A stretch of DNA of 64,000 nucleotides from Bacteroidales bacterium (GCA_017443465.1 JAFRXO010000067.1:9467-73466), one strand, 5' to 3'; numbered from the stretch's first letter, positions 1 through 64,000 are shown. Made by a program: numbers and translations. Notes: generated by a model from the letters alone, not told the origin.

Positions 1-2
1 TG

Positions 3-356
3 ATGCGCTGGGGATTCCACAACAAGGTGCTTCAGAAGTTTTTCACCCAGCTTCATCCATGGCTGGCTTTCCGGCTCGGGACCGGGTGGTCCAAGAAGAG
101 CCGCCTGGCCAAGAGCATAGGATATGTTTTCAAGGGGGAGTCGGAGTCTCTTTGGAAATATGCCGTGGAAGTGTCATCGCGCAGGCATGTGGACTATTTC
201 ATATTCGGACATTACCACGTGGCTGAGGACCTCCTGCTGCCCACAGGGGCGAGGATGCTCATGCTTAAGGACTGGATGGACGAAGAGACGTCCGATTACC
301 TGTATTTTTCCGGGATGACGGTCTCCCGCGGATACTCGAAGAATATCGAGAAATAG
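3..356 (+). CDS. lpxH: UDP-2,3-diacylglucosamine diphosphatase (metallophosphoesterase), 5'-truncated by window
   Basis: C-terminal FIFGHYH and xDW motifs typical of LpxH-like calcineurin phosphoesterases. Confidence 0.65.
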   Translation: MRWGFHNKVLQKFFTQLHPWLAFRLGTGWSKKSRLAKSIGYVFKGESESLWKYAVEVSSRRHVDYFIFGHYHVAEDLLLPTGARMLMLKDWMDEETSDYLYFSGMTVSRGYSKNIEK

Positions 357-1018
357 AAGGAAGGGAATTTCCCGCTCTGCCACATCTGCACCAGCTCCTC
401 TGTCTGTTTGTCTACCCCGTTGGGGTCATAGTGCGTTTTCAGGTCATTCTTGAAGATCTTGGCTATTCCCTGCCAGAAGTGGGCGGCCAGGCCGCTCTTG
501 TAATCCTTGATTATGTCGTAGCCGGTGTTTCCTACCTCCCGGTCTACCAGGCGGATCAGGAGGGCGCCCTGTGATATGGTGAGGTGCCTCAGCGGCTTTT
601 CGAATGCGTTCAGCAGCTCTTTCTGCAGGCTGTTGACGTATTTTTCTTTCTCCCTCCTGCTCATATGCGTGGCGGCGATGGTGCTGTCTGCCTTGCGCTC
701 GAGCTTTTTCCCTACGAGGGCATATGGATAGACCTTGTTGAAGTTATAGACGAGGCGGTAGTATTTGCGCCATTCGCTGCTGCGTGCGCTCCTTCCGCTG
801 GCGAAGGACCATGAGGGCTCGATGGAGCCGTAGTAAACCGTGTCGCCTTCTTCTACGCGGTAGCCCAGGTAGCCGGAATTCTGCCGTACTGCCGGATTCG
901 GGGCGGTCCGCTTGTCCTTCTCGGCTTTCTCGGCTCTCTGGCGCTCCTTCCTTGTGGATTTCTGGCCATATGCCGGAGCTGCAGCGAAGATCAGGAGCAT
1001 CGCTGCTGCAAATGACAT
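296..1018 (-). CDS. DUF4294 family exported protein
   Basis: Signal peptide from MSFAAAMLLIFAAAPAYG; YYRLVYNFNKVYPYA and LTISQGALLIRLVDRE motifs. The upstream ORF extension to 1378 is promoter DNA. Confidence 0.7.
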   Translation of the reverse strand: MSFAAAMLLIFAAAPAYGQKSTRKERQRAEKAEKDKRTAPNPAVRQNSGYLGYRVEEGDTVYYGSIEPSWSFASGRSARSSEWRKYYRLVYNFNKVYPYALVGKKLERKADSTIAATHMSRREKEKYVNSLQKELLNAFEKPLRHLTISQGALLIRLVDREVGNTGYDIIKDYKSGLAAHFWQGIAKIFKNDLKTHYDPNGVDKQTEELVQMWQSGKFPSFYFSIFFEYPRETVIPEKYR

Positions 1019-1237
1019 TAAGGCATATGTGTGAGTTTTTTTCACGGCGACATATGGACCCTGCAAAAAAATTGCCACATCTCCCGGGACCTTTTTCGGG
1101 GGAAGTTTCACGATTGTGTCGAACCCGTGTCGAAAATGTAGCCAAAAAAATTTTGTCATATGATGTAATGAGCGAAAAAACAATTTGTTAACTATCAAAA
1201 TCCGCTGTCGAAAATGTTGAAATATTTTTTGGAAAAC

Positions 1238-1268
1238 ATTGCAATTCAAAGGAAATTTACTAACTTTG
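1238..1268 (+). promoter_or_regulatory. Bacteroidetes sigma70-type promoter for rplP operon
   Basis: TAACTTTG (-7) at 1261-1268, TTG (-33) at 1239-1241, 19-nt spacer. Confidence 0.75.
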
Positions 1269-1356
1269 CAATCCCAAATCAGAGGATCATTACGCCCAAC
1301 CAGTTGATTATCAATGATTTGCGGACAAAACAGGAAAATTATTAAAGTATAGCGCA

Positions 1357-1776
1357 ATGTTACAACCAAAGAAAACAAAGTACAGAAGGGAGCAAAAGAA
1401 CGTGATGAAGGGTAATTCCCAGAGGGGAAATCAGCTCGCGTTCGGTTCCTTCGGTCTTAAGACGCTTGAAAATTGCTGGCTGACAGCGCAGCAGATTGAG
1501 GCTGCCCGCCAGGCCATATCCCGTTACATGAATCGTGAAGGCCAGATCTGGATCAGGGTTTTCCCTGTCAAGCCGTTCACCAAGAAACCTCTCGATACCC
1601 GTATGGGTAAGGGTAAGGGCGATCCCCAGGGCTTTGTCGCTCCCGTCACTCCGGGACGCATCCTGTTCGAAGCCGAAGGTGTCTCCCTGGCAATCGCCAA
1701 AGAGGCCATGCGTCTTGCTGCCCACAAGCTTCCGATCGACACCAAGTTCGTCGTTCGCAGGGATTACGTTGAATAA
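1357..1776 (+). CDS. rplP: 50S ribosomal protein L16
   Basis: [11 protein letters not shown]...TRMGKGKG signature. Confidence 0.99.
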
Positions 1777-1793
1777 TATAAGGAGCTAAGATA

Positions 1794-1988
1794 ATGAAGG
1801 CCAAAGAAATTCGTGAAATGTCCATTGCAGACCTGCAGGACCGCATCGAGGTTGAGAAGAACAATCTCGACACCATGAGGATCAACCATGCAGTGTCTCC
1901 GCTGGAGAACACTTCTGAGTTCAAGAAGAAGAGAAAGGATATCGCCCGTATGCTGACTATCCTTGCCGCTAAACAAAACAATCAGTAA
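1794..1988 (+). CDS. rpmC: 50S ribosomal protein L29
   Basis: MKAKEIRE...KDIARMLT; position in operon. Confidence 0.98.
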
Positions 1989-1999
1989 ATCCTAGAGAT

Positions 2000-2254
2000 A
2001 TGGAAAGAAATCTTCGCAAGGAAAGAATCGGTACCGTGGTCAGCGCCAAGATGGACAAGACCATCGTAGTCACCGTTGAGACGAGGGAGCCCCATCCTCT
2101 GTATGGAAAGTTCATGCAGAAGACCACCAGGTTCCACGCCCATGACGAGAAGAACGAATGCAACGAGGGCGACAGGGTACGCATCATGGAGACCCGTCCT
2201 CTGAGCAAGAGCAAGAGATGGAGATTAGTTGAAATCATAGAAAAAGCAAAGTAG
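2000..2254 (+). CDS. rpsQ: 30S ribosomal protein S17
   Basis: [14 protein letters not shown]...[12 protein letters not shown]. Confidence 0.99.
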
Positions 2255-2258
2255 CATC

Positions 2259-2624
2259 ATGATACAGCAAGAAACACGTTTACAGGTGGCCGACAACAGC
2301 GGCGCAAGGGAAGTTCTCTGCGTGCGTGTTCTCGGAGGTACCCACCATCGCTATGCTACTGTCGGCGACAAGATCGTCGTCGCAGTCAAGAGCGCGTCGT
2401 CCAGCGGCGATGCCAAGAAGGGCACCGTCTCCAAGGCTGTCGTAGTGCGCACCAAGAAGGAAATCCGCAGGCCGGACGGTTCTTACATCCGTTTCGATGA
2501 CAACGCCTGTGTCCTTCTGAACAACGCCGGCGAGCTTCGCGGCACCCGTATTTTCGGCCCGGTGGCCAGGGAGCTCCGCGAGAATTATACAAAGATTGTT
2601 TCATTGGCCCCGGAGGTCCTTTAA
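2259..2624 (+). CDS. rplN: 50S ribosomal protein L14
   Basis: [16 protein letters not shown]...FGPVARELR. Confidence 0.99.
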
Positions 2625-2637
2625 TTGACTTAAGCAT

Positions 2638-2961
2638 ATGAAGAAGTTAAGAGTAAAGAAGGGTGACACCGTTTACGTCAATGCCGGAAACGATAAGGGA
2701 AAGACCGGAAAGGTCCTTTCTGTCATTCCTGCTGAGGACCGTCTGATCGTAGAGGGCGTCAACATGGTCAGCAAGCACACCAAGCCCAATGCCAAGCAGC
2801 CCCAGGGTGGCATCATCCGTCAGGAGGCCCCCGTACACATTTCCAATGTACAGCTGGTTGATCCCGCCGCTTCGAACCCCGCTCCTACCAGGGTCGGTTA
2901 CAAGTTCGTGGACGGCAAGAAGATCCGTTATGCTAAAAAATCAGGAGAGGAGATTAAGTAA
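2638..2961 (+). CDS. rplX: 50S ribosomal protein L24
   Basis: KOW motif [20 protein letters not shown]. Confidence 0.99.
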
Positions 2962-2963
2962 TT

Positions 2964-3569
2964 ATGGCAAAGAAAGCAAAGACCCAGGAGCCCCAGGCCG
3001 CTCCCCAGCTTCCCCAGGGATATGTTCCCAGCCTCAAGAAGGTCTATAGGGAGGAAATAGTTCCCGCTCTGGTGAAGCAGTTCTCCTATACAACTGTGAT
3101 GCAGTGCCCCAGGCTTGAGAAGATAATCATCAACGAAGGTGTCGGTGAAGGTACCCAGGACAAGAAGGTCGTCGAGGAAGCAGCTGAAGAGCTCTCCGTA
3201 ATCGTCGGACAGAAAGCAGTCCTCACCTCATCCAAGACTGACGTTTCCAACTTCCACCTCCGTAAGGGCATGCCCGTCGGTGTTAAGGTTACACTCCGCA
3301 ACGTGAAGATGTACGAGTTCCTTGACAGGCTCATCCGTGTTTCGCTTCCGCGAATCAGGGACTTCAACGGAATCTCCGGCAAACTCGACGGCAGGGGCAA
3401 TTACACCCTCGGCCTCAAGGAGCAGGTTATCTTCCCGGAAATCGAAATGGACAAGAACCCGAAGATCCACGGTATGGAAATCACCTTCGTGACTTCCGCT
3501 AATACCGACGAAGAGGCTTACGCCCTCCTCAAGGCCTTTGGACTGCCTTTCAAGAAGAACAATAACTAA
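2964..3569 (+). CDS. rplE: 50S ribosomal protein L5 (short N-terminal extension)
   Basis: [11 protein letters not shown]...PRIRDFNG...DGRGNYTLG. Confidence 0.99.
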
Positions 3570-3589
3570 ACATAACAGTCTCAGAAAGT

Positions 3590-3859
3590 ATGGCAAAAGA
3601 ATCAATGAAAGCCCGCGAGGTAAAGCGCGCGAAACTTGTTGCTAAATACGCCGAGAAGAGGAAGGCACTCAAAGAGGCCGGAGACTGGGCAGCACTTGAC
3701 AAGCTCCCGAAGAACTCCAGCGCCGTGCGTCTTCACAACCGTTGCTCTCTCACCGGTCGTCCCAAGGGATATATGAGGGCTTTTGGCCTCAGCCGTATCC
3801 AGTTCCGTGAGATGGCATCAAACGGTCTCATCCCCGGTGTCAAGAAGGCAAGCTGGTAG
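3590..3859 (+). CDS. rpsN: 30S ribosomal protein S14 (89 aa, non-zinc-ribbon type)
   Basis: [14 protein letters not shown]...[11 protein letters not shown]. Confidence 0.99.
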
Positions 3860-3951
3860 AGCACAAAGAGTAAACTATTAATAATTAACAATCGGATATC
3901 GGGCGTCAGTCCCACAAGGCAGGCGCCGGTCCATCAGAAAAAGACAAAAAA

Positions 3952-4347
3952 ATGACTGATCCAATTGCAGATTACCTTACCAGAATACGCAACGCGTACT
4001 CCGCGGGTAAGAAGATCGTTGAGATCCCGTCTTCGAGGATGAAGGTGGCGATCACCAAGATTCTTTGCGATGAAGGTTACATCCTCAGCTACAAGATCGT
4101 AGAGGGAGAGCCTTTCAACACAATCAAAATCGCTCTGAAGTATCATCCGCAGACCAAGGCTCCCGCCATCACCAAGATCCAGCGGGTTTCCACTCCCGGT
4201 CTGAGGAAATATGTGGATTCCAAGAGCCTTCCCAGGGTCCTCAACGGACTCGGAGTGGCTGTTCTTTCCACTTCCAAGGGCGTCATCACCGGAAAGCAGG
4301 CAAAGGCTGAGAATGTGGGTGGTGAGTATGTATGTTCAGTTTACTAG
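3952..4347 (+). CDS. rpsH: 30S ribosomal protein S8
   Basis: MTDPIADYLTRIRNA...STSKGVIT. Confidence 0.99.
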   Translation: MTDPIADYLTRIRNAYSAGKKIVEIPSSRMKVAITKILCDEGYILSYKIVEGEPFNTIKIALKYHPQTKAPAITKIQRVSTPGLRKYVDSKSLPRVLNGLGVAVLSTSKGVITGKQAKAENVGGEYVCSVY

Positions 4348-4362
4348 TTAAAGGAAAGAACT

Positions 4363-4923
4363 ATGTCAAGAATCGGTAAATTGCCTGTAAACCTTCCGTC
4401 CACGGTAAGCGTAGAGATCCTGCCGGGCAACGTAGTGAAGGTTAAAGGCCCCCTCGGTGAACTTTCCCAGAAGGTTGATCCCTCCATCAAAGTCACCATG
4501 GAGAACAATGAACTTAAATTCGAGCGTCCCAGCGACCTCCCCAGGTACCGTTCAATGCATGGGCTCTATCGTGCCCTCGTGAACAATATGGTTACCGGAG
4601 TTTCCACGGGCTTCGAAATACGCCAGGAGCTTGTCGGTGTCGGCTACCGTGTCGAGGCACAGGGCCAGATGCTCAACTTCTCACTGGGCTACTCCCATGA
4701 CATCCAGATGTATCTTCCGAAGGAAGTTACCGCTGAGACCCCCAAGATCAAGAAGGGTGACAATCCTCTTCTGATCCTCAGGAGCTATGACAAGCAGCTG
4801 CTTGGACAGGTCGCTGCGAAGATTCGCTCATTCCGTGTTCCTGAGCCGTATAAGGGCAAGGGTATCAAGTTCGTCGGTGAGACTCTCCGCCGCAAGGCTG
4901 GTAAGACCGCTGCCGCTAAGTAA
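4363..4923 (+). CDS. rplF: 50S ribosomal protein L6
   Basis: MSRIGKLP...PEPYKGKGI. Confidence 0.99.
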   Translation: MSRIGKLPVNLPSTVSVEILPGNVVKVKGPLGELSQKVDPSIKVTMENNELKFERPSDLPRYRSMHGLYRALVNNMVTGVSTGFEIRQELVGVGYRVEAQGQMLNFSLGYSHDIQMYLPKEVTAETPKIKKGDNPLLILRSYDKQLLGQVAAKIRSFRVPEPYKGKGIKFVGETLRRKAGKTAAAK

Positions 4924-4938
4924 CAGGAGGAAAGAACT

Positions 4939-5301
4939 ATGGCATTGAATAAAATACAAAGGAGAAAGAGAATCCACTACCGTATCCGCAAGAAGGTTAA
5001 CGGAACGGCCGAGAGGCCCAGGATGGTTGTCTTCAGGAGCAATAAGCAGATCTACGTCCAGGTTGTGGACGATGAGCAGGCTATAACTCTTGTAGCAGCA
5101 GCTTCCAACGACAAGGAACTTGCAGCTCAGTGCGCCGGCAAGCCCGGTATCGAGGCTGCAGCCATCGTTGGCAAGGCCATCGCTGAGCGTGCCAAGGAGA
5201 AGGGTATCACCAAGGTCGCATTCGACCGTGGAGGCTACCTCTATCATGGAAGGGTAAAAAGTTTGGCAGACGCCGCACGTGAAGGCGGCCTTGATTTCTA
5301 A
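4939..5301 (+). CDS. rplR: 50S ribosomal protein L18
   Basis: [26 protein letters not shown]. Confidence 0.99.
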
Positions 5302-5306
5302 AGACT

Positions 5307-5825
5307 ATGGCAAATTCAAACGTAAAGAGAGTCAAGACTTCTGATCTTGAGCTTAAAGACAGACTCGTCGCTATCAAGCGTGTGACCAAGGTCACCAAGG
5401 GTGGACGTCACTTCCGCTTCGCGGCCATCGTGGTCGTCGGTGACGAGAATGGCGTTGTCGGCTATGGCCTGGGTAAGGCAAACGAAGTCACCGCCGCTAT
5501 CGCCAAGGGCGTAGAAGATGCAAAGAAGAACCTGGTCAAGATTCCCGTCATCAACACTACCATCCCTCACGAGATGGTGGCCAAGTTCGGTGGATCCAGG
5601 GTATTCATGAAGCCGGCCGCTCCCGGTACCGGTGTTACTGCAGGCGGTGCAATGCGTGCCGTTTTCGAGTCTGCAGGTGTGCAGAACGTGCTTGCGAAGT
5701 CCAGGGGATCATCGAACCCCCACAACCTCGTCAAGGCTACGATTACCGCACTGACCCAGATGAAGGATGCTTACACGATCGCAGGTCTCCGCGGCGTTTC
5801 TATGAGCAAAGTGTTTAACGGATAA
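5307..5825 (+). CDS. rpsE: 30S ribosomal protein S5
   Basis: [15 protein letters not shown]...[12 protein letters not shown]. Confidence 0.99.
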
Positions 5826-5842
5826 GCCAGGAGGAAGCAATT

Positions 5843-6022
5843 ATGGCACAACTTAAGATAACACAGGTAATCAGCAAGAACGGGACATCCGCCAGGCAGA
5901 AGGCCAACCTTGAGTCCCTTGGTCTGCGCAGGATCCGTCAGACGGTCATCGTCGAGAAGAATCCCGTCAACCTTGGAATGCTTGCGAAGATCCAGCATCT
6001 CGTCAAAGTTGAGGAAATTTAA
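5843..6022 (+). CDS. rpmD: 50S ribosomal protein L30 (59 aa; below ORF-track cutoff)
   Basis: Translated by hand: MAQLKITQVISKNGTSARQKANLESLGLRRIRQTV...KVEEI*. Confidence 0.97.
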   Translation: MAQLKITQVISKNGTSARQKANLESLGLRRIRQTVIVEKNPVNLGMLAKIQHLVKVEEI

Positions 6023-6038
6023 TTACGAGGACAGAAAG

Positions 6039-6491
6039 ATGAAATTAGAGAATCTCAGCCCCGCCAAGGGATCTACTCATAATACCAAGAGAGTCGGCCG
6101 TGGTGCCGGTTCCGGCAAGGGAGGAACTTCCACCCGTGGTATGAACGGAGCAAAATCACGTTCCGGTTACAAGCATAAGATTGGCTTCGAGGGAGGCCAG
6201 ATGCCTCTCCAGAGGCGTGTCCCGAAGTTCGGTTTCAAGAATCCTACCAGGGTCGAGTACCAGGCTGTCAATGTAAGCCGTCTCCAGGCCCTTGCAGAGG
6301 CTCTCGGACAGAACGAGATCGGACGCGACGAAATGATTGAAGCCAGGCTCGTTGGCAAGAATGACCTTGTAAAGGTCCTCGGAAACGGCGAACTTACAGC
6401 AAGCCTTACCGTATGCGCCGATGCATTCTCCAAGTCGGCCATCGCCAAGATCGAGGCTGCCGGCGGCAAGACTATCGTAACAACTGAATAG
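6039..6491 (+). CDS. rplO: 50S ribosomal protein L15
   Basis: MKLENLSPAKG...GFEGGQMPLQRRVPKFGF; true start at internal ATG 6039. Confidence 0.98.
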   Translation: MKLENLSPAKGSTHNTKRVGRGAGSGKGGTSTRGMNGAKSRSGYKHKIGFEGGQMPLQRRVPKFGFKNPTRVEYQAVNVSRLQALAEALGQNEIGRDEMIEARLVGKNDLVKVLGNGELTASLTVCADAFSKSAIAKIEAAGGKTIVTTE

Positions 6492-6496
6492 ACGTC

Positions 6497-7834
6497 ATGC
6501 GCAAGTTTATCGAGACAATCAAGAACATCTTCAAGATTGAGGAGCTCCGTACGAGGCTGGTCTACACCCTGCTTCTGGTCATGCTTTACAGGCTCGGCTG
6601 CTTCATCGTGCTTCCCGGCATCGATGCAGCTGGTCTTGCCAAGCTCCAGAGCAGCACTCAGGAAGGTCTTGTAGGCCTCCTGAACATGTTCTCCGGAGGC
6701 GCTTTCGGAAATGCCTCGATTTTCGCCCTCGGTGTCATGCCGTACATCTCCGCTTCCATCGTCATCCAGCTCCTGGGCATGTTCGTGCCCTATTTCCGCA
6801 AGATGCAGATGGAAGGTGAGAGTGGGCGGAAGAAGATGAATCAGATTACCAGGTACCTCACCGTCCTGATTCTCTGCATTCAGGGTCCCGCTTACGTGGC
6901 TTCTATCCACAGTCAGGTTCCCGCTGAAGCATTCGTGGCCGTCAACAGGCTCGGATGGAGCAACTTCACCTTCAACATCGTATCCACTATCATCCTGATG
7001 GCCGGTTCCATCTTCGTGATGTGGCTCGGTGAGAGGATTACCGACAGGGGTATCGGAAACGGAATCTCCCTGATAATCATGATCGGTATCGTTGCCCGTC
7101 TGCCCTACGCACTCGTAGCTGAAATCGGTTCCAAGTTCGGAACCAACAACGGAGCATTCCTCGCACTCATCATCGAGTTCGTGGTCTGGTTCTTTGTCAT
7201 CATCGCTACCATTGCTCTGGTCCAGGCTGTAAGGCGCGTTCCTGTCCAGTACGCCAAGAGGGTTATCGGCAACAGGCAGTATGGTGGTGTCCGCCAGTAC
7301 ATTCCTCTCAAGATGAATGCTGCCGGCGTCATGCCTATCATCTTCGCACAGGCCCTGATGCTCTTCCCGCTCCTCTTCTCGAGGTGGGATGCTACCAGGG
7401 GACTCGCAGCAACGCTCAGCAACTACACCGGTTTCTGGTACAACCTGCTGTTCGGCCTGCTCGTAATCGCCTTCACATATTTCTACACTGCCGTTACCGT
7501 CAACCCGACGATGATGGCCGAGGATATGAAGAAGAACGGCGGTTTCATCCCCGGCGTCAAGCCCGGCAAGAAGACGGTCGAGTACCTTGACAACATCATG
7601 TCAAGGGTCACCTTCCCCGGATCAATAGCTCTTGCAATCATAGCAATACTGCCTTCGATAGCTATCCTGCTCGGAGTCAACAACCAGTTTGCCAGCTTCT
7701 TCGGCGGTACTTCGCTCCTGATTCTGGTCGGTGTTGTCCTCGACACCCTGCAGCAAATTGAAAGCTACCTCCTTATGCGTCACTACGACGGTCTTATGAA
7801 GACCGGCCGTCTGACAGGACGCTCTGGGATGTAA
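6497..7834 (+). CDS. secY: Preprotein translocase SecY
   Basis: SIFALGVMPYISASI, GIGNGISLII, FGGTSLLILVGV. Confidence 0.99.
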   Translation: MRKFIETIKNIFKIEELRTRLVYTLLLVMLYRLGCFIVLPGIDAAGLAKLQSSTQEGLVGLLNMFSGGAFGNASIFALGVMPYISASIVIQLLGMFVPYFRKMQMEGESGRKKMNQITRYLTVLILCIQGPAYVASIHSQVPAEAFVAVNRLGWSNFTFNIVSTIILMAGSIFVMWLGERITDRGIGNGISLIIMIGIVARLPYALVAEIGSKFGTNNGAFLALIIEFVVWFFVIIATIALVQAVRRVPVQYAKRVIGNRQYGGVRQYIPLKMNAAGVMPIIFAQALMLFPLLFSRWDATRGLAATLSNYTGFWYNLLFGLLVIAFTYFYTAVTVNPTMMAEDMKKNGGFIPGVKPGKKTVEYLDNIMSRVTFPGSIALAIIAILPSIAILLGVNNQFASFFGGTSLLILVGVVLDTLQQIESYLLMRHYDGLMKTGRLTGRSGM

Positions 7835-7864
7835 TTTCCTGTTGAGACAAGAATTCAAGGTAAG

Positions 7865-8644
7865 ATGGTCAAGCCTAAAACCGCAGAAGAAATAGAGTTG
7901 CTCCGCGAGAACGCCATTCTCGTGTCGAAGACGCTGGCGGAAGTCGGGAAGCATGTCGCCCCTGGTGTTACAACCAAGGAGCTCGACACGCTGGCCGAGA
8001 CTTTCATCCGCGACCATGGGGCAATTCCCAGCTTCAAGGGTTTCGAAGGCTTCCCCTCAGCTCTTTGCATGTCCGTGAACGATGTCGTTGTGCATGGATT
8101 CCCCTCGGACTACGTGCTTAAGGATGGCGACATCGTTTCAGTGGACTGCGGCACTCTCTACAAGGGCTATCAGGGTGATTCGGCATATACCTTCCCGGTA
8201 GGGGAGATCTCAGCCGAGACCCGCAAGCTCCTGGATGTGACCAAGCAGTCCCTCTATGAAGGCATCAAGGCCGCTGTGGCGGGAGCCAGGACAGGCGACA
8301 TCGGATATGCAGTGCAATCATATGTCGAGAGCTTCGGCTTCTCCGTCGTACGCGAACTGGAAGGCCACGGCCTCGGCAGGGAAATGCACGAAGCGCCCGG
8401 AATCCCGAACTTCGGGAGGAGGGGCCACGGAGCAAAGCTCGCCGACGGACTGGTCATATGCATAGAGCCGATGATCTGCGCTGGTGGCCGCGGAGTGTAT
8501 CTAGCTAATAATGGTTGGGCGGTACACACTGCTGATCACAAGAACGCAGCACATTATGAGCTCACTGTCGTAGTCCGCAAGGGCGGCGCCGAGCAGCTGT
8601 CAACCTTTGAATTCATTGAAGGAAAACAAGAAGTGTCAAATTAA
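7865..8644 (+). CDS. map: Methionine aminopeptidase type I
   Basis: SVDCG, GDSAYT, GHGLG..MHEAP, IEPM, HYE metal ligands. Confidence 0.98.
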   Translation: MVKPKTAEEIELLRENAILVSKTLAEVGKHVAPGVTTKELDTLAETFIRDHGAIPSFKGFEGFPSALCMSVNDVVVHGFPSDYVLKDGDIVSVDCGTLYKGYQGDSAYTFPVGEISAETRKLLDVTKQSLYEGIKAAVAGARTGDIGYAVQSYVESFGFSVVRELEGHGLGREMHEAPGIPNFGRRGHGAKLADGLVICIEPMICAGGRGVYLANNGWAVHTADHKNAAHYELTVVVRKGGAEQLSTFEFIEGKQEVSN

Positions 8645-8658
8645 TATAGTGTCAATCT

Positions 8659-8877
8659 ATGTCAAAGCAAGTTTCAATCGAACAGGACGGTACGGTCATC
8701 GAGACCCTTCCTAATGCAATGTTCAAAGTCGAGCTCGAGAACGGCCACGTCCTTTTGTGCAACATTTCCGGGAAGATGAGGATGCACTTCATCCACATCC
8801 TGCTCGGAGACCGTGTCAAGGTCGAGATTTCACCATATGATTTGACCAAAGGCAGGATTTCTTTCAGATACAAATAA
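8659..8877 (+). CDS. infA: Translation initiation factor IF-1
   Basis: [15 protein letters not shown]...[10 protein letters not shown]. Confidence 0.99.
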
Positions 8878-8889
8878 AAATTTACAGAT

Positions 8890-9006
8890 ATGAAAGTCAA
8901 GACATCCATCAAAAAGCGTAGTGCTGACTGCAAGATTGTCAGGCGCAAAGGCCGTCTTTATGTAATTTGCAAGAAGACTCCCAAGTTCAAGATGCGTCAG
9001 GCATAA
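8890..9006 (+). CDS. rpmJ: 50S ribosomal protein L36 (38 aa; below ORF-track cutoff)
   Basis: Translated by hand: [38 protein letters not shown]. Confidence 0.97.
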
Positions 9007-9039
9007 TCAGTTGAATAACTAACAAACTAAGAATAAATT

Positions 9040-9417
9040 ATGGCAAGAATCGCCGGTGTTGATTTACCGAACAACAAAAGAGGAGAGATAGGTCTGACCT
9101 ATATCTTCGGAATCGGCCGTTCCTCAGCGAGGAAGATCCTCGAGGAGTGCGGCATCGACTTTGGCATCAAAGTCGGGGAATGGGATGATGCCCAGGTCGC
9201 AGCGATCCGCTCCAAGATAAGCGAGGAGTACAAGATCGAGGGCGAGCTCCGTTCTTCCGTACAGATGAACATCAAACGACTCATGGACATTGGCTGCTAC
9301 AGAGGCATCCGTCACCGTGTCGGGCTCCCCGTTCGTGGTCAGAAGACCAAGAACAACGCCCGTACGAGGAAGGGAAAGAGAAAGACTATCGCCAACAAGA
9401 AGAAGGCAACCAAATAA
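9040..9417 (+). CDS. rpsM: 30S ribosomal protein S13
   Basis: [10 protein letters not shown]...[14 protein letters not shown]. Confidence 0.99.
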
Positions 9418-9430
9418 TCCCAGATGAATC

Positions 9431-9820
9431 ATGGCAAAGAAAACGACTACATCCAAGAAAAGAGTTGTCAAGGTTGAGGCTTCTGGCGAGGCCCACATCG
9501 CATCAACTTTCAACAATGTCATTGTCACCCTCACGAACGCCCAGGGCCAGGTCATCAGCTGGTCTTCTGCTGGAAAGAGCGGCTTCAGGGGTTCCAAGAA
9601 GAACACCCCGTATGCAGCCCAGGTTGCAGCTGAGGATGCCGCCAAGACGGCATTCGATGCAGGCCTTCGCAAGGTGAAGTGCTTCGTCAAGGGTCCGGGA
9701 GCAGGACGTGAGTCCGCTATCAGGACCATCAACAATGCCGGTATCATCGTAACCGAGATTGTCGACGTTACCCCGATGCCGCATAACGGCTGCAGGCCCA
9801 AAGGTCGCCGTAAGGTTTAA
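9431..9820 (+). CDS. rpsK: 30S ribosomal protein S11
   Basis: STFNNVIVT...[12 protein letters not shown]. Confidence 0.99.
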
Positions 9821-9847
9821 TTTTGAACATTTAAAAGAAGCAATATC

Positions 9848-10450
9848 ATGGCAAGATACACTGGTCCAAGTTCCAAGATCGCCCGTAAATTCGGAGAGCC
9901 CATTTTCGGCCCCGACAAATATCTTGAAAAGAGGAACTATCCTCCGGGAGAGCACGGACTTGCATCGAAGCGCAAGAAGACCCGCGATTACGGAGTACAG
10001 CTCAAGGAAAAACAGAAGGTCAAGTACATGTACGGCCTGCTCGAAAGGCAGTTCCGCAACACCTATGACAAGGCTTCCCGCATGAGCGGACAGAAAGGTG
10101 AGAACCTCATTTTCCTCCTTGAGTCCAGGCTTGACAACATCGTTTACCGCATGGGTATCGCCCCGACAAGGGCAGCCGCCAGGCAGCTGGTCAACCACGC
10201 TCACATCACCCTCAATGGCAAGGTTTGCCATATCCCCTCCGCACAGGTAAAGCCCGGCGACACCGTGGCTGTAAGGGAGCGTTCCAAGAGTCTTGAGGTT
10301 ATCGCCGACAGCGTTGCAGCCGGAAAGAAAGTCTCCTGGATTGAGTTCGATCCCCAGACCCTCTGCGGCAAGTATCTGAACATCCCCGCAAGGACGGATA
10401 TTCCGGAGAACATCAACGAGCAGCTCATCGTCGACCTCTACTCCAAGTAA
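9848..10450 (+). CDS. rpsD: 30S ribosomal protein S4
   Basis: [13 protein letters not shown]...ARQLVNHAH. Confidence 0.99.
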
Positions 10451-10474
10451 TAATCAATCCCAAAGAAGTTAAAT

Positions 10475-11482
10475 ATGGCAATCTTAGCATTTCAGAAGCC
10501 CGACAAGGTCATAATGCTCGAAGGCACGAATACCGTCGGCCGTTTCGAGTTCAGGCCGCTTGAGCCTGGATACGGACAGACCATCGGCAATTCCCTCCGC
10601 CGCATTCTGCTGGCCTCTCTGGAGGGTTTCGCTATCAGCCAGATCAAGATCGAGGGAGTGGACAATGAATTTGCCACTATCCCCGGCGTGATCGAAGGCA
10701 TGCAGGACATCATCCTGAACCTCAAGCAGGTCCGTTTCAAGAGGATGGTGGACTCTGTCGAGACTGAGACGGCGACCATCACTATCAGCGGCAAGCAGGA
10801 GTTTACCGCTGAGGATATCTCTAAGGGATTGTCTTCCTTCAAGGTTTTGAATCCGGAGCAGCACATTTGCTCACTTGAGCCTAATGTCAAGATCAACATG
10901 ACTCTGGTCATCACCAAGGGACGCGGATTCGTTCCGGCTGAGGAGATGCGCGACGAGAACACCCCGATAGGGACTATTCCGGTCGATGCTATCTACACCC
11001 CGATCCGCAAAGTCAACTGGACCGTAGAGAACTGGCGTGTCGAGCAGAAGACTGATTATGAGAAACTGACCCTCGAAGTGGTTACCGACGGTTCCATCAC
11101 CCCGTCTGCCGCCCTCCAGGATGCAGCCAACATTCTCATCTATCACTTCAAGCTGTTCACCGACGACAACAAGATCGCCCTCGAGACACCCGCTCAGACG
11201 GACTCCAAGGAGCTTGACGAAGAAAGTCTCCGCATGAGGCATCTCCTCATGACCAAGCTTTCAGACGTCGGTCTCTCCGTCAGGGCCTACAACTGCCTCA
11301 AGGCTGCCGACATCGACACGTTTGCCGACCTGGTATCCTACTCCAGGGCCGAGCTGATGAAGTTCCGCAATTTCGGTCGCAAGTCTCTCAATGAAATTGA
11401 CCTGCTCGTCGAGAAGATGAAGCTCTCATTCGGCATGGATGTGACCAAGTACAATATTGAAACCAAGAAAAAGAACGTATAA
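10475..11482 (+). CDS. rpoA: RNA polymerase alpha subunit
   Basis: [19 protein letters not shown]...[10 protein letters not shown]...NFGRKSL. Confidence 0.99.
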
Positions 11483-11484
11483 AA

Positions 11485-11982
11485 ATGAGACACAATAAGT
11501 CATTTAATCATCTTGGCCGCCAGAGCGGACACCGTAAGGCAATGCTTGCCAACATGGCTGTTTCCCTCATCATGCACAAGAGAATCACGACGACCGTGGC
11601 TAAGGCCAAGGCGCTCAGGTCATATGTAGAGCCGGTCATGAGCAAGAGCAAGGAAGATTCCACCCATTCCCGCCGCGTTGTCTTCACCTATCTGAAGAAC
11701 AAATACGCAGTTGCCGAACTCTTCCGCACCGTGGCTCCCAAGATCGCTGACCGTCCGGGTGGATACACCCGCGTCCTCCACACCGGTTTCCGTCGCAGCG
11801 ACGGTTCCGAGATGGCCCTCATCGAGCTTGTGGACTTCAACGAGACCGCTATCGCAACGGCTCCCAAGGCTGAGAAGAAGGGCACCCGCCGCAGCCGCCG
11901 TTCCACCAAGAAGGAGACTGCTGCCGAGGCTCCCGCCGAGACCGCTCCTGCTGCAGAGGAAGCTCCTAAAGCAGAAGAATAA
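11485..11982 (+). CDS. rplQ: 50S ribosomal protein L17 with Ala/Glu-rich tail
   Basis: [12 protein letters not shown]...RPGGYTR. Confidence 0.99.
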
Positions 11983-12000
11983 ACAGTTGACACAATAGAT

Positions 12001-12038
12001 GGCAAGGCCGGCAGGGTTTGTGCTCTGCCGGCCTTGCC
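12001..12038 (+). terminator. GC-rich hairpin ending the ribosomal operon
   Basis: ggcaaggccggcag / ctgccggccttgcc perfect 14-bp stem just after rplQ; no immediate U-tract. Confidence 0.7.
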
Positions 12039-12080
12039 ATTATAGTGAAAAAAGTTTATTTTTACACAAAACAACCAGAT

Positions 12081-14084
12081 ATGAAAAACTTCTTCCTCTC
12101 CATCGCAGCAGCCGCTGCTGTCATAATGCTTGGTGCATGCAACAACTCCGGCATCCCCAAGGGCTTCACAGAAGAGCCTGACGACCCCTCCCGGGACACT
12201 GTCCTCACTTTTGATTATGGGAAAATGGCCGCTCTGGGCCACCCTCGCCTGTTCATGACGGCAGATGATTTCAAAGACCTGAAAGCCAGGATCAAAAAAC
12301 ATCCGGACCAGAACAAGCTCCTTGTCGAAGGAAACAGGATAGTGCTTGCACAGGCCGAGAGGTATGTCGCCCTTGATGAATCTATCGAGTATAAACTTGA
12401 CGCATCCGGAAAGAGGCTCCTCTCTCAATCCAGAAAGGCGTTGCAGCGTATATTCCCAATGTCATATGCCTACAAAATGACTGGAGACAGGAGGTATTTC
12501 GACGCCGTGGTAAAGAACCTCAGGGAGATATGCGCCCTGAAGGACTGGCACCCCAGCCATTATCTTGACACCGGGGAAATGGCATTGGCTGCGGCAATTG
12601 CATATGACTGGCTTTATTACGACTTGCCCTTGGACCTGAGGGAGGCCGCCCATAAGGCAATGGCCGAATTCGGCCTGAAGACCAGTATCGGCAAGAGTTA
12701 CCATCGTGCAATGGGGAACTGGAACCAGGTCTGCAACTGCGGCACAGTTGCAGCCGCGCTCGCAGTCTATGAAAAAGACAAGGCGATAAGCACTGAAATC
12801 ATAGAGACTGCCGTGAAGACGAATATGACCGCGCAGACGGCCATATATGCCCCGGACGGAAACTATGCCGAAGGCTATGGATATTGGAGCTACGGTACCG
12901 GATTCGAGACCATGCTCCTGAAACTGCTGGATACCGCATTCGGAAGCACGGCAGGTCTTGCAGACACCGAAGGCTTCATGAAGACCGGCGAATATATGCT
13001 TTTCATGGCGACGCCTACCGGCGGGAATTTTTCATATGCTGACGGCGGCAGTTCCCTTATAAGAGTCAATGAGGATAATTCCAGGCCAAGGATAGCCGGC
13101 GGTATGCCCGCGATGTGGTGGTTTGCAGCCCAGACCGGTGACGAATCCCTTCTTGTAAATGAGATCCGCTATCTTAACGCCGGCCTTTACGACAAGAGCA
13201 ACAGCAGGACCATTACGACCATTCCTATCTTCATCCGTGAAACCGGATTCTCCGGAGAATCCGGCAAAGTTCCCTCCAAGTCTTTCTGGAGCGGTAACGG
13301 AAAGGTCCCCGTAGCGATGGTGCACACAGGATGGAAGTTCGATGACACCGATAAGTATGTCGGAATCAAGGGCGGAGCCCCCAATGGAGGGCACGGACAT
13401 ATGGACGCTGGGTCCTTCGTATATGAATCTAACGGAGTCCGCTGGTCGGACGACCTCACTAGGCCGGATTATGCCCAGATGGAAAACGCCACATGGGCTG
13501 CCGGCGGGGATTTCTGGGACAACACCCAGAAGGGCCTTCGCTGGGACATCTTCAGGATGAACAACTTCGGCCACAGCACATTGTCTTTCATGAACAACGA
13601 CAAGAGCGTCAAGAACAAGATCCATGTTTCCGACCAGATCGTCTCCGGGAAAGCCTTGATTGAGGAAACATATGACAGCGCCGAAGGCTATGGTGCAAAA
13701 CTCGATATCACGGCTCCATATGCCGATGCTGTCGCTTCAGCCCACAGGACGATAAAGCTTGTAGGCGACCAGCTCTTCGTAATAGACGAAATAACCGCGA
13801 AACCGAGGATGGCTGCACAGATGCAGTGGAGGATGCTTACTCCTTCCGCTGTTGAGGTAAAGGCTGACGGCGAAGTGCTTACCCAGAAAGGCAAAACCCT
13901 GAACCTCAGTGCCGAGAGCTCCGACAAGAATGTAAAGGTGAAATATACGTCCTGGGAGCCGGTACGTCCGGCTGACTGGCCGAAACGCGACTGGGATCCC
14001 GAGAACCCCGGATACACCGTTGCCGGTTACACAGCAACCGTCCCCGCGGGCAAGACAGTGGTATTTACAACAGTGTTGAAATAG
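12081..14084 (+). CDS. Heparinase II/III-family polysaccharide lyase lipoprotein (PL35-like), paralog 1
   Basis: Lipobox LGAC; HPRLF, WHPSHYLDTGEM, NWNQVCN, EGYGYW, HGHMD motifs; start at ATG 12081. Confidence 0.85.
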   Translation: MKNFFLSIAAAAAVIMLGACNNSGIPKGFTEEPDDPSRDTVLTFDYGKMAALGHPRLFMTADDFKDLKARIKKHPDQNKLLVEGNRIVLAQAERYVALDESIEYKLDASGKRLLSQSRKALQRIFPMSYAYKMTGDRRYFDAVVKNLREICALKDWHPSHYLDTGEMALAAAIAYDWLYYDLPLDLREAAHKAMAEFGLKTSIGKSYHRAMGNWNQVCNCGTVAAALAVYEKDKAISTEIIETAVKTNMTAQTAIYAPDGNYAEGYGYWSYGTGFETMLLKLLDTAFGSTAGLADTEGFMKTGEYMLFMATPTGGNFSYADGGSSLIRVNEDNSRPRIAGGMPAMWWFAAQTGDESLLVNEIRYLNAGLYDKSNSRTITTIPIFIRETGFSGESGKVPSKSFWSGNGKVPVAMVHTGWKFDDTDKYVGIKGGAPNGGHGHMDAGSFVYESNGVRWSDDLTRPDYAQMENATWAAGGDFWDNTQKGLRWDIFRMNNFGHSTLSFMNNDKSVKNKIHVSDQIVSGKALIEETYDSAEGYGAKLDITAPYADAVASAHRTIKLVGDQLFVIDEITAKPRMAAQMQWRMLTPSAVEVKADGEVLTQKGKTLNLSAESSDKNVKVKYTSWEPVRPADWPKRDWDPENPGYTVAGYTATVPAGKTVVFTTVLK

Positions 14085-14087
14085 GAC

Positions 14088-14942
14088 ATGAAACTCATTG
14101 CCGACAGCGGGGCCACCACTACTGATTGGGCTGCGATTGACACTTCGGGAGAAGTAATCCGCTTCACCGGGGCCGGTTACAATCCGTATTATATCTCCGA
14201 GAAGGAAATAGGCGAGGACATCGCCGCCCATTTCCCCAAAGAGGTGGATCCGCTGGAAGTAACTGAGGTTGAATTCTATGGGGCCGGAGTCCGTCCTGCG
14301 CTCCAGGCCGGAATGAATGCCGCGCTCAAAGCGGCTTTCCCGAATGCCCGGGTCGATTCCCAGTCAGACACTCTCGGAGCCGCCAGGGCCCTCCTGGGTC
14401 GGGAAAAAGGCTTTGCCTCAATCCTCGGTACAGGAATGAACTCATGCATATGCGAAGGCGGTTTTATCGTCAGCAACATTATGTCCCTCGGCTACGCCCT
14501 CGGGGATGAGGGCAGCGGGGCATATATGGGCAAGCGCCTGGTGCGGGACTATCTTCGCGGCCAGATGCCGCCTGAGGCTCTCGCCCTGACCCGCGAAGCC
14601 ATTGTCCTGGAACCGGACGCGATCCTCTCCAGGATTTACAAGGAAGCCTTTCCAAACCGCTGGTGCGCAGGCTTCACCAAACTTATCGCCGGCCACCTGG
14701 ATATCCCTTATTTCAAACAACTTGTGGAGAGTTCTTTCCGTGACCTTTTCGAGAATGTGGTGACCCATTATCCCGATTACAGGTCATATGAATTCAATTG
14801 CTGCGGCTCTGTAGGATTCGTTTTCCGGGACATCCTCTCCAAGACCTGCGCCGGCTATGGAATGAAGCCCGGAACCTTCCTCAAGGAACCGTTGGACGGG
14901 CTCGTAGCCCAGACTCTGAAATACATGGATCAAAGAAACTGA
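14088..14942 (+). CDS. BadF/BadG-type ATPase, N-acetylglucosamine kinase-like
   Basis: LIADSGATTTDW, ILGTG.NS, LGDEGSG (ASKHA fold). Confidence 0.8.
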   Translation: MKLIADSGATTTDWAAIDTSGEVIRFTGAGYNPYYISEKEIGEDIAAHFPKEVDPLEVTEVEFYGAGVRPALQAGMNAALKAAFPNARVDSQSDTLGAARALLGREKGFASILGTGMNSCICEGGFIVSNIMSLGYALGDEGSGAYMGKRLVRDYLRGQMPPEALALTREAIVLEPDAILSRIYKEAFPNRWCAGFTKLIAGHLDIPYFKQLVESSFRDLFENVVTHYPDYRSYEFNCCGSVGFVFRDILSKTCAGYGMKPGTFLKEPLDGLVAQTLKYMDQRN

Positions 14943-14943
14943 C

Positions 14944-15990
14944 ATGGTACCTCATAAACTCGTCTCCAAGGCCCGTTTCGATTTCGAGGCCGGAGGCAGC
15001 CTGGAAGGCATAGACATAGTTTACCATACTTCTCCCGTCCAGTACGGCGAGATGGACGACGGTACCGGTCATGATCCGCGGAAGGTAGTCTGGATCTGCC
15101 ATGCCTTGACCGCCGATTCCGACGTTGAAGACTGGTGGCCTGAACTCACTGGCCCCGGCAAACTCTTCGACACCGACAGGTATTTCGTCATATGCGTTAA
15201 TATGATCGGATCCTGCTATGGATCCTCAGGGCCCGCCAGCATTAACCATAAGACCGGAAAGCCATATTATTTCGATTTCCCGAAAATCACCGTCAGGGAC
15301 ATAGTCCGCGGTCTGAACATGGTCAGGGAGAGCCTCGGGATAGAGCATATCGACCTTCTGATCGGGGCCAGCATCGGAGGATTCCAAGCCCTGGAGATGT
15401 CCATAATGTACCCTGACGTGGTGCGTAAGGCCGTCTTCATGGCAACACTCCCCAGGGTAACCCCATGGCTGACCGCATTCGAGGAATCACAGCGCATGGC
15501 CCTTGAGGCCGACCCGTCCTTCCGTGCCTGTGAGAGCCTCCAAGGTGGAAGGAAAGGTCTGGAGTGTGCCAGGTCCATAGCCCTCATCTCCTATAGATGC
15601 GATGACGGCTACAACAGGAAACAATACGAACTCGACGAGGATACCATTTTTCCGGGACGCGCATGTTCATATCAGCGTTACCAGGGAGAAAAACTGGCTC
15701 GTCGCTTCGATGCCTACTCCTACTGGTATCTCTCTTACTCAATTGACAGCCAGAACGTAGGCCGCGGCCGCGGAGGAATATGGAAGGCCCTGGGAATGAT
15801 CCGCGCCGACTCCATCGTGGTGGCTATAGACAGCGACATCATTTTCCCGGCAAAAGAGATGAAAGAAATGGCGGACGCCATTCCTGGCGCCCGCTATAAG
15901 GAATTCCGTTCGCATTTCGGTCATGATGGCTTCCTGATCGAATCCGAGGCCGTAACCGACATAGTCGGACCCATCCTCGAAGCCATGTAG
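14944..15990 (+). CDS. metX: Homoserine O-acetyltransferase
   Basis: CHALTADS, GSCYGSSGP, GASIGG nucleophile, FGHDGFL. Confidence 0.9.
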   Translation: MVPHKLVSKARFDFEAGGSLEGIDIVYHTSPVQYGEMDDGTGHDPRKVVWICHALTADSDVEDWWPELTGPGKLFDTDRYFVICVNMIGSCYGSSGPASINHKTGKPYYFDFPKITVRDIVRGLNMVRESLGIEHIDLLIGASIGGFQALEMSIMYPDVVRKAVFMATLPRVTPWLTAFEESQRMALEADPSFRACESLQGGRKGLECARSIALISYRCDDGYNRKQYELDEDTIFPGRACSYQRYQGEKLARRFDAYSYWYLSYSIDSQNVGRGRGGIWKALGMIRADSIVVAIDSDIIFPAKEMKEMADAIPGARYKEFRSHFGHDGFLIESEAVTDIVGPILEAM

Positions 15991-16001
15991 GTACCTGAAG
16001 G

Positions 16002-17960
16002 CTACTCGAGGGTAGTAGTGAAGGTCACGGTCTTTCCGGCAGGCACAGTCGCGGTGAATCCTGCAATCATGTAATCCGTGTTCTCTGGCTCATAATCGCG
16101 TTTGATCCAATCCGCGGGGCGTGTCGCATCCCATGTCGCATAGGTTAACCTTACATTCTTGTCGGAGCTCACTGTGCTGAGCTTCAAGTTCTTTCCCTTC
16201 TGGGTCAGGACCTCTCCGTCCGGATTGACAGTCACTGCATTCTGCCCGATCATCCTCCATTGGAATTTAGCCGGCATATTCTTTTTCGCGGTAATCTCGT
16301 CGCTGACTACCAGCTTGCCTCCGATTACCTTGAAAGTCCTGTTCGCAGATTCGACCGCGTCGGCATATGCGGGAGTTACGTCCAGGGTAGCCCCGTAGCC
16401 GTCAGGACTGTTATAAACCTGTTTGAACTGGGTCTTCCCGCTGACGATCTGGTCCGTGACATGCCTCTTGTCCTTTATGCTCTTATCTGAGTTGAGGAAT
16501 GCCAGGGTGCTGTGCCCGATATTGTTCATCCTGAAGAGGTCCCAGCGCAGGCCGTCCTGCGCGTTGTTCCAGAATCCGGAATTCCCGAGAGCATTCTCCA
16601 TTGTAGCATAATCGGGCCTGAAGAGGTCGTCAGACCAGCGGACTCCCTTGGATTCAAAGACGAATGAACCAGCATCCATATGTCCGTGGCCGCCGTTTGG
16701 CGCTCCGCCCTTGATTCCAAGATAGACATCGCTGTCGTCGAACTTCCAGCCAGTGTGCACTATGGTGACGGGGACTTTCCCATTGCCGCTCCAGACATAT
16801 GAAGAAGGCACTGCATCGGTTTCTCCCTTGAGCTCGAAGTCTTTCATGAAGACTGGTACAGCCGCAGCCAGGCGGTCTTTCGTCGAGGCATACATGCCGT
16901 TTTTCAGGTTGCGGATTTCGTTGACCAGGAGTGATTCGTCACCGGTCTCTCCGGCAAACCACCACATTGCGGGGAGGACTCTCTGTACCAGAGTCCCGCC
17001 GTCTGCATATGAGAACGATCCTCCGGAAGGAGCGGCCATGAACAGGATGTATCCTGCCGTCTTCATGAATCCTTCCACTTCGGTCAGTCCTGCTGTGCTC
17101 CCGAACGCTGTCTGCAGAAGCTTCATCAGGATGCTCTGGAAACCGGTCCCATAGTGCCAGTATCCATAGCCCTCGGCATAGTTCCCGTCCGGGGAATAGA
17201 TGCCCTGCATGGCCTTTTTGTTGCTTGCAACGGCGTCCTCGATTATATCGACACTTATGGCCTTGTCCTTCTCATATACCGCAAGCGCGGCTGCGATCAT
17301 GCCGGCGTTGCAGACCTGGTTCCAGTTGCCGACCGCGCGGTGATAGCTCTGCCCGACGCTCGTTTTCATGCCATATTCCACCAGGCATTTGTGGATCATC
17401 TCCCTAAGGTCCAGCGGAAGGTCGTAGTACAGCCAGTCATATGCTATAGCCACGGCGAGGGACATTTCCGCAGTGTCCAGGTAGTGGCTCGGGTGCCAGT
17501 CCTGGAATGCACACACGTCGCGCAGGTCCTTTATTGCTGCATCAAGGTATTTCTGCTCTCCGGTCATCTTGTAAGCATATGCAAGGGTGAAGAGCCTCTT
17601 CAGGGCCTTGCGGGACTGTGAGAGGAGACGCTTGCCTGCGGCATCGAGCTTATATTCAATTACTTCTCCGTTGGTGACATACTCATCGGCAAGGGCTATT
17701 ACCATGTCGTTTGCCTCAGAGAGGAGTTTGTGTTCCGCAGCCTTGCGGCCGACTTTCACCTTGAGATCCTTGAAGTCATCCGCAGTCATGAGGACCCTCG
17801 GGTGGCCCAGGGCGGCCATCTGTCCGTAGTCGAAAGTCTTCACCACATCCGGGGACTGGTCGTCAGGTTCTTCTACAAAACCCTTCGGCACACCGGAGTT
17901 GCAGGAAAGCAGCGCGAAGAGCGCCGTGGCGGTGGCAATGGAGAGAAGTATTTGTTTCAT
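16002..17960 (-). CDS. Heparinase II/III-family lyase lipoprotein (PL35-like), paralog 2
   Basis: Lipobox LLSC; same motifs as paralog 1. Confidence 0.85.
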   Translation of the reverse strand: MKQILLSIATATALFALLSCNSGVPKGFVEEPDDQSPDVVKTFDYGQMAALGHPRVLMTADDFKDLKVKVGRKAAEHKLLSEANDMVIALADEYVTNGEVIEYKLDAAGKRLLSQSRKALKRLFTLAYAYKMTGEQKYLDAAIKDLRDVCAFQDWHPSHYLDTAEMSLAVAIAYDWLYYDLPLDLREMIHKCLVEYGMKTSVGQSYHRAVGNWNQVCNAGMIAAALAVYEKDKAISVDIIEDAVASNKKAMQGIYSPDGNYAEGYGYWHYGTGFQSILMKLLQTAFGSTAGLTEVEGFMKTAGYILFMAAPSGGSFSYADGGTLVQRVLPAMWWFAGETGDESLLVNEIRNLKNGMYASTKDRLAAAVPVFMKDFELKGETDAVPSSYVWSGNGKVPVTIVHTGWKFDDSDVYLGIKGGAPNGGHGHMDAGSFVFESKGVRWSDDLFRPDYATMENALGNSGFWNNAQDGLRWDLFRMNNIGHSTLAFLNSDKSIKDKRHVTDQIVSGKTQFKQVYNSPDGYGATLDVTPAYADAVESANRTFKVIGGKLVVSDEITAKKNMPAKFQWRMIGQNAVTVNPDGEVLTQKGKNLKLSTVSSDKNVRLTYATWDATRPADWIKRDYEPENTDYMIAGFTATVPAGKTVTFTTTLE

Positions 17961-17971
17961 ATGATGTTATG

Positions 17972-18004
17972 TTTTTGTAAATATAGCCTTTTTTCCTATA
18001 TTTA
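17972..18004. promoter_or_regulatory. Back-to-back divergent promoter (TATATTTA on both strands)
   Basis: TAAATATAG (17978-86) / CTATATTTA (17996-18004) inverted repeat around a T-tract. Confidence 0.55.
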
Positions 18005-18023
18005 AGCGTAAATACCACATATC

Positions 18024-19982
18024 ATGAAAAAAACCCTGTTTTTCTTATTGTCTATTGCTGCAGCCGCTTTCATAATGAATTCCTGCGGCGGCAAAGCTAT
18101 CCAGGAAGAGCCCGATGATCCCGCAGCCGACATTGTCGGGACATTTGATTATGGGAAAATGGCTGAGCTGGGCCATCCCAGGCTCATGATGACCGCCCAG
18201 GACTTCAAGGACCTGAAGGTCAGACTTACAAAGAAGGCCAAGGACAATCCCGTCCTGGTCGAGGCCCATGAAATGGTAATGGGCCTGGCTGACCAGTATC
18301 TCGCCAATGAAGAGGTAGTAGAATACAAGCTCGACGCTTCCGGAAAGAGGCTCCTGGGCCCGGCGCGTGTCGCCCTCAGGCGCATCTTCGCGTTTGCATA
18401 TGCTTACAAGTTGACAGGGGACAAGAAGTATCTGGAGGCTGCGAGGGCTAATCTCGCACAGATATGCTCCTTCCCGGACTGGCATCCGAGCCATTATCTC
18501 GACACTGGCGAAATGACCCTCGCTGCAGCCATTGCATATGACTGGCTCTACGATGAGCTCACGCTTGAGGAAAGGGCCCTTGCTCACAAGTGCATGGTGG
18601 AATTCGGTATCAAGACCAGCGTCAACCAGGGTTATCTCCGCACCATCGGAAACTGGAACCAGGTCTGCAACGCCGGCATTTCTTCCGCTGCCATCGTCCT
18701 CTACGAAAAGGACAGGCAGATCTGCGCCGATGCCATAGAAAGGGCCGTGGAGTCCAACAGGAGGTCTATGAAAGGCATATATGCCCCGGACGGCAACTAT
18801 GCCGAGGGCTATGTCTACTGGGGTTACGGGACCGGTTTCCAGACCCTGTTCCTGAAGATGCTGGACACGGCATTCGGGGATGACGCAGGGCTCTCCCAGA
18901 CCGAGGGCTATCTCAAGTCCGGCGAGTATATGCTGTTCATGGCATCTCCGAATGGGGGAGACTTCTCATATGCCGACGGAGGCACTCCGACCGAGACAAT
19001 CAACGTAGGCATGTGGTGGTTCGCCGCAAAGCAGAAAGACGAGACATATGCCATCAATGAGCTCAGGCTTATGAGGGCCGGGAAATATACCCTTCAGGAG
19101 GGCATCCGCATGGCTCCGGCCGTGCCCTGCTTCATCAGGGACTGTGGTTTCAAGGGCGAAGGCAAGGTGCGTCCCGCCAAGGACATATGGTATGGCCAGG
19201 GACACGTCCCCGTAGCCATTGTGCACACCGGCTGGGATTTCGATGCCAATGACGTTTACCTCGGAATCAAGGGCGGTGCTGCGAACGGCGGCCACGGACA
19301 TATGGATTCCGGTTCATTCGTATTCGAGGCCGAAGGGGTTCGCTGGTCCGAGGACCTCCAGCGTCCGAATTATTCCACGATGGAGAATGCCGTGGGTAAT
19401 GGTGAGTTCTGGGGCGGCACCCAGACTGCCCGCCGCTGGGACATCATGAGGATGAACAACCTGGGCCACAGCACCCTGACCTTCCTCAATCCGGACGGCA
19501 GCATAAGCAAGACCCATCCTACGGACCATAATGTCCGCGGTGCGGCCAAAATGGTGGAAACATATGACAGCAAGGAGTGTATGGGCGCCAAGCTCGACAT
19601 GACAGATGCCGTTTCGGACCAGGTGGCTTCCGCTATAAGGACCATCCAGTTGATCGACGGGAAGACCCTCAAGATCACCGATGAAATCACTGCCAAGCCC
19701 CGCAAGGATGCCAAGATGCAGTGGAGGATGCTTACCACGGCCAAGGTTGAGGCCAAGGCCGACGGAGAGGTCCTGAGCCTGAATGGCAAGACCAGGACCC
19801 TGAAGACCGCTTCTTCCGATCCGAGGGTCAAGCCGGCCTATGAAGTCTTCTCCATGAAGCGTCCATCCAATTGGGTTCCGCTTCCGGAAGAACCTGATGA
19901 TTCGAAATACGATGTGGCCGGTTTCTCGGCTACCATCCCGGCCGGAAAGACCGTTACATTCACGACTGTACTTTCACAGTAA
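18024..19982 (+). CDS. Heparinase II/III-family lyase lipoprotein (PL35-like), paralog 3
   Basis: Lipobox MNSC; WHPSHYLDTGEM, NWNQVCN, EGYVYW, HGHMD. Confidence 0.85.
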   Translation: MKKTLFFLLSIAAAAFIMNSCGGKAIQEEPDDPAADIVGTFDYGKMAELGHPRLMMTAQDFKDLKVRLTKKAKDNPVLVEAHEMVMGLADQYLANEEVVEYKLDASGKRLLGPARVALRRIFAFAYAYKLTGDKKYLEAARANLAQICSFPDWHPSHYLDTGEMTLAAAIAYDWLYDELTLEERALAHKCMVEFGIKTSVNQGYLRTIGNWNQVCNAGISSAAIVLYEKDRQICADAIERAVESNRRSMKGIYAPDGNYAEGYVYWGYGTGFQTLFLKMLDTAFGDDAGLSQTEGYLKSGEYMLFMASPNGGDFSYADGGTPTETINVGMWWFAAKQKDETYAINELRLMRAGKYTLQEGIRMAPAVPCFIRDCGFKGEGKVRPAKDIWYGQGHVPVAIVHTGWDFDANDVYLGIKGGAANGGHGHMDSGSFVFEAEGVRWSEDLQRPNYSTMENAVGNGEFWGGTQTARRWDIMRMNNLGHSTLTFLNPDGSISKTHPTDHNVRGAAKMVETYDSKECMGAKLDMTDAVSDQVASAIRTIQLIDGKTLKITDEITAKPRKDAKMQWRMLTTAKVEAKADGEVLSLNGKTRTLKTASSDPRVKPAYEVFSMKRPSNWVPLPEEPDDSKYDVAGFSATIPAGKTVTFTTVLSQ

Positions 19983-20006
19983 CAATAACCAATTAAAACC
20001 AAAACC

Positions 20007-20255
20007 ATGAACATTATCCTTACATTGCTCTTCGGAGCCTGTGCAGGCTGGCTTGCCGGTTTCTTCGTAGTCAAAGACAAGGGCGGTCTCCTGTGGAACA
20101 TCATCATCGGCCTTCTCGGCGGCGTTGTCGGCGGATGGCTTCTGGGCCTTCTCGGTGCAGACGGATCCTTCTGGTCACAGTGGTACGGCCAGATCATCAG
20201 CGCCGTAATCGGTGCTGTGATCTTGCTGTGGATCTGGAATAAGATCAAGAAATAA
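20007..20255 (+). CDS. GlsB/YeaQ/YmgE (transglycosylase-associated) membrane protein
   Basis: 82 aa, hydrophobic, GLLWNIIIGLLGGVVGGWL. Confidence 0.85.
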   Translation: MNIILTLLFGACAGWLAGFFVVKDKGGLLWNIIIGLLGGVVGGWLLGLLGADGSFWSQWYGQIISAVIGAVILLWIWNKIKK

Positions 20256-21506
20256 CTACTCGCCGTAGAGGTACTTACGCTGTTCGGGAGTCAGGGTGTC
20301 CGTAGAGACGCCCCATGAAGCGAGTTCGCGCATGGCGACATCCCTGTCGATTTCTTCCGGAACGCTGATCAGCATGTCTCCGTCCTTGCGTGTGCAGGGG
20401 CGGAGATTTTTCAACAGCCACCTGGCACTCAGGGCCTGGATTGCGAAGGACATATCCATGATTTCAGCGGGGTGGCCGTCGCCTGACGCCAGGTTCACGA
20501 GACGTCCCTCAGCGAGGATGTAGACAGTCCGCCCGTTTTCGAGTTCATATGCCTGGATATTCTGCCGCGCTGTCCACGAGCGTTTTGCCATTTTTGCGAG
20601 CTCGGCTACCGCGACCTCCACGTCGAAGTGCCCGGCATTGCAGCATATTGCTCCGTCTTTCATTTTCAGGAAGTGCTGGCGGGTGATTACGTCGTTGCAG
20701 CCGGTGACGGTGACGAAGACATCCCCAAGCGGGGCGGCGTCGAGCATCGGCATTACGCGGAATCCGTCCATTACTGCCTCGAGGGCCTTTACGGGGTCCA
20801 CTTCAGTTACTATTACGTTGGCACCAAGGCCTTTGGCCCGCATTGCCGTGCCTTTGCCGCACCATCCGTATCCGGCTACCACTACTGTCTTTCCTGCAAC
20901 TATCAGATTGGTAGTGCGCATGATTCCGTCCCAGACGCTCTGTCCAGTTCCGTAACGGTTGTCAAAGAAATGCTTGCAGCATGCATTGTTGACCAGCATC
21001 ATAGGGAAGCGGAGCTTGTGTGCTCGGTTCATTGCCTCCAGGCGGAGGATGCCTGTTGTGGTCTCTTCGCATCCTCCGATGACTCCGCCAAGGAGTTCGG
21101 GATGCTTTTCATGAATGCAGTTGACAAGGTCGCCTCCGTCATCGATAATGATCTGGGGGCCGGCCTTGATGACGCTCTCAATTCCCCTTTCGTATTCTTC
21201 CGGGGTCGCCCCATGGACCGCAAATACAGTCAGACCCATATGTGCCAGGGCCGCAGCCACGTCGTCCTGGGTGCTGAGTGGATTGCTGCCTGTAATGTAC
21301 ATCTGTGCTCCTCCCCGGTTAAGGACTTCGCACAGATATGCGGTCTTGGCCTCAAGATGCACTGAGAGGGCGATATTAATCCCTTCGAATGGTTTGCTCT
21401 GGGAGAATTCCTCTTCGAGTCCTCTCAACAGAGGCATATGCTGCCTTACCCAGTCTATTTTCGTTTTTCCGGAAGGCCACAGGCCTGCATCTCTTATCTC
21501 AGACAT
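20256..21506 (-). CDS. ahcY: Adenosylhomocysteinase (short type)
   Basis: HLEAKT, SNPLSTQDD, DDGGD, EETTTG, FDNRYGTGQS, GYGWCGKG, NAGHF, GHPAEIMDMSF; start MSEIRD at 21506. Confidence 0.97.
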   Translation of the reverse strand: MSEIRDAGLWPSGKTKIDWVRQHMPLLRGLEEEFSQSKPFEGINIALSVHLEAKTAYLCEVLNRGGAQMYITGSNPLSTQDDVAAALAHMGLTVFAVHGATPEEYERGIESVIKAGPQIIIDDGGDLVNCIHEKHPELLGGVIGGCEETTTGILRLEAMNRAHKLRFPMMLVNNACCKHFFDNRYGTGQSVWDGIMRTTNLIVAGKTVVVAGYGWCGKGTAMRAKGLGANVIVTEVDPVKALEAVMDGFRVMPMLDAAPLGDVFVTVTGCNDVITRQHFLKMKDGAICCNAGHFDVEVAVAELAKMAKRSWTARQNIQAYELENGRTVYILAEGRLVNLASGDGHPAEIMDMSFAIQALSARWLLKNLRPCTRKDGDMLISVPEEIDRDVAMRELASWGVSTDTLTPEQRKYLYGE

Positions 21507-21544
21507 AATGCTTTCTATTTTTCGCTTCGCTTTCTGGTTTTCGC

Positions 21545-21613
21545 CAAATTTAAGGATTTTCCACCACAATGGGACCAAAAATTTGGCTTATACGGCGAAT
21601 CGGAGTAATTTTG
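21545..21613. promoter_or_regulatory. Overlapping divergent promoters for ahcY and fabG
   Basis: TAAATTTG on minus (21545-52); TTTG 21582-85 plus TAATTTTG 21606-13 on plus. Confidence 0.6.
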
Positions 21614-21634
21614 TAAAAACTAGATACAACGAAT

Positions 21635-22381
21635 ATGGGATTATTAGATGGCAAAACCGCGCTCATCACAGGAGCTGCGAGAGGAATTGGAAAGGCGATC
21701 GCCCTCAAGTTCGCCTCGGAAGGTGCTGACATAGCGTTCACCGACCTCGTGATAGACGAAAACGGACAGAAGACCGTAGCTGAAATCGAAGCCTTCGGAC
21801 ACAAGGTCAAGGCATATGCATCAAATGCGGCTAATTTCGATGAGACCCATCAGGTGGTTGCCGACGTACTTGCGGAGTTCGGACATATAGACATCCTGGT
21901 CAACAATGCCGGCATTACCAAGGACGGGCTGATGCTCCGCATGAGCGAAGCCCAGTGGGATGCCGTCCTCACCGTCAACCTCAAATCCGCCTTCAACTTC
22001 ACCCACGCCATCACCCCGGTGATGATGCGCCAGAGGGGAGGAAGCATTGTCAATATGTCCTCTGTAGTAGGCGTTTCCGGTAATGCCGGGCAGAGCAACT
22101 ACTCGGCTTCCAAGGCCGGTCTGATCGGTCTGGCCAAGTCCGTTGCCAAGGAAATGGGTCCCAAGGGCATCAGGGCCAACTGCATCGCCCCGGGTTTCAT
22201 AATCTCTGACATGACCGCAAAGCTCCCCGAAGAGGTCCGCAACCAGTGGGTTCAGCAGATTCCGCTTCGCCGCGGCGGCACTCCGGAAGACATCGCCAAT
22301 GTCGCCCTCTTCCTTGCAAGTGACCTTTCCTCATATGTTTCCGGACAGGTCATCAATGTCTGCGGCGCAATGAACACCTAG
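21635..22381 (+). CDS. fabG: 3-oxoacyl-ACP reductase
   Basis: TGAARGIG, NNAGITKD, YSASKAG. Confidence 0.93.
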   Translation: MGLLDGKTALITGAARGIGKAIALKFASEGADIAFTDLVIDENGQKTVAEIEAFGHKVKAYASNAANFDETHQVVADVLAEFGHIDILVNNAGITKDGLMLRMSEAQWDAVLTVNLKSAFNFTHAITPVMMRQRGGSIVNMSSVVGVSGNAGQSNYSASKAGLIGLAKSVAKEMGPKGIRANCIAPGFIISDMTAKLPEEVRNQWVQQIPLRRGGTPEDIANVALFLASDLSSYVSGQVINVCGAMNT

Positions 22382-22429
22382 TCCTTCCGGACCACTGCTT
22401 ATTGGCTGACATCCTCCTCCCTGAATGAC

Positions 22430-22918
22430 ATGCACACATTTCTCGCCGTACTGGCTTTGACTCTTGGGATCATCGGGCTTGCCGGCTCGGTGATCCCCGG
22501 TCTTCCAGGCCCGCCCCTCAGCTGGGTAGGGCTTCTCCTTGCATTCCTGTCAAAGGGGCTGAACGGAGCCGGGGAACCGATGAGCCTTACATTCCTTCTC
22601 GTGTGGGCGGTGGTGGTGGCATTTGTGACGCTGGTAGACTATATCTTCCCTGCCTGGCTCACCAAGGCAACAGGGGGCAGCAGATATGCCGGATGGGGTA
22701 CTGTAATCGGAATGCTTTTCGGTTTGATCTATCCGCCTGTGGGCATATTCCTCGGCGCCCTCCTAGGGGCTTTCCTTTTCGATTTCTTCTTCAGTGACCA
22801 CGGGGTCTGGACGTCCTTCAAATCTTCCATCGGCGCCCTTGTCGGTTTCCTCCTTGGAACCGGCCTAAAGCTCACTGTCGCAGGAGTGATGATGTACTAT
22901 ATCGTAGTGTATATCTGA
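22430..22918 (+). CDS. DUF456 family membrane protein
   Basis: GLAGSVIPGLPGPPLSWVG N-terminal motif; hydrophobic. Confidence 0.8.
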   Translation: MHTFLAVLALTLGIIGLAGSVIPGLPGPPLSWVGLLLAFLSKGLNGAGEPMSLTFLLVWAVVVAFVTLVDYIFPAWLTKATGGSRYAGWGTVIGMLFGLIYPPVGIFLGALLGAFLFDFFFSDHGVWTSFKSSIGALVGFLLGTGLKLTVAGVMMYYIVVYI

Positions 22919-22932
22919 GCGGCTGTTCCCGC

Positions 22933-24293
22933 TTATTTCAGTGGGATCAGCAACAGATCCTTGTAGTACGCTTCGCTGTACTCCAGCTGAACCAGAATCC
23001 TTCCTGAGGTGACGTTGATGTCGGTGGCTTCGTTCACCAGTTCACCGTTGAGGTAATGCCAGGATTTGTCACCCAAGGTGATGAATTCCATGGTATTCCA
23101 TTCATTTATCGGATTCTCGGTACCTCCGCTGCGGAGTACGCGGAAATTCCTTCCGTGCGGTTCTACGGTATGTCCCGTGGTCTTTCCGGTAGCTCTCCGA
23201 CGAACCAATAGTCACAAAAACGGTCCTTCATTCCCTGGCATTCCACGCATATGGGCCAAAAGCCGTCTTCGGGGCCTACATGGTAAAGAATGCCGCCATC
23301 CCATTCGACTCCCGGGGAGGCGGTGGTATATGTCCCGAAGCGCATCCGTACGCGGAAATAATAATTCCCATATGCCTCGCGCGTCACTGCATAACCGAGT
23401 CCCTCTCCGCTCATATGCATCATCCCGTCTTCCACTACAATGTCGCCTGCGGGGTCTGACGAAGCACTCATATGCCTGATTCCCACGGCTTTCGTTCCCT
23501 TGAAGAGAGGGGCTGAGACGGTCTCGTAGCCGGTGAGCTGCGGGTCGAAGAATCCTCCGTCTTTCTTGAATATGGTGAAATTGGTGAAGTCTTTCCCGTT
23601 GAAGAGGTCGATGGCCTTGCAGGTCTTCGCACCGTCTTTAAGGGCAGTGAATTCTGCACGGCTTGGATGATCCTTCACTACCTGGGGCACATCCACTTCT
23701 ATTCCCTTTTCCGCTTTCCAGCTCTCGTTAACTCTGACGGTGTCGCAGCGGTCGGTGTAAAGGATTCCGTCTAGGTGGTCGCACTCGTGCTGGAAGATCC
23801 GGGCGACATATCCTGAGACCGTCTCCTGTTTTTGTTTCCTGGTTTCCGGATCGACGTAGCTTACTTTGGCGAACTCGCTTCTGGGCACATTCCCTCTGTA
23901 AGGCACTATGCTGAGGCAGCCTTCCGGCCCGACGTTGACCGGTCCCCACAGCGAATCCACATGCACGTTGGGATAAACTTCATATGGCTCTCCCGGTTTG
24001 TCCATCCGGCACACTACAATGATCCTGCGGGAGTCGCCAACCTGGGGTCCTGCTATCCCGACTCCACCCTGCTCGGGGGATGTGACGGTGGCTACCATGT
24101 CTGCGGCAAGCTTGGAGAAGGATGCGCTTCGAAGTTCCCGGGCAGTGAAATCCCGGCAGGGAGTCCGGAGGACCTGCAATTCCCCTTCATCGAAAACGGA
24201 ATAAACATGAAGTACTTCAGGTGCCCTCCTGCAGCCCGCAAGCGCTAATGCTATGGCGGTAAAAGCGATGATCTTTTTCAATTTGATTTTCAT
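22933..24293 (-). pseudogene. def: Lipoprotein peptide deformylase fused to DUF1080 domain; frameshift near 23193-23198
   Basis: Lipobox LAGC; GVGIAGPQVG, EGCLS, QHECDH; then IDLFNGKDF..., YFRVRMRF, GGILYH, ECQ. The domain continues in another frame (EWNTMEF..LNGELVN..GRILVQLE). Confidence 0.75.
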
Positions 24294-24299
24294 ATGCTG

Positions 24300-24375
24300 C
24301 AAATATAAGTTTCTTCGTGGGCATATCGGTGCTTTCCTGAAAGTTTTTTTTTTAAGCAAAATCAGGCTACATTTG
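24300..24375. promoter_or_regulatory. Divergent -7 boxes for def fusion and beta-barrel gene
   Basis: TATATTTG on minus (24300-07), TACATTTG on plus (24368-75). Confidence 0.55.
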
Positions 24376-24408
24376 TGCGGGATTGTGACGGGTGTCCCAT
24401 TAAATGCT

Positions 24409-24996
24409 ATGGTTAAAAAGCTGCTTTTTTGCATCATATTGATGGTATTTTTCGGCGGAGTGCTTCGCGCACAGGGGCCGCACGAACTGCGTATCGGAAT
24501 TTCCGGTCCGGCAGCGGGGACCCGGCATGTTTTTGATTTCGCCTCCCGCTTCTTTTACGCGGGAACGGATCTCTATTGTTTGTATGAAGAGTCTTTGCAA
24601 CTGGACTCCGCACCGGTATTCAGTGTCGATTACTCATATACGCTGAAGGGATGGCTGAGACCGGGCTTGGAATTTTCCCTGGGTTTCATGCGGGTAAATA
24701 GTATCCCGCCCCGTGCTTTTCCAGACAGAGAAATCCAGTCCTGTTCCCAACAGTATTATTCGCTGTTACCCTTCGTAAATTTGATGGCACTGGATAAGCC
24801 GCATTTCAAGATCTATGGTAAAATCGGTGTGGGAGGGCAATTAACTGCGGGAGAATGGAAAGGGAAGAGCTTTTATCCTGCCTGGCAGATTGCCCCGCTT
24901 GGACTCCAATGGGGAGGAGAAAGGATCTTCGGCTTTTTCGAGTTAGGTTTCGGTGATGTCTATATTGCCCGTGGAGGAGTGGGTTTCAGATGGTAA
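24409..24996 (+). CDS. Outer-membrane beta-barrel protein
   Basis: Signal peptide MVKKLLFCIILMVFFGGVLRA; amphipathic strands; C-terminal GVGFRW. Confidence 0.7.
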   Translation: MVKKLLFCIILMVFFGGVLRAQGPHELRIGISGPAAGTRHVFDFASRFFYAGTDLYCLYEESLQLDSAPVFSVDYSYTLKGWLRPGLEFSLGFMRVNSIPPRAFPDREIQSCSQQYYSLLPFVNLMALDKPHFKIYGKIGVGGQLTAGEWKGKSFYPAWQIAPLGLQWGGERIFGFFELGFGDVYIARGGVGFRW

Positions 24997-25000
24997 GAAT

Positions 25001-25663
25001 ATGAAACAATTATTATTTCTGGGTAGCCTTGTCCTCTTTCTTGCAACTGCCTGTTACAAGAATGATGATGCCTTCGGCGGACATAGTAACGAAAACGGAA
25101 ATCCAGTCCGTACGTATATGATTACCTTGGCTGATGATCTTGTAGCGGCATCTTTGGAGGAATTGGAAACTGCTTTGCAGACAGATCCTTCGGATCCATC
25201 TGCCCAGGCATTCTTTATCATTGAAGGCAATTTGGATATTCCTGGAAGCACTTGGACGCTTCGCTGGGATTGTCCTCTTAAGGGTCTTATCATCCGTTGC
25301 CATCAAGCTGATGACGGGCTACCTGAGTGGAACATTGAGTATGAAGGCGAACTTGAATTATCTGGGGAGAATTATCCGACCAGGTTCTCAATGTGTGTAC
25401 ATCAGGGAGACGGGTCTCAAAGTATCTCCTCCCATATTGATTGGTTAGTTTCAGAGTTCAATGGTGAGCGCTTTGAGCGGGAGGGTTATAGGTGCAATTT
25501 CGGCGCAACCTCCACACTTTCTTTCAAAGCTGTTTCCGAGGGCCATCGATGGTATTCTTATGGTGTGCTTTATATGTATGTCCATAAGGGAGGGGACCTT
25601 ATTGACACAGCCTTCCTGCGTCTTGACGGTCCCCGAAGTTCTGCCTCTTTCACCCGATTATAG
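25001..25663 (+). CDS. Hypothetical lipoprotein
   Basis: MKQLLFLGSLVLFLATAC lipobox. Confidence 0.6.
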   Translation: MKQLLFLGSLVLFLATACYKNDDAFGGHSNENGNPVRTYMITLADDLVAASLEELETALQTDPSDPSAQAFFIIEGNLDIPGSTWTLRWDCPLKGLIIRCHQADDGLPEWNIEYEGELELSGENYPTRFSMCVHQGDGSQSISSHIDWLVSEFNGERFEREGYRCNFGATSTLSFKAVSEGHRWYSYGVLYMYVHKGGDLIDTAFLRLDGPRSSASFTRL

Positions 25664-25747
25664 GGCCCCACTCAGCCCGAGAATTGGCTTTTGGGGGCTT
25701 AAGTGGAAACCTTTGTGTCCAACATCGATGCAGTAAACCCATCAAGG

Positions 25748-26662
25748 TCATCGATATTGTTTCGAGCGGAGGGCCTGGGCGAGTATGTTGGCCGGAAGGA
25801 GAAGCCCTGCAGCCAGCTGGTTCACATTAAGCCGATACTTCTTTTGCAAGGCTGAGGCGAGACGGAAGCGTTCATCTATTGTCAGATTATCCGGCTTGAC
25901 TCCTTGATAGTCGCTGGTTAAAACCTGATCAATAATCATGTCAGCTTCCTCTTGGGTAAAGGATACCGTCTCTCCCAGCTGGTCTGCAACCATCATATAG
26001 CCTTCAAAGTCTTTAACCAGGGCTGTATGGTATTGACGGGCCGTTGGGAAGACTTTGTAAAAGACTTTGGTATCTACAAAGCTTTGTGGAAGGACCATTC
26101 CGGAAGGCATATGTATAAGATAATCTTTCGGAATAGGGATGCGTGTTTCAAGCGTTTCGCGTAACTTATGGAGGGAAAGGTCTCCAGCCCGGATGGATTC
26201 GAACAGAATGGGCACCATGGAGTAGAAAAGCAGTGAAGATCCCCAGAGATAACCACCCGGCACGACTTCCTGGACTTCGAATGCGTTCCTTGCCACATAC
26301 ACGAAATTCCTGCGCATCTGATCTTCGTCTTCCACATTGATGAGCCGGAAATCGTAATTTCTGGGGAGTGATGGATGCCCATCCTTCCGTAATCGTCTTG
26401 CTGCCCGACATTTAAGATAATCGAAGGCATCCACGCAAGCGGCTCCATTCCCGGAGAGAAGCAAATGCATATGCGTTCGCATCACTTCGTAAGCGTGAAT
26501 CCTTACCGGGAATTTCAATGGCAGAACTGCAATGGCATTAACCAGATTTGCATATTCGGCATCATCGTGACACAGGATAGTCGTTTTCCCGTCAGTACAA
26601 AGATGATAGTATCCCTTTTTCCAAGTCCGATACATTGCCCTCCGTTTCATCCTTTCATCCAT
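25748..26662 (-). mobile_element. REP-associated tyrosine transposase-like (Y1/HUH) protein with C-terminal helical extension
   Basis: YYHLCTDG, HAYEVMRTHMHLLL (HUH), NFVYVARN (Y motif); no TnpB nearby. Confidence 0.75.
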
Positions 26663-26728
26663 ATGACTTGTTTTTTATTTCGTTTTCAAAAAGTACAGTT
26701 CCCAGTCGGTGCACTTCAGTGGTTCTTT

Positions 26729-26814
26729 GTCGCGCACGTTTTAGGGCGTTTTTGTGCTCGAGGGGAAACTGTGGTATTCCGTCGCGCACGTTTCATGGCC
26801 TTTTTGTGCTCGAG
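26729..26814. repeat. Two 34-bp direct repeats (31/34 identical), each an imperfect palindrome; REP-like
   Basis: gtcgcgcacgttttagggcgtttttgtgctcgag (26729-62) and gtcgcgcacgtttcatggcctttttgtgctcgag (26781-814). Confidence 0.8.
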
Positions 26815-26843
26815 TGCGGACTCCAACTAATCCGACTCATGAT

Positions 26844-27725
26844 TCAGTATCCTACGCAGGCGAGGGTGGCGACGGAAATCCGGATTTCCGGGGGGAAGAC
26901 GGTCCTCAGGGCGGACCAGCAGGCGTGAACCGTCGCGCCGGTTGTGAAAACGTCATCCACTATCAATATGTGATGCGGCTCGGGCAACACATGGCGTGCA
27001 TAAGGTAAATGCCGGCGAAGTGCATGAGACAACTTCCCGGGCCTCAGGTACTTCCCATTGATCACGAAGGCCCCGGTCACGTTGCGCGCCTTCTGGAATA
27101 TGTCCAGGTGGGTCTGGGTCCTGGTCCGGCGGGTCCTCACCAGAAGGTCAGGGACCATGCGGGCCCCGAGGCATCTGGAAAGGGCCTTTCCAATGACCTC
27201 TGCCTGGTTGTACCCCCTGCTCCACATCCTCGTCCAATGGAGCGGAACCGGAACCACAAGATCTACATCGGAAAATAGGGGAGAGCCGGAGAGTTTCTCT
27301 CCCAGGATGTGCGCAAAATATCTCCCCGCCCTGAGGTTCGAATGATATTTCAGGCTCTGGGTGATCTTGCTGTAGCCGTTGCCTGAGCGGTAGAGGAAAA
27401 GGGCTGCGGCATAGGCGTAAGGTTCGACGGCGGGCTGGATTTCCGGCCCGCAAAGCTGCCCGGCACCTGGGCCTCGGAGCAGTCCGTCTTTGTCTGATCC
27501 CTCCAGGTCCCGCTGGACCAGATCATTGAACCGGTCGGCCATCTGGTTTCGTGACATGGACCAGTTGAAGGTAAGAGGGAGGTCACACAGGCATTCGGCG
27601 CACAGGTGCTTTTCCCGGAGAGGCAATTGTCTCCCGCAGACAATGCACACCCTCGGCATGGCCAGGTCAGCGGCCGCACACAAGAGGTCATCAGCCGCAC
27701 ACAAGACTTCATCGATTCCCTTCAT
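26844..27725 (-). CDS. comF: ComF family / phosphoribosyltransferase domain protein
   Basis: CIVC..LCAEC zinc ribbon, VPVPLH..R...RGYNQA, IVDDVFTTGAT. Confidence 0.85.
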   Translation of the reverse strand: MKGIDEVLCAADDLLCAAADLAMPRVCIVCGRQLPLREKHLCAECLCDLPLTFNWSMSRNQMADRFNDLVQRDLEGSDKDGLLRGPGAGQLCGPEIQPAVEPYAYAAALFLYRSGNGYSKITQSLKYHSNLRAGRYFAHILGEKLSGSPLFSDVDLVVPVPLHWTRMWSRGYNQAEVIGKALSRCLGARMVPDLLVRTRRTRTQTHLDIFQKARNVTGAFVINGKYLRPGKLSHALRRHLPYARHVLPEPHHILIVDDVFTTGATVHACWSALRTVFPPEIRISVATLACVGY

Positions 27726-27846
27726 ATCCATCATCTCCTTTTGAAGCAAAAACAGCTGCTGGCAAAAATAGCCGGAGTTTGCCTGAGGCGCAATCATTAC
27801 CCAAGCGGCAGAATGAGAGATTTACGAATCTTAGCGCAAAAAATGA

Positions 27847-27854
27847 TATATTTG
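27847..27854 (+). promoter_or_regulatory. -7 promoter box
   Basis: TATATTTG 20 nt upstream of aminopeptidase ATG. Confidence 0.55.
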
Positions 27855-27874
27855 CATATAAGCACTCAATTCAT

Positions 27875-29275
27875 ATGTTCGATAAAGGAATCTATATCCG
27901 CAGGCGCGCGACTCTCATTGAGCGCATGGCGTCCTGCGCACCCGAAGGAAAGAGGGGTATAGCCATATTCATTGGCAATGCCGACGCTCCAGCCCAATAC
28001 CGCGACAATGCATATGCTTTCAGGCAGGACAGCACCTGGCTCTATTATTTCGGAATAGACCTCCAGGGCTATGCAGCCATAATCGACCTTGACAGCGCCG
28101 GGCAGACAATATATGCCGATGACGTTGACATCGACGATGTCATATGGAGTGGTCCGCAGCCCAGCGTGCGTTCGATCGCTGAGAGTGTCGGTGTTCCCTG
28201 CAGTGCTCCCGCCGCAGCCTTTGATGAAGCTGTCCGGGCCGCTGCCGCCAAAGGCCGCGAGGTGCATTTCATCCCCCCGTCGAGGTATTACAATACCCTA
28301 AGACTCAGGAACCTCTCCCTCGACCCTTCTAAATCTTCGCTTTCCCTGGTCAAGGCCATCATCTCTATGAGACTCGTAAAAGAAGACGTTGAAATAGAGC
28401 AGATGGATGACGCCTGCGACATAGGCTACAGGATGCATTCCCTCGGCCGCAGCCTGGTCAAGGTCGGCGCCCGCGAGCAGGACATCGCCGGAGCCATGGA
28501 CGGCTACACCATCCAGAAAGGCTGGGGAGTCTCTTTCCCGACCATCCTGACCCAGCATGGAGAAACACTTCATCTTCACGGACATACGGGAATCGTAGTT
28601 CCCGGAAGGCTGATGCTGATTGATGCCGGAGCCGAGAACAACATGCATTATCCTTCAGATTTCACCAGGACCTATCCTACCGGAGGCAAGTTCACCAAGA
28701 AGCAGCGGGACATCTACGAGATAGTGTGCAGGGCCAACGAGGCCGCCTTCTCATTGACAAAGCCGGGAGTCGCCTACCGTGATGTCCATCTTGCAGTGGA
28801 AAAGATACTTCTTGAAGGCCTCCGTGACCTTGGACTGGTCCGCGGAAACCTGGACGACATGGTCGATTGCGGCATATGCGGAATGTTCATGCCTCACGGC
28901 CTGGGACACAATATCGGCCTGGATGTCCACGATATGGAAGACCTGGGTGAAAACCTTGTGGGATATGATCCCGACCAGAAACGTGCGCCCAGGATGGGGC
29001 TCGGCAGCCTGAGGATGGCCCGCCGCCTGGTTCCCGGGAATGTCATTTCGGATGAGCCCGGCATATATTTCATCCCGGCCCTCATCGGGAAATGGAAAGA
29101 AGAAGGCACAGGCAGGGATTTCGTGAACTATGCCGCCCTTGAGGATTATTATGATTTCGGAGGAATCCGCCTTGAAGACGATGTGCTCGTGACTGCCGAC
29201 GGCGCCCGCCGTCTTGGCCACGAGAGGCTCCCAATCTTCCCCGACGACGTTGAGGCGGCCATGGCAGCAGACTAA
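27875..29275 (+). CDS. pepP: Xaa-Pro aminopeptidase (M24B)
   Basis: IDAG, SDFTRT, HGLGH.IGLDVHD, DEPGIYF, GIRLEDD. Confidence 0.9.
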   Translation: MFDKGIYIRRRATLIERMASCAPEGKRGIAIFIGNADAPAQYRDNAYAFRQDSTWLYYFGIDLQGYAAIIDLDSAGQTIYADDVDIDDVIWSGPQPSVRSIAESVGVPCSAPAAAFDEAVRAAAAKGREVHFIPPSRYYNTLRLRNLSLDPSKSSLSLVKAIISMRLVKEDVEIEQMDDACDIGYRMHSLGRSLVKVGAREQDIAGAMDGYTIQKGWGVSFPTILTQHGETLHLHGHTGIVVPGRLMLIDAGAENNMHYPSDFTRTYPTGGKFTKKQRDIYEIVCRANEAAFSLTKPGVAYRDVHLAVEKILLEGLRDLGLVRGNLDDMVDCGICGMFMPHGLGHNIGLDVHDMEDLGENLVGYDPDQKRAPRMGLGSLRMARRLVPGNVISDEPGIYFIPALIGKWKEEGTGRDFVNYAALEDYYDFGGIRLEDDVLVTADGARRLGHERLPIFPDDVEAAMAAD

Positions 29276-29290
29276 ACAACATAGACAGAT

Positions 29291-30199
29291 ATGGGTAGAA
29301 AAGTCATATGTCTCGGTGAGACTGTCCTCGACATCCTTTTCCGGAATTCCCAGCCTCAGCAGGCGAATCCCGGAGGATCGACATTCAACACCTCGGTCTC
29401 CCTCGGGCGTGCCGGTGCCAAGGTATACCTCATCAGCGAGACCGGAGACGATGAGGTTGGGAAGATCATCCGCGATTTCCTTGACGAGAACAGGGTGGAC
29501 TCTTCCTGCGTCCGTGTGTATCCCGGGATGAAGTCCAAGGTCTCCCTGGCCATCCTGGACGAGAATAACGATGCCAAGTACACCTTTTACGGGGATGAGC
29601 CCCGGGAGAGGCTGGATTTCCTTACGCCGGAGATATGCCCGGATGACGTGGTCGTTTTCGGCTCTTTCTATGCCCTGAATCCTGCAAACAGGGAATTCGT
29701 GAAGAAGTTCCTGGCATATGCCCGCAGCTGCGGGGCCATAATCTATTATGACATAAATTTCCGTCCTTCACATGCTTCCGACCTGGATCAGCTCCGTCCG
29801 TTCATAATGGAGAACATCGCTGCTTCGGACATAGTGCGGGCAAGCGTCGATGACATCCACACTGCCTTCGGGATATCGGATCCGCGCCTGGTGTACGACA
29901 CTGTCATATCCCGCTACTGCTCGGTGTTCATATGTACTGATGCCTCCCGGGAAATCCTCCTTGCCGATTACGGGTCCTTCTACGAGTACCCGGTCCAGCA
30001 GATAGAGACGGTAAGCACCATCGGGGCCGGCGATTCCTTCAATGCGGGCATTGCATATGGCCTCATGCATGAGAATGTAGTGAAGGATGACCTCAGGGAT
30101 GCACCTTGGGAAATGCTGATCGAGTGGGGGCAGCTCTTCAGTCGGAACTGCTGCATGTCGATCGAGAACTACATAGACAAAGACCTGCTCCCGGGGTAG
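29291..30199 (+). CDS. PfkB family carbohydrate kinase (fructokinase-like)
   Basis: PGGSTFN, YDINFR, STIGAGDSFNAG. Confidence 0.9.
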   Translation: MGRKVICLGETVLDILFRNSQPQQANPGGSTFNTSVSLGRAGAKVYLISETGDDEVGKIIRDFLDENRVDSSCVRVYPGMKSKVSLAILDENNDAKYTFYGDEPRERLDFLTPEICPDDVVVFGSFYALNPANREFVKKFLAYARSCGAIIYYDINFRPSHASDLDQLRPFIMENIAASDIVRASVDDIHTAFGISDPRLVYDTVISRYCSVFICTDASREILLADYGSFYEYPVQQIETVSTIGAGDSFNAGIAYGLMHENVVKDDLRDAPWEMLIEWGQLFSRNCCMSIENYIDKDLLPG

Positions 30200-30228
30200 C
30201 CCTGTCGCAAATTAACAGACCGGGCGTG

Positions 30229-30269
30229 ATAAAAGGGGGCCGGCTCAAAGCGAGCCGGCCCCCTTTTAT
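30229..30269. terminator. Bidirectional intrinsic terminator
   Basis: ataaaagggggccggctc / gagccggcccccttttat perfect 18-bp stem between convergent genes. Confidence 0.85.
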
Positions 30270-30287
30270 TGGCTTCTGCCTCGGGAA

Positions 30288-31640
30288 TTAGACATCGAGA
30301 GCGTGCTCGTAGCCTTTCCTGTAGGTGTAGTGCATGAGCTTGGTAGCCTCCTCGTCGTGCATGAATTTCTGTACGATAGGATTCCAGACGACCGGGCGTC
30401 CGAGCTCCATAGCGATGTTGCCCAGGTTGCAGACTGTGCAGGAAGAGTGACCGACCTCAACGGGGACATTGGTATCCATGCGGGACTTGATGGACTCGAT
30501 GAACCTGCGGTGGTGTCCTACCTTGGTCTCATAGGGGACAGAGGTGTCTACTGCTGCAGCCTTCATGTCGAATTTCGGGTCGGATGCCTGGAATTTACCG
30601 CGGCAGACCTTTACCCAGCCTTCTTCGCCGTAGATCATGACACCCTGCTGTTTGCCATCATAAGGCTCCTCGGTCATGATGGTGCCGTTGTCATATTTGT
30701 AGGTCAGGCAGTCATACCAGGAATATCCGGGAGGAATGACCTCTACAGGACCGCTGCAGTCCTTACCGAGGGCCCACTGTGCGATATCGAACATATGTGC
30801 ACCCCAGTCTGTCATAAGACCGCCGCCGGAAACCTTGTACCAGCGCCATGCGCCCCAGAGTTTCTCCTTCTCGGTGTTGGTGACGATAGGATCCAGGTCG
30901 GAGTGGTAATAGACGCTTTCGGGGAGCGGTCCGAGCCACTTGTCCCAGTTGAGTCCTGCGGGAACGGGCATATGCGGAAGCTTGCACGGAGCCGGAGCTG
31001 CGGTGACAGGATTCACATCGTTCCTTCCGACATAGACTTTGATCTTGCCGATCTTTCCGAGTGCGCCTTCGCGGGCGAGGGTAGCGGCGTGGATGAACTC
31101 GTCGCTGGAACGCTGCTGGCTGCCGACATGGAGGATACGGCCATATTTGCGGACGGCCTTGATTACCTGCTGTCCCTCATAGATCGTAAGGGTCAGGGGT
31201 TTCTCAAGATAAACATCCTTTCCGGCCTTGCAGGCGGCGATAGCGATGATTGCATGCTGATGGTCGGGAACGGCGATGACTACTGCATCGATGTCCGGGC
31301 GGGCCAGGAGGTCCTGATAGTCTTCGTAAACGGGAACGACGACTTTCTTTTCACCCTTCTTGGTGTAATAGTCGGTGACTTTGTAAACGAAGCGGTCGCG
31401 CTTGATGTCATAAACATCGCAACCGGCGACAACGCGGACGTCATCCATTGACATGAAGCCGTTCAGCAGATACATGGCCTGCTGTCCGAGTCCGATGAAA
31501 CCGAGCCTGATCTTGTCACTGGCTGCAGTCTTGGCCTTTGCTGCAGGAGCAGCAGGGCTGGCAGCGGAGGCGAGTCCTGTCGGAATCATTGTGCCGGCGA
31601 GACCGGCGGCAGAAAACTTAAGGAAGTCTCTTCTTTGCAT
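30288..31640 (-). CDS. Tat-exported Gfo/Idh/MocA oxidoreductase
   Basis: MQRRDFLK; GFIGLG; PDHQH; YLEKP; DWGAHMFD. Confidence 0.9.
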   Translation of the reverse strand: MQRRDFLKFSAAGLAGTMIPTGLASAASPAAPAAKAKTAASDKIRLGFIGLGQQAMYLLNGFMSMDDVRVVAGCDVYDIKRDRFVYKVTDYYTKKGEKKVVVPVYEDYQDLLARPDIDAVVIAVPDHQHAIIAIAACKAGKDVYLEKPLTLTIYEGQQVIKAVRKYGRILHVGSQQRSSDEFIHAATLAREGALGKIGKIKVYVGRNDVNPVTAAPAPCKLPHMPVPAGLNWDKWLGPLPESVYYHSDLDPIVTNTEKEKLWGAWRWYKVSGGGLMTDWGAHMFDIAQWALGKDCSGPVEVIPPGYSWYDCLTYKYDNGTIMTEEPYDGKQQGVMIYGEEGWVKVCRGKFQASDPKFDMKAAAVDTSVPYETKVGHHRRFIESIKSRMDTNVPVEVGHSSCTVCNLGNIAMELGRPVVWNPIVQKFMHDEEATKLMHYTYRKGYEHALDV

Positions 31641-31683
31641 AGTTTTGTGGTTTATATGGTTCGTGTATTTGAAGTCGTAATGA

Positions 31684-31691
31684 CAAATGTA
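31684..31691 (-). promoter_or_regulatory. -7 promoter box for Gfo/Idh/MocA gene
   Basis: TACATTTG on minus strand. Confidence 0.5.
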
Positions 31692-33602
31692 CTATTTAAC
31701 TTTCTGAATTGAAAATGTATAATTCCCTTTTTTCACCATTTTCTTTGCGGTAAGGGAAATACGGTACAATTTGTCCCCCCAGACATTGGAAAGACGCGGG
31801 TCATCTATATTAATCGTCTCGATGCTGTAGCTGAATGCCCTGGGATCATATGTAAACAATGCATCCGTTCCTTCCACCGAGATGGAGACCTTTCCGTCAG
31901 AGACTTTTTTCACATCCCCGCGGGTCAGGAAATTGACCACGTTCGGAGCGATGGTCTGTTTGAGGGCGAATGCGTCATTGATGCGGAGGGAGTTCCCGTT
32001 AAGCTGATATGAACGGACCCACCTGTCCACCTTCGCTTCCTTCGGGAATGCTCCGGCGATGTTGACGGAGAAGTAGCCGGGTTTCGCTACCGCATCCGAG
32101 GCTTTGTATTCTGCACCATTCATCTGGGCGACGCCATTGATCATCGGGAGGTTGTGGTAGTTGCTCTGCATCGTCCAGATAGTGTAGCGTTGGCTGCCGA
32201 AAGTCTGGCGGCGATAGGTCCCGACACCGGCATCGACCATGATGGGCTTCCTGTCCATTGCGAGGATGAAGGAACCTACATCGTTGTGGTTGTGGCTTTC
32301 ATTATTGAAACCGCCTTTGCCGGCGAAGAACAGACCTTCTTCATTGGAGAGATAACAGAACTCCGTCTCAGGGTACCATGTGAAAGGCTCCCTCGGTAGT
32401 TCCGGCTTTATGGCTTCCAGCTCGTCATTTATCTCCAGTGCCTTGAAAAAGCGGTACAGGTCCGTAGAAGGAGTCGGGGTGACAGAGCCTTTTGACAGGT
32501 AACCGGCATAATGCATCATGCCTTCGCTGCCCAGGTTCTTGCCGAAGCGGTAGACGAATGCGGGATTCCCTCCGCCTTTGGCATTCGCATCGGCAAAATT
32601 CACTACCCAGCCGTCACCGATGTAAGAACGGTAAATGTATTCGCCCATATCCTTTACCATCTTGTTGCCGAAGAGGTCGACCTTTCCGCCGGTGATTTCC
32701 CTGAGCATTTCGAGATGGTCGCACAACTTACCTGCAGCGGCATCCCAGTAGCCGGGGCCTTCTTCACAAGCGCCGTCGGATTTGATGTAGTTCAGGAACT
32801 CATCGACCGAACGCATAGACTCATATACTGCATCTGCCAGGACATCCCTGTCGTTTTCCAGCAACATGAAGGCAATCAGGGCATTGCTGTTGCACCATGG
32901 GTTCCAGTTGTTCTGCATCGAGCCTTTCTTCCCGCGGGCCATCCAGTCAAACGAGTCATTGTTCAGGTAGACATCCAGGACCTTCTTCTGCAACTCATGA
33001 CGCAGACGGCGGGAAATTTCAGGATCGACCTTGTCGAACTCATCCTTCATGAAATAATAGATCCAGGAATAACCGTTCGCCATCTGGCCGACACCCAGAT
33101 CGAAGACCAGGTCGTCATATGCCGGCAAGGCCCTGTGGGATTTCTGGCGGGAGTTGTGTGCAGAATGGGACCAGGAAGTCATTTCGCTGGCACAGAAGAC
33201 CCCGTTGATCAGCTGGTCGATGAAGCGGCCCTTTCCCTCGGCCATTTCGGCCATGAACAGGTCCATCGTGGCGGAATTGTTAGCCTCTTTCTTGTTCTGC
33301 ATGATGTACCGGTCTCCGGTGCGCTCATATTCGAAGAAATCGGTGGCTTTGATTACTTTCCACTGGTAATCAAGCCTTTCCTCTCCGCGTTTGATGTAGA
33401 AATCCTTGAGGTCGCCGAAGATCTTGTCCCATCCCTGGCGGTCGGTGTAAGCAGGGTAGGTAACCCATTTCTGGTCCAATACCAGGTACTGCTTCAACTG
33501 GTCCTTTGTCGCGGCATTTTTAATGATGTTCCTCTCCTCATATGCCCGGGCATTGAAAGCGACGGCAAGGAGTAATGCAGCAATAAATATTTTCCTGATC
33601 AT
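31692..33602 (-). CDS. Heparinase II/III-family lyase, PL33-like (BT4410-type), copy C
   Basis: AEGKGRFID, NNWNPWCN, DGACEEGPGYW, HNHNDVG, MQSNYHN. Confidence 0.88.
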   Translation of the reverse strand: MIRKIFIAALLLAVAFNARAYEERNIIKNAATKDQLKQYLVLDQKWVTYPAYTDRQGWDKIFGDLKDFYIKRGEERLDYQWKVIKATDFFEYERTGDRYIMQNKKEANNSATMDLFMAEMAEGKGRFIDQLINGVFCASEMTSWSHSAHNSRQKSHRALPAYDDLVFDLGVGQMANGYSWIYYFMKDEFDKVDPEISRRLRHELQKKVLDVYLNNDSFDWMARGKKGSMQNNWNPWCNSNALIAFMLLENDRDVLADAVYESMRSVDEFLNYIKSDGACEEGPGYWDAAAGKLCDHLEMLREITGGKVDLFGNKMVKDMGEYIYRSYIGDGWVVNFADANAKGGGNPAFVYRFGKNLGSEGMMHYAGYLSKGSVTPTPSTDLYRFFKALEINDELEAIKPELPREPFTWYPETEFCYLSNEEGLFFAGKGGFNNESHNHNDVGSFILAMDRKPIMVDAGVGTYRRQTFGSQRYTIWTMQSNYHNLPMINGVAQMNGAEYKASDAVAKPGYFSVNIAGAFPKEAKVDRWVRSYQLNGNSLRINDAFALKQTIAPNVVNFLTRGDVKKVSDGKVSISVEGTDALFTYDPRAFSYSIETINIDDPRLSNVWGDKLYRISLTAKKMVKKGNYTFSIQKVK

Positions 33603-33605
33603 ATG

Positions 33606-35525
33606 TTACAGTTTTTTTACCGTGAATGAATAGTTTCCTTTCTTAGTCATTTTCTTTGCAGTCAAGGAGACGCGGTACACCTTCTCTCCCCATATGTCCG
33701 AAAGACGCGGATCATCCAGGAGGATTGTCTCGATGCTGTAATCAAATGACCTGGGGTCATATGTAAGCAGAGCCTTCACACCATTGACCGAGATGGAGAC
33801 CTTCCCGTCGGAGACTTTCTTCACGTCTCCCCAAGTCATGAAGTTGACGACATTCGGAGCGACGGTCTGTTTCAGGGTGAAGGCATCATTGATCCGGAGG
33901 GTGTTCCCGCCGAGCTGGTAGGAGCGGGTCCATTTGTCCACCTTGGCTGCCTCCGGGAATGCCCCGGCTATGTTCACCGAGAAGAATCCAGGCTTCGCCA
34001 CTGCGTCCGAGGCCTTATACGCAGGGCCTTCCTTTTCGCCGACTCCGTTTATAACCGGGAGGTTGTGGTAGTTGCTCTGCATGCTCCATATCGTATAGCG
34101 GCTGCTGTCGAATGTCTGACGGCGGTAGGTCCCGACACCGGCATCGATCATTACCGGCTGGTTGTCCATGTAGAGGATGAAGGTCCCTACATCATTGTGG
34201 TTGTGGCTTTCGTCGTTGTTGCCTCCCTTTGCCGCAACGAAGAGGCCTTCGGGGTCGGACAGATAGCAGAACTCGGTCTCGGGGTACCATACAAATGGTT
34301 CGCGGATCTCCTCCGGAGATGTCTCCGCAAGTTCCTTCTGGATTGTCATAGCCTCGAAGATGCGGTAGATATCCGAACCTATCCCAAAGGAGGTCGGGGT
34401 GCTGTCTTTCCGGTAGAGGGCGGCGGCGAAGTGCTTCATCATCTCGCTTCCGACCCCTTTGCCGAAGCGATAGACGACGAACGGGCTGCTAGAGCCTTTC
34501 GCAGGAGCATCCGCGAAATTCACCACCCAGTCCAGTCCAATGAAAGAATGGCATATGTATTCTCCGGCCCTTTTAAGGTACGGGTGGTTCAGCAGGTTCA
34601 CCTTCCCGCCTGTGATAGCCTTTAGGATTTCTGTGTAGTCATACAGTTGCGCTCCGGCCGTGTTCCAGTACGAAGGCCCTTCATCGCATGCTCCGTCATG
34701 GGTGATGTAGTTCACATACTGGTCCACCGAACGCATGGATTCCAGAACGGCCTTCGCCAGGGTTTCGCGATCGTTTTCAAGGAGCATGAATGCCATCAGG
34801 GTGTTGCAGTTGCATCTGACATTCCAGTTGTTCTGGGCCGTCCCTTTGGCTCCGCGTGCCATCCACTCGAAAGAAGAATCGTTCATATATGGATCCAGCA
34901 CCTTGACCTGCAGCTCATGGCGCAGGCGGCGGGAGATTTCCGGATCCACTTTGTCGAACTCATCCTTCATGAAATAGTAGATCCAGGACAGCAGGTGTCC
35001 CATCTCAGCTTCACGCAGATCCAGGACAGGCTGGTCATATGACGGCAATGAGCGTCCGGTTCTCTGCTGTACATTGTGCGCCGACGCAGTCCATGAAGTC
35101 ATTTCGCATATGTGGAAGACTCCGTTGATCAGCGGATCGATGAAGCGGCCCTTACCCTCAGCCATTTCCGCCAGGAAGAAGCTGGCCATCGCATGGGTGT
35201 TCGAATAATAGGGATTCTCCATGGCCGTCCTGTCGCCGGTGCGCTCGAACTCCAGGTAATCAGTAGCCTTGACTACCTGCCACTGGTAATCGATCAGGTC
35301 ATTCCCGTGTTTGATGTAGCTGTCCTTGAACTGGCCGAAAAGGGCATCCCAGCCCTGACGGTCGTAGTAAGAAGGATACTTCACCCACTTCTGGTCCATC
35401 ACCAGTGATTCTTTCACCTCCTGGGGCGTAGCACTGTTCATGAAAATGTTACGTTCTTCATATGCCCGGGCCTGGAGGACGGACAGGGTGAGCAATATAG
35501 ACAGACAGAGAGATATGATCTTCAT
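33606..35525 (-). CDS. PL33-like lyase, copy B (mosaic; NNWNVRC variant)
   Basis: Same motifs as copy C; signal peptide. Confidence 0.88.
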   Translation of the reverse strand: MKIISLCLSILLTLSVLQARAYEERNIFMNSATPQEVKESLVMDQKWVKYPSYYDRQGWDALFGQFKDSYIKHGNDLIDYQWQVVKATDYLEFERTGDRTAMENPYYSNTHAMASFFLAEMAEGKGRFIDPLINGVFHICEMTSWTASAHNVQQRTGRSLPSYDQPVLDLREAEMGHLLSWIYYFMKDEFDKVDPEISRRLRHELQVKVLDPYMNDSSFEWMARGAKGTAQNNWNVRCNCNTLMAFMLLENDRETLAKAVLESMRSVDQYVNYITHDGACDEGPSYWNTAGAQLYDYTEILKAITGGKVNLLNHPYLKRAGEYICHSFIGLDWVVNFADAPAKGSSSPFVVYRFGKGVGSEMMKHFAAALYRKDSTPTSFGIGSDIYRIFEAMTIQKELAETSPEEIREPFVWYPETEFCYLSDPEGLFVAAKGGNNDESHNHNDVGTFILYMDNQPVMIDAGVGTYRRQTFDSSRYTIWSMQSNYHNLPVINGVGEKEGPAYKASDAVAKPGFFSVNIAGAFPEAAKVDKWTRSYQLGGNTLRINDAFTLKQTVAPNVVNFMTWGDVKKVSDGKVSISVNGVKALLTYDPRSFDYSIETILLDDPRLSDIWGEKVYRVSLTAKKMTKKGNYSFTVKKL

Positions 35526-35528
35526 GGT

Positions 35529-37445
35529 TTATCGCTTTGTTACGGTGAATGAGTATTTTCCGCTTTTCGCCAGCTTCTTTGCCGTGAACGACAACCTGTA
35601 AACCTTGTCGCCCCAGACATCCGACAGTATATGGTCGGTCAGGGCAATGGTTTCGATGTTGCAGTCGAAGATTTTCGGGTCGTAAGTGAGCTGGGCGTTC
35701 ACACCTTCTACTGAGATGGAAATCTTCCCGTCGGATTCTTTCTTCACATTTCCCCATGTCATGAAGCTGACTGAATTCGGGGCAACAGTCTCTTTAAGCT
35801 TGAATGAATCATTAACTTTCAGCTCCTTGCCTGCAAGCTGATAAGAACGTGTCCACTTCTCTACCTTAGCCTCGGCGGGATAAGCTCCGGCGATGTTGAC
35901 AGAGAAGAAGTTCGGCTTAGCCATTGCTTCCGACGCCTTGTACGCCGCTCCGTTCTTCTGGCCGAACCCGTTGATCACAGGGAGGTTATGGTAATTGCTC
36001 TGCATCGTCCATATGGTATAGCGCTCACTTGTGAAAGTCTGACGGGTGTAGTACCCGACTCCGGCATCGATCAGGACCGGCTGGTTGTCCATATACAGGA
36101 TGAAACTGCCGACATCATTGTGGTTATGGCTCTCGTTGTTGTGGCCTCCCTTCGCAGCGACAAAAAGACCTTCCGGATCTGACAGGTAGCAGAATTCGGT
36201 TTCAGGATACCACACGAACGGTTCCACGATTGCCTCGGGGGACGCAGACGCCAGTTCATCTTTGATGGACAGGGCCTCAAATAAGCGGAACAGGTCGTTC
36301 CCGCTGAAATAGAATCTCGGGGGAGACACTTTCTTTTCGAAAAGAGCGGCGGCAAAGTGTTTCATCTTTTCGCTGCCGACGGCTTTCCCGAAGCGGTAGA
36401 TAAGGAAAGGACTGACCCCTCCCTTAGCAGGCGCATCCGCGAAATTGACCACCCAGTCCAGTCCGATGTAGGAATTGCATATGTACTCTCCGGTCCTTTT
36501 AAGGTAGGGATGGGACAGCAGGTTCACTTTCCCGCCGGTAGCCAGTTTGAGTATCTCGACATAGTCATACAGTTTTCCGCCTGCCAGGTTCCAATACCTG
36601 GGACCCTCATCGCATGCGCCGTCGAAAGTAATGTAATTGACGTACTGGTCGACTGACCGCATCGACTCAAGCACCACCTTTGCCAGGGTATCCCGGTCGT
36701 TCTCCATGAGCATGAATGATAGCAGGGCATTGCCGTTGCACCAGGGATTCCAGTTATTCTGCTTAGTCCCTTTCGCCTTGCGGGCCATCCAGTTGAATGA
36801 GTCGTTCAGGTACGGGTCAAGCACCTTTGCCTTTATTTCCTGACGCATGCGGCGGCTGATCTCCGGGTCGACCTTGTCCAGCTCATCCTTCATGAAATAG
36901 TAGATCCACGACATCAGCTGCCCCATCTCCGCCTCGCGCAGGTCCAGAACCGGCTGCAGGTTAGTCGGAAGGGCTCTTTTGGTGCGTTGCTGGACAACAT
37001 GGGCGTTGGCTGACCATGAAGTCATTTCGCACATCAGGAAGATACCGTCGATCATCGGATCGATAAAGCGTCCTTTCCCCTCGGCCATCTCTGCCAGGAA
37101 AAGAGCGCCCAATGTCCCCACGTTATTGTAATAACGGCCCTCCATGACGCTGCGGTTGCCCGAACGTTCAAAAGCCAGGTAATCCGTAGCCCTGACGACT
37201 TTCCACTCGAAATCGAGCAGCTTTTCTCCGGCCGTGATGTAATGGTCCTTATACTGGCCGAAAATGGCGTCCCAGCCGGCGCGGTCGGTGTAGGCCGGGT
37301 ATTTCACCCATTTCTGGTCCATCACCAGCGATTCTTTCACCTCCTGTGGCGTAGCACTGTTCATGAAAATGTTCCTCTCTTCATATGCACGGGCATATGA
37401 CAGTGCAAATGAGAGCAGAAGCGCTATGATCGTAAATCTTTTCAT
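35529..37445 (-). CDS. PL33-like lyase, copy A
   Basis: Same motifs as copy C; signal peptide. Confidence 0.88.
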   Translation of the reverse strand: MKRFTIIALLLSFALSYARAYEERNIFMNSATPQEVKESLVMDQKWVKYPAYTDRAGWDAIFGQYKDHYITAGEKLLDFEWKVVRATDYLAFERSGNRSVMEGRYYNNVGTLGALFLAEMAEGKGRFIDPMIDGIFLMCEMTSWSANAHVVQQRTKRALPTNLQPVLDLREAEMGQLMSWIYYFMKDELDKVDPEISRRMRQEIKAKVLDPYLNDSFNWMARKAKGTKQNNWNPWCNGNALLSFMLMENDRDTLAKVVLESMRSVDQYVNYITFDGACDEGPRYWNLAGGKLYDYVEILKLATGGKVNLLSHPYLKRTGEYICNSYIGLDWVVNFADAPAKGGVSPFLIYRFGKAVGSEKMKHFAAALFEKKVSPPRFYFSGNDLFRLFEALSIKDELASASPEAIVEPFVWYPETEFCYLSDPEGLFVAAKGGHNNESHNHNDVGSFILYMDNQPVLIDAGVGYYTRQTFTSERYTIWTMQSNYHNLPVINGFGQKNGAAYKASEAMAKPNFFSVNIAGAYPAEAKVEKWTRSYQLAGKELKVNDSFKLKETVAPNSVSFMTWGNVKKESDGKISISVEGVNAQLTYDPKIFDCNIETIALTDHILSDVWGDKVYRLSFTAKKLAKSGKYSFTVTKR

Positions 37446-37482
37446 CGCTTTTTGTAAATATATGATTGATAATATGATAATG

Positions 37483-38355
37483 TCAGTATTTGTAGCCGCG
37501 TGACTTGTACAGGAGCTTGCCGAATTCCAGGATGTTCAAGGCTATGATGTCCGGATTGACATCGGAGGCTTCAGCAACTTCCAAAGTGGTTTCACCGCTT
37601 AGGACCAGGACTCCGAGGTTACCTGCATTGAGCCCGGCAGCGACATCGGTGTAGATCCTGTCCCCGACCATGGCGATCTCATCGCTCTTGAGGCCGAGGC
37701 TGTCCCTCAGGGTGTAGAGCATTATGGGATTGGGTTTCCCTATGACGGCATCAGGCAACCTCTTCGTAGCCCCCTCGATGCATCGTGTCAGGGATCCGCA
37801 GTCGATCAGGATGGTTTCCTGGTCAGTAGGGCACACCCAGTCCGGATTGGTGGCGATGTAAGGTATCTCCTTCTTTGACGCCCACCATGCCGCTCGGCAG
37901 AAGCGCTCATATGTAAGCGTGGTATCGAACGCGACCACTAGCATGTCCGGCCTGTCGGAAGGATCGTCCAGGGTCAGTTCGAAGCCGGCCTTGCGGAACT
38001 CCGCCTGCATGCTCGGAGTTCCGAGGGCATATATCCTTTTCACTCCGGGGTAATGCTGACGGATGTAGTCGATAGTCGCAATGGAGCTCGTATACATCTG
38101 CTGGTCAGATGCTTCTATTCCAAGGTTCTGCAACTTCCGCAGATAATCCCCTCGGTTTTTCGTGGGGTTGTTGGTCAGGAACGAGTAACTGATACCCAAT
38201 GCGGTCAGCATTTCCAGGAAAGCATGGGTGTAGGGGAACAGGGTAGAACCCATATATATGGTTCCGTCCATGTCTAGGGCCACATGCTTGATTTTGGAGC
38301 AGGCCGCCATGAGCTGGCGCTCCGTCATGGGCGTAGAGTATTTGTCGAAAGGCAT
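37483..38355 (-). CDS. HAD-IIA (NagD-like) phosphatase
   Basis: DMDGT, TNN, ATNPD, GKPNP, VGDRIYTD. Confidence 0.92.
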   Translation of the reverse strand: MPFDKYSTPMTERQLMAACSKIKHVALDMDGTIYMGSTLFPYTHAFLEMLTALGISYSFLTNNPTKNRGDYLRKLQNLGIEASDQQMYTSSIATIDYIRQHYPGVKRIYALGTPSMQAEFRKAGFELTLDDPSDRPDMLVVAFDTTLTYERFCRAAWWASKKEIPYIATNPDWVCPTDQETILIDCGSLTRCIEGATKRLPDAVIGKPNPIMLYTLRDSLGLKSDEIAMVGDRIYTDVAAGLNAGNLGVLVLSGETTLEVAEASDVNPDIIALNILEFGKLLYKSRGYKY

Positions 38356-38357
38356 GG

Positions 38358-39176
38358 TTAAAGAGTAAGTTCCCTGTCTCCCAGGAGTTTCCGTACAAGG
38401 AGCGGCTCGTTAGTAGTGATGCAGTCCACCCCGAGGTCAATCATCGCCTTGATGTCTTCTTCTTTATTGACTGTCCAGCAGTTGACACTCATCCCCAGGG
38501 CGTGGGCTTCCGCGACCCATTCAGGATGATTTTTCAGTACGTTGAAATGATAGTCCAAGCCATTGATTCCGTCCTTCTTCAGGTCTTTTGGGGAGATGTC
38601 ACCATTGAGGTACTGGTTCGTGAACTCAGGGTATTTCTGGGCTATGACATCGCACATATGCTTGCTGAAGGAGATGAAAATGACCTTTGAAGGGTCGAAG
38701 AGACCATGGCGCTTGAGAGACCTGACGCTCTTGCTGATGAGCAGGTCTTCGCTGCGGTATTTCTCCGGCTTGAGCTCGAAGACGAGCACGGTCTTGTCGT
38801 TAGCTTTCCCCTGTTTCAGGTACTGGTTCAGCGTCGAGGGCCATTCCCCGTTCTTGAGCCGGCAGGCCTGGACGCTCTTGAAATACCTCAGTTTCGTCTG
38901 CTCGATTTCTTTCCCGCCGCGAGTATTGTCATGATTGATCAGAATCTTATTGTCGGCTGTGAGATGTGCATCGAACTCAGAGCCCCACAAGCCCGCGTTC
39001 TGTGCCTCGCGGAGCGAAGCGATGGAATTTTCGGAATTGCCAGCGGCCTCGCATTTCCAGAAGCCGCGGTGGGCGGTGATTGCGATTTTATTCTGCGCTC
39101 CGGCACCTGCGGAGAAAAGGAGGATCATTGAAGCGGCGAACACGGTCCGGATCAAGGAGTTAATGTGATTAGTCAT
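38358..39176 (-). CDS. Glycerophosphodiester phosphodiesterase (exported)
   Basis: AHRG, ENS, EFD, ELK, WTVN, TTNEP; signal peptide. Confidence 0.92.
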   Translation of the reverse strand: MTNHINSLIRTVFAASMILLFSAGAGAQNKIAITAHRGFWKCEAAGNSENSIASLREAQNAGLWGSEFDAHLTADNKILINHDNTRGGKEIEQTKLRYFKSVQACRLKNGEWPSTLNQYLKQGKANDKTVLVFELKPEKYRSEDLLISKSVRSLKRHGLFDPSKVIFISFSKHMCDVIAQKYPEFTNQYLNGDISPKDLKKDGINGLDYHFNVLKNHPEWVAEAHALGMSVNCWTVNKEEDIKAMIDLGVDCITTNEPLLVRKLLGDRELTL

Positions 39177-39219
39177 ATGAATGTGCTTCCTGTGTTATTG
39201 TAATAATAATTTCACCTTA

Positions 39220-39248
39220 CCAAGATAGCTATTTTTTCGTTATATTTG
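39220..39248. promoter_or_regulatory. Back-to-back divergent promoter
   Basis: ccaagatagctattttttcgtTATATTTG between divergent genes. Confidence 0.5.
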
Positions 39249-39277
39249 ACAATCACTAATTACGATAAGCACTATTA

Positions 39278-40708
39278 ATGGACAGAAGGAATTTTTTGAA
39301 GACTTCGGTAGCGGCGACAGCCCTCGCAAGTCTGGACTTCCCCGCATTGGCGTCAAAGGTGAAATCCTACGGGAAAGTGAGGTTGAAAGTCGGCGTTTTA
39401 AGTGACATCCATGTAGCCAATAAGGCCACGGAGGCATGCTTTCTCAAGGCCCTGAACTATTTCAAGGAGAGGAGGGTCGATGCGGTGCTGATTGCCGGGG
39501 ACCTGATCGATGACGGTTTGATGCCCGAATACCGCGTTGTCGTTGATGACTGGTACAGCGTGTTCCCCGACGACAAGTATCCCGACGGGAAAAAGATCGA
39601 AAGGCTCATAGTCTATGGCAACCACGAAATAGAAGGGCACAAATACAAGGGCGCGAGGAGCCATCATAGCCCAGAGGTCCTTCAGCGTGATATCATTCTC
39701 CCGGTGAAGGAAAAATTCTGGGAAGAATGCTGGCATGAGAAATTCCAGCCCATATACATGAAGGAGGTGAAGGGCTACAAGTTCATCGGTGCGCACTTCG
39801 TCAACATGCAATACATCCCCGGGCTTGACGAATACATGAAATCGATCGAGGACCAGCTTCCGAAGGACAAGCCCTTCTTCTATTTCCAACATGTGCATCC
39901 CAAGGGGACTTGTTCGTCGCCTTGGGTGTGGGGAATGGACGACGGTGCGTCTACGGAGGTGTTGTCCCGCTACCCGAATGTCATAGCGTTCTCAGGTCAT
40001 TCCCACACCACGCTTACGGACGAGCGGGTCATATGGCAGGGCGCGTTCACCAGCGTAGGTACGGGCTCCCTGAAGTTCATGGTCCCGCTCGGTGGCCGCG
40101 AGAACAGCAAGGTCTTCGCCAGCACCGAGAAGGTGCCGGCACAGATGCCCGTCCTGTCCGGCAACAAAGGCCATCACGCCCAGATGATGACCGTATATGA
40201 CGACTACATCGTGCTGCAGAGGCACGAGTTCGAGAACGATGAGGATCTCGGCACATGGGTCATTCCGCTCAAAGGCAATGCTAAGCCGTACTCTTTCGAG
40301 TTGCGCGAAAAGACCGAAAAGGCTCCCCAGTTCTACGGCAATGAAAAGGTTACCGTAGGGGAGAGGGTTCCTGGAAAGGACCGTTACGGGGAGGAACAGG
40401 ACCAGGTTACGGTGGAATTCCCGGTCGCAGTTTCGCACGACGGATTTCCTCGTCCCCTTGACTACGAAGTGCAGATCGAGGAAGAAGGCGTGGATGTGTT
40501 CAAGGCCGTCCTGACCAAGAGGGTCTTCTCAAACACCTATTTCTTCGGGGAAAAGAAGGATTCCGAGCAGCCGGTCAAGTGCGTTTTCAGCGTGCGCGAG
40601 TTGCCTGTGGACAAGAAATTCCGTTTCGCTGTAAGGCCCTGCAACGGCTTCGGCCGGAAGGGCGAACCCATTTATTCAGAATTATTTCCAGAAGGGAAAT
40701 TCGCATAG
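39278..40708 (+). CDS. Tat-exported calcineurin-like metallophosphoesterase, copy 1
   Basis: MDRRNFLK; SDIH, GD, GNHE, FQH, SGHSH. Confidence 0.88.
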   Translation: MDRRNFLKTSVAATALASLDFPALASKVKSYGKVRLKVGVLSDIHVANKATEACFLKALNYFKERRVDAVLIAGDLIDDGLMPEYRVVVDDWYSVFPDDKYPDGKKIERLIVYGNHEIEGHKYKGARSHHSPEVLQRDIILPVKEKFWEECWHEKFQPIYMKEVKGYKFIGAHFVNMQYIPGLDEYMKSIEDQLPKDKPFFYFQHVHPKGTCSSPWVWGMDDGASTEVLSRYPNVIAFSGHSHTTLTDERVIWQGAFTSVGTGSLKFMVPLGGRENSKVFASTEKVPAQMPVLSGNKGHHAQMMTVYDDYIVLQRHEFENDEDLGTWVIPLKGNAKPYSFELREKTEKAPQFYGNEKVTVGERVPGKDRYGEEQDQVTVEFPVAVSHDGFPRPLDYEVQIEEEGVDVFKAVLTKRVFSNTYFFGEKKDSEQPVKCVFSVRELPVDKKFRFAVRPCNGFGRKGEPIYSELFPEGKFA

Positions 40709-40734
40709 GACAGTAACCGGTAAAGTTTTAGCAT

Positions 40735-42162
40735 ATGGACAGAAGGAATTTTTTGAAGACATCGGTTGCGGCGACGGCTCTGGCGAGCATGGATTTCCCC
40801 GCATTGGCATCTAAAGTCAAGTCTTATGGTAAAGAGAGGCTTAAAGTAGGTATTTTAAGTGACACCCATGTAATCAACGAGGCTTCTCAGAAATGCTTTA
40901 TCAAAGCCCTGAACTATTTCAAGGAGAGGAGGGTGGATGCAGTTTTGATTGCCGGCGACATGACCGACAACGGAATGATGCCCGAGTATCGTTCTGCTGT
41001 CAATGACTGGTACAGCGTGTTCCCCGACGACAAGTATCCCGACGGGAAGAAGATAGAGAGGCTCATAGTCTACGGCAACCACGAAATCGAAGGACCGACA
41101 TATGGATATGTCAAGAAGGCATATGGAGAAGAAGTCTGCAAACGTGACGCCATCGCCCCGGTCAGGGACAAATTCTGGGAAGAATGCTGGCACGAGAAAT
41201 TCGAGCCTATCTACATCAAGGATGTGAAGGGCTACAAGTTCATCGGCGCACAGTTCAACAGGGACTTCATCCCCGGACTTGACGAATTCATGAAATCGGT
41301 CGAGGACCAGCTTCCTAAGGACAAGCCGTTCTTCTACTTCCAGCATATGCACCCGAAGGGGACATGTTCGGCTCCCTGGGTGTGGGGACAGGACGACGGT
41401 TCGGTCACTGAGATATTGTCCCGCTACCCGAATGCCATCGCATTCTCCGGCCATTCCCACACTCCGCTTACGGATGACAGGGTCATATGGCAGGGCGCCT
41501 TCACCAGTGTCGGTACCGCTTCGCTGAGGTACATCATCCCGATCGGAGGGCGCGAGAACAGCAAGGTGTTCGGCACCAAGGAGAACGTACCCTCGCAGAT
41601 GCCGGTCCTCTCTGGCACCACCGGACACCATGGCCAGCTCATGACCATATATGACGACTGCATAGTGCTTTCCAGGCACGAGTTCGAGAATGACGAAGAC
41701 CTCGGAAGCTGGGTCATCCCGATCAAGGGCAATTCAAAGCCGTTGACATTCGAGGCAAGGGAAAAGACCGAGAAGGCACCCCAGTTCTTCGACTCGGCCA
41801 GGGTCACCGTCGGCGACAGGAAGCCGGGAAAGGACCGTTACGGGGTGGAGCAGGACCAGGTTACCGTGGAATTCCCCGTTGCCGTTTCCCATGACGGGCT
41901 GCCCCGTCCGCTGGATTATGAAGTGCAGGTTGAGGAAGCCGGAGTCGATGTTTACAAGGCGGTCCTGACCAAGCGCGTTTTCTCAAACACCTATTTCCTT
42001 GGTGAGAAAAAGGATTCCGAGCAGCCTGTCAAGTGTGTTTTCAGCGTGAATGAACTGCCTCTGGACAAAGAATTCCGATTCGCCGTAAGGCCCTGCAATG
42101 GCTTTGGCCGGAAGGGAGAACCCATTTATTCTGAAGTGTTTCCTGCTGGAAAATTCGCATAA
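40735..42162 (+). CDS. Tat-exported metallophosphoesterase, copy 2
   Basis: MDRRNFLK; SDTH, GD, GNHE, SGHSH. Confidence 0.88.
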   Translation: MDRRNFLKTSVAATALASMDFPALASKVKSYGKERLKVGILSDTHVINEASQKCFIKALNYFKERRVDAVLIAGDMTDNGMMPEYRSAVNDWYSVFPDDKYPDGKKIERLIVYGNHEIEGPTYGYVKKAYGEEVCKRDAIAPVRDKFWEECWHEKFEPIYIKDVKGYKFIGAQFNRDFIPGLDEFMKSVEDQLPKDKPFFYFQHMHPKGTCSAPWVWGQDDGSVTEILSRYPNAIAFSGHSHTPLTDDRVIWQGAFTSVGTASLRYIIPIGGRENSKVFGTKENVPSQMPVLSGTTGHHGQLMTIYDDCIVLSRHEFENDEDLGSWVIPIKGNSKPLTFEAREKTEKAPQFFDSARVTVGDRKPGKDRYGVEQDQVTVEFPVAVSHDGLPRPLDYEVQVEEAGVDVYKAVLTKRVFSNTYFLGEKKDSEQPVKCVFSVNELPLDKEFRFAVRPCNGFGRKGEPIYSEVFPAGKFA

Positions 42163-42175
42163 GATTTTTTGACAT

Positions 42176-43597
42176 ATGAACAGGAGAGACTTTTTGAAAG
42201 ACTCCGCGAAGATAGCTGCCGTAGCGGCAGTGTCTTCCACTACCAATGCGTTTGCAGGTACCGCTGCAGCTGAGAAGAAGGAGGAAGCCCCGGCAGCGGG
42301 GGAGGAAACTTCCGTTGCAGAAGAACTTCAGGCCCCGGAGGCTCCTCAGGAGCCGCAGCCCCAGCCTGCCGGCGGAAAACTTATCATCTCCGCTCCTATG
42401 CTGCAGAACTATGCTGAGACCAGCATGGGAGTCGCATTCGCCGTCTCCGACATGGCAAACGGTTTCGTGAGCTACAGCGAGAAACCGGACATGAGCGATG
42501 CCGTCACGGTGAAATGCGGAGGCTTCCGTGTTACCGACATGAATGACAAGGTCATGCTCGTCAGGCTTACCGGCCTGAAACCGGCGACCAAGTACTATTA
42601 CACCATAGGAGCCGACCGCATATCCTATAAGGGCGGTTATGCCATGAAGATCCTGGGTACCGAGAAGGACGAAAGGGTTTACAGTTTCCGCACTGCAGGC
42701 AAGAAGGCCGATCCGCATTTCTGCGTGATCAACGACACTCATGCGAAGTGGGAAACCTTCGACCTCCTGACAAAGAAACTGGCAGTCCTGGCGCCTTCAT
42801 GCGTCATATGGAACGGAGATGCCACCAACGTTCAGGAAGATATTGACAGCCAGGTTGAAATCTTCCTGAATCCTCCGATTGCCAGTAAGGATTTCGCCTC
42901 GGAGATTCCGTATCTCTTCAGCCCGGGGAACCACGATTCCCGCGGCATGGCCAACCGCCATATCGAAAGGGTGTGGATGTTCCGCCAGAACGAGGAGCGC
43001 AGTCCCCGGGACTGGGACCTCGGCCGCAACTTCGCGGTCAGGATGGGAAGCGTTGCCATGATCGGCCTGGACACAGCCGAAGACAAATTGGACACCAATC
43101 CTCTCTTCGCCGGTCTGTTCAGCAGCAAGGCTTACCGTGAGGCCCAGACGCTTTGGCTCAAGGATGCCCTGAAGCGTCCCGAAATAGCTTCAGCTCCGTA
43201 TCTGGTGGCATTCTGCCACATTCCCCTCTTCGATCCGGATCCGACAGCGAATCCCGGCGATGTCGCTCCTGCCGACAAGGACCCCAGGTACACGACCGAT
43301 TTCGCCCACTGGCAGCGGACCTGCGCCAACATGTGGGGACCGCTCCTGAAGAAAGCCGGATGCCAGCTGGTGATTACGGCGCACCAGCATAAATATCGTT
43401 ATGATGCTCCGGATAAGGAGCGTGGCTGGGCCCAGATCGTGGGTGGCGGTCCGCATATGCGTGAGAAGAGTTACCCGACTATAGTCGAGGGAAAGGTGGA
43501 GAACGGCAAGTTGGATATTACAGTGCACAATATATTTACCGGCCAGGTGCAGGAGACATTCTCATTTGCCCCCCGCCGCAGGCGCCGCTCGGAGTAA
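42176..43597 (+). CDS. Tat-exported purple acid phosphatase-like metallophosphoesterase with FN3-like domain
   Basis: MNRRDFLK; E/P/A linker; LTGLKPATKYYY; NDTH, NGD, PGNHD, HIP, AHQH. Confidence 0.82.
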   Translation: MNRRDFLKDSAKIAAVAAVSSTTNAFAGTAAAEKKEEAPAAGEETSVAEELQAPEAPQEPQPQPAGGKLIISAPMLQNYAETSMGVAFAVSDMANGFVSYSEKPDMSDAVTVKCGGFRVTDMNDKVMLVRLTGLKPATKYYYTIGADRISYKGGYAMKILGTEKDERVYSFRTAGKKADPHFCVINDTHAKWETFDLLTKKLAVLAPSCVIWNGDATNVQEDIDSQVEIFLNPPIASKDFASEIPYLFSPGNHDSRGMANRHIERVWMFRQNEERSPRDWDLGRNFAVRMGSVAMIGLDTAEDKLDTNPLFAGLFSSKAYREAQTLWLKDALKRPEIASAPYLVAFCHIPLFDPDPTANPGDVAPADKDPRYTTDFAHWQRTCANMWGPLLKKAGCQLVITAHQHKYRYDAPDKERGWAQIVGGGPHMREKSYPTIVEGKVENGKLDITVHNIFTGQVQETFSFAPRRRRRSE

Positions 43598-43616
43598 CCA
43601 TTAATCCAATGTACAT

Positions 43617-44606
43617 ATGAAATTGACAGTTAGATATTTCGCCTTCATCACCGCCGCACTGGTGCTTGCGGGCGGTTGTGCAAAGTCAGGCAAGACGAAT
43701 GACAAGGACAACCTCCGCCTGGTGTACTGGAACATCCAGAACGGAATGTGGGATGGTCAGGATGACGATTTCGCCCGTTTCACGGCATGGGTCGAGGCCC
43801 GCGAGCCGGACGTCTGCGTCTGGTGCGAGGCCCAGCCCATATTCAAGAGCGGGACAGCCGACTATCTCGACGACATCGATTCATGGCGCACCGATGAGCG
43901 TCTGCTCTCATTCTGGAAGGACATGGCGGCCCGCTACGGGCACAAATATGTCTTCCTGGGCGGCCACAGGGACAATTATCCCCAGATCATCACCTCCAGA
44001 TACCCGATCAAGGAAATCGCCCGGATCACCGGGACCGAAGAAGTAATCGTATCGCACGGGGCCGGATGGGCGCAGATCGAGAAGAACGGCAACACTCTGA
44101 ACATCGTGACCCTCCACACCTGGCCGCAGGCATATGCTTACGGAGTCCAGGACCGCGAGAAGAGCAAAGCCGAGCATGGCGGTGACTATTTCCGCCGGGC
44201 GGAGATGGAGTACATATGTGAGCATACCATCGGGAGCGTTGAAGGTGCCGAGAACCAGATGTGGATGATGATGGGGGACTTCAATTCCCGCTCCAGAGTC
44301 GATCAGGACACCTACAAATACGAGGAGCCGACTACTGCATATCTGGTGCACGATTACATCAGGGAGAATACCCCGTATCTTGACGTGATCCACGAGTTCT
44401 ATCCGGATAAGTTCTACACTACTACAGGAGGTCAGGCGAGGATCGATTTCGTCTATTGTACCAAACCTTTGTTCGACAGGATCAAGACTGCCAGGGTTTA
44501 CACTGACGCCTACACTGCACCGGTTCGCGACGCCAAGAAGATTTCAAACTTCTGGCATCCGTCCGACCACAGGCCTATAGTAGTGGATTTCGACCTTCAC
44601 AAGTAG
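43617..44606 (+). CDS. Endonuclease/exonuclease/phosphatase family lipoprotein
   Basis: Lipobox LAGGC; WNI, MMGDFN, RIDFVY, SDH. Confidence 0.88.
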   Translation: MKLTVRYFAFITAALVLAGGCAKSGKTNDKDNLRLVYWNIQNGMWDGQDDDFARFTAWVEAREPDVCVWCEAQPIFKSGTADYLDDIDSWRTDERLLSFWKDMAARYGHKYVFLGGHRDNYPQIITSRYPIKEIARITGTEEVIVSHGAGWAQIEKNGNTLNIVTLHTWPQAYAYGVQDREKSKAEHGGDYFRRAEMEYICEHTIGSVEGAENQMWMMMGDFNSRSRVDQDTYKYEEPTTAYLVHDYIRENTPYLDVIHEFYPDKFYTTTGGQARIDFVYCTKPLFDRIKTARVYTDAYTAPVRDAKKISNFWHPSDHRPIVVDFDLHK

Positions 44607-44610
44607 GGAC

Positions 44611-44743
44611 GGTTCCCCGGGGCTGTATGTCCTGAAAACCGTTCGCTTCGCTCATCCCTCCCACTCCTGACGGAGCGGGCCCCTCCCTCTCAACGACGCC
44701 GAGGGCGGCTACGGGTTTTCAGGGCATACAGCCCCGGGGAACC
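44611..44743. repeat. 133-bp element with 30-bp terminal inverted repeats (MITE/REPIN-like)
   Basis: ggttccccggggctgtatgtcctgaaaacc (44611-40) vs reverse complement of 44714-43: 29/30 identical. Confidence 0.85.
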
Positions 44744-45348
44744 TGATGCAAGACTTTGCGGTAGAACTCCGCTTTGTTTTCAAGTTTCATCGGATATGCC
44801 CTCGAGGAGGAAGGCATCCTGTGCCATGTCACCTTCCTGGTGCCTCTGACGGTGGGGACTGCGACGTTGATGCTGCCTCCGACCGGAGGCGTCCCTTCCG
44901 GAGCGCAGCCAAGGCGGCTGAAGATTGCCAGGAGTTCTTCCGAGGCTTTGCCTCCGGTGGTGACAATCGTGTGGCACTGAGGTATTTCCTCCAGCATGCC
45001 CGGGACATCGCTGCTGCGGACTATCTCCAGGAATGCATCGCTGGCATTGCCTTTCAACCGGCGGACCGTCCTGGCCGTGTCGTAGAAGGCAAAGCACTCT
45101 TTACGGCAGAAATCTTCAATCCGCCGCCTGTCGAACTTCTTTTCCCCGGCACACTCGAAATGCCCCCGGTCCCCGAAGAAAACCAGGCCCATTATCCTCC
45201 AGAAGTCGTTGTTGAAATTCGGGTAGAAGAAGTCCATGGACCATCTGGCCCGCGGAGGGGGGAAACTCCCCAGGAACAACACTTTGGCCCCTTCAGGCAG
45301 AAACGGTTGAAGGGGGTGGTTTTCTATGGATATCTCCTGCTCAAGCAT
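44719..45348 (-). CDS. Uracil-DNA glycosylase superfamily protein (MUG/family 6-like)
   Basis: HPLQPF, LFLGSFPP, FFYPN..NDFW, MPSSS. Confidence 0.8.
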   Translation of the reverse strand: MLEQEISIENHPLQPFLPEGAKVLFLGSFPPPRARWSMDFFYPNFNNDFWRIMGLVFFGDRGHFECAGEKKFDRRRIEDFCRKECFAFYDTARTVRRLKGNASDAFLEIVRSSDVPGMLEEIPQCHTIVTTGGKASEELLAIFSRLGCAPEGTPPVGGSINVAVPTVRGTRKVTWHRMPSSSRAYPMKLENKAEFYRKVLHQVPRGCMP

Positions 45349-45353
45349 GGATC

Positions 45354-46481
45354 CTACAGCTCGTAAGCCTTGGCTTCAAGCCGCTTGATACGGGTCTCGC
45401 CAAGAGCCTTTATGCTGATGGAGGGGGCCGTCTTGTAGAGCCTCAGGCCAAGTACCTCGCGGCCCTGCTCCGTATGGTTGAAAGCATATTTCCGGTTCCC
45501 GGGCATAGTCACTTCGATGGAGCCTGTGAAGTCCAGGTAGAGAGTGAGCGCGGCGAAATCCGGCGATGCGGCCGCAGTCCACTCGAACCCCTGGCCACCG
45601 TCGAGGGAGAGCTTCTTGCAGGTTTTCGAGTCATATGCCTGTCTTCCCTCGTCCTGGTGCCACCAGAAGTCGCTGAGCTGGATCGTCACTCCGTCCATTG
45701 CCGCCCTCTGCTCCTTAGGTGTCGGGAAGATCGAGGCCTGCACTTCGCATCCTGCGGCTTTCAGGGAGTCTATGTATGGCTTGATAAGCATGTCGTGTTT
45801 CATGGTGCTCAGGCCGAAACGTCCTCCGAAGGAAGAGGCGTTTTCGATTGCGGTCTCAGCCGGAACGCGTCCGGGATCCAGGAGGATCAGGCAGTTTGAA
45901 AATGAGCGGATCTCATCCAGAGGCTTTTTGCTGGATGAAAAGCCTATCCAGTTGTCTCCGAGGATTTCCTGGGCCAGCCTGTAGGACTCCACGATGGCGC
46001 TGTGAAGCATCGGGACGATCCCGTACTCCTTGCAGGCCTCCAGCTCCTCACGGAAAGTCGGAATAGGAGTCCTCAGGGCCGGGTCGGTGGATTCCAGGAC
46101 ATATCCGGAGCGAAGCTGCTCATATGTCAGGTCCTTCACATAGACCGGTCCCTCTATCGGGGAGTAGTCGGATGCATTGCGCATCGTCCTGTTGATGGTG
46201 GCGTCATGCATGATGACCATTACGCTGTCGAGGGTGTACTTTACGTCGCACTCGATTGCGGGGTAGCCGTAGCGGGCGGCCATCTTGACTCCTGCAGGAC
46301 AGTTCTCATTGATATAGAATTCGTTCCCCGCCTTGAGCCAGCATCCCCTGTGGGCTACGGCCTCCGGGAGGGGCACTTTTTTGCTTTGGCTGCAGGGGAA
46401 AGACACGTTCATGCTCTGGCTGCAGGATACTGTGATGGAGAGAGCGATTATGGCTCCGGCGATGACATTATGAAGTTTCAT
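45354..46481 (-). CDS. Glycerophosphodiester phosphodiesterase lipoprotein with C-terminal extension
   Basis: Lipobox TVSC; AHRG, NEN, IECD, MHD.TI.RT. Confidence 0.8.
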   Translation of the reverse strand: MKLHNVIAGAIIALSITVSCSQSMNVSFPCSQSKKVPLPEAVAHRGCWLKAGNEFYINENCPAGVKMAARYGYPAIECDVKYTLDSVMVIMHDATINRTMRNASDYSPIEGPVYVKDLTYEQLRSGYVLESTDPALRTPIPTFREELEACKEYGIVPMLHSAIVESYRLAQEILGDNWIGFSSSKKPLDEIRSFSNCLILLDPGRVPAETAIENASSFGGRFGLSTMKHDMLIKPYIDSLKAAGCEVQASIFPTPKEQRAAMDGVTIQLSDFWWHQDEGRQAYDSKTCKKLSLDGGQGFEWTAAASPDFAALTLYLDFTGSIEVTMPGNRKYAFNHTEQGREVLGLRLYKTAPSISIKALGETRIKRLEAKAYEL

Positions 46482-46513
46482 TGAAAAACAAGATTAGGAT
46501 TCATTCTTCAAAC

Positions 46514-46550
46514 AGAGTAAAGATAGCCTTTTTTTTCATATCTTTACTCT
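46514..46550. promoter_or_regulatory. Palindromic bidirectional promoter/operator
   Basis: AGAGTAAAGATA-N13-TATCTTTACTCT perfect 12-bp inverted repeat; TATCTTTA on both strands. Confidence 0.65.
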
Positions 46551-46574
46551 TTGTCTAGATAACACTGAGCTAAA

Positions 46575-49208
46575 ATGAAATCGATCGTATGTCTTGCTGC
46601 GGCAATGCTCTCTGTTGCCGTTTCCTGTTCGAAGTCCTCCCTCGTCCCCGTCAACCTGAGGGTCGAATCCATGGAAGAGCCCAACTGCATAGATGTTACC
46701 TCTCCCAGGCTTACGTGGGTTGACAATCCGGTCTCGGACAAGGTCTGCAACGAGAGCCAAAGCGCTTACAGGATTGTAGTGGCATCGTCACTCAAAGACC
46801 TGCGCTCAGGGAAGAATCTGCTCTGGGACACCGGAAAGACAGATTCCCCGTGCGCTTTGAGAATAAACTACGGCGGGAAGCCGCTTTCCAGCGGGCAGGA
46901 CTGCTGGTGGAAAGTAATGGTCTGGGACAGCAAGGGAAAGGCATCTGCCTGGAGCCGTCCGGGTCATTGGACCATGGGAATGATGGATCCAGGGCAGTGG
47001 AAAGCATCCTGGATCGGGGCTCCTTACCAGAGAGAAGAGTCCGACACTGTGGACCAGCCTGCACCCATGTTCCGGAAAGAGTTCAATGTCAGCAAGAAAG
47101 TAAAGTCAGCCAAGGCCTTCGTCTGTGGCCTGGGCTTCTTCGAAATGTTCCTCAACGGCCAGAGGATAGGGGATGACCGCCTGGTTCCGAACCTCACCGG
47201 ATACACCTCCAGGAAAGACCTTGACAAGGTGTTCATCGCACTCAAGGATCATTTCAGGGGTTACAGGGTGACCTATCTGGTGTACGATGTCACAAAAGAC
47301 CTGAAAGTCGGGGAGAATGCCGCCGGAGTCATAGTCGGAGCCGGCTTCTACAACACCCACTGGGAGAGATGGACAAAGGCTTTCGGGTCCCAGAGGCTGC
47401 TTTGCCAGATAATGATAGAATATGAGGACGGCGAAAAGGAGACTGTGGTCTCGGATACTTCCTGGAAATCAGCTCCTTCCGCCATTACATTGAATGACAT
47501 TTATCACGGGGAGACATATGACGCCAGGCTCGAACATCCGGGCTGGACGACAGTGGGATATGATGACTCCTCCTGGGCGAACGCGGTTCCTCGAGTCGCT
47601 CCGGAAGGAAAACTCCGTGCTTCTGACGCACCTCTCGACAGGATCACCGGGACCCTGGAACCCAAATCGCTTACCAAGAATCCGGATGGAAGTTACGAAG
47701 TGGATTTCGGGACCGAGATTTCCGGCTGGATCCATTTCAAGGACATGACCGGAAAGGCGGGAGACACCCTCAGGGTCAAATTCATATGTGAATCCAAGGA
47801 AGGGGACCAGCTTTACGTGTTCAAAGACTCCAATCCGGTTTCATATGCTCCAAGGTTCACCTGGTTCGTCTTCAGCAAAGCCAGGATAACCGGCATCGAA
47901 ACGCTCTCGGAGAAGAATCTCGTCGCGGAAGCAGTCAACAACGACGTCAGGATAGATTCCCGCTTCGAGACGTCGGTCGGCCTGCTTGACAGCATCAATA
48001 TCATATGGAGACGTTCCCAGATGGACAACATGCACGGAGGCATAGCCAGCGACTGTCCGCACAGGGAGCGTTCCCCGTACACCGGCGACGGGCAGGTCTC
48101 CTGTGCTACAGTAATGTCCAATTTCGATGCGGAGGCCTTCTACCGCAAATGGATCAGGGATATGAATGACACCCAGGACGTGGAGACCGGCTATGTTCCG
48201 AATTCTGCTCCATGGCAGCCGGGATGCGGCGGCGGAGTAGGCTGGGGTGCGGCCATGGATATCATCCCGTGGGAGCACTACAGGCATTATGCTGACGTGG
48301 AAATCCTGAAGGATAATTATTTCGCGATGAAGGAGCAGGTCCGTCATATGGAAGGCTGGATCACTCCCGACGGGACGATGTTCCAGAAGATGACGGATGT
48401 CATTAGTGGAAGCTGGCAGAAGTGGTTCAATCTCGGGGACTGGGCCCCTGCATATGGTCTTCCTTCAGATGAACTGGTCCACACTTTCTACCTGTGGTAT
48501 TGCGCTGACATAGTGGCCAAGGCCTCCAGGGTTGTCGGAACCAGAGAGGACACAGACTATTACAGGGGACTTGCCGAACGGACTAGGGACGCCTTCATGA
48601 AGAAGTTCTACGATCCCGAGGCCAAGTCATTCGGAGAATATGGATCCAATGTCCTGGCGCTCAAGATGGGGGTCCCGGATGAAATCCGTGCCGATGTAGT
48701 TGAGACCCTCCGGAATGAGATAGGGGTAAAATACAACGGCCATCTCAACACCGGTATTTTCGGGACGCGCTTCCTCTTCGAGGTCCTGGCGGATAACGGC
48801 CTCAACGACCTGGCCTTCAAGGTTATCACCCAGAGGGATTTCCCGAGCTTCGGGCATTGGCTGGCCCAGGGCGCCACTACTACCTGGGAAATGTGGGACG
48901 GGAGCAACTCCCGCAACCACCCCATGTTCGGCGGAGGACTCATATGGTTCTATGAAAAACTTGCCGGGGTACAGATAGATGAAAAGGAGCCCGGATACAG
49001 GCATATCATAGTAGAGCCGCTTCCGGCAGCCGGACTGGAGAGGGTTGTGTATTCCAAGGAAACACCTTATGGTACAGTTGTTTCCGAAGTCAGGAATACT
49101 CCTGACGGCCTTTCCCTTGACCTTACGGTACCGGTCGGAAGCTATGCGACGGTCACCCTCCCCGGGAAGGAAAGCAAGACTGTAGGACAGGGCAAATGGC
49201 ATTTTTAA
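46575..49208 (+). CDS. GH78 alpha-L-rhamnosidase-family lipoprotein
   Basis: Lipobox AVSC; LWDTGK, GE.YDAR, SDCPHRER..YTGDG, TTTWE.W, NHPMFGG. Confidence 0.9.
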   Translation: MKSIVCLAAAMLSVAVSCSKSSLVPVNLRVESMEEPNCIDVTSPRLTWVDNPVSDKVCNESQSAYRIVVASSLKDLRSGKNLLWDTGKTDSPCALRINYGGKPLSSGQDCWWKVMVWDSKGKASAWSRPGHWTMGMMDPGQWKASWIGAPYQREESDTVDQPAPMFRKEFNVSKKVKSAKAFVCGLGFFEMFLNGQRIGDDRLVPNLTGYTSRKDLDKVFIALKDHFRGYRVTYLVYDVTKDLKVGENAAGVIVGAGFYNTHWERWTKAFGSQRLLCQIMIEYEDGEKETVVSDTSWKSAPSAITLNDIYHGETYDARLEHPGWTTVGYDDSSWANAVPRVAPEGKLRASDAPLDRITGTLEPKSLTKNPDGSYEVDFGTEISGWIHFKDMTGKAGDTLRVKFICESKEGDQLYVFKDSNPVSYAPRFTWFVFSKARITGIETLSEKNLVAEAVNNDVRIDSRFETSVGLLDSINIIWRRSQMDNMHGGIASDCPHRERSPYTGDGQVSCATVMSNFDAEAFYRKWIRDMNDTQDVETGYVPNSAPWQPGCGGGVGWGAAMDIIPWEHYRHYADVEILKDNYFAMKEQVRHMEGWITPDGTMFQKMTDVISGSWQKWFNLGDWAPAYGLPSDELVHTFYLWYCADIVAKASRVVGTREDTDYYRGLAERTRDAFMKKFYDPEAKSFGEYGSNVLALKMGVPDEIRADVVETLRNEIGVKYNGHLNTGIFGTRFLFEVLADNGLNDLAFKVITQRDFPSFGHWLAQGATTTWEMWDGSNSRNHPMFGGGLIWFYEKLAGVQIDEKEPGYRHIIVEPLPAAGLERVVYSKETPYGTVVSEVRNTPDGLSLDLTVPVGSYATVTLPGKESKTVGQGKWHF

Positions 49209-49223
49209 TATTTTGAGCGGGTA

Positions 49224-50603
49224 ATGGACGCGGCGACTACGAAAAGGTATCATCTGTGGGAATGGCGGACTATCATCGTGTTGATGATAGGATATGCCCT
49301 TTTCTACTTTGTCAGGAAGAATCTCAGCATGGCCATTCCGGCCATGGAGGCGGAACTGGGGCTGAGCAAGGTCCAGCTCGGTATATTCATGACTCTCAAC
49401 GGAGTCATATACGGGGCGTCGAGGTTTGTGAACGGCATGCTGGTCGACAGGTTCAGCCGCCGCAAGATAATGTCGCTCGGACTCCTGCTTTCGTGCATAG
49501 TCAACTTCATAATTGCCTTCAGCCCGAAGATGAACGGATTCATGCACCTTCTCGATTCGGAAGGAAAGGCAACCATGGGCCTGGTTTACCTGATCGGCTC
49601 CCTCTGGCTGGTCAACGGCTACCTGCAGGGAATGGGAGTGCCGCCTTGCGTAAGCCTTCTTTCCCATTGGGTCCGTCCGAAGGAGCTCCCGACGAAACAG
49701 GCCATATGGAACACCTCGCACAGCGTCGGGGCCGGACTGGTGCTGCTTCTGTGCGGATTCCTGCTGAAACGCTTCGGCTACAGTGCCTGGAATCTCTGCT
49801 TCATAGTCCCTGCCGCCATAGCCTTGGTGGGAGTTCCGGTGATCTTCTTCGGAGTCAAGGATGATCCCTCTCTGGTCGGGCTTCCCCCGGTGGACAAGAT
49901 GGATGATGCTGACGGAAAACCCGCTTCGAGTGAGAAGCCTCTCAGCAAGGCCTTGCAGGACAGGATAATGGTGAAGATGGTCTTCGCCAATCCCATCCTC
50001 TGGACCATCGCCCTCGCCAACTTCTGCATGAACGTGATCAGGGGAACGATCCTGGACTGGGGAGGCACTTTCCTGGTGCAGGACAAGGGCCTTGAAATCT
50101 CCATGGCCGGAACCGTGATGGGCTCTTGCGAGCTCATTGGAGGCATCCTCGGAATGCTTGTCTCAGGCTGGGTCACCGACAAGTTCTTTGCCCACAGGGC
50201 TCACAGGACCTGCCTGATCTGCATGGTGATGACAACCATATGCTTCACCCTGTTCTGGGGCTGTACCGGCTTGGTTCCTGCGATCATATTCCTGATCCTC
50301 TCCGCATTTTTCATATATGGCCCGCAGGCCCTCTATGGCACCTGCGCATCCATGCAGAGCACGAAATATGCGGCTGGAACGGGCAACGGAGTCATCGGTA
50401 TCCTAGGCTATCTGAGCACTTTCATTTCAGGCATATGGTTCGGTGCCATAGCTGATTCCGCCTTTGGGTGGAACAGGGTGTATGTGCTCACCATATGCTT
50501 CGGCATTCTGGGTTCGATCATAATCGCACTCATATGGAAGGTGCCTGCGACAGGATATGGAAAGGTCAACAAAATAATCGAGGAGTGGAATGAAACACAC
50601 TAA
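49224..50603 (+). CDS. MFS organophosphate:Pi antiporter (GlpT/UhpT-like)
   Basis: YALFYFVRKNLS, NGYLQGMG.PPC, IWNTSH.VGAG, LDWG, FIYGPQAL. Confidence 0.88.
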   Translation: MDAATTKRYHLWEWRTIIVLMIGYALFYFVRKNLSMAIPAMEAELGLSKVQLGIFMTLNGVIYGASRFVNGMLVDRFSRRKIMSLGLLLSCIVNFIIAFSPKMNGFMHLLDSEGKATMGLVYLIGSLWLVNGYLQGMGVPPCVSLLSHWVRPKELPTKQAIWNTSHSVGAGLVLLLCGFLLKRFGYSAWNLCFIVPAAIALVGVPVIFFGVKDDPSLVGLPPVDKMDDADGKPASSEKPLSKALQDRIMVKMVFANPILWTIALANFCMNVIRGTILDWGGTFLVQDKGLEISMAGTVMGSCELIGGILGMLVSGWVTDKFFAHRAHRTCLICMVMTTICFTLFWGCTGLVPAIIFLILSAFFIYGPQALYGTCASMQSTKYAAGTGNGVIGILGYLSTFISGIWFGAIADSAFGWNRVYVLTICFGILGSIIIALIWKVPATGYGKVNKIIEEWNETH

Positions 50604-51306
50604 GAGACTGATCGGCCTGGACCTTGACGGAACGCTGACCCAGCACCGCAGTCCGCTCAGCCCGGAGGCCCGGGCACTGCTGGATGAACTCGGATCCAGG
50701 TACAAGATTGTGATGGTAGGGGCCGGGAACGCCCCCCGAATCTACCATCAGATGGAAGAGTATCCCATTGACATAATAGCGAATTACGGGATGCAGGAAA
50801 GCCGCATCATCGACGGGATATTTACCATCATACGGGACGACAAGGTCATTCCTGACAAGGAGTTTTTCATGAGGGAATGCAGCCGTCTCCGCGAGAAATA
50901 CGGCTACACTTCATATGTCGGCGATCCCCTGGAATTCCATGAAAGCGGGATGGTTACATTCCCTCTGCTCGGAACCGGGGCCGCTATTGAGGATAAGTTG
51001 GTTTTCGATCCGGACCGCAGGAAACGCCATGTCCTCTATCCTGAGGTGATAGAGGTTTTCAAGGACTATTCGGTCTTCGTCGGGGGCTCTTCGTCGTTCG
51101 ACATCACTCCGGCGCAGTACAACAAGTTCGACGCTATGGTCCGGTACGGCTGCGAGAACGATTATTCGGTTGAGGAGATGCTATACGTGGGCGACGACTT
51201 CGGTGAAGGAGGCGGCGACAGCCACATCCGTCTCGGAGGGATGGATTATATCCAGATCGAAGATTACCGCCAGGCTCCTTCGCAGCTCCAATTCCTGCTG
51301 GACTGA
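50590..51306 (+). CDS. HAD-IIB hydrolase (phosphomannomutase-like)
   Basis: DLDGTLT, GGSSSFDI, NK, YVGDD...GGGD. Confidence 0.82.
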   Translation: MKHTKRLIGLDLDGTLTQHRSPLSPEARALLDELGSRYKIVMVGAGNAPRIYHQMEEYPIDIIANYGMQESRIIDGIFTIIRDDKVIPDKEFFMRECSRLREKYGYTSYVGDPLEFHESGMVTFPLLGTGAAIEDKLVFDPDRRKRHVLYPEVIEVFKDYSVFVGGSSSFDITPAQYNKFDAMVRYGCENDYSVEEMLYVGDDFGEGGGDSHIRLGGMDYIQIEDYRQAPSQLQFLLD

Positions 51307-51314
51307 TTGGACTG

Positions 51315-51394
51315 TCCGGACCGGGGACCATATGGCTCCTGCACCTAAAGGTGCCCTGTACGGGAAAATGTCGCCATATGGTCCCCGGTCCGGA
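51315..51394. repeat. 80-bp palindromic element (perfect 22-bp arms, internal GCACC-TAAA-GGTGC hairpin)
   Basis: tccggaccggggaccatatggc (51315-36) / gccatatggtccccggtccgga (51373-94) between convergent stops. Confidence 0.85.
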
Positions 51395-51400
51395 GAAGGA

Positions 51401-52420
51401 TCAGTGGAAGAGCACCTTACAGACTGAAAGATTGTAGTTTCCGTCTTTCGTAGCCTTTCCCTGGTAGAACAGCCAGACACTTCCGTCTTCGTCCTGGAAG
51501 ACACCCGGGTGACCGCTCTCTCCGGCATTCCATGTGCCCGGAGCTCCGTTGGTATAAAGGAGTCCGTTGGGTTCTATGCGCTGGTAGTTGTACCCGTCCT
51601 TGGAGGTCGCCAGCCCGATCATCTGGAGTTCATGATTGTAGGCTCCTGCGTAGAACATGTACCAGAGTCCCTTATGCTTTATAACGGTAGGGGCCTCGAT
51701 GCAGTGCTGTTCCCAGGGGAAATCGGGCTTGAAGAAGGGCTCGTCAACTGACAGGAGGGTCCATTTGTCCGGGCCGTAGTCGCTGCCGTAAGGAGCCTCG
51801 GCCATTCCCAGCATCTGGACCGTCTGGGTGGTCTCGCGGGTGGCGAACATCAGGATCATCTTGTTGCCTACGCGATACACTTCAGCATCGATCGAGCGGT
51901 CGATTGACCACTTGGTGGAAGGTACAATAATGGGCTCGTCGAAGGTGTTGGTGAAGGTTATGCCGTCCTTGCTGACAGCATGCCATATGTTATTGTTGTT
52001 GTGTGCGGGTCCCCAGCGGCGCTGGTAGAACATATGTATCTGTCCGTCAATTACTTTGACGCATGGTGCGACTCCGCCCCATATGGGGTTTCCCTTGGTG
52101 TCGCGAAGGTCGAGTTCACCGACGCGGAACCAGTGGACTAGGTCGCGGCTTTCCGCTATTCCCGAATGCCATCCTTTTCTCTCGGGGGTAGCACCTTCCG
52201 GAACCCTGTCTCCGGTGTATGAAGTGATGGAATAGTACATGAGGTACCTGTCACCGTTGCGGATTACGGTAGGGTCTTTGGCGAACGGCTCTCCCGTCCT
52301 GGATGCGTCGCCGTACTGCATTTCGTCCATCGGGATGAGTTCAACCGTAGCGGGAGTTGCGGCATTTCTCTGGCATGCCGCGGCTGCGATGATAGCAAGG
52401 GATAGTAAAATCTTTTTCAT
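51401..52420 (-). CDS. Five-bladed beta-propeller glycoside hydrolase lipoprotein (GH43-like)
   Basis: Start MKKILLSLAIIAAAAC; KDPTV, IDAEV, IEAP acidic triad. Confidence 0.75.
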   Translation of the reverse strand: MKKILLSLAIIAAAACQRNAATPATVELIPMDEMQYGDASRTGEPFAKDPTVIRNGDRYLMYYSITSYTGDRVPEGATPERKGWHSGIAESRDLVHWFRVGELDLRDTKGNPIWGGVAPCVKVIDGQIHMFYQRRWGPAHNNNNIWHAVSKDGITFTNTFDEPIIVPSTKWSIDRSIDAEVYRVGNKMILMFATRETTQTVQMLGMAEAPYGSDYGPDKWTLLSVDEPFFKPDFPWEQHCIEAPTVIKHKGLWYMFYAGAYNHELQMIGLATSKDGYNYQRIEPNGLLYTNGAPGTWNAGESGHPGVFQDEDGSVWLFYQGKATKDGNYNLSVCKVLFH

Positions 52421-52430
52421 GATAGTTATT

Positions 52431-52474
52431 ATAGTCTTTCTGCAAAAATATAATACTTTTGTGTAAAAGACTAT
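52431..52474. promoter_or_regulatory. Symmetric divergent promoter region
   Basis: TATTTTTG (minus, 52443-50), TACTTTTG (plus, 52454-61), flanked by ATAGTCTTT/AAAGACTAT inverted repeat. Confidence 0.6.
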
Positions 52475-52478
52475 CGCT

Positions 52479-54815
52479 ATGAGAATAATACGGATCATTG
52501 CCGCGGTGGCGCTGTTTTTCGTGGCATCGACACTTTCCGCCCAGCAGAGAAAGACATCCGAGGCTGTGTGGACATGGCACGAAGGCGTGGCCATCCCCAT
52601 GCCACCCATGGAACACCCCAGGCTCTACATCCGTCCATCCGGCCTGGAGGACCTGAAAGCAAGGGTCGAGACCCCGGAAGGGAAGAAGATAATATCCAGG
52701 CTTACAGCTCTTTCCGTCGACAGGACTCCTGAAGAAGAGGCGTCCGAGACTGACCATGGATTCCGGTATTATTTCAAGATGCGAGGGCTGACCAGCAAGG
52801 TCCAGCTCCAGGCCCTGGACTATCTCCTTACCGGGAACAGGAAGGAGGCGCGCTCAGCCATCACATCCCTTTTGGATTCGCTCCGCAATTGTTCGTTCGG
52901 CACGAAGCAGGACCTTTCCCGTGCCAGCGGGGTCATGCTCATGGTCGGTGCGATAGTATATGACTGGTGCTATCCGGAATTTACCGCCGCGGAAAGGGAG
53001 GCATATGTAAAAGAGTTCATCAGGATAGCGGGCCGGATGGAGTGCGGATATCCTCCTAAGGGGGATGAGACCGTAGCGGGACACCTTTGCGAATGGATGG
53101 TGCTGAGGGATATGCTCTCGGCAGGCATCGCGGTGTACGATGAGTATCCCGATATGTACAATCATGCGGCGAAGATGATCTATGAGAGCTATATCCCTGT
53201 GAGGCGGTATTTCTATGCAGGGCACAATTACCATCAGGGAACAAGCTATGCAAATGTGCGTCTGACCAACGATTTCCTCTCGCTGTGGATCCTTGACAGG
53301 ATGGGCGCTGGGCAGATATATGGCGACGACATGAAGTTCATGATGTACGACCTCATCTACCGGCTCAGGCCTGACGGGCAGGTGCTCCCGGCTGGAGACG
53401 TGAACCATAACAGACGCTCGCCGAATACATTCCAGAATCCTATGATGCTGGCGTCCAGCTATTTTCATGATCCTTACCTGGCCGCCCAGTTCGAGAGGAA
53501 TCCTGTTGTGGAGCCTCATTGCCTTATCTTTGAACTGCTATGGAGGGATTTCTCCCTGAAGGGAAAGGCTCCGGATGACCTGCCCCTGACTATGTACAGC
53601 GGCACTCCGTACGGCTGGATGGTGGCCCGTACCGGGTGGGACGACAGCAGCGTGATCGCCGAGATGAAGGTGAATGAGAAGTTCCCCGGCAACCATCAGC
53701 ATGCCGACGGAGGGGCCTTCCAGATTTACTACAAGGGTCCTCTTGCGATTGACTCCGGTTTCTACCAGGGACTGAAAGGAGGATACAACAGCCAGAACAA
53801 CAAGAACTACACTAAGCGTACGATAGCCCACAATTCGCTTTTGGTTTACGATCCGGATGAAGTGTTCCCGATCTGGAACTATGGCGGAGAGGACAAGACG
53901 GAATTCGCGGCGAATGACGGCGGCCAGAGGCTTCCCGGGGAGAAATGGAGGACATGCCGGACATATGAGGAGCTTATGACTGATGAATTCGCAGTGGGCC
54001 AGGTACTTGCGCACGGTTTCGGACCCGATCCGAAGGTTCCGGACTACACTGTCCTGAAAGGGGACATCACCAGGGCATACTCTTCCAAAGTCAAGGAGGT
54101 GAAGAGATCGTTCGTGTTCCTGAATCTCCATGATGGGAAAATCCCGGCTGCTATGATAGTATTTGACAAGGTGGTTTCATCCAATCCCGCTTTCAAGAAA
54201 TTCTGGCTGCTCCACAGCATTGAGGAGCCCCAGGCCGACGGGAGTTCTTTTACCGTCAGGAGGACGAAGAACGGGGATTCAGGCCGTCTTCAGTGCGACG
54301 TGCTTCTGCCTGCCGCGGACAATCTGAAACTCTCAAAGGTAGGAGGGGAAGGGCATGAATATGAAGTGTTCGGAGTGAATTATCCGGATGTGCAGAAGGC
54401 TCCAGACGATGCAGGCGAGTGCGGTAGCTGGAGGGTGGAGCTTTCTCCCCTGAAACCCGCGGCGGAGGATGTTTTCCTCAATGTGATGCAGATTGCCGGA
54501 CAGGGAGATGATAAACTTCCTTCAGCGAAATATTTCAAGGGCTCCGGTTCCGGGAAGTCCGGACCGTCCGGTCTGGCCGGCGCCCTGGTGGCCGGCAGGG
54601 CTGTGACATTCAGTCTCGACGGAGGGATGCTTTCGCAGGCCGCTTTCGTGCTTCCGAAGGGAGCTCCGAGGTATAAGGTCCTGGTGACCGACCTGGAATA
54701 CGGGACATATGTAGTCAAGACCAGCGCGGGCAGTTCTACGGTGGAGGTTTCCGGCGCGGATCATGCGGCTTGGTTCGAAGCCGCTCCCGGTAAAGTGTCC
54801 ATATGGCGCATTTAG
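52479..54815 (+). CDS. hepB: Heparinase II (PL21)
   Basis: HPRLY, GHxxEWM, HQGTSYANVR, NHQHADGGAFQIYYKGPLAIDSG, HNSLLVYDP match the Pedobacter heparinase II catalytic His/Tyr/His contexts. Confidence 0.88.
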   Translation: MRIIRIIAAVALFFVASTLSAQQRKTSEAVWTWHEGVAIPMPPMEHPRLYIRPSGLEDLKARVETPEGKKIISRLTALSVDRTPEEEASETDHGFRYYFKMRGLTSKVQLQALDYLLTGNRKEARSAITSLLDSLRNCSFGTKQDLSRASGVMLMVGAIVYDWCYPEFTAAEREAYVKEFIRIAGRMECGYPPKGDETVAGHLCEWMVLRDMLSAGIAVYDEYPDMYNHAAKMIYESYIPVRRYFYAGHNYHQGTSYANVRLTNDFLSLWILDRMGAGQIYGDDMKFMMYDLIYRLRPDGQVLPAGDVNHNRRSPNTFQNPMMLASSYFHDPYLAAQFERNPVVEPHCLIFELLWRDFSLKGKAPDDLPLTMYSGTPYGWMVARTGWDDSSVIAEMKVNEKFPGNHQHADGGAFQIYYKGPLAIDSGFYQGLKGGYNSQNNKNYTKRTIAHNSLLVYDPDEVFPIWNYGGEDKTEFAANDGGQRLPGEKWRTCRTYEELMTDEFAVGQVLAHGFGPDPKVPDYTVLKGDITRAYSSKVKEVKRSFVFLNLHDGKIPAAMIVFDKVVSSNPAFKKFWLLHSIEEPQADGSSFTVRRTKNGDSGRLQCDVLLPAADNLKLSKVGGEGHEYEVFGVNYPDVQKAPDDAGECGSWRVELSPLKPAAEDVFLNVMQIAGQGDDKLPSAKYFKGSGSGKSGPSGLAGALVAGRAVTFSLDGGMLSQAAFVLPKGAPRYKVLVTDLEYGTYVVKTSAGSSTVEVSGADHAAWFEAAPGKVSIWRI

Positions 54816-55735
54816 GTGAAATCATATCGCTTGTAGTCGCGGTCTTCTGGACTGCGACCGCCCTGTGTGCGGATGAGGCCAGCCACCGCATAGGTTCGAT
54901 GACGGTAAACGTCATCCGCCTCTGCCTGGCTTCGGTGTTCCTTGGTGCTCTCCTGTGGATTACTATCGGTCATCCCTATCCTCTGTATGCCGACGGCAAG
55001 ACGTGGTTCTGGCTAGCTCTCTCTGCTGTGGCAGGCTATCTTTTCGGGGACTGGTGCCTGTTCAATTCCTATCTCGTGATAGGAGCCCGTTTCGGGCAGC
55101 TGTTCATGACCCTGGCACCTCCTTCGGCTGCCCTCGCCGGCTGGGTGATGCTGGGGGAGTCAATGACCTGGAAGACAGCTCTCGCCATGGTGGTAACTCT
55201 CAGTGGTATAGCTATTTCCATCCTTAGCCGCGGCCAGGGGCACTTTGTCAAGCTTTCACTCCCCCTGAAGGGAATCCTGCTCGGAATAGGAGCCGGAGTC
55301 GGACAGGGAGTCGGACTTGTCCTGAGCAAGATAGGCATGCAGTACTATTCACAGGCTCTCCCTGCCGAAGTGCCCGGGGCTATGGAAACGATGATGCCTT
55401 TCGCTTCAACTATGATCAGGGCAATCGTCGGAGGCGCCGGGTTCCTGCTCATAATGTGGCTCAGCGGCCGGATAGGGGACCTTGTCAAGGCGGCCCACAA
55501 CCGGGCAGGCCTTGCATATGCCAGCCTTACCACCCTTTTCGGCCCTGCGCTCGGAGTGTCGCTGTCGCTGATGGCGGTGCGGTATGCCGATGCGGGAATC
55601 GCATCTACTCTCATGGCACTGACCCCTGTCCTCATAATCGTTCCATATGCAATTATCCACAAGCAGAAGATTAGGTTCAAGGAGGTCTTGGGAGTTGTGG
55701 TCAGCATGGTGGGAGTTACTATGTTCTTTCTCTGA
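54803..55735 (+). CDS. DMT/EamA family transporter
   Basis: Two EamA-like repeats, about 10 TM segments. Confidence 0.85.
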   Translation: MAHLGEIISLVVAVFWTATALCADEASHRIGSMTVNVIRLCLASVFLGALLWITIGHPYPLYADGKTWFWLALSAVAGYLFGDWCLFNSYLVIGARFGQLFMTLAPPSAALAGWVMLGESMTWKTALAMVVTLSGIAISILSRGQGHFVKLSLPLKGILLGIGAGVGQGVGLVLSKIGMQYYSQALPAEVPGAMETMMPFASTMIRAIVGGAGFLLIMWLSGRIGDLVKAAHNRAGLAYASLTTLFGPALGVSLSLMAVRYADAGIASTLMALTPVLIIVPYAIIHKQKIRFKEVLGVVVSMVGVTMFFL

Positions 55736-55753
55736 AAATAGCAGGAATTAAGT

Positions 55754-55761
55754 TATATTTG
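55754..55761 (+). promoter_or_regulatory. -7 promoter box
   Basis: TATATTTG upstream of DUF362 gene. Confidence 0.5.
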
Positions 55762-55784
55762 TTTTGTACCAGAAAGGAAATAAT

Positions 55785-56924
55785 ATGGATAATAAAATCT
55801 CTAAGGTCTATTTTACTGACTTCAGGACCCGTAGCGGAGGAGAGAATCTCCCTGCAAAGCTGAAAAGGCTCGCGCGTTTCGCCGGAATCGGAGACATCGA
55901 TATGGACGGAAAGTTCGTGGCCATCAAGATGCATTTCGGGGAATATGGTAATATAAGCTATCTTCGCCCGAACTATGCCGCTGCCATAGTGGAGCTGGTA
56001 AAGGAGATGGGCGGAAAGCCTTTCCTGACCGACTGCAACACAATGTATCCCGGGATGAGGAAGAATGCCCTGGAGCATCTGGAGTGCGCCTGGAAGAACG
56101 GATTCACCCCCTTGTCGGTCGGATGCCCCGTCATTATCGGAGACGGACTCAAAGGTACTGACGACATAGGGGTGCCTGTAGAAGGTGGAGTTTACACTAA
56201 GGAAGCCAGGATAGGCCGCGCCATAATGGATGCCGATGTGTTCATCAGCCTTACCCATTTTAAGGGCCATGAGATGACCGGGTTCGGGGGCACGATAAAG
56301 AATATAGGCATGGGATGCGGATCCCGTGCAGGGAAGACTGACCAGCATTCGAACGGAAAGCCGGTGATAGATCCGTCGCTTTGCCGCGGATGCCGCAGGT
56401 GCCAGAGGGAGTGCGCCAACGGAGGACTGGAATTCGATGAGGCGGCCCGTAAGATGTCTGTCAATTATGACAATTGTGTCGGATGCGGCCGTTGTCTGGG
56501 GGCCTGCAACTTCGATGCGATCGATTTCTCGCAGGACCAGGCCATTCCCATCCTGAATGCCAAGATGGCGGAGTACACCAAGGCCGTGGTAAGCGGACGC
56601 GATAATTTCCATATGTCCCTGATAGTCGATGTTTCTCCCTATTGCGACTGCCACGCCGAGAATGACGCTCCGATACTTCCCGACATCGGGATGTTCGCAT
56701 CATATGACCCGGTCGCCCTGGACCAGGCCTGCGCTGACGCCTGCCTGAAGGCGGAACCGCTGAGGGATTCAGTGCTTGGAGACCATATGCATGCTGAGGG
56801 ATTCACGGATCACCATGACCATTTCAAGAACACTACTCCTGAATCCGAGTGGCAGACCCAGTTGAGCCATGGGGAGAGGATCGGCCTTGGAACCCGTAAA
56901 TATGAGTTAATTACGATGAAATAA
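55785..56924 (+). CDS. DUF362 domain protein with 2x[4Fe-4S] ferredoxin
   Basis: AIKMHFGE, LTHFKGH..TGFGG.IKN, CRGCRRC..EC, CVGCGRC...C, CDC. Confidence 0.88.
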   Translation: MDNKISKVYFTDFRTRSGGENLPAKLKRLARFAGIGDIDMDGKFVAIKMHFGEYGNISYLRPNYAAAIVELVKEMGGKPFLTDCNTMYPGMRKNALEHLECAWKNGFTPLSVGCPVIIGDGLKGTDDIGVPVEGGVYTKEARIGRAIMDADVFISLTHFKGHEMTGFGGTIKNIGMGCGSRAGKTDQHSNGKPVIDPSLCRGCRRCQRECANGGLEFDEAARKMSVNYDNCVGCGRCLGACNFDAIDFSQDQAIPILNAKMAEYTKAVVSGRDNFHMSLIVDVSPYCDCHAENDAPILPDIGMFASYDPVALDQACADACLKAEPLRDSVLGDHMHAEGFTDHHDHFKNTTPESEWQTQLSHGERIGLGTRKYELITMK

Positions 56925-58957
56925 TGAAAAAATGGTTTGCGGGCATCGCGGCTTTTGCGGTGCTGGTGTGTGGCGGATGTCAGGGAACCGGGAGTTCCTC
57001 CCAGGCAGGTGGAAATGCTGAAGCTGCGGATGACGGCTTCAGGATGATGATACGCCTTTGGCCCATGCATCATGACGACCCGGCACTGACGGACCAGCTG
57101 ATAGGGGCCCTGAAGAAATATGACTTCTGTGACGAGATCTGGCTGTGTTCCAACGATCCGATGAGCCATGCGATATCGTGGCATGAACCCCATGCGAAAG
57201 CTGCGGGCGTCGCGGCAGGGAAGTTCCGTGATGCAGGCATCATCCCTTCGATGCAGGCCGTTTTCCTCGGGCACGGGGATGGGACGATCGTGGGGTCATA
57301 TAACGGACCAGTTAAGGACTCTACAATCCACTGGGGAACCATGGTCGGGCCGGATGGAAGCGTCTGCATGACTGTAAACTGCCCCAGGCAGCCGGAGTAC
57401 CTGGCATATATGGAAAAGGCGGTCATGCCATATGCCGAGGCGGCTCAGCCCTACAGCCTTTACATTGACGATGACCTGAGGATCACACAGCATCCGCCTG
57501 CATCTTCAGGCTGCTTCTGTGACCTTTGCATCGGGCTTTTCAATAAGGAATACGGCCATTCTTTTTCCCGGGCTTCCCTTGTCGAGGCCCTGAAGTCCAA
57601 CGCGGATGGCGGAACGGTCCGGCGAGAGTGGATTGCCTTCAGCCAGGAAAGCCTGGCCGGGATAGCGAGGGCAGTCGCCCGCGGCGTCCACAAGGTGTCG
57701 CCCCGGACACGGATGGGCCTTCAGCATGCCAATTTCCATCACAAGCTTCTGGAAGGATGGGACTGGAATCCCATATTCAAGGCGATGGAGGAGGAGACCG
57801 GGCTCACTCCGGTTTCCCGCCCGGGACATGGTTTCTATGCCGATCACGAGCCCCGTGGCATGATACAGAAGGGTCTGGGGATTGCACGTCAGATCCGCAG
57901 GTTGGATCCCGGCATTACCGAAATCGCTCCTGAAATCGAGGGTTATGAGCATAAGGCCACAGGGAAGTCCCCGAAGTCTATCTGTGTCGAGACCATGTAT
58001 TACCTCTCGATGGGAGCGACCCAGATGAGTTATGCTATCATATGCGCGGCAAACGAACCTCTTTCATGGTACGCGGATAATTATTTCAAGGCCCTTTCTG
58101 AGTGGAAACCTTTTGCAAAGGAGTACGCTGCTTTCAACAAGGGGACGCATCCCGCGGGAATAGATCCGTATATCAGTCCTTCTTTGGTCTGCAGGGATGT
58201 AGAACCGGGTGAGGGTCCCTGGGCATGGTCGGTTACCAGGGCCGGAGATCAGGCTTTCCCTCTGGTCGCCCTCGGTTTCCCGTTCGCACCGGAAGCAGAG
58301 AAACCCATTGTGAGGATGATTGACGAGGAGTTGGTCCGCGGACTGGGTGACGAGGAACTGTCGGCCTTGCTCAACGCAGGTGGTGTAGTTGCGGATAGGA
58401 ATTCGTGGAAACGTCTGGTTGATAGGAAATTGGTTGGTAGATTCCAGTCGGTTGAGGCTCCGGAGCGAGAGGTTGCAGGCGATCTGGAAGATGCTTCTGT
58501 GTACGGAAACGGGAAGTATTCCAAAGCCCTTTCACACATCCTGTTCTATGAGAAAGACGGAGCCAGGATAGCTGTCGTTCCATCTTTCTCGGATGACGTA
58601 AACGGGGCGTCCCGCCTGGCAATGCTGCATGCGTTCGACTGGGCTTCCGGTGACAGGCTCCCCGCGGTGCTCGAGAGTTTTGCTCAGTCTGCGGTGATAC
58701 CCCGCTCTGACAGCGAGGGCCGGCTCAGGTCTGTCGCTATCATGAATTGCAGCATTTCCGATCAGGATGGCTATCTGCTCCGTGTACGCACAGGAGATCC
58801 GGATAATGTCCGTGCATATGAATTCATATGGAAAAAACGCGGGCAGAAAGATGTCAGGCTGGAGCCCAGGTATGATGGGGGAGACGTTCTGCTGGACATT
58901 CCGATGCTTGAAGGCTGGGATTTCGGCTGGATCGCAGTACTACCTTCCAGGAAGTAG
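56924..58957 (+). CDS. Large hypothetical lipoprotein, possible glycoside hydrolase-like fold
   Basis: Lipobox CGGC; IDDDLR, GCFCDLC, EIE motifs. Confidence 0.6.
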   Translation: MKKWFAGIAAFAVLVCGGCQGTGSSSQAGGNAEAADDGFRMMIRLWPMHHDDPALTDQLIGALKKYDFCDEIWLCSNDPMSHAISWHEPHAKAAGVAAGKFRDAGIIPSMQAVFLGHGDGTIVGSYNGPVKDSTIHWGTMVGPDGSVCMTVNCPRQPEYLAYMEKAVMPYAEAAQPYSLYIDDDLRITQHPPASSGCFCDLCIGLFNKEYGHSFSRASLVEALKSNADGGTVRREWIAFSQESLAGIARAVARGVHKVSPRTRMGLQHANFHHKLLEGWDWNPIFKAMEEETGLTPVSRPGHGFYADHEPRGMIQKGLGIARQIRRLDPGITEIAPEIEGYEHKATGKSPKSICVETMYYLSMGATQMSYAIICAANEPLSWYADNYFKALSEWKPFAKEYAAFNKGTHPAGIDPYISPSLVCRDVEPGEGPWAWSVTRAGDQAFPLVALGFPFAPEAEKPIVRMIDEELVRGLGDEELSALLNAGGVVADRNSWKRLVDRKLVGRFQSVEAPEREVAGDLEDASVYGNGKYSKALSHILFYEKDGARIAVVPSFSDDVNGASRLAMLHAFDWASGDRLPAVLESFAQSAVIPRSDSEGRLRSVAIMNCSISDQDGYLLRVRTGDPDNVRAYEFIWKKRGQKDVRLEPRYDGGDVLLDIPMLEGWDFGWIAVLPSRK

Positions 58958-58964
58958 CCTGGTG

Positions 58965-60230
58965 CTACCTGGACGCTCCGGCTGACAGGTCGTTGATCCG
59001 GATGTTCTCGTAGACTATGTCGCTGAGTTCATATTCTTCCGGTTTTTCGATGATGTCGTAAGGCTTGCGGGTACAGGTCACGTCACAGTTCCGCATCAGG
59101 ATATGCGAACCATATGATTTCGGAATGTCCTCACGGCCTTTCAGGTCGAAGAACTGGGTCCAGGGATGGACATATATGAAGTTCCCCACCTCGCCGGTGA
59201 TGCCTTCTACGAGGATGTATTCGTAGTTCTGCGGGGTGTCGGGGCGCATCTTAAGCCATAGCACGCGGGAGGTGCCAGCTCCTTTGCAGTTGCGAAGGAT
59301 CAGGTTGTGGCCGCCCACGCATTCGCTTCCGAAGGTCACCATGGCGGAGCCGGGGCCGAACCAGGTGTTTTCAACTAATATATTGGTATTCACGGCGTTG
59401 TCCGGGTCTTTGTCGGCCCATGGACCTTTGCCGCCCTTTACCGCGACCAGGTCGTCACTGTTCTGGAAGCGGCAGCCTGTGATGTGGAAATTGTTGCAGC
59501 CGTCGATGTCCACTCCGTCGGAGGATGGAGCCGGAACCGGCTTCTGGGGTGCATATATCACTATGTCCTTGACTCTGACGTAGTCGCATTTGTAGAAATG
59601 TGTGGTCCAGAACCCCGGATTGCGCAGGGTCACTCCTTCCAGAAGGACGTTTTTGCTGCCCGCGGCGTAGAAGAGGCGCGGGCGGAGGGCCTCCAGGTTG
59701 GTGCATTTGGGATTGACCTTGCGGCGGGTCCAGAAGTCGCGCCAGTAGCGCAGGCCGTTGCCGTCGATTGCGCCTTCTCCCCTGATGGAGAAGCCATCGC
59801 ATTCATATGCATTGACAAGGGCGGCGATATAGTTCTGGATCACTCCCTCGATGTGTACGGGTACTATGGCGTAGTCCGACACGTCGTCGCTTCCCTTCAG
59901 CACGGCTCCCTTCTCCAGGAAGAGGTGGGTCTTGCTTTTGAAGAACAGGGAACTGGTCAGGAAGGTTCCTTCCGGGATCACTATGGTTCCGCCGCCCTGC
60001 CCGGCAGCCATGTCGATGACCTTCTGGATAGCCTCGGTCTGCAAGAGAGTGCTGTCGCGGACCACCCCGTAATCCGTGATTACGAAGCGTACGGCCTGCT
60101 GTCCGGTGAGTCCGGCCGGTTTGGAAGTGAACCATTTTTCCATTTTGGTACCGTCAGGCCAGACGTTGCCTGCAAAGGCGCAATATCCGGCCATGAAGAT
60201 GGCACAGACAGTAAGGAGGAATCTTCTCAT
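58965..60230 (-). CDS. GH28 glycoside hydrolase (galacturonidase family)
   Basis: Signal peptide; SSDGVDID, SDDLVAVKGG, GSE, WLK. Confidence 0.9.
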   Translation of the reverse strand: MRRFLLTVCAIFMAGYCAFAGNVWPDGTKMEKWFTSKPAGLTGQQAVRFVITDYGVVRDSTLLQTEAIQKVIDMAAGQGGGTIVIPEGTFLTSSLFFKSKTHLFLEKGAVLKGSDDVSDYAIVPVHIEGVIQNYIAALVNAYECDGFSIRGEGAIDGNGLRYWRDFWTRRKVNPKCTNLEALRPRLFYAAGSKNVLLEGVTLRNPGFWTTHFYKCDYVRVKDIVIYAPQKPVPAPSSDGVDIDGCNNFHITGCRFQNSDDLVAVKGGKGPWADKDPDNAVNTNILVENTWFGPGSAMVTFGSECVGGHNLILRNCKGAGTSRVLWLKMRPDTPQNYEYILVEGITGEVGNFIYVHPWTQFFDLKGREDIPKSYGSHILMRNCDVTCTRKPYDIIEKPEEYELSDIVYENIRINDLSAGASR

Positions 60231-60244
60231 ATCTTAACGTAAAG

Positions 60245-61213
60245 TCACTTGATGTCAGCGGCTATCGACAGGGCCGCATAGTCTCCTATGGATTCACCGA
60301 GTGCGGCCTGGACCACTTCGCAGACCTCTCTTGCAAGTGGAAGCGCCTCTTTTTCAATGATTTCATCCATCAGAGGCTTGAATATGTCTTCGTTGCGGGC
60401 ATATATGCTTCCGATGACTATTTTCTCGGGGTTGAGGATGTCGATGATTATGGAAAGTCCTTTGCCGAGTTTTCTTGCGGAGATGCGGTATATTTCGAGG
60501 GCCAGCGGATCTCCATTCCGGGCGGCCTGAGCGACTGTCTTTGCGGTTATCTTTTCCAGGTCGCCATCCGGGCACCAGGGGACTGAGGATCCCATCTGGA
60601 GTTTCTCCCTGACCAGCGACTGGGCAAGTTGCCTGATGCCGCCGCCGCTGCAGAAACCTTCGAAAGATCCGGCTTTCCCGTATCCGACCGGGCCATATTC
60701 TGCCAGGCGCATATGACCCAGTTCTCCTGCATTGTCGTTGGTCCCGGTATAAAGCTTTCCGTCGAGGATGAGTCCGGCTCCGAGTCCGGTGCCGAAGGTC
60801 ATGAACACCATGTTCCTCGTGCCTTTGCCTGCACCGAATTTCCACTCGGCAAGGGCGCAGGCATTTGCATCGTTGTGGACTGCAGCCTTGACTCCGAACT
60901 CTTCGGAGAGGATCTTTACTATCGGAATATTATCCCATCCGGGGAGGTTGGGAGGGGAGAGGATCACTCCTTTCCTGCTGTCCAGCGGGCCCCCGCAGCT
61001 TATCCCTATGGCTTCGATCCCGTCCTTACTGATCCCGTTCCTTTCAAGGACTGTGCGGATTGTCTCCTTTATGTCTTGTATCGTGCTGTTTACATCTGTG
61101 GTCGGGAACCCCTCCTTGTCCAGGATGACTATGTCCCCGCTACGTATCACTCCCATTGTCACGGCGCACTTTGTGCCGCCGATGTCCACTCCGATCAGAG
61201 GTCTTTCTTTCAT
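60245..61213 (-). CDS. ROK family sugar kinase
   Basis: GVDIGGT, HNDANACALAE, GTGLGAG, GELGH. Confidence 0.92.
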   Translation of the reverse strand: MKERPLIGVDIGGTKCAVTMGVIRSGDIVILDKEGFPTTDVNSTIQDIKETIRTVLERNGISKDGIEAIGISCGGPLDSRKGVILSPPNLPGWDNIPIVKILSEEFGVKAAVHNDANACALAEWKFGAGKGTRNMVFMTFGTGLGAGLILDGKLYTGTNDNAGELGHMRLAEYGPVGYGKAGSFEGFCSGGGIRQLAQSLVREKLQMGSSVPWCPDGDLEKITAKTVAQAARNGDPLALEIYRISARKLGKGLSIIIDILNPEKIVIGSIYARNEDIFKPLMDEIIEKEALPLAREVCEVVQAALGESIGDYAALSIAADIK

Positions 61214-61238
61214 GTATCAGAAGCTGTTTTGAAATGCT

Positions 61239-62408
61239 CTATTGTTCTTCAGGCCTGGCGCTTCGTATTTTCGGAATGAGGTAAACCATGAAAAGCCATG
61301 CCAGTGACAGTGCGATGAGGGCTGCTGCCTGATTGCCGAAAGCATCGGTTATGATTCCGAGAAGGGGAGTTATCACTCCGCCTCCGCACACTCCTACAAT
61401 CAGCAGAGCAGACACTTCGTTGGTCTTCTCCGGCACTCTCAGCATTGAAGTAGAGAACACTATGGAGAACAGGTTCGAGTAGCCCAGACCGAACAGGGCG
61501 ACCAGTATGAGGATCGGAATCAGCCCTTTTGCGAAGATGAGACCGACCAGGCTGGCCAGGGCAAGGATGACACTTCCGTTGAAAAATTTCCTGACGGAGT
61601 ATTTCATGAGGATCAGACCGCCCAGGAAAGCGCCGATGGTCCTTGCCAGGAAATATACGCTGTTGCCCATCCCGGCCTTTTCAAGGGGAAGGCCGCATCT
61701 CTCCTGGAGGAGTTTAGGGAAGGTTACTCCCATCCCGACATCAACTCCCACCAGGACGAGGATGCCTATGAAGAACATGACTATGTAATTGTCTTTCAGA
61801 AGGGAGAAGGTCCGTGCGAAAGAGATGTCAGGGTTCTCTACGCGGTTTTCATTGATGGGAGACAGGGCCAGCCAGGCCATTGCCATCAGGGTTACGGCAG
61901 CATAGACGGGGAAGACCATCTTCCACCCGAAGACTCCACCGGCGAAAGCGGCGGTCAGGATTGGCCCGAGGAACGAGCTGATAGCCTTTATGAACTGCCC
62001 CAGAGTCATCGTTCCTGTCAGTTTTTCGGACGAGACTACGTTGCTCACCAGCGGATTTAGTGCAACCTGGAGAATAGTGTTGCCTATTCCGAGCATCGTA
62101 AAAGCGACAAGCACGAAGGCAAAGTCGTACCTGACTACAGGGACAAGCATCGCGACAGTGGTGATTGCGAAACTGAGCAGGGTCGTCTTTTTCCGCCCTA
62201 TCTTGTTCATCAGCATTCCTGTCGGTATGGACAGGATCAGGAACCACAGGAAGCAGGAGAGCGAGATCAATCCTGCGACCTTGTCATTCATGCCGGTGAA
62301 ATCTGCCTTTACATAATTGGTTGCAACTCCGACGATGTCCACGAATCCCATGATGAAGAATCCGAACATGACGGGAAGGATGGCCTGGGTGAATCTTTTT
62401 TCTGACAT
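61239..62408 (-). CDS. MFS sugar transporter (FucP-like)
   Basis: FFIMGFVD, LQVALNPLV, about 12 TM segments. Confidence 0.85.
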   Translation of the reverse strand: MSEKRFTQAILPVMFGFFIMGFVDIVGVATNYVKADFTGMNDKVAGLISLSCFLWFLILSIPTGMLMNKIGRKKTTLLSFAITTVAMLVPVVRYDFAFVLVAFTMLGIGNTILQVALNPLVSNVVSSEKLTGTMTLGQFIKAISSFLGPILTAAFAGGVFGWKMVFPVYAAVTLMAMAWLALSPINENRVENPDISFARTFSLLKDNYIVMFFIGILVLVGVDVGMGVTFPKLLQERCGLPLEKAGMGNSVYFLARTIGAFLGGLILMKYSVRKFFNGSVILALASLVGLIFAKGLIPILILVALFGLGYSNLFSIVFSTSMLRVPEKTNEVSALLIVGVCGGGVITPLLGIITDAFGNQAAALIALSLAWLFMVYLIPKIRSARPEEQ

Positions 62409-62531
62409 GCCAATGTGGTTTTGTGTGGTAAACTTAATGAAATTTCCGCTATTCCCAATGTTTCTGCCGCGTTATTCTTTGTTGTAACGTGGAGGTTTTT
62501 CTTATATTTGTGGCAATGGAACTGTAATCAT

Positions 62532-62801
62532 ATGAATAAATTATATTTACTCATTGCATCTGTGGTCGTGTCCACACTTATGTCCGTCTGTTTCACGCTC
62601 GATGCACAGACGGTAAAGAATGCCAATTTCCAAACGCTGGCCCATTTCAAGTCTGACGGTACGATCCAGGACTCATCTTACAGGACCATCGGCCATATCA
62701 AGGAAGACGGTACGGTTCAGGATGCATCTTACCGCACGATCGGTTATGCCAAGGGAATCCCGCTCCAGTTGGCCGCCTTCTATTTCTTCTTCACCGACTA
62801 A
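62532..62801 (+). CDS. Small exported protein with 17-aa repeats (five-fold beta-flower-like)
   Basis: DGTIQDSSYRTIGHIKE / DGTVQDASYRTIGY; TATATTTG at 62503-10. Confidence 0.7.
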   Translation: MNKLYLLIASVVVSTLMSVCFTLDAQTVKNANFQTLAHFKSDGTIQDSSYRTIGHIKEDGTVQDASYRTIGYAKGIPLQLAAFYFFFTD

Positions 62802-62811
62802 ATACTTTTCT

Positions 62812-64000
62812 ATGAAAAAGACGTTTCCCCTTCTGGCTTTATTCCTGCTGCTGACCTTGCTGCCGGCCGGTGGACAGAATGTTAAAGTCGTGAGCCAAAC
62901 CTGTCCTGAATGTGGTGTGACAGTATATGGACGGCTTCTCGAGCCCTCAGACCACAAACCCGGATGTCCGTGGTATCCTGAAAGCTCCAAGGAGTCTTCC
63001 CACAATCATGAATCAGGATCTTCCTGGGGGAAGGAACCATATTCCGACTCCAATTCTTTTGGGAATGTAGAAGGTAAGCCGCTTACAAATGACGAGTACT
63101 ACGAACTTCTGATACGGACACATTGCGACTATTGCGGAGCGGAATTAGGCAGGCACAAGAGTGACTGCATAGTTGGGAAAACTTACAATATGTGGCAGAA
63201 TGCCATGCACTCCGGGAAGGAATGGGATGCAATCCGATTGAGGGACAATGTGGTTACACTGATTCTGGGAACCGAGTCCGGCAAAAATAAGCTCCACGCC
63301 ATGCGGGGCGAAGCCACCCCCGTTACCGCAGAAGAGAACCGTCCCGGCACCAAACTGAAAGACTATACGCCGGAGCCGGAAAAGCCCGCTGCCAAGCCCG
63401 CCGTGAGCATTGGCGCGCCGATAATTCCCTGTCCGCTGGCACAGCAGGCCCCGCAATTCTCCGGCATCAACGAGCATGACATAGTATATGACAAGCCTCA
63501 GAGCCTGGAAGCGCAGCATCCATGGGGAGAGGTTGATGTGGATTGGATGCGTCGGATAAAGAGCCGGGGATACAGCGACTTCCTGTCGGAATATGATATT
63601 GAGCGATATAGCAATACGCCTGGGGGTACTGTCTGTTTGGGAAAGCGTACAGCCGAAGGAAAGATTTTGTGGATGATTATGCAACGTAACAAGGACAGTG
63701 GAAAGTACGTCGGGTTCGTGGCGGAAGGCATCGAAGACAGTGTCGGGGAAAGGGTTTCTCTTCAGGATATCCGTTTTGAAGCGGAAGGGAATCTCGTCGT
63801 GCAGGAGTATTCAGGTGGCTATAAAGTGGTCACAACAAACACTGGAACATTGTTGGTTCGTGGCTACAATGTTGCAGTTCTTCCCGTCAGGGTCGATGGC
63901 CATCCAGTCATTTCATGGGGGCCGGACCCGTCCTGGAAAGGAAAGATATTTGCCAATGAAACCTGGCTGTATGATGACAGGGGTGTCAAAATTGCAGAAG
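62812..64000 (+). CDS. Exported hypothetical protein with two CxxC...HxxxC motifs; 3'-truncated, absent from ORF track
   Basis: Translated by hand, open from ATG 62812 to window end: MKKTFPLLALFLLLTLLPAGG...CPECG...HKPGC...CDYCG...HKSDC. Confidence 0.7.
   Translation, partial: MKKTFPLLALFLLLTLLPAGGQNVKVVSQTCPECGVTVYGRLLEPSDHKPGCPWYPESSKESSHNHESGSSWGKEPYSDSNSFGNVEGKPLTNDEYYELLIRTHCDYCGAELGRHKSDCIVGKTYNMWQNAMHSGKEWDAIRLRDNVVTLILGTESGKNKLHAMRGEATPVTAEENRPGTKLKDYTPEPEKPAAKPAVSIGAPIIPCPLAQQAPQFSGINEHDIVYDKPQSLEAQHPWGEVDVDWMRRIKSRGYSDFLSEYDIERYSNTPGGTVCLGKRTAEGKILWMIMQRNKDSGKYVGFVAEGIEDSVGERVSLQDIRFEAEGNLVVQEYSGGYKVVTTNTGTLLVRGYNVAVLPVRVDGHPVISWGPDPSWKGKIFANETWLYDDRGVKIAE

Follow-up and report, generated by a model that had tools for sequence, protein, structure and literature searches.

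Seven predicted heparinase II/III-superfamily lyases are encoded within 43 kb of one Bacteroidales contig, apart from any SusC/SusD polysaccharide utilization locus (PUL). This arrangement raises the questions of whether the proteins are functional enzymes and which polysaccharides they degrade. The window, which is the entire stretch of DNA analyzed here (64,000 nucleotides), originates from an uncultured Bacteroidales of the ruminant (bovine, sheep) gut with a small genome (2.65 Mb).

Lyases Encoded in the Window

The seven lyase reading frames of the preliminary description were recovered at the positions given in Table 1, and all of them match Pfam PF07940 (Hepar_II_III_C) above the cut-off. 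Their division into three subfamilies (three PL35, three PL33, and one PL21) agrees with the PDB sequence search. Export signals are present on all seven proteins, and the catalytic and metal-binding residues are intact in each. To judge by these features, the seven lyases look like catalytically competent, exported β-elimination enzymes with a predicted periplasmic or lipid-anchored location. Each would cleave at a 4-linked uronic acid via the Asn/Tyr/His apparatus common to the superfamily, and the copies arose in part by local tandem duplication.

Table 1. Coordinates of the window features
Feature	Position	Strand	Length (aa)	Assignment and remarks
PL35 lyase 1, lipoprotein	12081-14084	+	667	PF07940; lipobox LGAC
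BadF-type amino-sugar (GlcNAc/MurNAc) kinase homologue	14088-14942	+		3 nt past PL35 lyase 1
PL35 lyase 2, lipoprotein	16002-17960	-	652	PF07940; lipobox LLSC
PL35 lyase 3, lipoprotein	18024-19982	+	652	PF07940; lipobox MNSC
TAT-exported Gfo/Idh/MocA oxidoreductase	30288-31640	-		Pfam GFO_IDH_MocA; TAT signal
PL33_1 lyase A	31692-33602	-	636	signal peptidase I signal; matches 8R73, BT4410
PL33_1 lyase B	33606-35525	-	639	66% identical to A, 73% to C
PL33_1 lyase C	35529-37445	-	638	PF07940
HAD hydrolase	37483-38355	-		Pfam; directly upstream of PL33 triplet
Secreted GDPD phosphodiesterase	38358-39176	-		Pfam; upstream of HAD gene
GH78 α-L-rhamnosidase, lipoprotein	46575-49208	+		four GH78 domains, E 1e-73
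PL21 heparinase II homologue	52479-54815	+	778	ordinary signal peptide; matches 2FUQ
GH28, ROK sugar kinase, MFS sugar transporter run	58965-62408	-		Pfam; NCBIfam

PL35 Lipoproteins

PL35 lyase 1, which begins 98 nt past rplQ, is 56–65% identical to its two window paralogues; lyase 2 is 65% identical to lyase 1, and lyase 3, divergent from lyase 2, is 56% identical to it. In the PDB sequence search, lyase 1 matched the PL35 enzymes GAGase II from Spirosoma fluviale (8KHV, E 7.5e-104) and the Bacteroides intestinalis enzyme GAGase VII (8KHW, E 2.6e-84) as well as a PL35 chondroitinase (9O3Q, E 8e-65), and the similarity to the characterized PL35 lyases extends over the full length, as expected for CAZy family PL35. 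The key residues of this family, in GAGase II numbering, are the catalytic Asn192, Tyr246, and His401 and the Mn2+ ligands His403, Asp405, Asp421, and His457 (PMC12088678). All seven are kept in the three window proteins. These differ from the PL35 GAGases in being lipoproteins with glycine in place of the accessory, second carboxylate-binding residue, Asn191, and in belonging to a set of 16 paralogues whose genome is nearly devoid of sulfatases. The catalytic triad and metal ligands are kept across this set, with D421S in the contig C69 protein as the sole change of a Mn ligand. In the PL35 tree, the window proteins group together as a single clade, with a pair from contig C5 and a protein from C47 as sisters.

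The Pfam scan gave no match for the kinase homologue that follows lyase 1. Its homologues at 45–50% identity are named N-acetylglucosamine kinase, and PF01869 is found on some of these. In L094, the neighbors of the kinase homologue are a gene for a MurQ-like SIS protein, one for an MFS transporter, and GH20 genes.

PL33 Triplet

All three triplet members carry ordinary signal peptides. Residues 18-636 of lyase A match 8R73 (E 7e-230) and the BT4410 structures 8R6Z and 8R70 (~1e-220); lyase A is 52% identical to BT4410 (BtPL33-HA), a PL33_1 hyaluronan lyase from Bacteroides thetaiotaomicron with a similar signal peptide, and the similarity is that of PL33 subfamily 1. In a tree of 84 PL33_1 sequences, the window copies group inside this subfamily. 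Lyases B and C are sisters, and the clade of A, B, C, and C47_99238 stands next to L001. The catalytic Asn238, Tyr291, and His444 as well as Tyr470 and Phe475 are invariant across PL33 (PMC11848413). These five residues, of which Tyr470 and Phe475 are the processivity residues, are present in the three window proteins and in all 14 genome copies. Lyase A also keeps R103, H154, L174, W239, and W242.

The substrate-binding positions depart from this pattern. The hydrophobic platform of PL33_1, located at the +2/+1 subsites of BT4410, consists of Trp224, Trp239, Leu174, and Trp242; the last three reportedly do not vary within PL33_1, and PL33_2 has Val at position 242. Trp239 and Leu174 are kept in the triplet. 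Trp224 is replaced in all three copies (by Asp in A, Glu in B, and Asn in C) and Trp242 is replaced by Arg in the middle copy, B, alone. In a PL33 quadruplet on contig C56, R103 is replaced by Gln. Among 83 homologues, drawn from 80 other species, none varies at positions 103, 224, and 242, and the latter two positions are Trp. Thus, the triplet proteins are PL33 by homology, yet their sequences are off the subsite signature.

Previously, BT4410 was described as a periplasmic lyase that is not encoded in a PUL but is co-regulated with PUL-CS/DS/HA (PMC6994673). The window PL33 genes likewise stand outside any SusC/D PUL, and since BT4410 is a precedent, this location is not new. BT4410, however, is a single copy co-regulated with a GAG PUL having sulfatases and GH88, whereas in the window three copies (of 14 in the genome) stand in tandem, with phosphoesterases and an oxidoreductase as neighbors. 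Gaps of 2 and 37 nt separate the GDPD gene from the HAD gene and the HAD gene from the triplet, and this spacing suggests a GDPD-HAD-PL33 operon. The oxidoreductase gene, 51 nt past lyase A, ends the same-strand run that holds the triplet.

PL21 Heparinase II Homologue

The PL21 protein aligns end to end with heparinase II of Pedobacter heparinus (2FUQ, 3E80). Query residues 27-772 correspond to chain residues 4-742 of 2FUQ (E 3e-260), so that all three HepII domains are covered, and the identity to true heparinase II exceeds 50%; the Pfam HepII_C model scores just below its cut-off (25.9 vs 26.1 bits). His202, Tyr257, His406, the neutralizer Glu205, and the Zn ligands His408, Asp425, and His451 are identical in both proteins, and the catalytic and metal residues are kept in all three PL21 paralogues of the genome. 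Unlike genes of heparin/HS utilization loci, the PL21 gene adjoins those for a GH43-like protein, an EamA transporter, and a DUF362/ferredoxin protein.

Genome-Wide Expansion of the Lyases

The "dispersed, expanded arsenal" of the preliminary description proved to be an understatement. At least 40 heparinase II/III-superfamily lyases (39 PF07940 matches and one more found by Pfam) are encoded on 16 contigs, and about 8–12 of them lie next to SusC/D genes. The paralogues comprise 16 PL35, 14 PL33 (about 15 with PL33-like), 4 PL12-like, and 3 PL21 proteins (about 5 with PL21-like) in addition to singletons. Asn/Tyr/His and the metal ligands are kept in all 15 PL33(-like) paralogues. With seven PL8 enzymes, the total is ~47 lyases. 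By comparison, 24 congeners have 0–7 superfamily lyases per whole genome, against seven within 43 kb here; named comparison genomes, including B. cellulosilyticus and B. xylanisolvens, have 5–7, and the maximum among 400 sampled Bacteroidota was 14 candidates. The window lyases make up one part of an expansion that is specific to this species.

The copy number would be an artifact if a chimeric bin or a mis-assembly had pooled several organisms, or if the copies were decaying pseudogenes. The genome, a metagenome-assembled genome (MAG), consists of 81 contigs, its contamination is estimated at 2.9%, and its 14 PL33 copies belong to five or more distinct lineages in the family tree. Against this, all 39 matches are open frames of 609–1229 aa that have no internal stops and keep their catalytic residues. 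The seven window copies share one 80-kb contig (C34) with ribosomal-protein, secY, and rpoA genes, and the GC content is uniform. The rplQ-PL35-kinase junction was found again in a related, independent metagenome contig (L093), and numerous independent DNA runs of bovine and sheep origin contain the PL33 triplet. An artifact is therefore highly improbable. PL33 and PL35 gene fragments also occur at 95–100% identity in ruminant-gut RNA library assemblies, these being low-depth assembled contigs that may include DNA carry-over.

PUL Partners and Sulfatases

Scanning of the other plausible window ORFs (≥150 aa) with Pfam and NCBIfam gave no SusC/D, GH88/105, sulfatase, HTCS, or ECF sigma factor, as had been claimed. 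No adjacent SusC/SusD-like pair accompanies the window lyases, and the co-located sulfatases, GH88, and HTCS of a GAG PUL (PUL-CS/DS/HA or PUL-Hep type) are absent from the window. The comparison with Bacteroides PULs thus stands for the partner genes, but the organism itself is not a Bacteroides. The rest of the 80-kb contig has no SusC/D, GH88/105, HTCS, or ECF gene and a single sulfatase, 2.7 kb beyond the window end; PF07980 (SusD) has no match on this contig and 13 elsewhere in the genome.

The genome has three true GH88 genes (contigs C39, C61, and C62) and only two sulfatases with the formylglycine motif S-x-P-x-R, one of them being that beyond the window end. Strong PF07470 matches are termed GH105-like from Pfam score patterns and homologue names, not from a dedicated model. 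KduI, which usually isomerizes the unsaturated uronate product, was searched for in the genome and not found. At 96% completeness and with 81 contigs, the MAG may lack sulfatase, SusC/D, or KduI genes that the organism has.

The location outside SusC/SusD loci holds for the window, but paralogues elsewhere sit within such loci, as in the order SusC-SusD-GH78-PL33x4 on C56. Other arrangements are GH78-GH2-PL35 (C30), GH105-like and GH106 followed by PL12x3 (C40), GH88-PL35 (C39), and PL35x2-PL8-LacI-MFS (C5). Rhamnosidases therefore adjoin lyases on C56, C30, and C40, and GH78 is also present in the window.

Proposed Function and Substrates

Non-sulfated, partly rhamnose-containing polymers are the most likely main substrates because the genome has only two formylglycine sulfatases and recurrent rhamnosidase and GH105-like neighbors of the lyases; the adjacency to rhamnosidases could also come from mixed loci without a shared substrate. 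On balance, we favor a model in which an expanded set of exported, competent lyases acts mainly on such uronic-acid glycans. Polymers or oligosaccharides would enter the periplasm via a few SusC/D systems encoded elsewhere. Periplasmic lyases, diverged in their sugar-binding subsites, would then cut different glucuronate-containing polysaccharides, and GH88/GH105-type hydrolases, rhamnosidases, and other glycosidases would complete the breakdown. Candidate substrates are polymers resembling hyaluronan, heparosan, or chondroitin and, from microbes, capsules, EPS, and wall polymers of the gellan or xanthan type. PL33 enzymes degrade HA, heparosan, CS, and gellan. The gellan pathway of Bacillus sp. 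GL1 combines a glucuronate lyase, an unsaturated glucuronyl hydrolase, and an α-L-rhamnosidase, which resembles the combination of lyase, GH88/GH105, and GH78/GH106 found here. ObPL33-gellan, a gellan lyase from Opitutaceae, is a PL33_2 enzyme, unlike the window PL33 proteins, which belong to subfamily 1, and we know of no gellan-like substrate in the rumen.

Of the substrates proposed initially, non-sulfated microbial or other uronic-acid glycans fit the genome better and host GAGs worse. Foraging on HA, CS/DS, and HS shed by the ruminant gut epithelium, with the copies as redundant isozymes differing only in sulfation tolerance, would agree with the fact that PL12, PL21, PL33, PL35, and PL8 are all best known as GAG lyases; all characterized PL21, PL12, and PL35 enzymes and most PL33 enzymes act on animal GAGs. 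The PL21 homologue, with its high identity to heparinase II, has the His202 needed for iduronate, HA degradation needs no sulfatase, and true GH88 enzymes, the sulfatase near the window, and the GlcNAc-kinase-like gene after PL35 lyase 1 would also fit. Two formylglycine sulfatases and three GH88 enzymes are few beside ~47 lyases, however, and GAGs have no rhamnose to explain the recurrent GH78/GH106 and GH105-like neighbors. The PL33 subsite residues replaced here are, moreover, invariant in GAG-active relatives. Since the genome has almost no sulfatases, the main targets are probably other than sulfated animal glycans, and host GAG foraging is rather unlikely.

Acidic plant glycans of the diet, such as rhamnose-capped glucuronate in arabinogalactan proteins (AGP) and gums or pectic rhamnogalacturonans, would suit the bovine and sheep gut habitat and the complement of GH78 (6), GH106 (5–6), GH28 (5), GH105-like, GH2, GH43-like, and GH29 enzymes, several of which adjoin lyases. 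If this were correct, these lyase families would extend to plant substrates. However, plant polysaccharides are not among the substrates of any characterized PL12, PL21, PL33, or PL35 enzyme, and the glucuronate-binding +1 subsite residues of PL33 are mostly conserved. Pectin and AGP are handled by other lyase families (PL1/4/9/10/11/26/27/42). Plant glycans are accordingly a poor prospect as the main substrates, even less likely than host GAGs.

A further but doubtful proposal is that the organism is a specialist scavenger of the anionic envelope polymers of other microbes (capsules, EPS, and wall polymers of the teichuronic or teichoic type), with PL33/PL35 specificities that include non-GAG substrates. 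The PL33 triplet, with its remodeled +2/-1 subsite, would cut a GlcA-containing, phosphodiester-linked or rhamnose-decorated bacterial polymer, apparently being co-transcribed with the secreted GDPD, the HAD phosphatase, and the TAT-exported sugar oxidoreductase.

The definition of PL33 and PL35 as families is recent, and their few characterized members act on animal GAGs and, in one case, on gellan. Here they account for ~2% of the genes, in a genome without the sulfatase complement that sulfated GAGs would require and with changes at otherwise invariant substrate-contact residues. If the favored model holds, the paralogues would provide naturally occurring specificity variants, ready for use in the search for new PL33/PL35 substrates, and the turnover of non-sulfated acidic, possibly microbial, polysaccharides would be an unrecognized rumen/hindgut niche. 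Bacteroidota lyase repertoires can be arranged largely outside SusC/D loci, so that most of this arsenal would escape pipelines that base their predictions on PULs.

Other Window Genes

A functional connection of the GH28-ROK-MFS run with the lyases is uncertain. The Gfo/Idh/MocA protein scores 110 bits against the BT_2158 glycoside 3-dehydrogenase family, a weak match given the cut-off of 750. The run holding the PL33 triplet faces three metallophosphoesterase genes.

Identity of the Seven Lyases

The preliminary description had placed seven heparinase II/III-superfamily lyases of three subfamilies in the window, and all seven proteins with a heparinase II/III C-terminal domain were recovered there by open reading frame listing and Pfam search. 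Sequence searches against the PDB assign them to three CAZy families (Table). PL35 lyase 1 matches GAGase II (8KHV) with an E value of 7.5e-104, and the three PL35 copies are 56–65% identical to one another. The three PL33 copies share 52% identity with BT4410, the PL33_1 hyaluronan lyase of Bacteroides thetaiotaomicron. Each group was aligned with its reference structure using the residue numbering of the mechanism papers (PMC11848413, PMC12088678), and all of the catalytic and metal-binding residues are kept in seven of the seven proteins. The signals of the PL35 enzymes are of the lipoprotein type, and those of the PL33 and PL21 enzymes are of the signal peptidase I type. The seven proteins are very probably active, exported lyases, with activity, location, and regulation all read from the sequence of a fragmented MAG.

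Table. Coordinates of lyases and other features (window positions unless a contig or locus is named)
Feature	Coordinates	Assignment or match
PL35 lyase 1	12081-14084	PL35, PDB sequence search
PL35 lyase 2	16002-17960	PL35, PDB sequence search
PL35 lyase 3	18024-19982	PL35, PDB sequence search
PL33 copy A	31692-33602	PL33 subfamily 1; BT4410 and relatives, E ~1e-220 to 1e-230
PL33 copy B	33606-35525	PL33 subfamily 1; BT4410 and relatives, E ~1e-220 to 1e-230
PL33 copy C	35529-37445	PL33 subfamily 1; BT4410 and relatives, E ~1e-220 to 1e-230
Heparinase II	52479-54815	PL21; 2FUQ, E 3e-260
Alpha/beta hydrolase	14944-15990	MetX-like
SDR	21635-22381	FabG favored by NCBIfam
Deformylase fusion	23163-24437	
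PfkB kinase	29291-30199	unspecific sugar kinase favored by NCBIfam
Metallophosphoesterase pair	39278-42162	TAT signals
Lipoprotein	56924-58957	
True GH88	C61:53150-54325	PDB 3WIW and 1VD5
True GH88	C62:49537-50712	PDB 3WIW and 1VD5
True GH88	C39:48343-49515	PDB 3WIW and 1VD5
PUL with four PL33	C56:175-15315	canonical PUL
Four-copy PL33 array, other species	L055:4130-11935	water-buffalo cecum MAG

Gene Neighborhood

As the preliminary description held, Pfam and NCBIfam scans of the window detected no SusC/D, GH88/GH105, sulfatase, HTCS, or ECF sigma factor, and SusD gave no match across the entire 80-kb contig. The absence of sulfatases holds within the window, but one of the two formylglycine sulfatases of the genome is located 2.7 kb beyond its end. 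The glycoside hydrolases present are a GH78, a GH43-like protein, and a GH28. BT4410 is periplasmic and encoded apart from the PUL with which it is co-regulated (PMC6994673); the window lyases likewise lie outside a PUL, and with this precedent their location is not in itself new.

The ribosomal protein/secY/rpoA/rplQ cluster stops 98 nt ahead of the first PL35 gene, and housekeeping genes (MetX-like protein, AdoHcy hydrolase, FabG, aminopeptidase P) are scattered through the window. A homologue of BadF-type amino-sugar kinases starts 3 nt past PL35 lyase 1. The rplQ–PL35–kinase order is repeated in an independent metagenome contig; no RNA contig bridging the junction of rplQ and PL35 lyase 1, as would indicate their co-transcription, was found. 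The end of the kinase gene is overlapped by that of the MetX-like alpha/beta hydrolase, which scores under both NCBIfam MetX cutoffs (305 vs 500 bits and 292 vs 331 bits). This hydrolase was not counted as a carbohydrate esterase, being MetX-like and without a signal peptide.

The PL33 genes belong to a same-strand run of GDPD, HAD, three PL33, and TAT-exported Gfo/Idh/MocA oxidoreductase genes with gaps of 2, 37, 3, 3, and 51 nt, a spacing that suggests a single operon. A scan of positions 30000–40000 for sigma-70 promoters and terminators gave results near the shuffled expectation and, as it does not represent Bacteroidota promoters, was set aside. The phosphoesterase block of the window comprises a HAD protein, two GDPD proteins, three metallophosphoesterases (TAT signals in two), an Exo_endo_phos protein, and a GlpT/UhpC-type antiporter. 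The pair with TAT signals, of 476 and 475 aa, adjoin each other, are near-identical at the N-terminus, and are followed by a purple-acid-phosphatase-like protein, the Exo_endo_phos lipoprotein, two GDPD proteins, and the antiporter. Taken together, these phosphoester-hydrolysis genes make up a dense locus abutting the PL33 triplet.

Lyases across the Genome and Its Relatives

The assembly (2.65 Mb, 96% complete) contains 39 open frames matching PF07940, and one more, beside a singleton, was found by Pfam. Clustering and PDB searches group them into 16 PL35, 14 PL33 plus one distant PL33-like, four PL12 (heparinase III)-like, and three PL21 plus two distant PL21-like copies. Beyond this superfamily, seven PL8 lyases are encoded on contigs C5, C14, C17, C38, C40, and C61; one of them, on C5, comes directly after two PL35 genes and is followed by a LacI-type regulator and an MFS transporter. 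Tandem arrays are frequent, with a PL33 quadruplet on C56, a PL33 and a PL35 triplet on C51, a PL12-like triplet on C40, and a PL35 pair on C5. A position outside PULs is the rule for this genome, with only about 8–12 of the 40 copies close to any of its 13 SusD genes.

The lyase count is far higher than in relatives. PF07940 matches number 0–7 in 24 species of the same genus, six in Bacteroides cellulosilyticus, and seven in B. xylanisolvens. Since the phylum-wide PF07940 search scored no more than six candidates for each genome, the wider comparison uses first-look candidates rather than matches; in an even sample of 400 Bacteroidota these reach at most 14, in a genome of 6.2 Mb. PL33 is present in only 24 of 151 congeners, the best being 50% identical to a window copy.

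A PL33 tree built from 98 sequences spreads the 14 copies of this genome over at least five lineages. One supported clade unites the window triplet with a C47 copy, and the nearest outside relative, from another Bacteroidales MAG, is 61% identical. The PL35 trio likewise groups as one clade, whose sisters are the C5 pair and C47. The arsenal is therefore a mix of several lineages, old or acquired, and of copies made by local tandem duplication. That these duplications are not recent is shown by the pairwise identities inside the window arrays, which are 56–73%.

The window stretch was found across many bovine and sheep gut metagenomes. RNA-library assemblies from ruminant gut hold PL33 and PL35 gene fragments at 95–100% identity, a weak sign that these genes are transcribed there.

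Substitutions in the PL33 Subsites

The specificity of PL33 has been attributed to the subsites that surround a conserved +1 site for glucuronate, and members are reported to act on hyaluronan, heparosan, chondroitin sulfate, and gellan of bacterial origin (PMC11848413). In the window triplet, the hydrophobic-platform residue Trp224 has given way to Asp, Glu, or Asn, and the middle copy also has Arg for Trp242. The four C56 copies all have Gln in place of Arg103, the residue that contacts O2/O3 of glucuronate; only three of 114 PL33_1 sequences are reported to lack this Arg (PMC11848413). None of the three positions varies among 83 homologues from 80 other species, a set made up of the 80 loci closest to the query rather than the whole family. 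The 11 homologues from the same genus include eight canonical ones and three with a change at 224, one of the latter also having Gln103. The sole tandem array among the 80 other-species loci, four copies in a water-buffalo cecum MAG with only five PF07940 matches in total, retains the canonical Trp224, Trp242, and Arg103. The four tandem PL33 of C56 are mutually 81–90% identical.

Accessory Enzymes and Candidate Substrates

Plain degradation of host GAGs is argued against as the role of these lyases by the accessory enzymes. Alkaline-phosphatase-fold "sulfatase" matches number only six in the genome, with the formylglycine motif in only two, and true GH88 proteins are limited to three (3WIW, E 3.5e-88). 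GH88 counts made with Pfam Glyco_hydro_88 (PF07470) are misleading, since true GH88 proteins score lowest (18–42 bits vs 190–340 bits for GH105-like proteins). The two were told apart by PDB search, phmmer within the genome, and homologue names, the NCBIfam scan failing to separate them; the stronger PF07470 matches appear, by this indirect assignment, to be a separate, GH105-like group. Rhamnosidases and GH105-like genes repeatedly adjoin lyases, which also speaks against host GAGs: SusC-SusD-GH78 precedes the four PL33 on C56, GH78-GH2 precedes PL35 on C30, GH105-like and GH106 genes precede three PL12 on C40, a GH105-like gene precedes PL12 on C51, and the window itself carries one GH78. 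The altered PL33 subsites (224 and 242 in the window, 103 on C56) point the same way.

What the evidence supports best is an expanded lyase set, periplasmic or lipid-anchored, with conserved chemistry and, as predicted from sequence, diversified substrate recognition. Such a set would serve the use of mostly non-sulfated glucuronate polysaccharides, some with rhamnose. Possible sources are microbial capsule, EPS, or wall polymers, unsulfated host hyaluronan or heparosan-like material, and plant acidic glycans, with the microbial or non-sulfated reading ranked first. The phosphoesterase neighbors and the amino-sugar kinase fit this first-ranked reading without proving it.

The unsaturated product of such lyases, of which there are about 47 in this genome, normally enters the KduI/KduD route. 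KduI (PF04962) was not found in the 96%-complete genome; the controls, B. thetaiotaomicron and E. coli, each gave a match. Reading the PfkB kinase as a KDG kinase, or the SDR as KduD, was rejected as evidence for the pathway, since NCBIfam favors other assignments (Table).

Two further window proteins were noted. A 677-aa lipoprotein directly after a DUF362/4Fe-4S protein matches nothing in Pfam or NCBIfam and lacks paralogues in the genome. The other joins a peptide deformylase domain to one of the DUF1080 (3-keto-disaccharide hydrolase-like) type, as identified by Pfam.

Follow-up and report, generated by a model that had tools for sequence, protein, structure and literature searches.

In the glpTQ pair of Escherichia coli, the gene of an organophosphate:phosphate antiporter (OPA) lies beside that of a periplasmic GDPD-family enzyme, and in Bacillus subtilis GlpQ is paired with PhoD in teichoic-acid turnover, the two degrading teichoic acid under phosphate starvation. 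BT3783, encoded in the yeast-mannan PUL of Bacteroides thetaiotaomicron, has an EEP fold and was likened to a Tdp2-type phosphodiesterase; phosphorylated sugars and mannan glycans bearing phosphate served as substrates in its assays of phosphate release (PMC4978465). The action of GlpQ on wall teichoic acid is described in PMC7086022. Variants of the ribose-utilisation (rus) PUL of Bacteroidetes with GDPD, cpdA, EEPase, HAD and Tat-signal genes have been catalogued (bioRxiv 10.1101/574913), the accessible part of this source reporting no biochemical roles for these accessory genes. Finally, the characterised PL33_1 lyases cut hyaluronan or heparosan, according to the accessible part of PMC11848413, the source of structures 8r73, 8r6z, 8r75 and 8r70.

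Here we analyse a locus of an uncultured rumen Bacteroidales bacterium (a rumen-type MAG of 2.65 Mb, with eight GDPD genes), contained in a stretch of 64,000 nucleotides hereafter called the window (GCA_017443465.1, JAFRXO010000067.1:9467-73466; positions are counted from its first letter). We give an even chance to the view that it is a phosphodiester/organophosphate salvage system inside a larger glycan-degrading island devoid of SusC/SusD. Its best reading is that of a glpTQ-like system grafted onto the breakdown of rhamnose- and uronate-containing glycans.

Comparison with known systems

The likeness to glpTQ lies in the coupling of an OPA-type MFS transporter to an exported GDPD, found in the window, in a second pair of the same genome (C39) and in another organism (L067). 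The window transporter (49224-50603, + strand, 459 aa) has its best profile matches to PgtP, UhpC and GlpT, but in contrast to GlpT itself it stands no closer to GlpT than to UhpC and misses all equivalog cut-offs (TIGR00881, 273 bits; UhpC, 228; GlpT, 227). A second difference concerns its partner GDPD2 (45354-46481, - strand, 375 aa), a lipoprotein in which Pfam covers residues 56-151 only and which carries an extra conserved C-terminal part of about 100 aa; its family has at least 485 members, with H44, R45, E77, D79, H92 and D93 invariant. Moreover, the transporter operon also holds a GH78 alpha-L-rhamnosidase lipoprotein (46575-49208, + strand, 877 aa, all four GH78 Pfam domains, PDB match 6i60 with E 2.5e-129) and a cytoplasmic HAD-IIB enzyme (50590-51306, + strand, 238 aa); GH78 and OPA are 15 nt apart, and OPA and HAD-IIB overlap by 14 nt. 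The HAD-IIB scores 31.7 bits against TIGR01484, below the cut-off of 41.8, and its PDB sequence matches are an alpha-phosphoglucomutase and a phosphomannomutase; by sequence, it belongs to this phosphohexomutase-like clade.

As with GlpQ and PhoD (PMC7086022 for GlpQ), the gene of a GDPD is grouped with those of metal-dependent phosphodiesterases exported by the Tat pathway, and these enzymes could attack a polyanionic polymer with phosphodiester links. GDPD1 (38358-39176, - strand; Pfam GDPD, E 2e-23) is a secreted enzyme with a signal peptidase I type signal. MPE1 and MPE2 (39278-40708 and 40735-42162, + strand, 476 and 475 aa; Pfam) are Tat-signal metallophosphoesterases, 80% identical, each with a class-III-phosphodiesterase-like catalytic domain followed by two FN3-like C-terminal domains; the AlphaFold2 model (pLDDT 91.9) has Rv0805, purple acid phosphatases and Lmo2642 as nearest folds. 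Their duplication is recent, since relatives L015 and L022 have a single copy and L029 has two. The following gene (42176-43597, + strand, 473 aa; Pfam Pur_ac_phosph_N and Metallophos) encodes a purple-acid-phosphatase (PAP)-like metallophosphoesterase whose Tat signal scores above the TIGR01409 cut-off, and which gave no match in a PDB sequence search. In contrast to PhoD, the exported metallophosphoesterases are class-III-PDE-like or PAP-like, and the Pfam scan matched none of them to the PhoD family; furthermore, the host is Gram-negative, and an importer, HADs, a rhamnosidase and lyases are encoded alongside.

The EEP-family lipoprotein (43617-44606, + strand, 329 aa; Pfam) has ExoIII, AP endonucleases and Tdp2 as the nearest folds of its AlphaFold2 model (pLDDT 90.5). 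It resembles BT3783 in its fold and in being encoded within a glycan-utilisation setting, although the window locus has other glycan enzymes and no SusC/SusD; a 58% identical homologue sits in a human-gut PUL that also encodes two GDPDs and a GpsA-type protein. The variant rus PULs have their counterpart in a PUL elsewhere in the same genome (C24), which carries close paralogues of GDPD1 (72%; two further paralogues are more distant) and of the MPEs (81%), whereas no ribokinase, nucleoside hydrolase or SusC/SusD lies beside the phosphoesterase genes of the window.

The window also encodes homologues of the PL33 lyases (BT4410 and relatives) and of Pedobacter heparinase II, both left out of an earlier, sequence-only reading of this DNA. 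The three tandem PL33 subfamily-1 lyases (31692-37445, - strand; 636, 639 and 638 aa, all with signal peptides) are mutually 61-75% identical, and some 15 PL33 paralogues are present in the genome; the first copy matches 8r73, 8r6z, 8r75 and 8r70 with E values of 7e-230 to 1e-220. The heparinase II orthologue (52479-54815, + strand, 778 aa; PDB match 2fut/3e80, E 2.6e-260), a family which we take to be PL21, lies downstream. Going by homology, these flanks point to acidic (uronic-acid) polymers, over classical teichoic acid. The PL33 genes of the window share an operon with phosphoesterase genes, an association not mentioned in the accessible part of PMC11848413.

Organization and expression of the locus

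Pfam and NCBIfam profile scans recovered the ten domains predicted between 37483 and 51306, in the order given by the sequence-only reading and with their catalytic motifs kept. Sequence inspection and invariant alignment columns indicate that all nine enzymes have intact motifs: HR/ExD/HD in both GDPDs, the five metallophosphoesterase motifs, N/E/D/N/D/H in the EEP protein, and DxDGT in both HADs. The gene content of the two divergent units that had been described is thus as claimed, but a UDG-like gene separates them, and the left edge at 37483 does not hold: the minus-strand operon extends beyond it to 30288, so that this boundary cuts an operon.

The complete minus-strand operon (30288-39176) comprises GDPD1, HAD-IIA, the three PL33 genes and a Tat-signal GFO/IDH/MocA oxidoreductase, with gaps of 2, 37, 3, 3 and 51 nt. 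HAD-IIA (37483-38355, - strand) is a predicted NagD-like cytoplasmic phosphatase (TIGR01460, 137 bits for a cut-off of 100), matching 1vjr/1pw5 in the PDB (E 2.5e-55) and, more weakly, the glycerol-3-phosphate phosphatases 7po7 and 4i9f. The oxidoreductase, last in the operon (30288-31640, - strand; Pfam), is glycoside-3-dehydrogenase-like; among PDB sequences it matches 8tdf and 8tdh best, and the glucuronide-3-dehydrogenase 8tdi less strongly. Between the two units, the UDG-superfamily gene (44719-45348, - strand) is deoxyinosine-glycosylase-like, with 34 bits against TIGR04274 for a cut-off of 80; it is kept at the same position in L022 and L029, and is probably outside the pathway. To the right, a GH43-like five-bladed-propeller lipoprotein is encoded at 51401-52414 (- strand; Pfam); the start at 52609 of the listed ORF is probably spurious, a lipoprotein start (MKKILLSL) being internal to it.

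Since the 80-kb contig has no SusC/SusD gene, the locus is not a canonical PUL; nor was an obvious regulator found within the glycan island. In Bacteroidetes, acidic residues after the lipidated cysteine act as a surface export signal. Such residues are missing from the lipoproteins of the locus, which suggests that these face the periplasm, in which case polymer import would need systems encoded elsewhere.

A Bacteroidetes-type TAnnTTTG motif at 39241 (+ strand), in the divergent intergenic region between GDPD1 and MPE1 (39177-39277), is a putative promoter, and RNA contigs start at 39233 and 39263 within this region. RNA contigs from four metatranscriptome runs (rumen and gut), of low depth and unstranded, cover all genes, and bridge the junctions HAD-IIA/PL33 (contig 37370-37856), MPE1/MPE2 and OPA/HAD-IIB (contig 50470-50705).

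Recurrence of sub-modules in other genomes

As a whole, the two-unit neighbourhood is not kept across Bacteroidales: the full 14-kb arrangement was found only in near-conspecific rumen contigs, at 79-100% protein identity. A full-length MPE orthologue is present in one of 36 congeneric species, none of 300 order-level genomes has a GDPD2 orthologue at E<=1e-20, and MPE1, PAP, EEP, PL33, GH78 and HAD-IIA were never found beside GDPD2 outside the near-conspecific contigs. For these neighbourhoods, we called the ORFs and clustered them by BLAST ourselves; several of the families are named after a single representative.

Smaller linkages do recur. GDPD2 adjoins a HAD-IIB orthologue (57-61%) in 13 of the 78 non-conspecific loci; those checked encode a signal-peptide GDPD-HAD-IIB fusion, then an SSF (sodium) symporter, an arrangement that would place the same chemistry in the periplasm and leave the symporter to carry the product once dephosphorylated. 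In L067, an OPA gene (52%) lies immediately upstream of GDPD2 (57%), and in C39 another (61%) adjoins a GDPD2 paralogue, in the company of GH2, PAP-type MPE, Tat-MPE and CE15 genes. An operon of a congener (G002) consists of HAD-IIB, Fe-ADH_2, OPA (62%) and HAD-IIA (60%). The recurrent, independent linkages GDPD2-OPA, GDPD2-HAD-IIB and HAD-IIA-OPA-HAD-IIB argue for the route that had been proposed, from exported phosphodiesterase through organophosphate import to cytoplasmic HAD, with an amendment as to the cargo: in view of the phosphohexomutase-like HAD-IIB and of the sugar-type SSF symporter that accompanies its fused relatives, what is imported may be a phosphorylated sugar, and not a polyol phosphate such as that of glycerol or ribitol.

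The association of rhamnosidase with phosphodiesterase, also proposed earlier, is borne out. GH106 rhamnosidases, which are non-homologous to GH78, adjoin or lie near GDPD2 in three lineages, and in another congener (G022) a GH78 gene is divergent from an MPE orthologue.

Alternative explanations

The question arises as to whether a common polymer is needed at all. The locus may scavenge assorted small phosphoesters, the adjacency of GH78 and PL33 reflecting mere clustering of exported hydrolases, an explanation that we consider possible but rather unlikely. GDPD2 and OPA would then handle deacylated phospholipid head groups in the manner of glpT-glpQ, in keeping with the classical E. coli layout, and MPE, PAP and EEP would serve in the periplasm as phosphoesterases of nucleotides or nucleic acids, a role consistent with the nearest folds of MPE1 (cyclic-nucleotide phosphodiesterases) and of EEP (nucleases). 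The C24 PUL with MPE and GDPD1 paralogues is of the ribose-utilisation type and, on sequence inspection alone, also has an S1/P1 nuclease, a nucleoside-hydrolase-like gene and a ribokinase; in L068, GDPD2 occurs together with PAP2 and histidine acid phosphatases. Many homologues of MPE, GDPD2 and EEP are found in housekeeping settings (beside lpxB/surE, solitary, or, for one EEP homologue, within a purine-biosynthesis operon), which fits general-purpose scavenging enzymes. However, scavenging leaves unexplained why GDPD2 is repeatedly paired with two unrelated rhamnosidase families, why lyases and GH2 repeatedly lie beside these modules, why GH78 shares one operon with OPA and HAD-IIB, and why a dedicated phosphohexomutase-like HAD should be needed if the product were ordinary sn-glycerol-3-phosphate. 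Moreover, with phosphate abundant in the rumen, a need for phosphorus would by itself select only weakly for such a locus.

The substrate favoured by the sequence-only reading, namely Gram-positive cell-wall polymers of rhamnose and polyol phosphate (rhamnosylated wall teichoic acid, glycerol-phosphate-modified streptococcal-type rhamnans), is in our view doubtful. Rumen Gram-positive bacteria are a plausible source of such polymers, the GDPD with Tat-exported metallophosphodiesterases resembles the GlpQ/PhoD pair, and the rhamnosidase-GDPD2 link is recurrent. The Fe-ADH_2 family includes sn-glycerol-1-phosphate dehydrogenases, and if the G002 enzyme is of this type, it would suit the lipoteichoic-acid enantiomer; the distant HAD-IIA matches to glycerol-3-phosphate phosphatases and the glycerol kinase encoded in the genome point the same way. 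None of our results, however, singles out wall teichoic acid or GroP-rhamnan, and several speak against them: in Pfam, the exported MPEs do not match the PhoD family, PL33 in the operon and heparinase II nearby belong to enzymes acting on HexNAc-uronate polymers, not teichoic acids, and a sugar phosphate suits the HAD-IIB with its SSF-linked fused relatives better than a phosphate of glycerol or ribitol would. No such Bacteroidales system was found in the literature searched.

Degradation of the inositol-phosphate-linked head groups of GIPC/GPI-type glycolipids, from plants or from microbial eukaryotes, would have heparinase-like lyases cut HexN-GlcA in the core HexN(Ac)-alpha-1,4-GlcA-inositol-phosphate-ceramide, which PL33_1 and heparinase II could do as they cut HexNAc-alpha-1,4-uronate bonds, and GDPD/EEP cut at the phosphate, as eukaryotic GDPD, EEP and metallophosphoesterase relatives do on GPI or inositol sphingolipids, before import of inositol phosphate or inositol. 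Even with HGSNAT/DUF5009, GH20, NagA-like, SSF and GFO/IDH/MocA genes in related GDPD2 loci, we hold this analogy to be very improbable, for rhamnose is, to our knowledge, not among the usual sugars of GIPC, one bond would hardly call for fifteen PL33 paralogues of endo-processive type, and the EEP model is closest in fold to nucleases and Tdp2 and not to sphingomyelinases.

A proposed salvage route

In the glpTQ-like salvage system that we favour, the periplasm would receive oligomers or small diesters. Six exported phosphoesterases (GDPD1, GDPD2, the two Tat class-III-PDE-like enzymes, the Tat PAP-like enzyme and EEP) would cut phosphodiester bridges or substituents, while GH78, the three PL33 lyases and the downstream heparinase II would dismantle the rhamnose/uronate carbohydrate. 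The OPA antiporter would import the freed organophosphate (sugar or glycerol phosphate) against phosphate, and in the cytoplasm HAD-IIB, probably also HAD-IIA, would dephosphorylate or isomerise it; hydrolysis by the HADs would renew the phosphate driving the next antiport cycle. We infer all substrates, the direction of flux and a single polymer common to phosphoesterases and glycan enzymes from the gene content described above. The many PL33 paralogues of the genome, set against only about two sulfatase-like genes, suggest that the target polymers are unsulfated and possibly microbial. For this bacterium, the role of the locus is probably carbon catabolism, not a phosphate-starvation response.

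Gene content of the two units

The stretch corresponds to positions 9467-73466 of contig C34 of the host genome (2.65 Mb, 81 contigs, G+C 0.53). Among public records, RUG14879, a rumen MAG titled 'uncultured Bacteroidia bacterium', comes closest to this genome, and the sequence occurs in DNA and RNA runs of gut metagenomes, bovine and sheep ones among them. The domains and coordinates named for both units in the sequence-only reading were all borne out by an ORF listing and by Pfam and NCBIfam scans. In unit 1, genes for a HAD-IIA phosphatase-like protein (37483-38355) and a signal-peptide GDPD, GDPD1 (38358-39176), lie on the minus strand, opposite plus-strand genes for two Tat metallophosphoesterases, MPE1 and MPE2, which are mutually 80% identical (39278-42162), a Tat purple-acid-phosphatase-like (PAP-like) metallophosphoesterase (42176-43597) and an EEP lipoprotein (43617-44606). 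In unit 2, the minus-strand gene for a lipoprotein GDPD, GDPD2 (45354-46481), faces plus-strand genes for a GH78 lipoprotein (46575-49208), an MFS transporter of the organophosphate:phosphate antiporter (OPA) type (49224-50603) and a HAD-IIB enzyme (50590-51306). A DNA-glycosylase-like (UDG-like) gene stands between the units, a position kept in relatives. Catalytic motifs appear intact in all nine enzymes, as judged by sequence inspection and invariant columns.

Membership of the GDPD family was taken as a Pfam score above the gathering threshold together with the catalytic His-Arg, Glu-x-Asp and His-Asp motifs. GDPD1 and GDPD2 score 84 and 54 bits with PF03009 (cut-off 23.6) and both carry the three motifs on inspection; residues H44, R45, E77, D79, H92 and D93 of GDPD2 are invariant in 26 homologues. 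The rhamnosidase is a predicted GH78 enzyme: it has four Pfam domains (N-terminal, six-hairpin catalytic and C-terminal GH78 domains being the defining ones; catalytic domain E 1e-73) and matches PDB entry 6i60 at E 2.5e-129. The NagD-like assignment of HAD-IIA rests on 137 bits with TIGR01460 (cut-off 100), the DxDGT motif present as LDMDGTI and NagD-type PDB matches at E 2.5e-55, next to distant ones to glycerol-3-phosphate phosphatases. HAD-IIB has a DLDGTL motif and 31.7 bits with TIGR01484 (cut-off 41.8); its PDB matches, the Lactococcus alpha-phosphoglucomutase 4bnd (E 2e-12) and eukaryotic-type phosphomannomutases, would place it in the IIB mutase-like clade. Tat export is predicted from the twin-arginine motifs MDRRNFLK and MNRRDFLK, found by inspection; the Tat domain PF10518 is borderline (22.6 and 21.8 bits, cut-off 22.7), and the PAP-like protein scores 18.1 with TIGR01409 (cut-off 16.7). 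The transporter resembles OPA members, which supply all its best matches, but is not assignable to GlpT or UhpT, being below the NCBIfam equivalog or subfamily cut-offs of TIGR00881 (273 versus 408 bits), GlpT (227 versus 633), UhpC (228 versus 564) and UhpT (146 versus 497).

A segment of a lyase-rich island

The minus-strand unit extends past 37483: GDPD1 and HAD-IIA are followed by three paralogues, of about 638 aa each, from polysaccharide lyase family PL33 (31692-37445), and by a Tat GFO/IDH/MocA oxidoreductase gene, with successive gaps of only 2, 37, 3, 3 and 51 nt. The PL33 assignment, defined as full-length similarity to characterised enzymes of the family, is predicted from the first paralogue, used as the PDB query (8r73, E 7e-230, residues 20-632; range for solved PL33 enzymes E 1e-220 to 7e-230); the second and third are 61-75% identical to it. 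The PL33 structure paper (PMC11848413) reports hyaluronan or heparosan as substrates of PL33_1 enzymes, and chondroitin sulfate or gellan as those of PL33_2. The oxidoreductase shows its greatest similarity to recently solved glycoside-3-dehydrogenases. The PL33 family has undergone a large expansion, with about 15 copies in the 2.65-Mb genome, the other sites being on contigs C56, C51, C47, C12, C40 and C62. SusC/SusD and a GH78-like gene precede a tandem array of four on C56, and C51 has an array of three.

On the 3' side of HAD-IIB come a GH43-like gene and then a heparinase II orthologue (52479 onwards; 2fut, E 3e-260), and additional heparinase-like genes and a GH28 are found at other places in the window. 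Because of these genes, the two-unit locus is a segment of a larger lyase-rich island. For the GH43-like ORF, listed as 51401-52609 (402 aa), the start is probably internal and given by the lipoprotein signal MKKILLSLAIIAAAAC; the long N-terminal extension of the listed form overlaps the start of the heparinase II gene. The interval separating the convergent HAD-IIB and GH43-like genes (51307-51400) contains a long inverted repeat whose arms measure about 21 nt (CCGGACCGGGGACCATATGGC ... GCCATATGGTCCCCGGTCCGG), possibly a repeat element or a terminator acting in both directions. Further along (52479-55735), the start of an EamA transporter gene overlaps the heparinase II end by 13 nt, and genes for a DUF362 Fe-S protein and a 677-aa lipoprotein lacking a Pfam match follow.

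BLAST searches with SusC and SusD queries from the host genome itself gave 20 and 9 homologues, of which none lies on the 80-kb contig C34, and Pfam scans of the window showed no such gene either. A PUL being defined by a SusC/SusD-like pair close by, the locus is therefore not a canonical one, though the genome has about 20 SusC-like genes. Horizontal acquisition was also considered; base composition gave no signal of it, the G+C of the region being 0.51-0.57 versus 0.53 for the genome.

Conservation of the whole and recurrence of its parts

The check proposed in the sequence-only reading, conservation of the neighbourhood across Bacteroidales, comes out negative for the full two-unit locus: only very close relatives (loci L015, L022 and L029) were seen to have all of it, with the same gene order and 79-100% protein identity. 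A fourth locus, L028, is covered for GDPD2 (86%) and the UDG-like gene (77%) only. There is a single MPE in L015 and L022, versus two in the host genome and L029, and the tandem duplication is therefore recent; a third copy, 81% identical, lies in a PUL on contig C24. Among 36 congeneric species, a full-length MPE orthologue is present in 1, GDPD2 in 5 and HAD-IIB in 11. The MPE protein, when used as query among genome contigs, returned two loci only, and GDPD2 had no match in 300 order-level reference genomes at E<=1e-20; the GDPD2 family is mostly confined to rumen and gut MAG lineages. When L029 (JAEEGL012076943.1), which represents a near-identical strain, is compared with positions 44719-49208, the flanking genes are 98-100% identical, GDPD2 82%, the UDG-like protein 89% and GH78 93%; from this comparison, the divergent GDPD2/GH78 promoter region is a local hot spot of divergence or recombination.

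Smaller sets of these genes recur in a way that is not easily explained by chance. On contig C39 of the same genome, an OPA paralogue (61%) is directly followed by a GDPD2 paralogue, a GH2, a PAP-type MPE and an alginate-lyase-like gene, the set being divergent from a CE15 esterase and a Tat MPE. The C24 PUL (C24:1-24343) has two SusC/D pairs, a GDPD1 paralogue (72%) and the Tat MPE paralogue, as well as, by sequence inspection only, an S1/P1-nuclease-like gene, a 615-aa protein with a C-terminal EEP domain, a ribokinase and a nucleoside-hydrolase-like gene. Inspection further pointed to an esterase, GH28-like, DUF1080, transporter and GH29-like genes in it. This content is that of the variant ribose-utilisation (rus) type; the survey by Glowacki and colleagues (bioRxiv 10.1101/574913) catalogues GDPD, cpdA, EEPase and HAD genes in rus variants.

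We then clustered by BLAST the ORFs of 80 metagenomic loci encoding GDPD2 homologues, 78 of them non-conspecific. The commonest conserved neighbour of GDPD2 is an orthologue of the present HAD-IIB (57-61% identity), in 13 of the 78. Wherever the loci were examined, this orthologue makes up the C-terminal half of a GDPD-HAD-IIB fusion that bears a signal peptide and is followed by a sodium symporter (SSF), GDPD2, a DUF4421 protein and a Tat GFO oxidoreductase. Such secreted fusions, phosphomannomutase-like in the HAD-IIB part, stand beside SSF and GDPD2 at L023:7040-8545, L025:7046-8545 and on contig C53 of congener G032. The HAD-IIB match falls in an open frame of about 500 aa in 7 of the 11 congeneric species that bear it.

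The transporter is also a recurrent partner: L067 has an OPA orthologue (52%) immediately upstream of GDPD2 (57%), and in L068, with which L070 and L072 were grouped by shared BLAST clusters, the genes alongside GDPD2 encode an OPA-type transporter, a Tat MPE and two phosphatases, one of the PAP2 type and one of the histidine acid type. As for rhamnosidases, a GH106 (precomputed Pfam) follows GDPD2 with a 4-nt gene overlap in L026, and BLAST-clustered relatives of it adjoin GDPD2 or lie within three genes of it in L050, L078, L080 and L092; the GDPD2 proteins of these five loci form three groups, 38-51% identical between groups. The MPE orthologue of congener G022 has a divergently oriented GH78 gene as its neighbour. 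An operon of congener G002 (L114, G002:C48:28400-32900) unites HAD-IIB, Fe-ADH_2, OPA (62%) and HAD-IIA (60%), and so links a unit 1 protein, HAD-IIA, with two of unit 2, the transporter and HAD-IIB. The Fe-ADH_2 family includes sn-glycerol-1-phosphate dehydrogenases, and we take the HAD-IIA/Fe-ADH_2 pairing to recall AraL/AraM of Bacillus subtilis. The G002 operon is divergent from a gene for a 1590-aa BNR+GH2 protein. Members of the EEP family are very widespread: a 58% homologue belongs to a human-gut PUL that also encodes two GDPDs and a GpsA-type dehydrogenase, and another lies within a purine-biosynthesis operon. The host genome has eight GDPD-family genes, including a C9 cluster of FAD-oxidoreductase, SSF, GDPD, GpsA-like and GDPD genes, and the combination of FAD-oxidoreductase, SSF and GDPD recurs in related loci.

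Structure models and expression

Confident AlphaFold2 models were obtained for MPE1 (pLDDT 91.9), with a class-III-phosphodiesterase/purple-acid-phosphatase-like domain and two FN3-like domains, and for the EEP protein (pLDDT 90.5), nearest to ExoIII and Tdp2. MPE1, EEP and the PAP-like protein have no significant PDB sequence match, and fold searches with the first two returned generic superfamily neighbours only; the modelled folds are those of competent phosphoesterases and leave the substrate unfixed. BT3783, a phosphatase of the yeast-mannan PUL, was likened to a Tdp2-type phosphodiesterase by its authors (PMC4978465).

Of the words sampled from the region, 15-33% are present in each of four metatranscriptome runs. 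RNA contigs assembled from these runs, unstranded and of low depth (about 1-5), cover every gene, which shows that the locus is transcribed in vivo. Pieces spanning the junctions HAD-IIA/PL33 (37370-37856), PL33/PL33 (33388-33745), MPE1/MPE2 (40608-40869) and OPA/HAD-IIB (50470-50705) are consistent with the inferred operons. A scan for sigma-70 promoters and intrinsic terminators gave counts no higher than in shuffled sequence; Bacteroidetes promoters differ, and a search for the TAnnTTTG motif was added.

A proposed pathway in two layouts

In the present locus, the exported GDPD would work together with an OPA antiporter and with HAD-IIB in the cytoplasm; in other loci, a sodium/solute symporter would serve an exported GDPD-HAD-IIB fusion. 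We read the two layouts as one pathway in two compartment arrangements, and their existence as alternatives is our strongest argument for such a pathway. The phosphodiester would be cut outside the cytoplasm, and the resulting monoester either taken up intact for processing in the cytoplasm or stripped of its phosphate before uptake, which would then be of the free alcohol. A cytoplasmic phosphatase behind the OPA antiporter would, in addition, regenerate the exchange phosphate. SSF carriers typically move sugars or inositol; given this and the mutase-like matches of HAD-IIB, a sugar phosphate may be the transported moiety. Glycerol phosphate is a possible alternative, since HAD-IIA has distant matches to the corresponding phosphatases, G002 has Fe-ADH_2, and a true glycerol kinase is encoded in the genome.

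Candidate substrates

The question arises as to what carries the phosphodiester. A salvage system serving glycan catabolism has, in our estimate, an even chance of being correct. It is favoured by the repeated link to rhamnosidases, by the common operon of GH78, OPA and HAD-IIB, by that of GDPD1, HAD-IIA and PL33, and by lyases and GH2 appearing again next to modules that are paralogues or orthologues of these. The three PL33_1 genes, the heparinase II, the approximately 15 PL33 paralogues and the scarcity of sulfatases suggest unsulfated HexNAc-uronate or other acidic polymers, possibly microbial. A locus for a host glycosaminoglycan (heparan sulfate) was considered and is unlikely, with only about two sulfatase-like genes in the genome.

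Pure scavenging of small molecules is the next contender, and a rather unlikely one. The glpTQ-like layout speaks for it, as do the cyclic-nucleotide-phosphodiesterase-like and nuclease-like folds, the paralogues in rus-type PULs and the many homologues in housekeeping contexts. Degradation of teichoic acid or GroP-rhamnan, the route proposed in the sequence-only reading, we consider improbable: the lyase context does not suggest classical wall teichoic acid, and the three exported MPEs, having no Pfam match to PhoD, differ from a GlpQ/PhoD-type teichoic-acid degradation system, which is defined by a phosphodiesterase of the PhoD family acting on teichoic acid. Catabolism of inositol phosphoglycolipids is most improbable.

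A more specific picture can be drawn, tentatively and with still a little less confidence than we grant to small-molecule scavenging: an as yet uncharacterised pathway by which rumen Bacteroidales eat the phosphodiester-bridged anionic envelope polymers of their neighbours, such as capsules, teichoic/teichuronic-type polymers and phosphorylated rhamnans. It would combine a new family of lipoprotein GDPDs with rhamnosidases and a phosphohexomutase-like HAD-IIB, in either compartment layout, supported by exported class-III-phosphodiesterase-like enzymes and PL33.

Novelty and significance

The component families are already known, and the transporter-GDPD logic of OPA and GDPD2 is that of glpTQ. 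In the literature searched, three features appear undescribed: the lipoprotein GDPD2 family and its rhamnosidase pairing, the GDPD-HAD-IIB fusion and its compartment-swapped counterpart, and the setting of GDPD/OPA/HAD genes among PL33 lyases. The same literature offered nothing relevant on a teichoic-acid or phosphoglycan utilisation locus in Bacteroidales, and the yeast-mannan phosphatases were the only characterised Bacteroidales route for phosphodiester glycans.

Should the enzymes hydrolyse nothing beyond nucleotides and small diesters of head groups, this would be an ordinary scavenging set of the glpTQ kind. In gut ecosystems, phosphodiester glycans (teichoic acids, many capsules, phosphomannans, glycolipid head groups) represent a large biomass pool, both microbial and dietary in origin. 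If the modules, namely GDPD2 with rhamnosidase, GDPD and HAD-IIB with OPA or SSF, and the Tat class-III-phosphodiesterase-like enzymes, act on such polymers, they would provide concrete candidate enzyme families and a candidate transporter for the turnover of dead microbial biomass in the rumen, and would account for uncharacterised genes of variant rus PULs (GDPD, cpdA and EEPase) as well.
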